Source: an uncultured Gammaproteobacteria bacterium
Lineage (GTDB): Bacteria; Pseudomonadota; Gammaproteobacteria; JACCXJ01
Direction of reading: 5' to 3'
DNA: 31,209 nt
Assembly: GCA_963764725.1 (NCBI GenBank)
Contig: CAVXTM010000017.1
Location: 1 to 31,209, forward strand
Positions 1 through 31,209 of the stretch are shown here, one piece after another (position 1 is the stretch's first letter; every line of letters begins with the position of its first letter). Below the pieces are notes generated by a model. The model was given only the letters and a program-made list of their open reading frames with translations, was not told the DNA's origin and searched no databases. Made by a program: the position numbers and the translations under genes.

Positions 1-898
1 CTACGCATTCGGTGAAATCGTCGGACTGTGGCTCCGTATCGTAGCCTACAGGCTCTCGCAAAATACCAAGGCGCGCTCCGACAAGCTCGTCCTTATTTAA
101 GAACTTGTGATAGCTCTTCGGAGCACGACCATAGCCATGTGCGGTGCTCGGATCCTCGGCATCAAATCCGACCATGCAATCTAATAATTTGACTAGATCA
201 CCGACCGATCTGGCCATGGGGCCGAGCGATCCGTTGAGGGTCGGCCAACCACCAAAAACACCGGAGCGGCTGACGAGTCCAATGGACGGCCTCATACCTA
301 CGATCCCGTTCCAAATTGAAGGGCGACGGATGGAGGAGAAGCCTTCCTGGCCGATGGCAGCGGTGCAGAAATTAGCAGATACAGCCACCCCGCAGCCCCC
401 CGAAGAACCGCCAGCGGTACGCGTCACATCATAGACGTTGCGTGTAGAGCCGAACAGCGAGCCGTGCGTATCGCCGCCGCCAAGTTCGCCCAATGTCGCC
501 TTGCCCAAGATAATCGCCCCGGCACCCTTGAGCCGACGAACAACAAAGCCGTCGCGGTTTGGAAAAAAGTCTTTGAACAAGACGGAGCCCATTGTGGTGG
601 GCATTCCCACTACATCAATTTGGTCCTTTAATATCAGCGGAACCCCATGCAAAGAGCCAACGAAGCGGCCTTGCTTCATTGCTGCATCGAGTCGGTCCGC
701 TTCGAGCAACGCGTCGGAATTTAATGAAATGATGGCGTTCAAGGCCGGCCCGCTTTGATCGTACGCGTTGATACGATCGAGGTAGATCTGCACAAGTGAG
801 CGCGCGTTGAGGGTGCCGGACTTGTATGCGACATGAATATCATCGATCGTAGTATCAATTACCGAAAATTCTTGTAGCGTCTTAGGTTGTGCAACCAT
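1..898 (-). CDS. Amidase-signature (AS) family amidase, 3' end runs off the window
   Basis: Absent from the ORF track because it has no stop in the window. Manual translation gives MVAQPKTLQEFSVIDTTIDDIH...LHGVPLILKDQIDVVGMPTT...RNVYDVTRTAGGSSGGCGVAVSANFCTAAIGQEGFSSIRRPS, containing the Lys, GGSSGG and SIRxP motifs. GGAG lies upstream of ATG 898; alternative ATG at 913. Confidence 0.9.
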   Translation of the reverse strand, partial: MVAQPKTLQEFSVIDTTIDDIHVAYKSGTLNARSLVQIYLDRINAYDQSGPALNAIISLNSDALLEADRLDAAMKQGRFVGSLHGVPLILKDQIDVVGMPTTMGSVLFKDFFPNRDGFVVRRLKGAGAIILGKATLGELGGGDTHGSLFGSTRNVYDVTRTAGGSSGGCGVAVSANFCTAAIGQEGFSSIRRPSIWNGIVGMRPSIGLVSRSGVFGGWPTLNGSLGPMARSVGDLVKLLDCMVGFDAEDPSTAHGYGRAPKSYHKFLNKDELVGARLGILREPVGYDTEPQSDDFTECV

Positions 899-947
899 TG
901 CATTGCTCCACATTGTTTCGCCCGCACGCTCGATCGGCAGGAGCACC

Positions 948-1649
948 TCAGCCTATATAGGAATGAAAAAGCTCCCTTTCGTTGTCGAAACCGCTCGTCT
1001 TCCCGTGCGTGATAATGGTGCCGCCGCGAATGATGTACACGTAGCTCGCGACCTTGAGCGCCAGATGGATGTTCTGCTCGACAAGTAGAATAGAGGTGCC
1101 CGCCTCGTTCAGCCGCCTGATCGTGCGGCTAAGCTCGCTGACGATCATCGGCGCAAGCCCCATTGAGGGCTCATCCAGCATCAGGAGCTTCGGCTGCGAT
1201 GTGAGCGCGCGTGCAATCGCCACCATCTGCTGCTGCCCGCCTGAAAGTGTGCCGGCGCGCCGCCCCAGATGCGCGCGAAGTTCCGGCAGGTAGTGCAGCA
1301 CGCTTTCGATGCGCTCGGGGATCCTGTCCCGCGCCGCGCACTGGATGGCGCCCAGTTCGAGGTGCTCCATGACCGACATCTCCGTGAACAGCTCGCGCCA
1401 TTGCGGGACCAGCGCTACGCCATGACGGAATACCCGGTGAGTCGGCTGCGCGTGGATGGCCTTGGCCTCGAAGCTCACCGTGCCGCCCTGAACCGGGATC
1501 AGCCCCATGATGGCGCTGAGCGTCGTCGTTTTTCCGGCTCCGTTGCCGCCCAGAAGCGCGACGACGTGCCCCGTTGGCACTTGCAATGACACCCCCTTGA
1601 GCACTTTGTGCGGGCCATATCCCGCCTCCAGCCCCGAGACCTCAAGCAT
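948..1649 (-). CDS. livF: LIV-type ABC transporter ATP-binding protein (LivF-like)
   Basis: Walker A GGNGAGKTT, signature LSGGQQQM, LMLDEPSMGLAP and VEQN. The likely start MLEVSGL at 1649 overlaps the upstream stop. Confidence 0.92.
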   Translation of the reverse strand: MLEVSGLEAGYGPHKVLKGVSLQVPTGHVVALLGGNGAGKTTTLSAIMGLIPVQGGTVSFEAKAIHAQPTHRVFRHGVALVPQWRELFTEMSVMEHLELGAIQCAARDRIPERIESVLHYLPELRAHLGRRAGTLSGGQQQMVAIARALTSQPKLLMLDEPSMGLAPMIVSELSRTIRRLNEAGTSILLVEQNIHLALKVASYVYIIRGGTIITHGKTSGFDNERELFHSYIG

Positions 1650-2415
1650 CCAGCCGCTCCCCCAGATAGGCTTCTTGAACGGTGGGATCGTTCCCGATCT
1701 CCGCACCCGAGCCTTCGGCAATGACGCGACCTCGATCCAACACCGTTATGCGGTCGCAAAGCTTGGTTACCAGCGGGATTACGTGCTCTACAATTATGAT
1801 CGCGACATTCCAGTCCGCCGGCAGCCTCGTTATCACGCCGTCCAGGTGCTCGATTTGCGCGGGTGAAAGTCCGGCCGCAGGCTCATCAAGCATCAGGAGC
1901 CTTGGCCTCGCGACCAAGGCCCGGCCGATTTCGACGTAACGCTGCTGAGCGATGGTGAGCGTTTCCACTATACGGTCCCGCAGGTCGCCCATTCCCAGAT
2001 AGGAAAGCACGTGGCCGATCGCCGCCTCTGCATCAAGGTCGAGGCCCGGATCAGCCCGGTGGCCGACGATGAAGGACGTGAGGGGGTTGCGAACAGCCGT
2101 ATGCAGTCCGAACAGTAGATTCTCATATACTGTGAAGCTGCGGACGAGCTGCACCGTCTGGAAGGTTCGGCGGATGCCCGCCGCGGCTCGCAACGGCGCC
2201 GACATGAAAGCAATGTCCTTGCCGGCGAGCAGCACCTTGCCTGCGGTCGCCGGCGCCAATCCGGAAATCGCGTTGAACAGCGTCGTCTTGCCCGCTCCAT
2301 TAGGCCCGATCAGACCCCGCGTCTCGCCCTGTCGTATCGTCAGGCTGACGCTGTCCACGGCGATCAGGCCATCGAAACGGACGGTAAGGTCTTCAATCTG
2401 CAGCAGCGGTGGCAT
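1642..2415 (-). CDS. livG: LIV-type ABC transporter ATP-binding protein (LivG-like)
   Basis: GPNGAGKTT, RTFQ, LDEPAAGL, VEH and C-terminal VQEAYLG. Confidence 0.92.
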   Translation of the reverse strand: MPPLLQIEDLTVRFDGLIAVDSVSLTIRQGETRGLIGPNGAGKTTLFNAISGLAPATAGKVLLAGKDIAFMSAPLRAAAGIRRTFQTVQLVRSFTVYENLLFGLHTAVRNPLTSFIVGHRADPGLDLDAEAAIGHVLSYLGMGDLRDRIVETLTIAQQRYVEIGRALVARPRLLMLDEPAAGLSPAQIEHLDGVITRLPADWNVAIIIVEHVIPLVTKLCDRITVLDRGRVIAEGSGAEIGNDPTVQEAYLGERLDA

Positions 2416-3416
2416 CAGCGGGCCCCCGTAGCGTCAGCTGTCCGACGCCACCCGAACAGGCTGGACCAGGGCCAGGAATATCGCTCGCGCGGCAGGATGC
2501 CCTTGTCGATCAGGAAACCGGCGAACCCTCTCGGCATGAAGATGACGAACATGATCAGCAGCAGGCCGAAGCCGATTTCCTGCATTGCCTGCGCCTTGCG
2601 CAGGATCTCCGGCACCCAGGTCAAAATGGCGGCGCCGATGAAGGGGCCGGCGAGACTTGCGGCGCCGCCAACGATGACCATGCAGAACTGCATGATGGTC
2701 TGGTAGAGGTTGAAATTTTCCGGGTTGATGTAGTGCTGGGTCAGCGAGAACAGCGAGCCGCCAATGCCGGCAAAGAAGGCGCTGATGGCGAAGGCGAAGA
2801 CCTTCGTGCGTGCGATATTGACGCCGCTGCACTCGGCCGCGATCTCGCTGTCGCGGATGGCGACAAAGGCGCGGCCGAGGCGCGAGCGAATGATGCCCTG
2901 GGCCAGGACAGTCATCAGGATGGCAACAGTCACGATGATCCAGAACGTGTGAAAATCGCTGCGGAACTGGACCCCGAAGAATACGACCGACGGCACGCTG
3001 ATGCCGTCGGTACCGCCGGTCACGGTCTTCCAATGTTTGAGAACCCACTGCACGATCTCTGAAAAGCCGAGTGTTACCATCGCAAGATAGAGGCCGCTTA
3101 CGCGGATCGCCGGAATACCGATGGCGCAGCCCACAAGTGCTGCCACGACGCCTGCCGCCGGCAGGGCGAGCAGGAAAGGTACGCCGAGCTTCGTCATCAG
3201 CAGCGCCGAGGTATAGGCGCCGATGCCCATGAAGGCCCCATGGGCGAAAGCGAACATGCCGGCAAAGCCGAGAATGAGGTTTAGCCCTTGGACGATGACG
3301 ATTTGGACCAGCATGAGATTGATGACATACTGGGAATACGCGTCCGCGACGAAGGCTATCCCCACTAGCGCCACGAATAACAGCAGGAAGGCGTTGTTCC
3401 ATAAAGCGGCGCGCAT
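2415..3416 (-). CDS. livM: LIV-type ABC transporter permease (LivM-like)
   Basis: Multi-TM protein with GLYLAMVTLGF, TGGTDGI, GRAFVAIRDSEIAAECSGVN and FMPRG. Confidence 0.92.
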   Translation of the reverse strand: MRAALWNNAFLLLFVALVGIAFVADAYSQYVINLMLVQIVIVQGLNLILGFAGMFAFAHGAFMGIGAYTSALLMTKLGVPFLLALPAAGVVAALVGCAIGIPAIRVSGLYLAMVTLGFSEIVQWVLKHWKTVTGGTDGISVPSVVFFGVQFRSDFHTFWIIVTVAILMTVLAQGIIRSRLGRAFVAIRDSEIAAECSGVNIARTKVFAFAISAFFAGIGGSLFSLTQHYINPENFNLYQTIMQFCMVIVGGAASLAGPFIGAAILTWVPEILRKAQAMQEIGFGLLLIMFVIFMPRGFAGFLIDKGILPRERYSWPWSSLFGWRRTADATGAR

Positions 3417-3420
3417 CGTC

Positions 3421-4314
3421 TTAGACCCTCACGGCCTGGCGCGAGCCGAGCAGGCCCTGTGGACGGAACAGCAAGACACCCATGATGATGATCGGCGCGA
3501 AAATATCCATCATCGAGGTCGCGATGTAGCGTCCGCAGAAGATCTCGAGGACGCCCATTAGTATGCCGCCGACCAGAACGCCAGAAACACTGCCGAAGCC
3601 ACCGAGGCAAGCCGCCGCAAAGCCTTTCAGGAGCATGCGGGTTCCCATGTCCGGGTGCACGAAGATCAGTGGGGCCGCGAGTACGCCTGCGACGGCGCCA
3701 CAGACAGCCGCAAGACCCCAGGTCGCGGAGTGGATATAGCTTGTGTTGATGCCCACCAGCTTTGCCCCGATGGTGTTCTGCGAGCTCGCGCGCATCTTCT
3801 TGCCGAGTGCGGTGCGAGCGAAGAACAGCGACGTGGCGATCGTCAAGGCGACGGTGACGCCTACGATCAGCAGACGCTGCGTGGACAGGACCAGGCCACC
3901 GATAGTGACAGTCTCGGCGGTGAAGGCGGCCGGCAGGTTGCGAACGCTGTCGCCCCATGGAATTCGCGCCAAGCCCTGCATGACGATCATCAGGCCGACC
4001 GTCGCCAGCACAACCGCGACCTGGGTTGAGGCGCGCCCGAGCGAACGATGCATTGAGATCGGCCTGATCGCCAGGAGTTCCACGACGATGCCAATTGCGC
4101 CGCCGACGGCAATGGCGAACAGCAGCGACAGGCCATATGGAATGTTCAGCAGGACGTTCGCGGTGTAGGCCGCGAAGGCGCCTACCATCAAGAGTTCGCC
4201 ATGAGCGAAGTTGGGAATTCCTTGCGCGTTGTAGACCAGGACCAATCCCAGTCCGACCAGTCCATAGAGACAACCGTTCGACACCCCTACGGATAGTAGA
4301 GTAGCGATTTCCAT
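3421..4314 (-). CDS. livH: LIV-type ABC transporter permease (LivH-like)
   Basis: NFAHGELLMVGAF, GKKMRA, KGFAAACLGGFGS and RPQGLLG. Start taken at MEIATLL (ATG 4314). Confidence 0.92.
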   Translation of the reverse strand: MEIATLLSVGVSNGCLYGLVGLGLVLVYNAQGIPNFAHGELLMVGAFAAYTANVLLNIPYGLSLLFAIAVGGAIGIVVELLAIRPISMHRSLGRASTQVAVVLATVGLMIVMQGLARIPWGDSVRNLPAAFTAETVTIGGLVLSTQRLLIVGVTVALTIATSLFFARTALGKKMRASSQNTIGAKLVGINTSYIHSATWGLAAVCGAVAGVLAAPLIFVHPDMGTRMLLKGFAAACLGGFGSVSGVLVGGILMGVLEIFCGRYIATSMMDIFAPIIIMGVLLFRPQGLLGSRQAVRV

Positions 4315-4345
4315 TGTGCCGCATCCAGTCCGTGTCCGTTTCGGG

Positions 4346-4382
4346 CCTTCGGCGCGGCCGCCAACAGGCGGGCGCCCGAAGG
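4346..4382 (-). other. Intercistronic GC-rich stem-loop downstream of the binding-protein gene
   Basis: CCTTCGG...CCGCC-AACA-GGCGG...CCGAAGG inverted repeat with no U-tract. This is the typical position for an mRNA-stabilising hairpin in ABC operons. Confidence 0.4.
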
Positions 4383-4418
4383 GCACCCGCCCACACAAGC
4401 AGGCGATCGAGTCCGCGG

Positions 4419-5603
4419 TTATTTCCAGCCGTCTCCGAGGACGGTGATCTTGCCGCCGCGCACCCCCCAGATCGATCCGGTCTTGCAGCCTTCGTGATCT
4501 CCCGCCGAGAAGGTGAGCTTACAGGCCATGGGGCCGCCATCCAGATTCTTGATCTCGGTCATCGCCGCTACAAACTTCTCGCGCGTCAGGTCGGGACCAG
4601 CACGCTTTAGCGCCTCGACCACTGCGAGCGCGCCCGATGTGCCGTAGAACGCAGAAGCCTGTACCTTGTCGTTGGGATAATGCTTCTTCAGCATGTCGAT
4701 CCAGGGCGCCATCGGTGCCTCGGTGAGTGGCGCTTTGAAGACCGACACCACGTGCATGTGCTCCAGTGGCTTGACGTCGCCCGCGCGATCGATCAAGTCC
4801 TGGAGGTCGACCACGGTGGCACCGACCATCGGCTTGTTCAGGCCGAGCTTGCTCGCGTCCTTGAGAAACACAGCCGCTGGAGCGGGACGCGCGACGATGA
4901 CGACCGCGTCAGGGTTTAGCGACTTGACCTTCAGTACCTGCGCGGTAGCGTCGGTGAGTTGAACTTCAACCGTTTCGAAACCCTGGAGCTCGATACCGCG
5001 CTTCTTGAGGCCTTCCGTCAGCGTGCCGTAGCGGGCGTTGGCGTGCTCGTCCGAGTGGCCGACGACCACCACCTTCTTGACGTTCGGAACTGTCCCAAGG
5101 AAATCCGCGATGATGGTGCCGTCGAAGCTGCCGGGCAGGAAGGCCCGGAAGACGTAGCCGTTCGGCTGCTTCTGGACGATCTGGTCCATTGTCGCGACCA
5201 GGATCATCATCGGGACCTTGTTCGCAATGACCTCGTCGCGCACGGGGAGGATGGCGCCGGAGCAGCTGCCGCCATGAAGCATGAAGACACCGTCGCGATG
5301 GATCAGCTTCTTGGCCGCGGCGATTGCCAGCGGCGCCTGGCATTGCGAATCCTCGGCCATCGTCTCGACCTTGCGGCCGTGAATTCCGCCTTCCGCGTTG
5401 ACGCGATCATAGACCATCCTGGCGCCATTGATCGTAGGCCAGCCCCAAACTGCGGCAGGCCCGGTCAGCGATCCGATCATCCCGATCTTGATCGACGTCT
5501 TGGTGATACCGGGATCGTTCGCGCCGGCGGTTGTCGGGAACACCGCCAAGGACATGGCCATGACGGTCGCCGTGACTGTGGGAAGACTTGCCTGAGGTTT
5601 CAT
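4419..5603 (-). CDS. LIV-family ABC substrate-binding protein (LivK/LivJ-like, Peripla_BP_6)
   Basis: Signal peptide ending AGA, then PGITKTSIKIG, LTGPAA, VNAEGGIHGRK and AGPDLTREKF. First gene of the ABC operon. Confidence 0.9.
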   Translation of the reverse strand: MKPQASLPTVTATVMAMSLAVFPTTAGANDPGITKTSIKIGMIGSLTGPAAVWGWPTINGARMVYDRVNAEGGIHGRKVETMAEDSQCQAPLAIAAAKKLIHRDGVFMLHGGSCSGAILPVRDEVIANKVPMMILVATMDQIVQKQPNGYVFRAFLPGSFDGTIIADFLGTVPNVKKVVVVGHSDEHANARYGTLTEGLKKRGIELQGFETVEVQLTDATAQVLKVKSLNPDAVVIVARPAPAAVFLKDASKLGLNKPMVGATVVDLQDLIDRAGDVKPLEHMHVVSVFKAPLTEAPMAPWIDMLKKHYPNDKVQASAFYGTSGALAVVEALKRAGPDLTREKFVAAMTEIKNLDGGPMACKLTFSAGDHEGCKTGSIWGVRGGKITVLGDGWK

Positions 5604-5807
5604 CGTACATTCCCTTCGAGATCACTGCATTCGTTTGTGAACCGCTGAACTCTCGCGGTTCAGGTTTGCTTGTGGTCCTTGTGCGCCGTCTCTCAACAGG
5701 AGCCCTGAGCGCGGCGCTTCCCCGGATGAGCCGCGGCGGACCCAGGCCGCGGGGTTGGATGCTCGTTCGAGGCCGAAAGGCCACCATCCCGGCAGGATGG
5801 CCACTAT

Positions 5808-5853
5808 CTACAGCATGTAGGTATATTGTTTATATCGGAACCGTACCTGTCAA
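5808..5853 (-). promoter_or_regulatory. Promoter (TTGACA -35) and palindromic operator CTACA-GCA-TGTAG upstream of the ABC operon
   Basis: TTGACA on the minus strand at 5853-5848, with AACAAT after a 17-bp spacer. Palindrome at 5808-5820. Confidence 0.65.
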
Positions 5854-6048
5854 GCGATAGGCCGACTCGCCTCTTTTGCACTATTTGCCGAAATGCTGCT
5901 CTGGTTTCAGCGGTCAACGGCACTGGTTGCAGCTGGTCGCTCATGCCATGTTCGGCTTGAAGCGCTTCAGAAAACGAGACGATAAGTTCGCTGTAATTCC
6001 TGACCATAAATCGTCGCGTAGGCTGGTTGCTCAATCGACTCCTGACGC

Positions 6049-7320
6049 TCAGCGGAGAGCTCCGACTAGCCACAACGAAATAGGCGCCAACATCACGATC
6101 ACCGCCAGAGCCGCCGTCATCAGTATGATAAAGGGAAGAACGGCTCGGATCATGAAGGTGAAAGGTACCTTGAACGCCACCGATCCCACAATGATGTTTA
6201 GCCCCACGGGCGGCGTCAGGTAACCGATCTCCAGATTAATGACCATGATGATGCCGAAGTGTATCGGATCGAAGCCGTATTCCTTGACCAACGGCAAGAA
6301 AAGCGGTGCGAAGATGATGATCGCGGAGAAGGCCTCCATAATGCAGCCGATGACCAACAGCACGAGGTTGATGACCAACATCATACCCCAGCCACTATGG
6401 ACGTACTGTTTCATGAAGGCGACAAGCTGCTGCGGCACTCCCTCAATGGCAACAACGTTGTTGAGGCTCGAGGCGATCGCGAAGATTGGCAGGATGATGC
6501 CCACCATCTCCACCGTTGCTAGACACACGTTTCCGTAGTCGCGCAGTTTCATCTCGCGATGAATGAACAGCTCAACGACCAGTGCGTAGAACAGCGACAC
6601 GGCGGCGGCTTCCGTTGGCGAAAACTTGCCCGAATAGATGCCGCCAAGCAAAATCACCGGCATCATGAGCGCCCATCCGCCCAAGCGCACGGCCTTCGTA
6701 AGCTCTGAGAAGTCGAAGGAGCTCGCGGCGCGGTGCCGATTCATCCACAGGACGTATGCTGCCATAACGAAGACAAGCAGCAGACCCGGACCGACACCTG
6801 CGGTGAACAGGTCGACGACCGAAGTCTCCGTGCTCATGCCATAAAGCAGCAGTGGGATAGATGGCGGGATGATGATGCCGAGCGTGCCCCCGGCCGCGAT
6901 CGACCCGAGCGCAAGCTTCTCGTCGTAGCCCTCCTTGAGAAGCGCTGGATACATGATCGCGCCGACGGCCAGCATGGTGACTACCGATGAGCCTGAGATC
7001 GCGGCGAAGGTCCCGCAGGACAGCACACAGGCGAGAGCGAGCCCCCCTCGTACCGGTCGCGTCAACGCGATCACAAGGTTGATGATACGCTGCGCGATAG
7101 TTCCGCGCGTCATCACGGCGCCGGCGAGGATGAACATCGGGATGGCCAACAACGTCTCGCGGTCGATTGCAAACCAGAAGTCCTGAATCAGGAACTCAGT
7201 GGACGAGCGGCTGACGAGGAAGACGTGTATGATCGTGGCGACAACCGCGAGCAGCACGATGATGTTCTGGCGCAGCGCCAGCAGCAGCAGCACCAGCGCA
7301 AACAGGGCGACGCCGCTCAT
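6049..7320 (-). CDS. dctM: TRAP transporter large permease
   Basis: LLAIPMFILAG, AISGSS, GGTLGIIIPPSIP, SPTEAAAV, DPIHFGII and TPPVG motifs. Confidence 0.95.
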   Translation of the reverse strand: MSGVALFALVLLLLALRQNIIVLLAVVATIIHVFLVSRSSTEFLIQDFWFAIDRETLLAIPMFILAGAVMTRGTIAQRIINLVIALTRPVRGGLALACVLSCGTFAAISGSSVVTMLAVGAIMYPALLKEGYDEKLALGSIAAGGTLGIIIPPSIPLLLYGMSTETSVVDLFTAGVGPGLLLVFVMAAYVLWMNRHRAASSFDFSELTKAVRLGGWALMMPVILLGGIYSGKFSPTEAAAVSLFYALVVELFIHREMKLRDYGNVCLATVEMVGIILPIFAIASSLNNVVAIEGVPQQLVAFMKQYVHSGWGMMLVINLVLLVIGCIMEAFSAIIIFAPLFLPLVKEYGFDPIHFGIIMVINLEIGYLTPPVGLNIIVGSVAFKVPFTFMIRAVLPFIILMTAALAVIVMLAPISLWLVGALR

Positions 7321-7868
7321 CCGGCTTCGCTACCTTCGGCGGGCATGAGATCGGGAAAGATTGCGTAGGCCAAGTAACGCAGGGTCGCCGAGGCGAACGC
7401 GTATGGCAGGATAATTTGCATCGGCCAGACTGGAGTTTCGAGCGCAACGCCGCGATAGCCGCTCAGATAAGACGCGTGGACGAATAGAAAGGAATGGTAG
7501 GCCAGAAAAAGGAACACCACAGCCGACAGCAGTGCACCTATGCGCACCACCGTCGGCTTGGTAACCTCCGGAAAGACACCGTCCAGAAATTTCGTACGGA
7601 GGTGCCCGCCGCTTTGGATCGCAAGCACGAAGCCCAGCATACCGGCTATGGTGGCGCTATACACCGCGACGCGCTGAGCCCAAGGAACGCCCTGGCCGAA
7701 AAATTCACGAGACAGCACGTCAGCCATCAGCAGCAGGCCGCAGGCGGAGATGCTGACAATGGCCGCTGCCGCCTCGATTCGGAAAAGCCAGTCGAGCAGG
7801 GTATGAATGGCCCGTTCACCAGGCATTTGGGTGGAGGTGGCCACGGAACCCGAGTGCCTGACCTTCAC
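7317..7868 (-). CDS. dctQ: TRAP transporter small permease
   Basis: Four TM segments, DVLSR..., PWAQ and GGHL, located between dctP and dctM. Start is either GTG 7868 (overlapping the dctP stop) or ATG 7826. Confidence 0.88.
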   Translation of the reverse strand: MKVRHSGSVATSTQMPGERAIHTLLDWLFRIEAAAAIVSISACGLLLMADVLSREFFGQGVPWAQRVAVYSATIAGMLGFVLAIQSGGHLRTKFLDGVFPEVTKPTVVRIGALLSAVVFLFLAYHSFLFVHASYLSGYRGVALETPVWPMQIILPYAFASATLRYLAYAIFPDLMPAEGSEAG

Positions 7869-8872
7869 TGGGCCTTGGGCAGGAACTCCTTTTTGCCCTT
7901 CACCACCGCGTCGTAGATCTCCTTCGCGCGTGGACCGAAGCTCTCGACCAGCTCGGCATGGCCGGGCGTGACCCGCGCCTCCCACTTCGCGCGCTGCTCG
8001 CGTGTCAACTCATGGAGCTGCCCGCCCTGTTTTTTGTGGCGCTCTGCGCTCGGCGCATCCTCGCCGGCGATGCGCTGACGGATCTCCGACGTCGGCAGGA
8101 TTGCGGCCTCGATAGCCTTGCGCTGATCCTCGCCCAGCTTGCTCCAGTACCTGTTGTGGGCCACAAGGAACATCGGTTGATGCCCGTGACGGGTGAACAC
8201 GTAATGAGGCGCGGCGGAGGCGGCAGGCCCGACCACGTAGAAGCCAAAGGTCAGCGAGCCGGCGTCGACGAGGCCCTGCTGGAGCGAAGGGAAGAAATCA
8301 GCCAACGTCGTCGTGACATGGTTGGCGCCCAGCCGCGTAAACATCATGCGATCGCTGGCCGTCGGCGAGATGCGCACCTTCATGCCTTTGATCTGATCGG
8401 GATCGACGCAGGCCGTCCTGCAGAACAGGTTCATCCACCCGCCCTCGGCGTTACGCACCAGCGTCAGGCCATTCTTGGACAGAACGTCGACGATGATCGG
8501 AATGACATATTTGTCGGTCACATAGTTACGCTCCTCCGCGCTCGACCACAGATAGGCCATGTTGAGGACCGCGATTTCGGGGATGGCGGGCGCCAAGCCC
8601 GTGGCGGAGATATAAGCCATCTCGTAGCGGCCGCGGATAACGTTTTGCGCGATCTCCTGCTCGTTGGGCTGAGTGAGGCGTTCACCCTTGATGGCTCCGT
8701 TGGTCGCCTTGGTAATGGATGCACCAATCTCGTCAACGATGATGCCGAGTGTCGATGGCGGTGCGACGACCGTGCCGATGCGCCAGTTTTCCTGGGCCGC
8801 AGCAGACCCAACCTGCACCAGTAGGCTTATGGCGAAGGCAGAAATATAGGATGCGAAAACGTTGCGATTCAT
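7865..8872 (-). CDS. dctP: TRAP transporter substrate-binding protein
   Basis: Signal peptide ending AAA-Q, GMKVR (conserved carboxylate-binding Arg) and PSLQQGLVDA. GGAGG RBS. Confidence 0.92.
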   Translation of the reverse strand: MNRNVFASYISAFAISLLVQVGSAAAQENWRIGTVVAPPSTLGIIVDEIGASITKATNGAIKGERLTQPNEQEIAQNVIRGRYEMAYISATGLAPAIPEIAVLNMAYLWSSAEERNYVTDKYVIPIIVDVLSKNGLTLVRNAEGGWMNLFCRTACVDPDQIKGMKVRISPTASDRMMFTRLGANHVTTTLADFFPSLQQGLVDAGSLTFGFYVVGPAASAAPHYVFTRHGHQPMFLVAHNRYWSKLGEDQRKAIEAAILPTSEIRQRIAGEDAPSAERHKKQGGQLHELTREQRAKWEARVTPGHAELVESFGPRAKEIYDAVVKGKKEFLPKAQ

Positions 8873-9039
8873 CTCTTCCTCCCTAGGCGATAAGGTGCTC
8901 TCTCGTTTAGTGCAGCGACGGGTCTTGCCAGCCTAGACGCCCGCATCTGTTTTCAGGTCAGCAACACGGACATAGGGTTCGCATGGGTTACGTCTCGCTG
9001 GTCGGCCGTCGCGCTGTGCATTTTCTTGCGCAGCATCTT

Positions 9040-10188
9040 TCAACCGAGCTCCAGCTCGGGCGCGAAGGCCGCGCCGGCGTGCTCGCCGAGGGCGGGAGGC
9101 GCCACGACGTCGCTTCGCGCACCGTTTATACGGAGCGGATTGCGAATGCCCACGACCTTTCCCGCGCGGGCATGGTGCCCTTCGCCGAATGTGCCGAGAT
9201 GACGTACCTGCGAATCTTCGATCACCTCGCCGATTGCATGAACCGGTGCGAACGGAACGTCATACGCCGCAAAAGCCGACTCCCAGTCCGCTCGCGTGCG
9301 CACCGCCCCCACCTTGGACAGTGCGGCTGCAAGCTTCTCGTAGTTGGCGATCCGGTCGCGCAGCGTTTGGAACCGCTGGTCGGTACCAATCGTGGCGCGC
9401 GCATCCATTGCGTCGAGCAGCGCCCACCAGAACTTTTCCGGCACCGACAGGTGCACGGCGATGGCCTTGCCGTCCGCGCAAATCCAAACAAAGCTCTGCG
9501 AGGACGCGACGCGGGACAGCGGCCCGTAGGCTTGCCCGAGCTGGGTATAATAGGCGAACGCGTCAGGCACGAAAGCGATGGCGCTTTCCAGCATGTTGAG
9601 TTCGACGCGCTGGCCGTGTCCCGTCCTGCGACTGGCATGCAGCGCCGCTAGGACGCCACCGAAGGCATAAAGTCCCGTCACGTTATCGGCGAGTGTCGGT
9701 CCGTAGACCTGCGGCTGATCACGATCGAGATACATGTGCAAAATGCCGGAGAGCGCTATGCCCACCGTGTCATAGGCCGGACGCGCCGCGTACGGCCCGT
9801 CCGTCCCGAAGCCGGTGATCGAGCAATGAACCAGCCGAGGATTGGCTCGTTCCAGCACTTTGGCCGTCAGACCGAGCCGGTCCATTACGCCCGGCCTGAA
9901 ATTTTCGATCAGCACGTCGGCAGAGGCGAGCAGATCAAGAAGCTTCACTTTTCCTTCGGTCGAAGCAAGGTCCAGCTGGATGCTTCGCTTGTTCTGGTTG
10001 TAGGCGATGAAATTAGGGCTGTAATCACCGCCCGTGGACCTGCGGAAGGGATCGCCTCCCGCAGGGTTCTCGACCTTGATAACGTCCGCGCCGAGCTGCG
10101 CCAGCAGCATCGCCGCCAGTGGAGCGGTCACCATCGTTCCGATCTCCACGACCTTGATATCTAGGAGCGGACGTAGCGTCTGAGACAT
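9040..10188 (-). CDS. Family III (CaiB/BaiF) CoA-transferase
   Basis: LGADVIKVE, NQNKRSIQLDL, ADVLIENFRPG, CSITGFG, catalytic Asp in TLADNVTG, and PPALGEH. Confidence 0.95.
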   Translation of the reverse strand: MSQTLRPLLDIKVVEIGTMVTAPLAAMLLAQLGADVIKVENPAGGDPFRRSTGGDYSPNFIAYNQNKRSIQLDLASTEGKVKLLDLLASADVLIENFRPGVMDRLGLTAKVLERANPRLVHCSITGFGTDGPYAARPAYDTVGIALSGILHMYLDRDQPQVYGPTLADNVTGLYAFGGVLAALHASRRTGHGQRVELNMLESAIAFVPDAFAYYTQLGQAYGPLSRVASSQSFVWICADGKAIAVHLSVPEKFWWALLDAMDARATIGTDQRFQTLRDRIANYEKLAAALSKVGAVRTRADWESAFAAYDVPFAPVHAIGEVIEDSQVRHLGTFGEGHHARAGKVVGIRNPLRINGARSDVVAPPALGEHAGAAFAPELELG

Positions 10189-11036
10189 CAGGCCCCCTTC
10201 TTCGCACCGCGCGGATATGGCTCGTAGCCCGGCCGGTAGTCCTTGGTGTCAATGAACTTGGAGATGCCCTGGAAATAGCCGCCTTCCGCATCGCGATGGG
10301 ACAACTGGCCGTTCTTGGCGATCAGATACTCGTGCGCCTGCTCGACAGTCATCTCGCGGGTGGCCTTGATGGCCTGCTTGGTGGCGCGCACCGCCTCGGG
10401 GTTTAGGGCGGCAAGCTGGCGCGCGAGTGCCATCACCTCGTCACGAAGCTGGTTGTCCGGCACGGATGCATTGATGAGGCCCATCCGCGCCGCCTCCGGG
10501 CCGTCAAAGGGCTTGCCTGTGATCGAATAGTAGAGCGCGTTGCGGTAGTTCACCGCGACGTTCACGGCCTTACTGACCAGACCGCCGGGGATCACGCCCC
10601 AATTTACCTCGGACAAGCCGAAAACCGCGCTGTCGGCGGCAATGGCGAAATCGCACGCGACCAGCTGGGTGAATGCGCCACCGAAGCAATATCCATTGAC
10701 CATCGCTATGGTCGGCTTGGGGAAATTGTACAGGCGGTGCCAGCGCCACTGATGCGTCGCCCACTCGGTGCGCACGTGCTTTCTGGCATTCTTGGGATCT
10801 CCTTCCAGCTCGCGGAAATAGAGCTTGAGATCCATGCCGGCGCACCAGGCTTTGCCGGCTCCGGTCAGCACGAGGACCAGCGTCTCGGGGTCCGCTTCCA
10901 GATCGAGGATGCAGTCCAGCATCTCTTCGTCCAACTCCGGACTCATGGCGTTGCGCTTGTCCGGACGGTTCAGTGTGACGGTGGTGATACCGTCTTCCTT
11001 ATCGACAAGCACGTTCTTGTAGCTGCTGTTAGCCAT
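10188..11036 (-). CDS. ech: p-Hydroxycinnamoyl/feruloyl-CoA hydratase-lyase homolog (crotonase superfamily)
   Basis: NRPDKRNAMSP, AGMDLKLYFRE, WRW, GLSEVNWG, LVSKA, LYY and C-terminal YRPG match the HCHL/Ech subfamily. Confidence 0.88.
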   Translation of the reverse strand: MANSSYKNVLVDKEDGITTVTLNRPDKRNAMSPELDEEMLDCILDLEADPETLVLVLTGAGKAWCAGMDLKLYFRELEGDPKNARKHVRTEWATHQWRWHRLYNFPKPTIAMVNGYCFGGAFTQLVACDFAIAADSAVFGLSEVNWGVIPGGLVSKAVNVAVNYRNALYYSITGKPFDGPEAARMGLINASVPDNQLRDEVMALARQLAALNPEAVRATKQAIKATREMTVEQAHEYLIAKNGQLSHRDAEGGYFQGISKFIDTKDYRPGYEPYPRGAKKGA

Positions 11037-11092
11037 TCGTTCCTCTCATTGATCCGCGAACCGGACGCCTTCGCCGGATCTCTTTTATTTCA

Positions 11093-11144
11093 TTCAAAAA
11101 GTATATTAAAACTGTAGCTTTGTACGCCTGCTGCCCGCTGTCAA
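11093..11144 (-). promoter_or_regulatory. Promoter (TTGACA) with degenerate operator TTCA-AAA-AGTA upstream of the ech / CoA-transferase / TRAP unit
   Basis: TTGACA at 11144-11139 in an AT-rich patch. ATTCAAAAAGTATATT aligns with ATACATCTTGTATATT (16915) and ATACATAATGTATATT (13510). Confidence 0.45.
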
Positions 11145-11199
11145 GAAGAATTCGCGCGTCCAGGAATGATGTTGCGTGCCCGTAGATCCTGGCGACCAC

Positions 11200-12003
11200 T
11201 CAGTTCGAGCGAAGGAATTGCCGCGTCACGTCGAGGAAATCCTCGAGATTGTCCCAGGGAATCATATGGCCTGCCCGCACACCCACCGCCTGTCCATTTG
11301 GCAGCAGGCTCGCCACCTCCGCAGCTGCTTTAGGTGTGACTACACGCGCCTGCGTCGCGTAGACGAGCAGCGTTGGACAGACGAGCTTCGGGAAATCAGG
11401 GAAAGCATCTTCCTCGTGAAAGTTCTGGTGCGTGATGGTGATCGCCTCGACGCTGCAGGTGGGTAACCACTCTATGCGTAGCGCGATCTGTTCGTCCGTC
11501 CAGCTCGGCGTGAATGCACGAAACGCCTCGACCGTTGCGCCCCGCGAAGCCGCGTCGCGGGCAGAGATGTAGGAGTCGAGCGGAGTCGGATAGGGCTCGC
11601 GGCCGGGGCCGGAGAGCGGCGGGTCGACGAGGACGAGCTTTGAAGCGATCTGAGGAGCCGTCGCCCCGAGACGCGCGGCAATGCGCGCGCCCATCGAATG
11701 GCCGATGACCATGGGCCGCTTGAGACCGACGACCTCGATCAGGCCGATCGCGTCCGCCGCGTAGTCGTCCAGCGAATACCCGAGCCCAGGCATGCTCTCC
11801 GAGAGACCCCGCCCGCGTATGTCCGGAACGACCACACGCCAGTCCTCGGCGAGGCGCCGCGCGACGAAGGTCCAGGTCGCGGCAGGGCTGGTGATCCCAG
11901 GCAGCAGAAGGACCGGCGTTCCGGATGCCGATGGATTGAAGTCGAGATAATGCAGGCGGATGCCGTTCGCCATACAGTGCGCGCCGCGCTGGCTAATCGT
12001 CAT
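11200..12003 (-). CDS. nicD: N-formylmaleamate deformylase-like alpha/beta hydrolase
   Basis: ANGIRLHYL, PGITSPAATW, DIRGRGLS, GHSMGAR, LVDPPLSGPGR, LRIEWLPTC and AGHMIPWD are NicD-subfamily motifs. AAGGAG RBS before ATG 12003. Confidence 0.88.
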   Translation of the reverse strand: MTISQRGAHCMANGIRLHYLDFNPSASGTPVLLLPGITSPAATWTFVARRLAEDWRVVVPDIRGRGLSESMPGLGYSLDDYAADAIGLIEVVGLKRPMVIGHSMGARIAARLGATAPQIASKLVLVDPPLSGPGREPYPTPLDSYISARDAASRGATVEAFRAFTPSWTDEQIALRIEWLPTCSVEAITITHQNFHEEDAFPDFPKLVCPTLLVYATQARVVTPKAAAEVASLLPNGQAVGVRAGHMIPWDNLEDFLDVTRQFLRSN

Positions 12004-12031
12004 TGTCGTCTCCTTTAGGCCGTGCCCGCAC

Positions 12032-12589
12032 TCACCACCCATGCAGCCAAACATCGACGTTTCGCGGCGTCGGAATCCGCTCGTCGTCGTCGAGCGCTCG
12101 ATAGCGGCTGCCGAAGAAGAGAAGCGGTCTGCCATGCGACCGCCGACGCCGCAGCGAGACCACACGCCCGACCATAATGACGTGATCGCCTCCGTCGTAT
12201 TTTGCGTAGGAGGCGCATTCCATCGAGGCGAGGGCACCGGGGAGCAACGGCAGACCGGCCATTGGCCCCGGCTCCGGCACGAGACCGTCCCATTTGTCCG
12301 TAAGGGGACGCGCGAACCGCGTGGAGATATCGTCCTGCTCCTCCGCCAGGATGTTGACCGCGAAACCTCGCGCCTGCTGCCATGCATCAAAGGACCGAGC
12401 ACTGCGCGCAATGCTGAACAGAACCAACGGCGGATCGAGCGACACTGAGTTGAACGAGCTAGCGGTGGTTCCCAGACGCTCGCCGTCAACAGTGATGGTC
12501 GTGATGACGGTCACACCTGTGGGGAAGGTGCCCAGGACCTCGCGAAAAGCTTTGGCGTCGAGCGGTTGTATCTCAACCATCGCGTCCAT
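12032..12589 (-). CDS. Flavin reductase (HpaC/RutF-like), probable partner of the HpaB-type oxygenase
   Basis: FREVLGTFPTGVTVIT, SSFNSVSLDPPLVL, FAVNIL and GGDH. Confidence 0.92.
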   Translation of the reverse strand: MDAMVEIQPLDAKAFREVLGTFPTGVTVITTITVDGERLGTTASSFNSVSLDPPLVLFSIARSARSFDAWQQARGFAVNILAEEQDDISTRFARPLTDKWDGLVPEPGPMAGLPLLPGALASMECASYAKYDGGDHVIMVGRVVSLRRRRSHGRPLLFFGSRYRALDDDERIPTPRNVDVWLHGW

Positions 12590-12693
12590 GTCGTCGCGCC
12601 TTTTCCTGATTGTTCCCGCCTGCCGAAGCGGAAATACCCACACCCGTAGTTGTCGGCGAACTCTCGCGCGCAGCTCTTGACTGATGCAGGCCG

Positions 12694-13443
12694 TCAGTTC
12701 AGGACGCCTCCGCCGTCGACGTAGATCTGCTGCGCGGTGATCAACCCACCCTCGTCGCTGGCGAGCAGCGTCACAATGCCTTCGAGGTCCTTCGGCACGC
12801 CCACCCGGTGGATAAACTTACTTTGTGCCCGGCTCTCAAGTTGCTCGCGGGTAAATGCGCCCGTGTCGATCTGGCCGGGATTGACCATGTTGACGGTGAT
12901 GCCGTCCTTGCCTAGTTCCTTGGCAGCGCAGCGCATCAGCCCCGTCAACGCAGATTTTGACGCCGTGTAGTGGGTGACGTGGGAAAGCGCCTCGCCAATG
13001 GCAGCCGAGCCGATGAAGATGATGCGGCCTGATTGCTGGCGGATGAGATGTGGCGCGACCGACGACGCGCAATTGAACGCGCCCTCGGTGTTGACCCTGA
13101 AGGTGTGCTGCCATTCGCTGCTGGGGATTTGCCAGAACGGCCCGCGCGTGAGATTCTTCCAGACCCCTGCATTGCACACCAGGATGTCGATCCGCTCGAA
13201 AGCGGCGACCACCCGCTCGACCATGGCGTCGACCGACGCGCGCTCGGCCACGTCCACCGTTACTGGGAGGCACTGGGCTGTGGGATGCTCGCGCCGGATC
13301 ACCTCCACGGCCTGCTCCAGATCCTTCGCATCGAGATCAGCGAGAGCCACGTGCGCGCCAGCCCGACAGAACCGGGCGGCGAGCGCGAGCCCGATGCCGC
13401 GAGCGGCTCCCGTGACGATCGCTACCTTGTTCGAAAGATCCAT
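12694..13443 (-). CDS. Short-chain dehydrogenase/reductase (classical SDR)
   Basis: TGAARGIG, CNAG, YTASK, VNPG and VDGG. Start at MDLSNK. Confidence 0.93.
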   Translation of the reverse strand: MDLSNKVAIVTGAARGIGLALAARFCRAGAHVALADLDAKDLEQAVEVIRREHPTAQCLPVTVDVAERASVDAMVERVVAAFERIDILVCNAGVWKNLTRGPFWQIPSSEWQHTFRVNTEGAFNCASSVAPHLIRQQSGRIIFIGSAAIGEALSHVTHYTASKSALTGLMRCAAKELGKDGITVNMVNPGQIDTGAFTREQLESRAQSKFIHRVGVPKDLEGIVTLLASDEGGLITAQQIYVDGGGVLN

Positions 13444-13505
13444 TGTCGTCGCTCGGTTCGATCGGTCCTGCTGTTGCGCCGCTCGCCTCAACTTGAGATG
13501 GAAAA

Positions 13506-13526
13506 TAATATACATAATGTATATTA
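13506..13526. promoter_or_regulatory. Perfect palindromic operator TAATATACA-TAA-TGTATATTA
   Basis: 9-bp perfect inverted repeat with a 3-bp spacer, about 63 bp upstream of the SDR start. Confidence 0.75.
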
Positions 13527-13727
13527 ATTGCTGCCCGATGACAATCGCTTCGTTGATTCCTAATCGCTTACCGAAAGCGAGAGTCGTAGCTTGGCAGGGT
13601 CGGCTCTGAAGGTCCTGCGTTTGGGGATCGAAGAATGGCGGGTGACACCAACGCAGGTGGGCGACGACACCAAGTGGCCGTCGCGGGGGAAGGGAAAAGC
13701 GGTCGACGAGTTTGCTCCCACGTACGA

Positions 13728-14450
13728 TTACGGAACGCGAGCCCCGGCGGCATCGACTACATCAACGCCCGAAGCTGCCATCTCCTTGGACGGGCTGCCG
13801 CTGCCACCGCTCATGCCCCGGATGAAGTCGTCCGAGACGCCCGCCGGCCGTATCTCGAAGATTTCAGTCACGGAGGTGTAGTCGAGATAACCCATCCGGG
13901 CGAGCGGCCGCATCTTCACGATATCCAGCTTGCCATCCTTGCCGATGTAGTCGTCGTTGATGTGGATACCGACAACGCGTCCTATGACTACCGAATTGAA
14001 CATGCCCGGCGTGTCGTTCGCCAGTACGATCGTTTGGTAGTGTTTGCACTCCATGTTGATCGGGCTTTCCTTCACGCGCGGTGGCTTCACCAGGCGCGAT
14101 TCGGCTGGCGTGAGCCGAGTCGCCGCCATCTCGTCGACGTCCGGCTCTTCGATCATGCTTGACTCCACGACGGCGTCGCGCAGTGCATAGGTCGCCATGT
14201 TGTAAACGAACTCGCCGGTTGATTCGGCGTTGGTGACGCTATCCGTGCGCGTGCCATTCCAGCGATTGTATGCCGAGAACATTACATAGGGCGGATCCCA
14301 GCCCAGAATGTTGCTCTGGCTGAAGGGCGCGAGATTGACGACGCCGCCACGGCTGATGGTCGAGATCCAAGCTATCGGCCGAGGTACGACGCAAGACTTG
14401 AACGGGTTGAACGGCAATCCGTGATCGTTCTTCGCGGGTTCATAAAACAT
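13728..14450 (-). CDS. Flavin reductase-like FMN-binding protein (DIM6/NtaB family)
   Basis: PFKSCVVPRPIAWIST, NLAPFS, TGEFVYN, PPRVKESP and PLARMGYLDY. GAGG RBS before ATG 14450. Confidence 0.9.
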   Translation of the reverse strand: MFYEPAKNDHGLPFNPFKSCVVPRPIAWISTISRGGVVNLAPFSQSNILGWDPPYVMFSAYNRWNGTRTDSVTNAESTGEFVYNMATYALRDAVVESSMIEEPDVDEMAATRLTPAESRLVKPPRVKESPINMECKHYQTIVLANDTPGMFNSVVIGRVVGIHINDDYIGKDGKLDIVKMRPLARMGYLDYTSVTEIFEIRPAGVSDDFIRGMSGGSGSPSKEMAASGVDVVDAAGARVP

Positions 14451-14498
14451 CGACAACCTCTTGTGGCGCGGCCCTGGAAAAATGTGCGGTGGGAGGCC

Positions 14499-15561
14499 TC
14501 ACAGGTCGAGTACCAGGCGCGGTGTGCGCGAACGGCCGCAGCAGACCATCATTACAGTGCCTGCTGCCTTCTCTTCATCGGTCAGGATCGTGTCGCGATG
14601 GTCCGGCACCCCCTCGAGAACCCGGGTCTCGCAGGTGCCGCAATAGCCTTCCTGACACGAGAACGTCACCGGCGCGTTGGCGTCCTGAAGAACACTCCCT
14701 AGGCTACGATCAACCGGCACCTGCAGCACCAGTCCCGACCGGCGCAGCTCCACCTCAAACGGCTGGCCTCGTTCCTCGCCTACCGCCTTTGGCGCGTCTT
14801 CGTCCGCTGAGAACCGCTCGATGTGCAACGCCTGCGTATGTCCGTGCGCGACGGCCGCGCTCTCCAGCGCCTTCAGCATGACGTTGGGGCCACAGCCATA
14901 GATGGTTGCGTCCGGTTCGAGCCCGGACAGAAGTCCGTCGATGTTGGGAGGCCCGACCTCGTCCTGCGGCAGCAGCGTGATCTCGCCGCCGTGGTGTTCC
15001 GCGAGCTCACAGAGGAAGCCATTGTGGTCCGCGAGCGGCCACCATAGACCAGCCGCCATTGCTTGCCAGCAAGCTCCGCCTGCCGGATCATCGGCAGTAT
15101 CGGCGTGATGCCAATGCCCCCGGCCAGGAACAGGTAGCGTGGCGCGTCGACAAGTTGGAAACGGTTGCGCGGTCCTCGCGCGCGGATGGTCGCGCCAACC
15201 CTGGCGGCGACGTGGATTTCCTCCGACCCCGCCGCGTCCCGCCGCCTCGCGCAGGACAGCGACACGATAGCGCCTAGTGTCTGCCGGATCGCCGCACAGC
15301 GAGTATTGACGGACCTTGCCAGAACCCAAAACGAGATCGATATGCGCGCCCGGGCCCCAAGCCGGGAGCACGGCGCCGTCGGCGCGTACCAGCTGGAGGA
15401 TCCATGATCTCGGGTGTCTCGAGGGCAATGCGCTCGACGACAAGCACCATGTCGCCGTCATTGGCAACCGGCGCCGTCGCCTCATTCTCGCGAACACCGA
15501 GATTGACCGCTTGCCGTTGCAATCTTGTGGCAGGTTCGAGCTGGTTCGGCATGTATCCCAT
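14499..15561 (-). CDS. PDR/VanB-type FMN-[2Fe-2S] oxidoreductase with three frameshifts; may be the C-terminal half of a P450 fusion
   Basis: Pieces across three frames: VLVVERIALETPEIM / LPAWGPGAHIDL..RQYSLCGDP..REAAGRGG / SEEIH..GPRNRF..AGGIGITPI..YGGRSR / YGCGP..HIERF..CQEGYCGTC..MMVC. Indels near 15402, 15228 and 15017. Confidence 0.88.
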
Positions 15562-15565
15562 GCCA

Positions 15566-16840
15566 TCAACTTTTCGCCGGCGGCGTCCACTCCGCCTTGA
15601 GGTGGTTGATGGTGGTCACGGTCATGACAGGGAGGTACTCGACGGTCTGGCCGGGTGACACACGGATATCGGGAATGCGCTTGAAGAGCTCCTCGAAGGC
15701 CGCCCGCGCCTCCAGGCGTGCTAGCGGATTGCCGAGACATGAATGGCGACCATGGCCGAATGCCAGATGCTTCTCGCGGTTCGGGCGGTGGATGTCCCAC
15801 TTCTGTGAATTTGGGAAATGGCTTTCATCTACCCCGCCGCCGATGAAAAGCAGCCACACCAACGAGCCTTCCGGGACCAGCGCACCGCCGAGTTCGACAT
15901 CCTTCGTTGTGATTCGGAACAGGCCGGGGGAAGTGCCGCGCAGCCGCAGCGTTTCCTCGACTACGTTGGACAGCAGGCTCGGGTTAACCCGCACCTCGGC
16001 ATGCTGCTCGGGGTGCTCGCACAGATGGATGAGCATCAGGCCCATAAGGTTGGCGGTGGTGTCGTTGCCTGCCGCAACGAGCTCGTGGAGCTTTCGCACG
16101 ACGCGCGGCGTCGGCATCGCCTGGCTACCAGAGGCATCCTTCACCTGAAGGATCTGGCTGGTCAGGTCGCCCGCCGGGCAGCGTGCGCGTTCGGCCACGA
16201 ATTCTTCAAAGAACTCCTGGCTCTCGGCCAAGCGCGTCCACCGCGCCCGCCGCTCCTCCTCGCTCATCGGCTTGGTAACCGCGTCCTTGGTCTTTGGCGT
16301 GAGCACGGAAAAGAGGTCCTCAGTCCAGATGCGGTAGTCAGCGGCGCGTTCAGGCGGAACGCCAAGCAGGCCGATGATGACGTTGAGTGAAAGCGGATAG
16401 CAGAACTCCTGCATGAAATCGCACGATCCCCTGCCGATGAACCGGTCTATCAGCATATTTGCGATGCGCCGGATGTTCGGTTCCTGCTTCTGGAGTTCGC
16501 GCGGCAGGAAATGGCGTGCGACGGCCGTGCGATCGGTCGTGTGTTCGGGCGGATCGAGCGAGATGAAGTGGTACGCAAGGTAGTTGTCGGGGATTTTATC
16601 CTTCAAGTCGGCCGGTGGTGGCACGAAGCCGGTGGCCTTGGACGAGAAGGTCTCCCAGTCTCGCGCTGCGCGGCAGATGTCGTCGTACCGCGTGACTACC
16701 CACATCCTGAGCGGCGGATAGTAGAATACGGGTTTGGTTTCCTGCGCGCGCTTGATAGTCGGGACAGGATTACTGAGGAACTCCTGGCTGAAAGGATCGA
16801 AGCCCTCAAGGACGGGGAACGAGGCGGTGTCATGTGACAT
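15566..16840 (-). CDS. Cytochrome P450 with a CYP116-like N-terminus
   Basis: FDPF..PVFY..WVVTRYDDI, DPPEH, I-helix AAGNDTT, EETLR and heme motif FGHGRHSCLG. Start MSHDTASF at 16840. Confidence 0.95.
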   Translation of the reverse strand: MSHDTASFPVLEGFDPFSQEFLSNPVPTIKRAQETKPVFYYPPLRMWVVTRYDDICRAARDWETFSSKATGFVPPPADLKDKIPDNYLAYHFISLDPPEHTTDRTAVARHFLPRELQKQEPNIRRIANMLIDRFIGRGSCDFMQEFCYPLSLNVIIGLLGVPPERAADYRIWTEDLFSVLTPKTKDAVTKPMSEEERRARWTRLAESQEFFEEFVAERARCPAGDLTSQILQVKDASGSQAMPTPRVVRKLHELVAAGNDTTANLMGLMLIHLCEHPEQHAEVRVNPSLLSNVVEETLRLRGTSPGLFRITTKDVELGGALVPEGSLVWLLFIGGGVDESHFPNSQKWDIHRPNREKHLAFGHGRHSCLGNPLARLEARAAFEELFKRIPDIRVSPGQTVEYLPVMTVTTINHLKAEWTPPAKS

Positions 16841-16914
16841 GGCGGCAATATCCTGCTTTTGCGCCCGCACGTTGCGCCCGGCAGCAATCGGGCGATCTCT
16901 GATGCCGAAATTTG

Positions 16915-16954
16915 ATACATCTTGTATATTCTTTGGTGTCTGTCTTGCTGTCAA
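16915..16954 (-). promoter_or_regulatory. Promoter (TTGACA-N17-GAATAT) overlapped by operator ATACA-TCT-TGTAT upstream of the P450
   Basis: TTGACA at 16954-16949. The palindrome at 16915-16927 overlaps the -10/+1 region. Confidence 0.7.
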
Positions 16955-17155
16955 CTCGGAATTGGAAAACCGGCCAAATCCGTAAGGAGCGGCTGAATTC
17001 CACCCGTCGAGATCAAGGCGGCCAAAGAGAAATCTGCTGCGGTCGGGAAGCACCGTGCGGTCCGCGGCGTACTTGGCTTGCGGCCGAACGCCGTGAACCC
17101 TACCTGGATTGCTACGCAGATCTGGACCGTGTGGCGTGGCGCGAAGGCCCTCATG

Positions 17156-18193
17156 CTACCGGCCTGGCACCCGCATTTCCTCTGGCAGGATCTCGCCGTC
17201 CGTCAGAATCTGGCGGCCGTCGAGGAAAAGCGAGCAGCGCTTTAGCGGGATGTCGAGATGACATTCGGTATCGTTTGTGCCGCCGAGCTCGGTGTTCGGC
17301 CCGGTCGAGAACAGCACGTTTCCGTAGTAGCAGCGGCCGTCCACGCCAAGGCTATCGGAAGCCTCCGGACTCGTGGCGAGGAAGGTCCAGCGCGCATTCT
17401 CGTCGAGGCCCCAGCCGATGTGCGATACGGCATAGGCCTTGGGATCCCGAAACCCCATCATGAAGTCGCGCATGATCGCGCCCTCTGCACCGCCGCCCGC
17501 AATGTCCGTGATATAGCCCTTCTTGATGGTGAGCACGATCGGCTCCGAAACGTAGCGTAGAATCGGGTCGAGAAGCAGGTCACCGGAATCGATCACCACT
17601 GTACCGTCCACCCCATCCTCGTCGCCGCCAGTCCACACGAAGCAGCCTGCCCAGGCATCCCAGCGTCCGGGCTCGTCTGTATAGCCGTACTGGCTCACGG
17701 TCTTGAGCTTGCCTATCCGATAGGTGACGTCTGTCCCGCCCGGCGAGGTGATGCGCAGCTCGCGCGCCCCTGCGATCAACCTGTGCGCCGCCTCGACGCG
17801 CCGACGCAATTCCGGCGAGGAGAGCAGGCGCGACAGCACTCCCATCGGCTCCAACACCAGTAGCATACGCGGGCCGGCAGCGGTGATCTGGTCTTGCTCC
17901 TTCGACCAAAGCAGACCGATCAGGTCGATGACCATGTCGGTGTTCTTCAGCGCGTCGATAGCAGCTTGCTGGCCTCGCAGCGAATTGCCTGGACCAAAGA
18001 AGCTACCCGGGCGCTTGCGAATGTTGACGTGAAGGGTGTCGGCGCCAAGATCCTCGGCCGCCGCAGAGAAAGCCAGCGCGTAGTCTCTGCGGATCAAATC
18101 TTCCGAAAGGATGCCAATCCGTTCGCCAGGCTTTACCTTGCACAGTTCGAGTTCCTTCCGGAACAGATCGAACATGTTCTTGTCGACACTCAT
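17156..18193 (-). CDS. nicX: 2,5-dihydroxypyridine 5,6-dioxygenase-like (NicX/Hpo family, M29 peptidase fold)
   Basis: YGYTDEPGRWD, SHIGWG, GNVLFSTGPNTELGG and CHLDIP (His/His/Asp iron ligands). GAGG RBS before ATG 18193. Confidence 0.88.
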   Translation of the reverse strand: MSVDKNMFDLFRKELELCKVKPGERIGILSEDLIRRDYALAFSAAAEDLGADTLHVNIRKRPGSFFGPGNSLRGQQAAIDALKNTDMVIDLIGLLWSKEQDQITAAGPRMLLVLEPMGVLSRLLSSPELRRRVEAAHRLIAGARELRITSPGGTDVTYRIGKLKTVSQYGYTDEPGRWDAWAGCFVWTGGDEDGVDGTVVIDSGDLLLDPILRYVSEPIVLTIKKGYITDIAGGGAEGAIMRDFMMGFRDPKAYAVSHIGWGLDENARWTFLATSPEASDSLGVDGRCYYGNVLFSTGPNTELGGTNDTECHLDIPLKRCSLFLDGRQILTDGEILPEEMRVPGR

Positions 18194-18231
18194 ATTCAAC
18201 CTCTGAACTCGGTGGGTGGAGGGGATCGCCT

Positions 18232-19734
18232 CTACGCGTAAGAGATGTTGAGGGCCGCATCCACGAGCCGACCGGCACGATCGAAATCGTAGTTGCGGTA
18301 CATGTTCGTTTTCACGAGATAGGCTGCACCTCCGTAGAACTTCTCGTACTGTTGGTGGCGGCTGCCGAACTCGGAACCGATGAAGTCCCAAGCCAGCCGC
18401 ATCAATCTCACGCGATCGCGGGCGCTCATCTCGCGTGATACATAGTACCGTTCGATATCGGCGCACTGTTCAGGATTTTCGAACTCCTTGCTGGAGGAGG
18501 GCAGCGAGATCATCGCGGCGCCCGTCAGCTCACGAACGATGTCGATCATGTGCGAGTTGATCTTGGACTGCAGTGCCATCACCGCGTAGAGCGCAATTTT
18601 CGACGGCCAAACGATGCCGCTGGTATCGATTAGGCCCGACACCTCATGGGCGTAAAGCATCTGCTCAACAAGTGAGGCGTAGGCGGCGAGTTCACCCATC
18701 TCCACCTGTACAGGCGGAGCCTTGTCGTTGCCGGTCGCCTCGTTCAAACGCTTTGCGAGACCGAGTAGGAACCGCAGCTTCGTTGCGTAGCGCGCCTGCG
18801 CCTGATGATTGCCATAGGAATGCGACGGCGTCGCCCACCACTGCTGGAAGCATAAGTCGACGTTGCGGTAGATGAAGACGTTTTCCCAAGGCACATGGAC
18901 ATCGTCAAGCACGACAAAGCTGTCGGTCTCGTCGAAGCGCATGGTCAACGGATAGTCCTCCACGCTGGATGCCCTGAGGGTGAAGGCCCGCCGCGAATAG
19001 AGCTTTAAGCCCGACGCGTCTATCGGGATAGCGACGCTGATGGCATAGTTCTCGTCACCAGGGCGCAGTGGATGGATGCAGCTGAGGTGGAGGTAGTCGG
19101 CGAAGATCGCGCCTGTGGCGAGCTGCTGACCGCCTTTCACGATGATTCCAGAATCGGTTTCGCGAACCACGCCGGCATAGAGCGTCGGGTCGGACTGCTG
19201 ATGCGCTGGGCGGCTGCGGTCGACTTGCGGCGGAACAATCGCATAAGCGACGTACTTGTGGTTGTCGCGGATGTGCCTGTAGAAGTTTAGCAGGTTCTCG
19301 GCGTAACCCTTACCGCCGGCATCGAAGAAGCTCGGCACCGCGGCGTAGCCCGCAAAGAAGTTCGCTACGTGGTCCGGCGTGCGCCCCATCAGACCAAAGG
19401 TCTGCTCCGCCCACCCCTCGGCCGCGATCCGCTTGTCGCGAAGATCGGCGTGACTGCGGGGAATTTGGAAACAGCGCCAAACAGGCCCGCCTGTGTCGGG
19501 CGAGGTGAAGGTCATGCGCTCGCGGTTCTCCGGAGCAGCTGCATAATCGAAGAGGTAGGCGAGCGTCCGGGCCGCTCCTTTGAACGCTGCATGGTCCACG
19601 ACGTTCGTAACCCGGTCGCCCTCGACGAAGACCGTGCGCTCGCTGGCTCGCAGGTCCGCCAAGTAGCTCTCGCCAGTGCGCAGTGGCACAGCGCCGTCGA
19701 TAGTCTTGAAGGCTTTTGCCTGTTGAACAGTCAT
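18232..19734 (-). CDS. HpaB (4-hydroxyphenylacetate 3-hydroxylase) family FADH2-dependent monooxygenase
   Basis: RTGESYLADLR, GLMGRTPDH, PPQVDRS, RFDETD, VPWENVF and FGSRHQQYEKFY. Confidence 0.93.
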   Translation of the reverse strand: MTVQQAKAFKTIDGAVPLRTGESYLADLRASERTVFVEGDRVTNVVDHAAFKGAARTLAYLFDYAAAPENRERMTFTSPDTGGPVWRCFQIPRSHADLRDKRIAAEGWAEQTFGLMGRTPDHVANFFAGYAAVPSFFDAGGKGYAENLLNFYRHIRDNHKYVAYAIVPPQVDRSRPAHQQSDPTLYAGVVRETDSGIIVKGGQQLATGAIFADYLHLSCIHPLRPGDENYAISVAIPIDASGLKLYSRRAFTLRASSVEDYPLTMRFDETDSFVVLDDVHVPWENVFIYRNVDLCFQQWWATPSHSYGNHQAQARYATKLRFLLGLAKRLNEATGNDKAPPVQVEMGELAAYASLVEQMLYAHEVSGLIDTSGIVWPSKIALYAVMALQSKINSHMIDIVRELTGAAMISLPSSSKEFENPEQCADIERYYVSREMSARDRVRLMRLAWDFIGSEFGSRHQQYEKFYGGAAYLVKTNMYRNYDFDRAGRLVDAALNISYA

Positions 19735-19783
19735 CAATTAATTCCTCTGCGCCGGACAGAGCTTCACCACCAGCGCTCTTAGC

Positions 19784-19815
19784 TACAAGATGTATATATA
19801 GCCTAGAACTGTCAA
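19784..19815 (-). promoter_or_regulatory. Operator TACA-AGA-TGTA and TTGACA in the divergent monooxygenase/marR intergenic region
   Basis: Palindrome at 19784-19794. TTGACA on the minus strand at 19815-19810. Confidence 0.7.
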
Positions 19816-19913
19816 CCCGTTTGTCTTGCCGCTTGGAACGCTTTGGTGGTACAGGGCCGGACCGAAGTACGGAAGTGGCGTCGCGCCACCTTCATCGATC
19901 TAGTGGGATTGGA

Positions 19914-20462
19914 ATGCCGGAGCAGTATCACCCACCACCTACCACCTCGCGGGAAGAATTCTTCAAGGATGGTACGGATCAGCTTTTTCGGGAGGCCATA
20001 TATACTTGGGTTCTGAGCGTCGAACGGCTTCTCAAATGTAGGAAGGCCTTCGCCCGCATCTCGGGATTAACGTCCTCCCAATTCGTCGTCCTGATGGGCG
20101 TTGCTACCCTACAGAAGGCACATGGCGTCACGATCAAGGATGTCGCAGAGCACGTCGCGCTGGCCTCGACGCACGTGACGACCGAGATCGGCCGGCTCGA
20201 AGCGAAGGGCCTGCTGGTCAAGAGAGAAAACCACAGCGACCGCCGCAGCGTGCTCGTCTCATTGACGCGCAAAGGCGAAAAGCAGATCGAGCGGGTGAGC
20301 CCGATCGTCAGAGAGACGAACGACGTGCTCTTCCGTGGCGTTACGCTAAAGGGCCTGATCAATGCGCATGTGGTCGCGAGACAGCTGGTTGCGAATTCGA
20401 GCGACGCGCTGACCTTTCTGCGTAAGACCGCCACCAGCACCGCGAAGAAGCCGAAGCGCTGA
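19914..20462 (+). CDS. MarR-family transcriptional regulator
   Basis: GLTSSQFVVL, winged HTH TIKDVAEHVALASTHVTTEIGRLEAKGLL and DRRSVLVSLTRKG. Divergent from the monooxygenase. Confidence 0.92.
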   Translation: MPEQYHPPPTTSREEFFKDGTDQLFREAIYTWVLSVERLLKCRKAFARISGLTSSQFVVLMGVATLQKAHGVTIKDVAEHVALASTHVTTEIGRLEAKGLLVKRENHSDRRSVLVSLTRKGEKQIERVSPIVRETNDVLFRGVTLKGLINAHVVARQLVANSSDALTFLRKTATSTAKKPKR

Positions 20463-20497
20463 AGCTGCCCACGCACCCGGATTGTTCCCGCTCCGCT

Positions 20498-21926
20498 CTA
20501 CGGCTGGATGGCCGCACCCCACCGCGACAGCACGTCCTTGCTCTCGCGGATGCTTAACGCCGACGTCTTCGGGTAGGCGCCGAGGTGCTGGAAGGGGATA
20601 CAGGCATCGATAATCATTTTCGAGTTGGAGGTCAGGCCGACGTCGCGGTCGGCGGGCGATATGCGCGGGTCAAGCGACGAGCTCCAGGTGTTGCGCACGA
20701 TGTCGACGTCCTCTGACGGCTCCGCCCGCGTCGCGACGGCCCACATGACGTCAGCGAGATTCGTAGGGTCGACGTCCTCATCCACCACTACGACGATGCG
20801 CCCCATATAGCTGTTCGCGGCTGCAATGAGGGCAGCACGCTTGGCATGGCCGGCGTAGCGCTGCTTGAGCGCTATGACAGTCATGAGCTGCGAGACGTGC
20901 TGCCACGCGCCGACGATATCGGTAACGCCCGCCATTTCGAGGTTCGACCAGAATTCCCGCTGCTCGAAACGACAGTCCGAAATGAAACCGTGGTGGCTTC
21001 AACGGCGGCGACCCGAGCAAGATTGGATCGTTGCGGTGGTAGACCGCTGAGACTTCCATAACCGGAGCAGGCCGCTTGTCGGCCGCGTAGTAGCCGGTGA
21101 ACTCCCCAAACGGACCTTCAGGCAGACTAGTGTCCGCGAATGGAAGAAGCACGCCCTCGAGGACAATTTCCGCCCTTGCGGGAATGGGCAGCTTCGTTCT
21201 AGGCCCGGCATGAACCGGTATGGGCGCTCCCTTAATGGCGCCGGCGAAATCGAGCTCCGAAACGCCTTCTGGCAAATACTCAAATCCCGAAATGAACAGC
21301 GCCGGGTCTTGACCACACACCACTACTACAGGACACGGCTGTCTCTTTTCCCAGAAGCGTTGGGCTATGATCGCACCGTGTCGACCCTTGTGATCGAATT
21401 GGATGGTCACACGCTTCGCATCATGAACCTGGACGCGATATATTGAACTATTGATCCAGCCATTTTCAGGATCGCGGCTCACGACCAGAGCTCCTGAGCC
21501 AATGTACGCACCACCATCGCCGCTGTGCCAAATTGGAGAGGGAAGCTTCAAAACATCGACATCAGCTCCCTCAATTACGTTTTCGAAAAAAGGAACATCA
21601 TTCGTCTCCTCCGGCGGCATAAGCCTGAGCTTGCTGCGACGTTCCTTCCACGCGCGAAGCGCATCGATGGCGGTCAAGGTGTGATCGATGCCCAATGCAA
21701 GCGCTGCCCTCTTCAATCCCACGGTCGCGTTGGTGAAGACGCGATGGCCGGGTCTCAGTCCAGGAATGTGATCAAAAAGCAGGGCGGGACAATGCGGCAT
21801 TCCCGCCGCTACTTCCGTAATAGCGCCGATCTCGTAATCGGCGCGCGCACCGGAAACCCGCTTTAGATCACCGATGGCATCTACCCTATCGATGAACTCC
21901 CGCAAATCGCGATAATCCACATCCAC
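20498..21926 (-). CDS. UbiD-family prFMN-dependent (de)carboxylase with one frameshift near 20952 (~475 aa if corrected)
   Basis: DLREFI, DGGAYIG, NSSIYR, QDP and EGPFGEFTGYY in frame 20778..21926. VVVVDEDVDP..VMWAVATR..LDP..SKMIIDA in frame 20498..20935. Removing one base in GGAATTCTGG joins the two frames. Confidence 0.9.
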
Positions 21927-21988
21927 GGAACTCGCTCCCTCACCATGCAGTATGCCGTGTAGCGATAATCACAAATCGACAAAGAAAC

Positions 21989-22009
21989 TACAAGAACGTA
22001 CATTATGTA
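21989..22009. promoter_or_regulatory. Operator TACA-TTA-TGTA, with an adjacent partial copy, upstream of the UbiD gene
   Basis: Exact site at 21999-22009 and TACA-AGAA-CGTA at 21989-22000, in an AT-rich patch about 75 bp upstream of the ATG. Confidence 0.65.
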
Positions 22010-22108
22010 AACAAATACGCGAAGTGAAATGCAAATTCGCAATCATCTCGCCGGCCATTGCACAGCGCCGTCGATCGCCGATCCCGTCGCCTCGCTACTT
22101 GCCGCTGA

Positions 22109-22228
22109 CTGCCTCGCCGTGATCGGCAAGGGAAGCGCATGCTGGTGTTTGCGGTCAATCCGAAGGATGACGTCATCGCCGACATCGTGTTCGTCGACGA
22201 GGCTCCGGCGCTCGCCGCCGCCATCTGA
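22109..22228 (+). pseudogene. C-terminal remnant of a probable phage tail/host-specificity gene
   Basis: ..KRMLVFAVNPKDDVIADIVFVDEAPALAAAI* has high-GC3 codons and lies directly upstream of the endolysin. The VDEAP ending resembles rhizobial prophage tail proteins (from recall). Confidence 0.35.
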
Positions 22229-22309
22229 AGGCCTGAGCGGTGATCGGCTGACGCGCGCTGCGAGTCGCCTTCTCGCCGTCTGAACCCCTGAACACAAGCA
22301 GGTTTGCTC

Positions 22310-23557
22310 ATGACCGACACGGTCGCTCCGTGGCTCGCCACCATGCGCACGATCAACGGCGTCGAGGAGGGGCCCGGCGCCGCCGACAATCCCAAGATCC
22401 TCGCCATGCGCGACGAGATCGCGCGGCGCTTCCCCGACATGACGGCCTACTGCAAGGGCTACGTCCACGACTCGATCCCGTGGTGCGGGCTGGCGGTCGC
22501 CTACTGCATGGCGGCGAACGGCATCCGGCCGGTGTTCGGGGCGAGCGACACGCAGCGCTTCCTGTGGGCGCGGGCGTGGGCGCGGTTCGGTGCGCCGCTC
22601 GCCGAACCGAAGCTCGGCTGCGTGATGGTGTTCGCCCGTGACAGCGGCGGGCATGTCGCGCTCTACGAAGGCGAGGACGCGACCAGCTACAAGGTGCGCG
22701 GCGGTAATCAGTCCAACGCCGTCAATGTCACCAGCATGCCGAAGTCGGCGTTCCTGGCGGCGGTGTGGCCGGACATGGTGGCAGAGGATCGGCCGGTCGC
22801 CGACAACTTTGCGCGCTGCCACGAGCTCATCGCGAAATGGGAGGGCGGCTACAGCAACCATCCGCGCGACAGCGGCGGGCCGACCAACTACGGCATCACG
22901 CAGCAGCGGCTCTCCGAGCATCGCGGGCGTCAGGTGAGCGTCGAGGAGGTCAAGGCGCTGACCTACGAGGAGGCGCTGACCATCTTCCGCAAGTACTACT
23001 GGCAGCCGCTGCGCTGCGACGAGATGCCGGTGGCGCTCGCGCTGATGACCTACAACACCGGCGTCAACTCCGGCCCGTCGCGCGGCGCGCGCTTCCTGCA
23101 GCAGACGCTGAACCTGCAGGGCTTCGACCTCGACCAGGACGGCGAGGTCGGCCCGCTCACGCTCGCCGCCGCCAACGCCTGCGAGGACATCGCGCGCGCG
23201 GTCAACGACTACTCGGCGATCTACGAGCAGTTCTACCGTGGTCTTTCTAACTTCAGCGTGTTCGGCCGCGGGTGGCTCAACCGCCTCAACGATGTGACCG
23301 CGCAGGCGCTGGCGTGGTCTGACGACGAGCCGACCAAGCCGGTGCCGGTCGAGCCGGCTACGCCCGGTGTCGATCCCGGCAGCGACCTGGTTCCCGACCC
23401 CGGCGACCTCGGCAGATTGCTCGCCGCCGCGGTGCCGGTGCTCCTGCCGTTCCTCATCCGATACGGGCCTGTGCTGCTCAAGGCGGCCGCGGAGATCGCG
23501 CCGTCGCTCAAGCCCGACCAGTCGAAGCCATGGTGGCGATTTACAAAGGAGAAATGA
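22310..23557 (+). CDS. Phage endolysin: TIGR02594/NlpC-P60-like domain + glycoside hydrolase 108 + PG-binding-3 + hydrophobic C-tail
   Basis: PWCG..GGHVALY..GGNQSNAV; WEGGYSNHPRDSGGPTNYGIT; VNSGP..LQ..DGEVGPLT..FGRGWLNR. Confidence 0.9.
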   Translation: MTDTVAPWLATMRTINGVEEGPGAADNPKILAMRDEIARRFPDMTAYCKGYVHDSIPWCGLAVAYCMAANGIRPVFGASDTQRFLWARAWARFGAPLAEPKLGCVMVFARDSGGHVALYEGEDATSYKVRGGNQSNAVNVTSMPKSAFLAAVWPDMVAEDRPVADNFARCHELIAKWEGGYSNHPRDSGGPTNYGITQQRLSEHRGRQVSVEEVKALTYEEALTIFRKYYWQPLRCDEMPVALALMTYNTGVNSGPSRGARFLQQTLNLQGFDLDQDGEVGPLTLAAANACEDIARAVNDYSAIYEQFYRGLSNFSVFGRGWLNRLNDVTAQALAWSDDEPTKPVPVEPATPGVDPGSDLVPDPGDLGRLLAAAVPVLLPFLIRYGPVLLKAAAEIAPSLKPDQSKPWWRFTKEK

Positions 23558-23559
23558 CC

Positions 23560-23760
23560 ATGCTTACCAACGACACCACCAAGATGTTCCTGCGCTACGC
23601 CATCGCAATCGGCATCTCTTTCGCGGTCGGGCGCGGCTGGATCAGCGAGGCCGCAGGCGGGACCATAAGCCAGATCGCCGAGCAGGTGCTCGGCCTGCTG
23701 GTGGCGTTCTCTCCCGCGCTCTATGCGGCGGCGAAGATCGACAACAGCCGTAAAACCTGA
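23560..23760 (+). CDS. Putative phage holin (two TM segments)
   Basis: 66 aa with LRY..hydrophobic..GRGWI..hydrophobic and a charged C-terminus. AAGGAG RBS lies within the end of the endolysin gene. Confidence 0.65.
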   Translation: MLTNDTTKMFLRYAIAIGISFAVGRGWISEAAGGTISQIAEQVLGLLVAFSPALYAAAKIDNSRKT

Positions 23761-23771
23761 CTGCCGCGCAG

Positions 23772-24107
23772 ATGAATGACGCACTCACCTGGACGGCGCT
23801 GATCGCTGCCGCCGGCAGCATCGTCGCCGTCGTCCGGTTCTGGCTGGACATGGGCAAGGCGGCGGAAAAAGCCGAGCAAGCCGCTACGGCGGCGGCACTC
23901 GTGGCGGCCAAGCTCGATCTCACGTCGGCGGCCCTGGCGGATTTTCGCGTCGTGGTGGCGCAGACCTACGCCACCAATAGGGCACTGAGCGAGACGGAAC
24001 AGGCGTTGGCGCTCGGGCTCAACGAGGCTGTCAAGGGTATCTATAGCCGCCTCGACACGATGACCGCGCGGCTCAATTCGCTGATCACCATCGCGCGCCA
24101 GCAATAA
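23772..24107 (+). CDS. Phage lysis-region membrane protein (N-terminal TM plus coiled coil)
   Basis: WTALIAAAGSIVAVVRFW, then Ala-rich heptads, F..VAQTYAT and RLD. Follows the holin. Confidence 0.75.
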   Translation: MNDALTWTALIAAAGSIVAVVRFWLDMGKAAEKAEQAATAAALVAAKLDLTSAALADFRVVVAQTYATNRALSETEQALALGLNEAVKGIYSRLDTMTARLNSLITIARQQ

Positions 24108-24191
24108 ATGCTCCACATCATCGTTGCCCTGGCGCTGCTCGGAGCATTGCTCCAGCGCGCGCCGAATTCCGACAGTGAGACTGACGCTTAA
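24108..24191 (+). CDS. Possible 27-aa hydrophobic small protein
   Basis: ATG immediately follows the TAA of the preceding gene. MLHIIVALALLGALLQRAPNSDSETDA*. Confidence 0.3.
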   Translation: MLHIIVALALLGALLQRAPNSDSETDA

Positions 24192-24436
24192 TTCCTTTGC
24201 TTCGCTATTGTGCTCAAGGTGTGGCAGCACCAGCTAACTAATACGGTCAGGCCGTGGCCTGTCCGAGAGTTGCCCAAAAATCGGCGACATACCGAAGTCC
24301 CCGTTACCTTTCAGTGGCAGCACTGGTGCCGTCGGCAGGCACTCAACACTTTCAAATCTGCGCGCGCTCGCAGCACGTAGACGTGATGGGACATGCCTCC
24401 CCCATCGTCCAGTCTCAAGGCTTTAGGAGCGATCTC

Positions 24437-24939
24437 ATGTCCAATTATCTGCCCGCAACTCTCGGAATCGCAGCGATGTTGATGGCTTCGCCAGCCCTGG
24501 CAAACGACGTTTCGGTGCCAAGTGGGGGCAAAGTGCCGAGGAACTCCAAATTGCCTCGTTGGCTCTGCCGACAAATCACTTTGCCCAAATGCCCACGGGT
24601 CCATTTGTGTCATTCAAAATCTATGTGGCTGAAATACTTCCTCCAATCCCCTCCGAAGCATTGAAGCTATTGAAGCTGGAAATGCTCATCCCCGAGGTGG
24701 ACAGTTTCAACTCTCGTACAGCCCAATGGGGTCCGAACCCAATGGAAGCTGCAATGAAAGTAGATATTTCTACTGTCGGTGGTCCGGCGAGCGAGGGAGA
24801 TGCCATTGATTTTGTAGCCCTGAACCGCGAGGGACTTTCTAGGCTGCCCTTGGTTGATCCTCGGACGGAGACTAGCGAAATGTTTTCACTTGAGACCGTC
24901 GGACTACCCGTTCCTCTCCCCACACCCTCGCGTCTTTAA
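24437..24939 (+). CDS. Hypothetical secreted protein with a frameshift at a G5 run near 24525
   Basis: AGGAG RBS and signal peptide MSNYLPATLGIAAMLMASPALA. Adding one G gives SGGQSAEELQIASLALPTNHF..., continuing in ORF 24559..24939. Confidence 0.55.
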
Positions 24940-24961
24940 AACAAAGTCTTAGCAGATCGAA

Positions 24962-25102
24962 ATGTCAAAATATGCTTCAGCAACGCTCGGAATTGGAGTG
25001 ATGTTGATCGCTTCCACAGCCTCGGCGACGGCGCGAAGCGCCTTGGAGTCAGCCAGTGTGAAAGCCGCAAACCGATTGTGTGGCGGCAGCCGCCCTAAAT
25101 AA
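24962..25102 (+). pseudogene. Short or truncated paralog carrying a duplicated signal peptide
   Basis: MSKYASATLGIGVMLIASTASA aligns with MSNYLPATLGIAAMLMASPALA at both DNA and protein level. Confidence 0.4.
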
Positions 25103-25185
25103 CTCCGAAATCAGCTGGAAACCAGTCGGGTCGAGAAGATCGAGGCCGACATGCAGCCGCTGGCCAAGACCGTCGCCATGATGGA

Positions 25186-26553
25186 TGAAGTGGACCCCGA
25201 ATTTGGGACCGGGACTAGTTGGAGTTCGCGCCGTTCCGTAATTAGACGGAGCGGAGGATGACACAGAACGAGACGGAAGATCGACGCGTCGTTGAAGGCG
25301 AAGATTGCGCTGGAGGCGTTGCGCGAGCAGGCGACGGTGGCCGATCTGGCGCAGCGCTACCAGGTCCATCCGAACCAGATATACGCCTGGAAGAAGCAGC
25401 TTCAGGAGCAGGCGGCGAAGGCGTTCGAAGCGGCCTGGCGACGGGCGGCCGGACGCGAGCGCGAGATCGAGCGCTGCACGCCAAGATCGGCCAGTTGATG
25501 GTGGAGCGGGATTTTTTAGCGCGGAGGTCCGGAAGATGAGCGCTCCGGACCGGCGCGCCCTGCTCGACCACGGCCACGCCGAGCTGTCGATCCGCCGGCA
25601 ATGCGGGCTGCTCGGGCTTGCGCGCTCTGGCGTCTACCGGCCGCCCGAGCCGGCCAATGACAACGATCTCGCGCTGATGCGGCGGATCGACGAGCTGTTC
25701 ACGGCGTTCCCGTTCCTGGGCTCGCGGCGGATGGCGCGATGCTGCGCGCGGAAGGGCCGCCGATCAACCGCAAGCGCGTGCAGCGGCTGATGCGGCAGAT
25801 GGGGATCGCGGCGCTCGGTCCGAAGCCGAGGACGACGAGGCCGGCGCCGGGTCACAAGATGTTCCCGTATCTGCTGCGCGGGCTCGCGATCGAGCGGCCG
25901 AACCAGGTGTGGGCAGCCGACATCACCTACGTGCCGATCGGCCGCGGCTTCCTGTACCTGGTGGCGATCATGGACTGGGCGAGCCGGGCGGTGCTGGCGT
26001 GGCGGCTGTCGAACACGATGGACGCTCGTTCTGCGTCGAGGCGCTGGAGGAGGCGTTGGCGCGCTTCGGCCTGCCGGAGATCTTCAACACCGACCAGGGC
26101 AGCCAGTTCACCAGCGCCGCCTTCACCGGCGTGCTCGCCAGCGGCCGGCGTGCGCATCTCGATGGACGGCCGCGGGCGCTGGATGGACAACGTGTTCATC
26201 GAGCGGCTGTGGCGCTGCGCTGAAGTACGAGGACATCTATCTGAAGGGCTATGCCGACGGGCGCGAGGCCAAGGCCGGCATCGCCGCGTGGATCGCCTTC
26301 TACAAGGACGACGCCCGCATCAGGCGCTCGGCAACCGCACGCCGATGGCGGTGTGGCGTGAAGGCCGACCGGCCCGCTCGGCGACACGGCTGTGGACATG
26401 ACCTCCTTGGACAACGCTGGCGCGTTGCCCACATGCCCACAGCCGCAACAACAACTGAGAAGCATGATAGGGTAGGAAGATCAAACCAGAGAGGAACGGC
26501 CGGCTTCCAACCAAGAAAACCGAGCACTGGTCCTCACGATGGGGTCCACTTCA
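25186..26553 (+). mobile_element. IS3-family insertion sequence (~1.37 kb)
   Basis: Terminal IRs TGAAGTGGACCCC.......GGACC and GGTCC.......GGGGTCCACTTCA, giving TG...CA ends. 3-bp direct repeat GGA at 25183-25185 and 26554-26556. Confidence 0.93.
25258..26401 (+). CDS. IS3-family transposase OrfA/OrfB with multiple frameshifts
   Basis: Orf[38 protein letters not shown]. Orf[52 protein letters not shown]. Confidence 0.9.
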
Positions 26554-26780
26554 GGAGCCGATCGTTGCCGGCTATGCCGCAACACGCTGGAAAATCGCCG
26601 GCGCGTTTGCTCTCGGCACCACGATCGTCACCGTGCTCGGCTGGGTCGTGTCGTTGTTCGCGGGCAAGATCATCGCGTGGATGTTGTCGCTGTTCGTCGC
26701 AAAGTGAGTTGTAGGCTGGCACCGATGACACCATTAGTCCCATGACTTTCGATTAGGTCTCACAATCGTGCCGTGATGCA

Positions 26781-26810
26781 GCCCGGGATTTCTTCCGGGC
26801 CTTTTTTCTT
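26781..26810 (+). terminator. Rho-independent terminator
   Basis: GCCCGG-loop-CCGGGC followed by CTTTTTTCTT. Confidence 0.7.
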
Positions 26811-27059
26811 GTGCCGCAGCCATGGAAAAACGCATCGGATTGCCGGAGCAGAAACATGCATCAGGGATGCTGACAAGAAGCTGCCGAAATCACCCCTTCT
26901 TTTTCTTCGCAAAAATCGCGTTCCAGTTATCCTGCGGTGATACGCCCTGCGCGCGGCCCGGTAGCCGGCATCTCGGGTTCGGGAAAAGCGGGTGGCATAA
27001 ACTGCCGCCGCTTCCCATTTCCCTCCGCTGCGCCCCTTCGGCGGGTTCTGCGTTGGCGC

Positions 27060-27356
27060 TCAGTCGCAACGCCGCTCCCTGCGCGTGATCGTGCGCCCAT
27101 CGGGCCGCTCGATCCTGGTTGTCACCATGGGGCAGTCTCGCCGGGGACCGATGGTGATACCGCCTGGGCCGATACCGATGGTGGCATCTGAATCCCGCGA
27201 GCGATGGCTCCTTTGGTCACGGTCCCGCCCGACTTGAATATCGACACCTTGGGCCATCTTCAGATCTTGAGCTGCGGCCGGCATTGTGCCGCCGAACGGT
27301 GGGGCGGTCATCAGTACCGCCGCGGCTGCCGCCAGCGCGAAAGCGATTTTGATCAC
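27060..27356 (-). CDS. Small secreted hypothetical protein (Hyphomicrobiales-type, two Cys)
   Basis: AAAGGAG RBS before GTG 27356, signal peptide ending AAA-Q, then IGPGGITIGPRRDC..VTT..DGRTITRRERRCD. Confidence 0.75.
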   Translation of the reverse strand: MIKIAFALAAAAAVLMTAPPFGGTMPAAAQDLKMAQGVDIQVGRDRDQRSHRSRDSDATIGIGPGGITIGPRRDCPMVTTRIERPDGRTITRRERRCD

Positions 27357-27609
27357 GTGGGCTCCTTTGGGCGTTTGAGTTGTTGCATCGTCCGTTCTTT
27401 CGTTTTCACTCGCTGCGCTGCCTCGCAGCAGCCGCCCGTCCACCCTGCCCGAGCGCTCCTCTGGGAGGCATGGCCAGCAGAGCTTTCTCCATCACGTGAT
27501 GGCGTCTTGAGGTCCTTGGTGGAGTGCCGCGAGGTTGGCTTGCGCGTCGGGATCGTCCGGGGCCATCCGCTCGCCGTGCTGCGCTGCGCCGCGCCGCCCG
27601 CAACCCACC

Positions 27610-27840
27610 TCAGAGCCTAAGCCGCCGCAACGCACCGTCCGTTAGACGCTGACGGTTCCGCTCGCCTTGTGTGGCCATAGCGATAATGTGCTTAGCAAGT
27701 ACCGTGCGGGCTGCGTCGGCACTACCATTCAAGTAGGCCCCCGCGTCTACCCGCAGCCAAGCATCGTCCAACGCACCCGCCAGAACATGAAGAGTGTCGG
27801 GGTTGAAATGCACACCGGACTGTTCATTGAGAAGGATCAT
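27610..27840 (-). CDS. Small hypothetical protein (Bradyrhizobiaceae-type family)
   Basis: AAGGAG RBS; F.P.T..VL..ALDDAW...AR..LAK.II..A..GER...L...AL pattern. Confidence 0.75.
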   Translation of the reverse strand: MILLNEQSGVHFNPDTLHVLAGALDDAWLRVDAGAYLNGSADAARTVLAKHIIAMATQGERNRQRLTDGALRRLRL

Positions 27841-28328
27841 CTCATGCTCTCCTTCACTGACGATTTCAGTGCCAGATCACACGGGACGCTCAAATTGGTA
27901 GCCATGTCTGTATCGAATTGCTCACATGCTCCCCCGGCGAGCAATTGAATCATGACTTTGCCTCCCAACAGGGACCGAGCGGCAATCCTAGGCGGAACAA
28001 GTAGCCCCATGCAGCACCCACGCGAGATCGCTGCGGCAGCCGCCACGGCGAACACGATAACGCGACGTGTCCTGTCTTGAAGATAGAAAAGCCGGTCAGT
28101 CTGACTTCGATGGTCGCGAGCTGGATTGCCGACGACCCCGGTGAAAATCCAATCTGTAGATGTGAGCTATTCTGCCACTCAGACGTACCAGACGGACAAA
28201 GGCGTAAACGAATAGCAAATCGATACGCCATCGCAACGCGTTCGGTCTTCAATTCGACTTGCTGAACCGGAACCCATTCGGGTGTCCGTTGCCCTCGCTC
28301 CGAAACATGTCGGGCGAAAGGAACCACC

Positions 28329-28710
28329 ATGCAATTACCTCCAATCCTACAAGGCGAATCGCTTACTCGTCTACTGCAAGGGGCAGCCGCCGGTGCCGTC
28401 GCAACGATGTTTGTTGGCTTTTACTGGGGTGGCTGGTCGCTGGGCAGCACCGCTGACAAGATGGCAAAACAGCGCTCTTTTTGAGCTGGCGGTCGTAGCG
28501 GCGCTGGCACCCGTGTGCGCCGACAAATTCCGCGCCCTTCCGGACGCCGAGGCGAAGCAAGTCGCGATTTCGAAGGTCGATTCGTGGAAGCGTCGAGACG
28601 AATTCCCCAAGGAGTTCGTGACGCTCCCGGGTGAATCGTACCCGAACTCCGCCCTTGTGGAGGAGTGCTACACGTTGTTGCTTGCACCGAAGTCAGCCGA
28701 GCTCAAATGA
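28329..28710 (+). CDS. Conserved hypothetical membrane protein with a frameshift at a T5 run near 28480
   Basis: AAGGAA RBS. MQLPPILQGESLTRLLQGAAAGAVATMFVGFYWGGWSLGSTADKMAKQRS, then a frame change to ELAVVAALAPVCADKF...TLPGE. Confidence 0.7.
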
Positions 28711-28905
28711 GATACCCGCCACTGAGCGGAAACCCTTGCATCAGTTTTCCGTCGGCTGCTGGCGCGCGCGGCAAGCGGCCACTCACCACTGAGAGGGGTT
28801 ATGAACTCGCGCCTCACGGAGGCCGCACGACGTTTCACACAATGTCACAAAACCGCACACAGCTCGATCCGGCGGAGCGTGAATAGAAATCGATGGAGAA
28901 AAACA

Positions 28906-29149
28906 ATGCGAAAATCTTTGCGATTTGCTCTAGCAGCTGGATCGATGCTTATTTTTGCTTCGGCAGCGATCGCCCAAGATGCCCCGGTAAGACTTAGTCC
29001 GCTATTCCAGGTCCAACCGCAGATTGCCCAAGAGTACCCGCCATACTCATTACTACCCCCGATGATTTGGCGCGCGCCAGTTTTGCCGCACGCATGGGAC
29101 AAGCAAACAGTTGTGCCGTTCACATTGGAGGAGACGCGCGCCCCCGACC
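28906..29149 (+). CDS. Secreted hypothetical protein, 3'-truncated at the junction with leuD
   Basis: GGAG RBS and signal peptide MRKSLRFALAAGSMLIFASAAIA-Q. The frame runs into leuD sequence. Confidence 0.5.
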
Positions 29150-29487
29150 TCTTCGCGCGAGCACGCGCCGTGGGCCCTGCTCGACTACGGACTTCCGCGC
29201 GGTCGTCAGCACCGAGATCGCCGACATCTTCCGCAGCGACTCGCTCAAGAATGGCCTGCTGCCGATCGTCGTCGACGATGTGACGCACCGCTGGCTGCTC
29301 GAACATCCCCGGCGTGTCACTGCAGATCGATCTGCAGGCGAGCACGGTCACACTGCCCGACGGTACTGCAGTGGAGTTCCCGATCGAGGGGTTCGCGCGC
29401 TACTGCCTGCTGAACGGCGTCGACGAGCTGGGCTTCCTGCTGCAACAAGCCGGCACCATCGAGCGTTACGAGCAGAGACACGCATAG
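29150..29487 (+). pseudogene. leuD: 3-isopropylmalate dehydratase small subunit, 5'-truncated and frameshifted fragment
   Basis: SSREHAPWALLDYG / FRAVVSTEIADIFRSDSLKNGLLPIVV / IDLQASTVTLPDG..EFPIEGFARYCLLNGVDELGFLL. Confidence 0.88.
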
Positions 29488-29502
29488 GCGGTACCGGAGC
29501 GC

Positions 29503-30568
<1,066 letters not shown>

Positions 30569-30664
30569 CGACCTAACTATTTGAATTTACATAGGCCTGG
30601 ATAGCCTCGGTATACACCGAAGATTCTTACCCCAAAGCCGTTCCAGACCGGTTATGATTTCGCC

Positions 30665-30868
30665 GGCGCGGGTTTTCCGGATCTCTCGCGCCCCAAGCCT
30701 CCGGGCCCATTCTCCATGTCTCGACCCTCGCGGTCGGGGTATTTCTGGTGGAAACGGGACTCGTGTCGGGTTAGTCCCCAAGGTCGGTGTCGGCTCGTCG
30801 AGCCGACGTCGCCACGACAAAAGTTCTACGTTGCCACGTCCAGGCCGGCGTTTCGCCGGCCTGTTTTT
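30665..30868 (+). ncRNA. Candidate structured small RNA (unassigned)
   Basis: TATGAT at 30653, four consecutive stems, a long-range pairing and a terminal terminator, within a ~300-bp gap between convergent genes. Confidence 0.35.
30841..30868 (+). terminator. Rho-independent terminator
   Basis: CAGGCCGGCG-TTT-CGCCGGCCTG followed by TTTTT. Confidence 0.85.
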
Positions 30869-31209
30869 ATGTGTCGCTCGCTCCGGACTCTTGATCGATC
30901 CACTCGGCGTAGAACGGCGGCAGGTCCGTCGAAACGCGCGACTTAAAGTTCGGCGGGCGCTTCTCCAGGAACGCTCGCACGCCCTCCTTGCCGTCCTTCA
31001 CGCTCGTGTAGAAAACACCGAGCGAATCGATGCGATGCGCCTCGAACGGGATGCCGGCGGGGCGCCGTTGCGATACATCATCTGGCGCGTGAGCGCGATC
31101 GCGACCGGCGAACGGTTTTCGACGATGCGCCGTGCCAGCTGCCGCGCTTCGTCGAGCAGCCGATCTGCCGGATACACAGCCTTCACCAGGCCGCCGCGCT
31201 GCGCTTCTT
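30867..31209 (-). CDS. Enoyl-CoA hydratase/crotonase family protein, C-terminal part (frameshift near 31050)
   Basis: EAQRGGLVKAVYPADRLLDEARQLARRIVENRSPVAIALTRQMMYR / EAHRIDSLGVFYTSVKDGKEGVRAFLEKRPPNF..DLPPFYAEW..*. Confidence 0.85.
   Translation of the reverse strand, partial: RSAARRPGEGCVSGRSAARRSAAAGTAHRRKPFAGRDRAHAPDDVSQRRPAGIPFEAHRIDSLGVFYTSVKDGKEGVRAFLEKRPPNFKSRVSTDLPPFYAEWIDQESGASDT

Follow-up and report, generated by a model that had tools for sequence, protein, structure and literature searches.

Do the catabolic genes packed into the first 22 kb of this stretch of DNA form one pathway, and which compound would it break down? The window analysed here is the whole of a 31-kb contig (C17; 31,209 nt), in which the first-pass annotation had delimited a cluster at positions 1-22009, with most of its genes on the minus strand and a right border, 22009, at the end of the final operator-like site. 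All gene types named in that annotation were found there (Table 1), the amidase being partial and the genes for PDR and UbiD frameshifted. Our best explanation, with a probability of about 0.55, is that the cluster is one instance of a rare regulon, spread by horizontal transfer, that serves the breakdown of a substituted (hydroxy)pyridine by a MarR-controlled variant of the maleamate pathway. Pyridine carboxylic acids and their precursors are the most likely candidates for the compound, and the route suggested by the cluster has not yet been described.

Table 1. Genes and operator-like palindromes of the cluster in contig C17.
Feature	Position	Strand	Remarks
Amidase-signature amidase	2-946	-	first 315 codons, rest beyond contig end; PF01425 E 4.9e-65
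LIV/HAAT-type ABC importer	948-5603	-	two ATPases, two permeases, Peripla_BP_6 binding protein
Palindrome TACAGCATGTA	5809-5819	.	205 nt upstream of ABC binding-protein gene
TRAP transporter DctM, DctQ, DctP	6049-8872	-	
Family III CoA-transferase	9040-10188	-	PF02515 E 1.2e-97
Ech, hydroxycinnamoyl-CoA hydratase/lyase type	10188-11036	-	NF006588 358.8 bits; 2J5I/2VSS E 2e-90
Alpha/beta hydrolase, Nfo/NicD-like N-formylmaleamate deformylase candidate	11200-12003	-	GHSMG elbow; 4L0C
Flavin reductase 1, HpaC/HsaB type	12032-12643	-	PF01613 E 8e-41
SDR dehydrogenase	12694-13443	-	
Palindrome, core of TAATATACATAATGTATATTA	13511-13521	.	67 nt upstream of SDR gene
Flavin-reductase-like protein 2	13728-14456	-	PF01613 E 3e-14; 3BPK E 1.5e-26
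PDR-type (FMN/NAD/2Fe-2S) reductase, broken frame	14499-15561	-	partner of P450
Cytochrome P450, intact reading frame	15566-16840	-	
Palindrome TACATCTTGTA	16916-16926	.	75 nt upstream of P450; TTGACA box just before
NicX-like Fe(II) ring-cleavage dioxygenase, W/Q/A subclade	17156-18190	-	7CN3 E 4e-77
HpaB-type oxygenase of two-component flavin monooxygenase	18232-19737	-	PF11794 + PF03241
Palindrome TACAAGATGTA	19784-19794	.	divergent HpaB/MarR promoter region
MarR-family regulator, candidate repressor for five sites	19911-20462	+	
PhdA-like UbiD (prFMN) decarboxylase, split frame	20498-21926	-	
Palindrome TACATTATGTA	21999-22009	.	72 nt upstream of UbiD

NicX, NicD, NicF and NicE of Pseudomonas putida KT2440 and Hpo/Nfo/Ami/Iso of P. 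putida S16 served as reference systems for the maleamate pathway. Like these, the cluster carries a NicX homologue with the same four Fe(II) ligands, all of them conserved with respect to the solved enzyme 7CN3, followed by a deformylase homologue and an amide hydrolase. Its pocket, however, differs in three of the four residues that contact 2,5-dihydroxypyridine in the solved enzyme (H105W, E177Q, H189A), changes because of which the substrate of ring cleavage may be other than plain 2,5-dihydroxypyridine. The best solved match of the hydrolase is 4L0C (E 4.5e-69), an entry entitled just “Deformylase” that we take to be Nfo of strain S16; the runner-up reached only 3.9e-20. The amidase is a candidate for hydrolysing maleamate or another amide, and an amidase 75% identical to it adjoins the NicD-like gene in Pseudolabrys (L007). 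In relatives of the cluster, NicF-type isochorismatases adjoin NicX as part of the likeness to the maleamate pathway (ahead of it in L005 and L008), whereas the window has the amidase-signature enzyme instead of NicF. The usual partners are missing, as had been pointed out before: among the 55 ORFs scanned there was no Mo-hydroxylase, NicC-type flavoprotein, NicF-type isochorismatase or maleate isomerase, and in contrast to the reference pathway the window has no NicAB, NicC or NicE. Judged from its sequence, the cluster is supported as a maleamate-type lower pathway lacking the usual feeders, Mo-hydroxylase and NicC/PicC.

Its own feeders are UbiD, HpaB and P450, a further difference from the maleamate pathway. 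The intact UbiD orthologue of Ancylobacter matched 7PDA with an E-value of 2.3e-114, compared with 1.7e-44 for the second-best solved structure, and the vanillate, protocatechuate and ferulate decarboxylases came out at E-44 or weaker. 7PDA is PhdA of Mycobacterium fortuitum, a decarboxylase acting on an N-heteroaromatic acid, and this kinship speaks for the earlier proposal of a route for a substituted N-heteroaromatic acid, the hydroxycinnamate part of which is weak. PhdA/PhdB form a prFMN-dependent phenazine-1-carboxylate decarboxylase, and relatives of the cluster likewise have UbiX adjoining UbiD; unlike PhdA, the cluster lies in the context of a single-ring pyridine pathway rather than phenazine degradation, and the window's UbiD is frameshifted and without UbiX.

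With HpaBC (4-hydroxyphenylacetate 3-hydroxylase) the cluster shares both HpaB domains and HpaC-type flavin reductases, but its HpaB scored far under the cut-offs of both equivalog models (316 against 480 and 283 against 885) and has pyridine-ring genes as neighbours. Among solved HpaBs (about E-76) the closest are ortho-hydroxylating or phenol-type hydroxylases, so that a 2,3-diol is as compatible as a 2,5-diol. Flavin reductase 1 is the likely partner of HpaB; a homologue (46% identity) adjoins HpaB in Ancylobacter, and its gene sits between those of SDR and deformylase both in the window and in the metagenome locus L034. Of flavin-reductase-like protein 2, a partial copy (79% identical) is present on Oryzicola contig C6. 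The P450 is 84% identical to P450s adjoining NicX in Ancylobacter and Pseudolabrys and 75% to the Oryzicola copy, and SDR adjoins the NicD-like gene throughout the close relatives, this constant SDR distinguishing the cluster type from the maleamate systems.

The same set, comprising NicX-like, Nfo/NicD-like, SDR, P450/PDR, ABC, HpaB with reductases and PhdA-like UbiD, recurs in Oryzicola, Ancylobacter and Pseudolabrys. Hydrolase and SDR adjoin NicX in all four loci with a NicX of 87-90% identity, and P450 and PDR are adjacent in three of them. In Oryzicola, contig C6 carries P450-PDR-ALDH together with reductase 1 and the ABC genes, and UbiX/UbiD/MarR are found on C5. In Ancylobacter and Pseudolabrys, HpaB (65% identity), reductase 1 and UbiD-UbiX share a contig with NicX, at distances of 19-45 kb. 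Co-occurrence, which had been put forward as a check on the cluster, was confirmed in part: the UbiD clade is present in 4/4 NicX-clade genomes and full-length HpaB in 3/4, Oryzicola having just a 38-codon fragment at two contig ends, but Ech is absent from the NicX neighbourhoods of these genomes. In a sample of 301 genomes of the order to which these three genera belong, the UbiD clade and the NicX clade were each found once. Gene order differs in every genome examined. That the genes for UbiD, HpaB/reductases, P450/PDR and SDR belong with the NicX-type pathway is supported by this pattern.

A second line of evidence is the palindrome TACA-N3-TGTA. Five exact sites occur in the window against 0.06 expected, with at least five in 0/100 shuffles, a statistic that is post hoc because the motif had been spotted by eye there before counting; independent support is provided by the sites of Oryzicola and L034. 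All five are situated in the intergenic 9% of the cluster, 46-205 nt upstream of unit starts, and a TTGACA box lies just upstream of many sites. Background counts were 14 sites in the remaining 4.18 Mb of the assembly (G000) and one in 904 kb of unrelated loci. Oryzicola displayed 19 sites genome-wide, seven of them upstream of orthologous units, and L034 three, with the extended site TAATATACATAATGTATATTA preceding the SDR gene in both (Oryzicola locus L008). No palindrome was found in the NicX, HpaB and UbiD loci of Ancylobacter and Pseudolabrys (L005, L006, L007, L025, L027-L029), and the MarRs of these genera are only 33-44% identical to that of the window; the Oryzicola MarR is 70% identical and, as in the window, convergent with UbiD. 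The cluster is apparently switched by one repressor. A MarR-family regulator, here a candidate repressor, over a maleamate-type pathway recalls NicR/BpsR, which are MarR-type repressors of nicotinate genes sensing 6-hydroxynicotinate (PMC6837509). The window's MarR, by contrast, matched BpsR (E 5.6e-7) about as poorly as it did other MarRs, and among solved structures showed no specific relative (top match E 2e-7).

The proposed join to hydroxycinnamate-type side-chain removal turned out to be weak. Ech exceeds the cut-off (276 bits) of NF006588, the p-hydroxycinnamoyl-CoA hydratase/lyase model, and relative to 2J5I/2VSS, presumably HCHL of P. fluorescens, retains E143 and Y75, with S123 replaced by T. 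Hydroxycinnamate loci with HCHL and a MarR repressor are known, an example being the CouR/cou cluster of Rhodopseudomonas palustris, and the window resembles them in its Ech and in having MarR, ABC and TRAP genes nearby. It differs from them by a CoA-transferase where a CoA ligase is expected, by Ile in place of Y239 of HCHL, by the absence of a vanillin or benzaldehyde dehydrogenase and by the location of Ech amid pyridine-ring genes. The nearest relatives of Ech, 91% identical, stem from plain hydroxycinnamate-type loci (L030-L032), which also encode MFS, TonB receptors and feruloyl-esterase-like hydrolases but lack pyridine genes; there, a MarR 65-69% identical to the window's adjoins MFS-Ech-CoA-transferase, and the same palindrome lies ahead of MFS and Ech. 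In the window none was found upstream of Ech or TRAP, even allowing one mismatch, and neither Ech nor the CoA-transferase occurs in the NicX neighbourhoods of the four NicX-clade genomes. CoA-transferase copies 77-79% identical follow Ech in L030-L032 and L034, and of 37 metagenome loci of at least 6 kb only L034 repeats the junction of Ech with pyridine genes, in the window's order deformylase-Ech-CoA-transferase-ABC. TRAP was seen in the window only, not in L005-L008, L034 or L135, and ABC orthologues (67-78% identical) lie near NicD-like/SDR genes in Ancylobacter and also in L034 and on Oryzicola C6. Because the palindrome is missing and the kin of Ech reside in ordinary hydroxycinnamate loci, Ech, CoA-transferase and TRAP are probably an add-on. 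The idea of one system is supported for NicX, UbiD, HpaB, P450 and SDR, with their co-occurrence and common palindrome, and probably leaves Ech/CoA-transferase and TRAP outside.

In the regulation that we propose, one MarR-family repressor would bind the palindromes, which would overlap sigma-70-like promoters, and control five units: ABC; SDR-reductase1-deformylase; P450-PDR-reductase2; HpaB-NicX, divergent from marR; and UbiD. From family membership we infer the following chemistry. P450/PDR, SDR and an aldehyde dehydrogenase, the latter present in the Oryzicola operon and not in the window, would convert a ring substituent to a carboxylate, which the PhdA-like prFMN UbiD (with UbiX) would take off, and HpaB with a flavin reductase would hydroxylate to a dihydroxypyridine. 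In either order, these decarboxylation and hydroxylation steps would replace NicC, PicC or HpaM. The NicX-like enzyme would then open the ring, the Nfo/NicD-like hydrolase cleave off the N-acyl (formyl) group, and the amidase, or in relatives the NicF-type isochorismatase, release ammonia and maleate. Ech, CoA-transferase and TRAP would have been acquired later from a hydroxycinnamate-type locus, as an extra feeding branch likewise ending in an aryl aldehyde or as an unrelated passenger.

Could the cluster instead be an accretion, on a decaying mobile region, of unrelated catabolic modules that share no pathway? There would be one for pyridines, of the maleamate type, one for hydroxycinnamates that comprises MarR, Ech, CoA-transferase and TRAP, and one that decarboxylates and hydroxylates phenolic acids. 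The kin of Ech, CoA-transferase (77-78%) and MarR in loci without pyridine genes, the lack of palindromes at Ech and TRAP, the IS3 fragments and broken genes at the cluster flanks and the shuffled gene order would all fit. We consider it unlikely, since the palindrome is common to five units and recurs in Oryzicola, two clades as rare as those of UbiD and NicX nevertheless occur together in all four genomes, reductase 1 is embedded between SDR and deformylase, and the deformylase-to-ABC order returns in L034. Even less probable is a phenolic substrate in place of an N-heterocycle, with p-coumarate or p-cresol type compounds passing via 4-hydroxybenzoate to phenol (UbiD) and hydroquinone or catechol (HpaB), and cleavage of this benzene diol falling to the NicX-like enzyme by virtue of its altered pocket. 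The Ech score, the presence of this MarR type and palindrome in hydroxycinnamate loci, the altered pyridone-carbonyl-holding residues (E177Q, H189A) and the phenol-type relatives of HpaB point that way; against it, the hydrolase fits an N-formylmaleamate deformylase-type structure far better than any other, a NicF-type isochorismatase or amidase in the same operons would be roleless without a ring nitrogen, and the UbiD clade is far nearer PhdA than the phenolic-acid decarboxylases.

Under the regulon reading, the window holds a damaged or incomplete copy, in which the genes for PDR and UbiD carry frameshifts and neither a UbiX nor an aldehyde dehydrogenase gene was found. The frame of PDR is broken by single-base indels at three places (around 15404, 15225 and 15015) and that of UbiD by one such indel near 20950. 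It is quite possible, at somewhat under even odds, that the frameshifts arose as errors in the consensus of a mis-binned long-read contig with low coverage, in which case the real host would have an intact, functioning cluster. Frame-restoring alleles appeared in other runs at three of the four covered sites, at 15404 and 15015 in run X1 and at 20952, where the extra base of UbiD is absent from 3/3 covering runs. The remaining between-strain indels are intergenic or 3 nt long, two of the indels fall in short homopolymers, leuB of the same contig has two further shifts, and elsewhere in G000, on the basis of the unpublished genome G001, 4/77 orthologous ORFs (three loci) have split frames. On the other hand, short-read contigs of runs X2 and X5, which stem from two different studies, show no difference from the window over the 15225 shift, the window's indel density (6 per 31 kb) contrasts with roughly 3 per ~85 kb of compared genes elsewhere, and the complete absence of UbiX and aldehyde dehydrogenase is beyond any base-calling error.

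The broken frames, the absence of UbiX and the doubtful bin had been overlooked in the first-pass annotation. The leuB of contig C17 is Steroidobacteraceae-like, for which reason the contig is probably mis-binned, its true host probably being a Steroidobacteraceae-like soil bacterium other than the MAG of its bin.

The gene map draws on Pfam and NCBIfam scans of 55 window ORFs together with the ORF translations. Contig C17 (31,209 bp) is one of the 19 contigs of the 4.21-Mb metagenome-assembled genome (MAG) G000, and its cluster comprises a run of 19 co-directional genes, the set being completed by MarR in divergent and UbiD in convergent orientation. The gene list of the first-pass annotation was right, as evidenced by the scans and translations, the structure matches of the NicX-like protein and the deformylase, and an Ech that passes the HCHL model. 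The amidase is present only with its N-terminal 315 codons, the remainder lying beyond the contig end, and the MarR protein carries the winged-helix domain. Neither a Mo-hydroxylase nor a NicC-type flavoprotein, an isochorismatase or a maleate isomerase turned up among the 55 ORFs, and with no window match to MoCoBD, FAD_binding_3 or Amidohydro_2 the canonical nic/pic upper pathway is missing here. None of the 55 ORFs encodes a NicF-type PF00857 protein, an amidase-signature enzyme being present instead. Searches of solved structures gave only distant, uninformative matches for the ABC binding protein, DctP and MarR, and the best match of the P450 was 7X53, for which no function was found.

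Features of the cluster, of its surroundings and of the loci compared with it (positions in C17 unless another contig or locus is named)
Feature	Position	Strand	Content
Co-directional run	19737 to 2	minus	19 genes
Contig order, part 1			Amidase, five LIV-type ABC importer genes, TRAP DctMQP, family III CoA-transferase, Ech
Contig order, part 2 (after Ech)			Alpha/beta hydrolase, flavin reductase 1, SDR, flavin-reductase-like 2, PDR-type reductase
Contig order, part 3 (after PDR)			P450, NicX-like, HpaB, MarR (plus strand), UbiD
Ech promoter region	11037-11199
SDR promoter region	13440-13560
PDR frame changes	near 15404, 15225, 15015		Three
UbiD frame change	near 20950		One
ORF directly right of cluster	22292-23554		GC3 0.91; TIGR02594 and GH108 muramidase domains
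Stretch with little coding signal	~24-29.5 kb		About 5 kb almost without ORFs of coding-like GC3
IS3-family transposase remnants	25262-26401		HTH_Tnp_1, then partial rve
leuB copy	29503-30565		Two frame changes
Frame-split loci elsewhere in G000	C12:23386-26023; C13:5401-6433; C10:114093-114910		Orthologue over two frames (comparison with G001)
Oryzicola HpaB fragments	L008:3-95 (contig C2); L135:3-95 (contig C6)		Same 38-codon 3' fragment at two contig ends
Additional Oryzicola palindromes	G044:C28:63421-63539		Two TACA-N3-TGTA sites 108 bp apart

The NicX-like protein matched the solved NicX 7CN3 with an E value of 4e-77, residues 68-340 aligning to 78-348. The NicX study names His265, Ser302, His318 and Asp320 as Fe(II) ligands and Leu104, His105, Glu177 and His189 as contacts of 2,5-dihydroxypyridine (PMC7910607). 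All four ligands are retained in the window protein; His265, His318 and Asp320 do not vary across the 50 aligned relatives, and Ser302 is kept in 49, with Ala in locus L012. Among the substrate contacts named there, Leu104 is retained and the other three are changed (H105W, E177Q and H189A), so that the ring-cleavage substrate may be a different or substituted diol. In the 50-sequence alignment, the combinations W/Q/A and W/Q/S are confined to relatives 60-96% identical to the window protein (23 W/Q/A, one W/Q/S and four W/Q/H in a total of 28), and relatives below 60% are mostly of the W/Q/H and F/E/H types. The hydrolase matched 4L0C, entitled 'Deformylase', over residues 6-258 (E 4.5e-69; second-best match 3.9e-20) and shows the GHSMG serine nucleophile elbow expected of NicD/Nfo.

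UbiD_N, UbiD and UbiD_C are all found in the window, spread over two frames rather than in one open frame. An intact Ancylobacter orthologue, showing 68% and 82% identity to the two window pieces, matched 7PDA with an E value of 2.3e-114 (runner-up 1.7e-44); according to its description, 7PDA is PhdA, a phenazine-1-carboxylate decarboxylase, with an N-heteroaromatic acid as substrate. UbiX (PF02441) was not detected in the window; G000 carries one such gene on contig C13, and UbiX adjoins UbiD in the genomes G041, G043 and G044, the last being Oryzicola mucosus. The HpaB revealed both Pfam domains, has flavin reductase partners in the cluster and scored below the NCBIfam equivalog cut-offs (316.2 vs 480.2 for TIGR02309 and 282.5 vs 885.2 for TIGR02310), several solved HpaBs being equidistant from it at about E-76.

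Scanning species-level genomes with NicX gave eight loci, four of them at 87-90% identity, namely two from Ancylobacter, one from Pseudolabrys and one from Oryzicola mucosus. In all four close loci a deformylase-like hydrolase (68-74%) and the SDR (70-80%) adjoin NicX, and in three of them the P450 (84%) and PDR do so as well. A NicF-type isochorismatase lies upstream of NicX in one Ancylobacter locus (L005) and in Oryzicola (L008), and in Pseudolabrys an amidase 75% identical to that of the window comes after the hydrolase. HpaB (65%), reductase 1, UbiD and UbiX of Ancylobacter and Pseudolabrys are located on the same contig, 19-45 kb from NicX, within a conserved, roughly 55-kb island that surrounds the NicX module (L025-L026-L005 in Ancylobacter, L027-L029 in Pseudolabrys). 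This larger island contains the Mo-hydroxylase and Amidohydro_2 genes not seen in the window, along with CoxG, a class III aminotransferase, two FMN_dh/TPP-enzyme/aldehyde-dehydrogenase trios, a Rieske ferredoxin, a luciferase-like monooxygenase and DUF2848.

Oryzicola has the most complete set of orthologues (65-90% identity), distributed over three contigs in the groups UbiX, UbiD and MarR; P450, PDR and aldehyde dehydrogenase with a partial reductase 2; reductase 1 with ABC genes; amidase, NicF and NicX; and SDR with deformylase. A full-length HpaB was not found in the Oryzicola assembly, which holds only the fragments listed in the table. Judged by gene content, the Oryzicola P450-PDR-aldehyde dehydrogenase operon and the ever-present SDR would fit a ring substituent being oxidised in steps to a carboxylate. 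NicX and UbiD each belong to a rare clade: among the 301 genomes sampled from the order, NicX (90% identity) and UbiD (at least 70%) were each restricted to the Ancylobacter centre genome, and yet the UbiD clade is present in all four genomes of the NicX clade.

A palindrome, TACA-N3-TGTA, was noticed by inspection of the intergenic regions and then counted, yielding five copies in the window against 0.06 by chance (five were reached in 0 of 100 shuffles; two control words had no occurrence). All five are situated in the intergenic 9% of the cluster, 46-205 nt upstream of the unit starts of the ABC binding-protein, SDR, P450, HpaB (divergent from marR) and UbiD genes, with a TTGACA box just upstream of most of them. 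The remaining 4.18 Mb of G000 contain 14 copies and 904 kb of unrelated loci contain one. Because the window statistic is post hoc, the sites in Oryzicola and in metagenome locus L034 weigh more. In Oryzicola, seven of 19 genome-wide sites precede UbiD, marR, P450, reductase 1, ABC genes, NicF-NicX and SDR-deformylase, and an eighth precedes a marR paralogue; L034 has three copies, and in the metagenome loci L030-L032 the palindrome stands before MFS and Ech. In both the window and Oryzicola, marR is convergent with UbiD, the two MarRs sharing 70% identity. The palindrome was not found in the Ancylobacter and Pseudolabrys loci, whose MarRs are 33-44% identical to that of the window. From the position of these sites, we read UbiD, HpaB-NicX, P450-PDR, SDR-reductase-deformylase and the importer as one MarR regulon with a putative operator, which would offer a cheap handle for finding the inducer. 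Oryzicola displays the two additional sites of the table and about ten single sites elsewhere, which may mark further regulon members.

The first-pass annotation had joined a pyridine ring-cleavage module and hydroxycinnamate-type side-chain removal into one system, an idea that would have fallen had the genes not occurred together in other genomes. They do: UbiD, HpaB, P450 and SDR accompany NicX in Ancylobacter, Pseudolabrys and Oryzicola (HpaB of the latter as a fragment), and for these genes co-occurrence and palindrome both speak for a single system. For Ech, the CoA-transferase and TRAP the case is weak. No palindrome precedes Ech or TRAP even with one mismatch allowed. The Ech itself scored 358.8 bits against the HCHL model NF006588 (cut-off 276) and matched 2J5I/2VSS with an E value of 2e-90, retaining the catalytic Glu143 and Y75 and carrying S123T and Y239I. 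Tyr239 of HCHL is, as we take it, the residue contacting the phenolic OH, a literature search on it having given no result; Tyr was found at this position in none of 23 aligned metagenome Ech homologues. Homologues with at least 50% identity occurred only in Oryzicola, on another contig, and the context of Ech is repeated in just one of 37 metagenome loci of at least 6 kb, L034, which combines SDR, reductase 1, deformylase, Ech, CoA-transferase and ABC genes without TRAP. The closest copies (91%; L030-L032) are neighboured by MarR, MFS, TonB receptors and feruloyl-esterase-like hydrolases, by all appearance of these genes a plain hydroxycinnamate setting. The Ech/CoA-transferase pair is best seen as a putative add-on, for which the SDR promoter may drive co-transcription. 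The Ech and SDR promoter regions have in common a TTG(A/T)CA box, then CGGGCAGCA, with TACAAAGCTACA in place of the palindrome before Ech, a likeness that suggests a duplicated promoter.

In the route that we propose, P450/PDR, SDR and aldehyde dehydrogenase would oxidise the substituent, UbiD/UbiX would perform a prFMN decarboxylation and HpaB with its flavin reductase a hydroxylation, in either order, the NicX-like enzyme would open the ring, the Nfo/NicD-like hydrolase would deacylate, and the amidase or NicF would hydrolyse the amide. The lower part of the cluster would work like that of the nic/Hpo-Nfo maleamate pathway. In contrast, the window does not qualify as a canonical nic cluster, being without NicAB, NicC and NicE, with NicF replaced and the NicX pocket altered. 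Its failure to match a characterised pathway, as claimed in the first pass, held up in the literature as well: open-access papers and preprints yielded no described route pairing UbiD or P450 with 2,5-dihydroxypyridine formation, and likewise no such route for UbiD with hydroxynicotinate or picolinic acid, for HpaB with hydroxypyridine, or for a two-component/flavin-reductase system.

A bolder reading, tentative at a probability of roughly 0.3, is a NicC-independent entry into the maleamate pathway, P450-fed and under one MarR acting at a TACA-N3-TGTA operator, in which UbiD/UbiX would remove CO2, HpaB would re-hydroxylate the ring and NicX would serve another diol. The UbiD substrate would then be a 6-hydroxynicotinate-type or 5-hydroxypicolinate-type acid, decarboxylated non-oxidatively and made from a ring methyl group by P450, SDR and aldehyde dehydrogenase, while in this lineage a CoA-dependent retro-aldol step that strips off an acrylate side chain may also supply it; the W/Q/A subclade of NicX would be adapted to some diol distinct from plain 2,5-dihydroxypyridine. 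Such a NicC-independent route would be the aza-analogue of the sequence from p-cresol or p-coumarate via 4-hydroxybenzoate and phenol to hydroquinone. Cleavage of the benzo ring of quinoline leaves a pyridone that bears an acrylate side chain, according to older literature, and it is speculation that this compound is the substrate; a full-text search on the idea found nothing usable. Nicotinate, alkaloids, root exudates and many pesticides and drugs contain pyridine rings. To our knowledge, all described routes to the central dihydroxypyridine employ Mo-hydroxylases, NicC/HspB/HpaM-type flavoproteins, PicC or diiron enzymes, and a P450-fed prFMN decarboxylase with an HpaB-type hydroxylase would, if true, be a new solution and the first physiological role of a PhdA-like enzyme outside phenazine decay. 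The question is directly testable, since two cultured strains, Oryzicola mucosus ROOL2 and Ancylobacter vacuolatus DSM 1277, carry the genes.

The cluster copy studied here is damaged and probably mis-assigned. The broken frames of PDR (three), UbiD (one) and leuB (two) had escaped the first-pass annotation; they amount to an indel density of six in 31 kb, above that of the rest of G000. There, a comparison with a genus relative, resting on G001, an unpublished genome, showed four of 77 orthologous ORFs (three loci) to be frame-split. Over 9000-22000, the window was compared with Logan contigs from four runs on soil or rhizosphere, each of a different study. Contig joints and loose ends, whose sides measure about 20 letters and derive from conserved genes of other organisms, were left out of account, and neither stretches lacking contig cover nor the small word shares were counted as evidence on habitat or absence. 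At position 20952, all three covering runs have one base fewer, restoring the UbiD frame; this frameshift is either an error or peculiar to the present assembly. For PDR, the contigs of runs X2 (15071-15310) and X5 (15157-15307) match the window exactly across 15225, so that at least one of its shifts appears real for this lineage. Run X1 carries frame-restoring alleles at 15015 and 15404. The remaining inter-strain indels are intergenic or 3 nt long.

Regarding its origin, C17 most likely comes from a Steroidobacteraceae-like bacterium of soil and is mis-binned or foreign, to judge from its leuB. This copy is only 56% identical to G000's own leuB on contig C2; its identity is 57-58% with the leuB of two genus relatives, 48-51% with that of three alphaproteobacteria, and 87-92% with metagenomic LeuBs (among named ones Steroidobacteraceae 90%, Steroidobacter 80-82% and Povalibacter 80%). 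The catabolic genes have no paralogue elsewhere in G000, searching 40 relatives of G000 for the DNA of 11000-22000 returned only three short matches of 30-69 bases, and megablast of 9000-22000 against a plasmid collection gave no match. In tetranucleotide usage, C17 and the rest of G000 have a similarity of 0.974, which falls within the range of other short contigs and so does not settle the binning. The probable binning error and the indel problems are hereby flagged for this MAG. To the right of 22 kb, the contig continues with the muramidase-like gene, phage-endolysin-like in its domains, the IS3 fragments and the long stretch of little coding signal given in the table.
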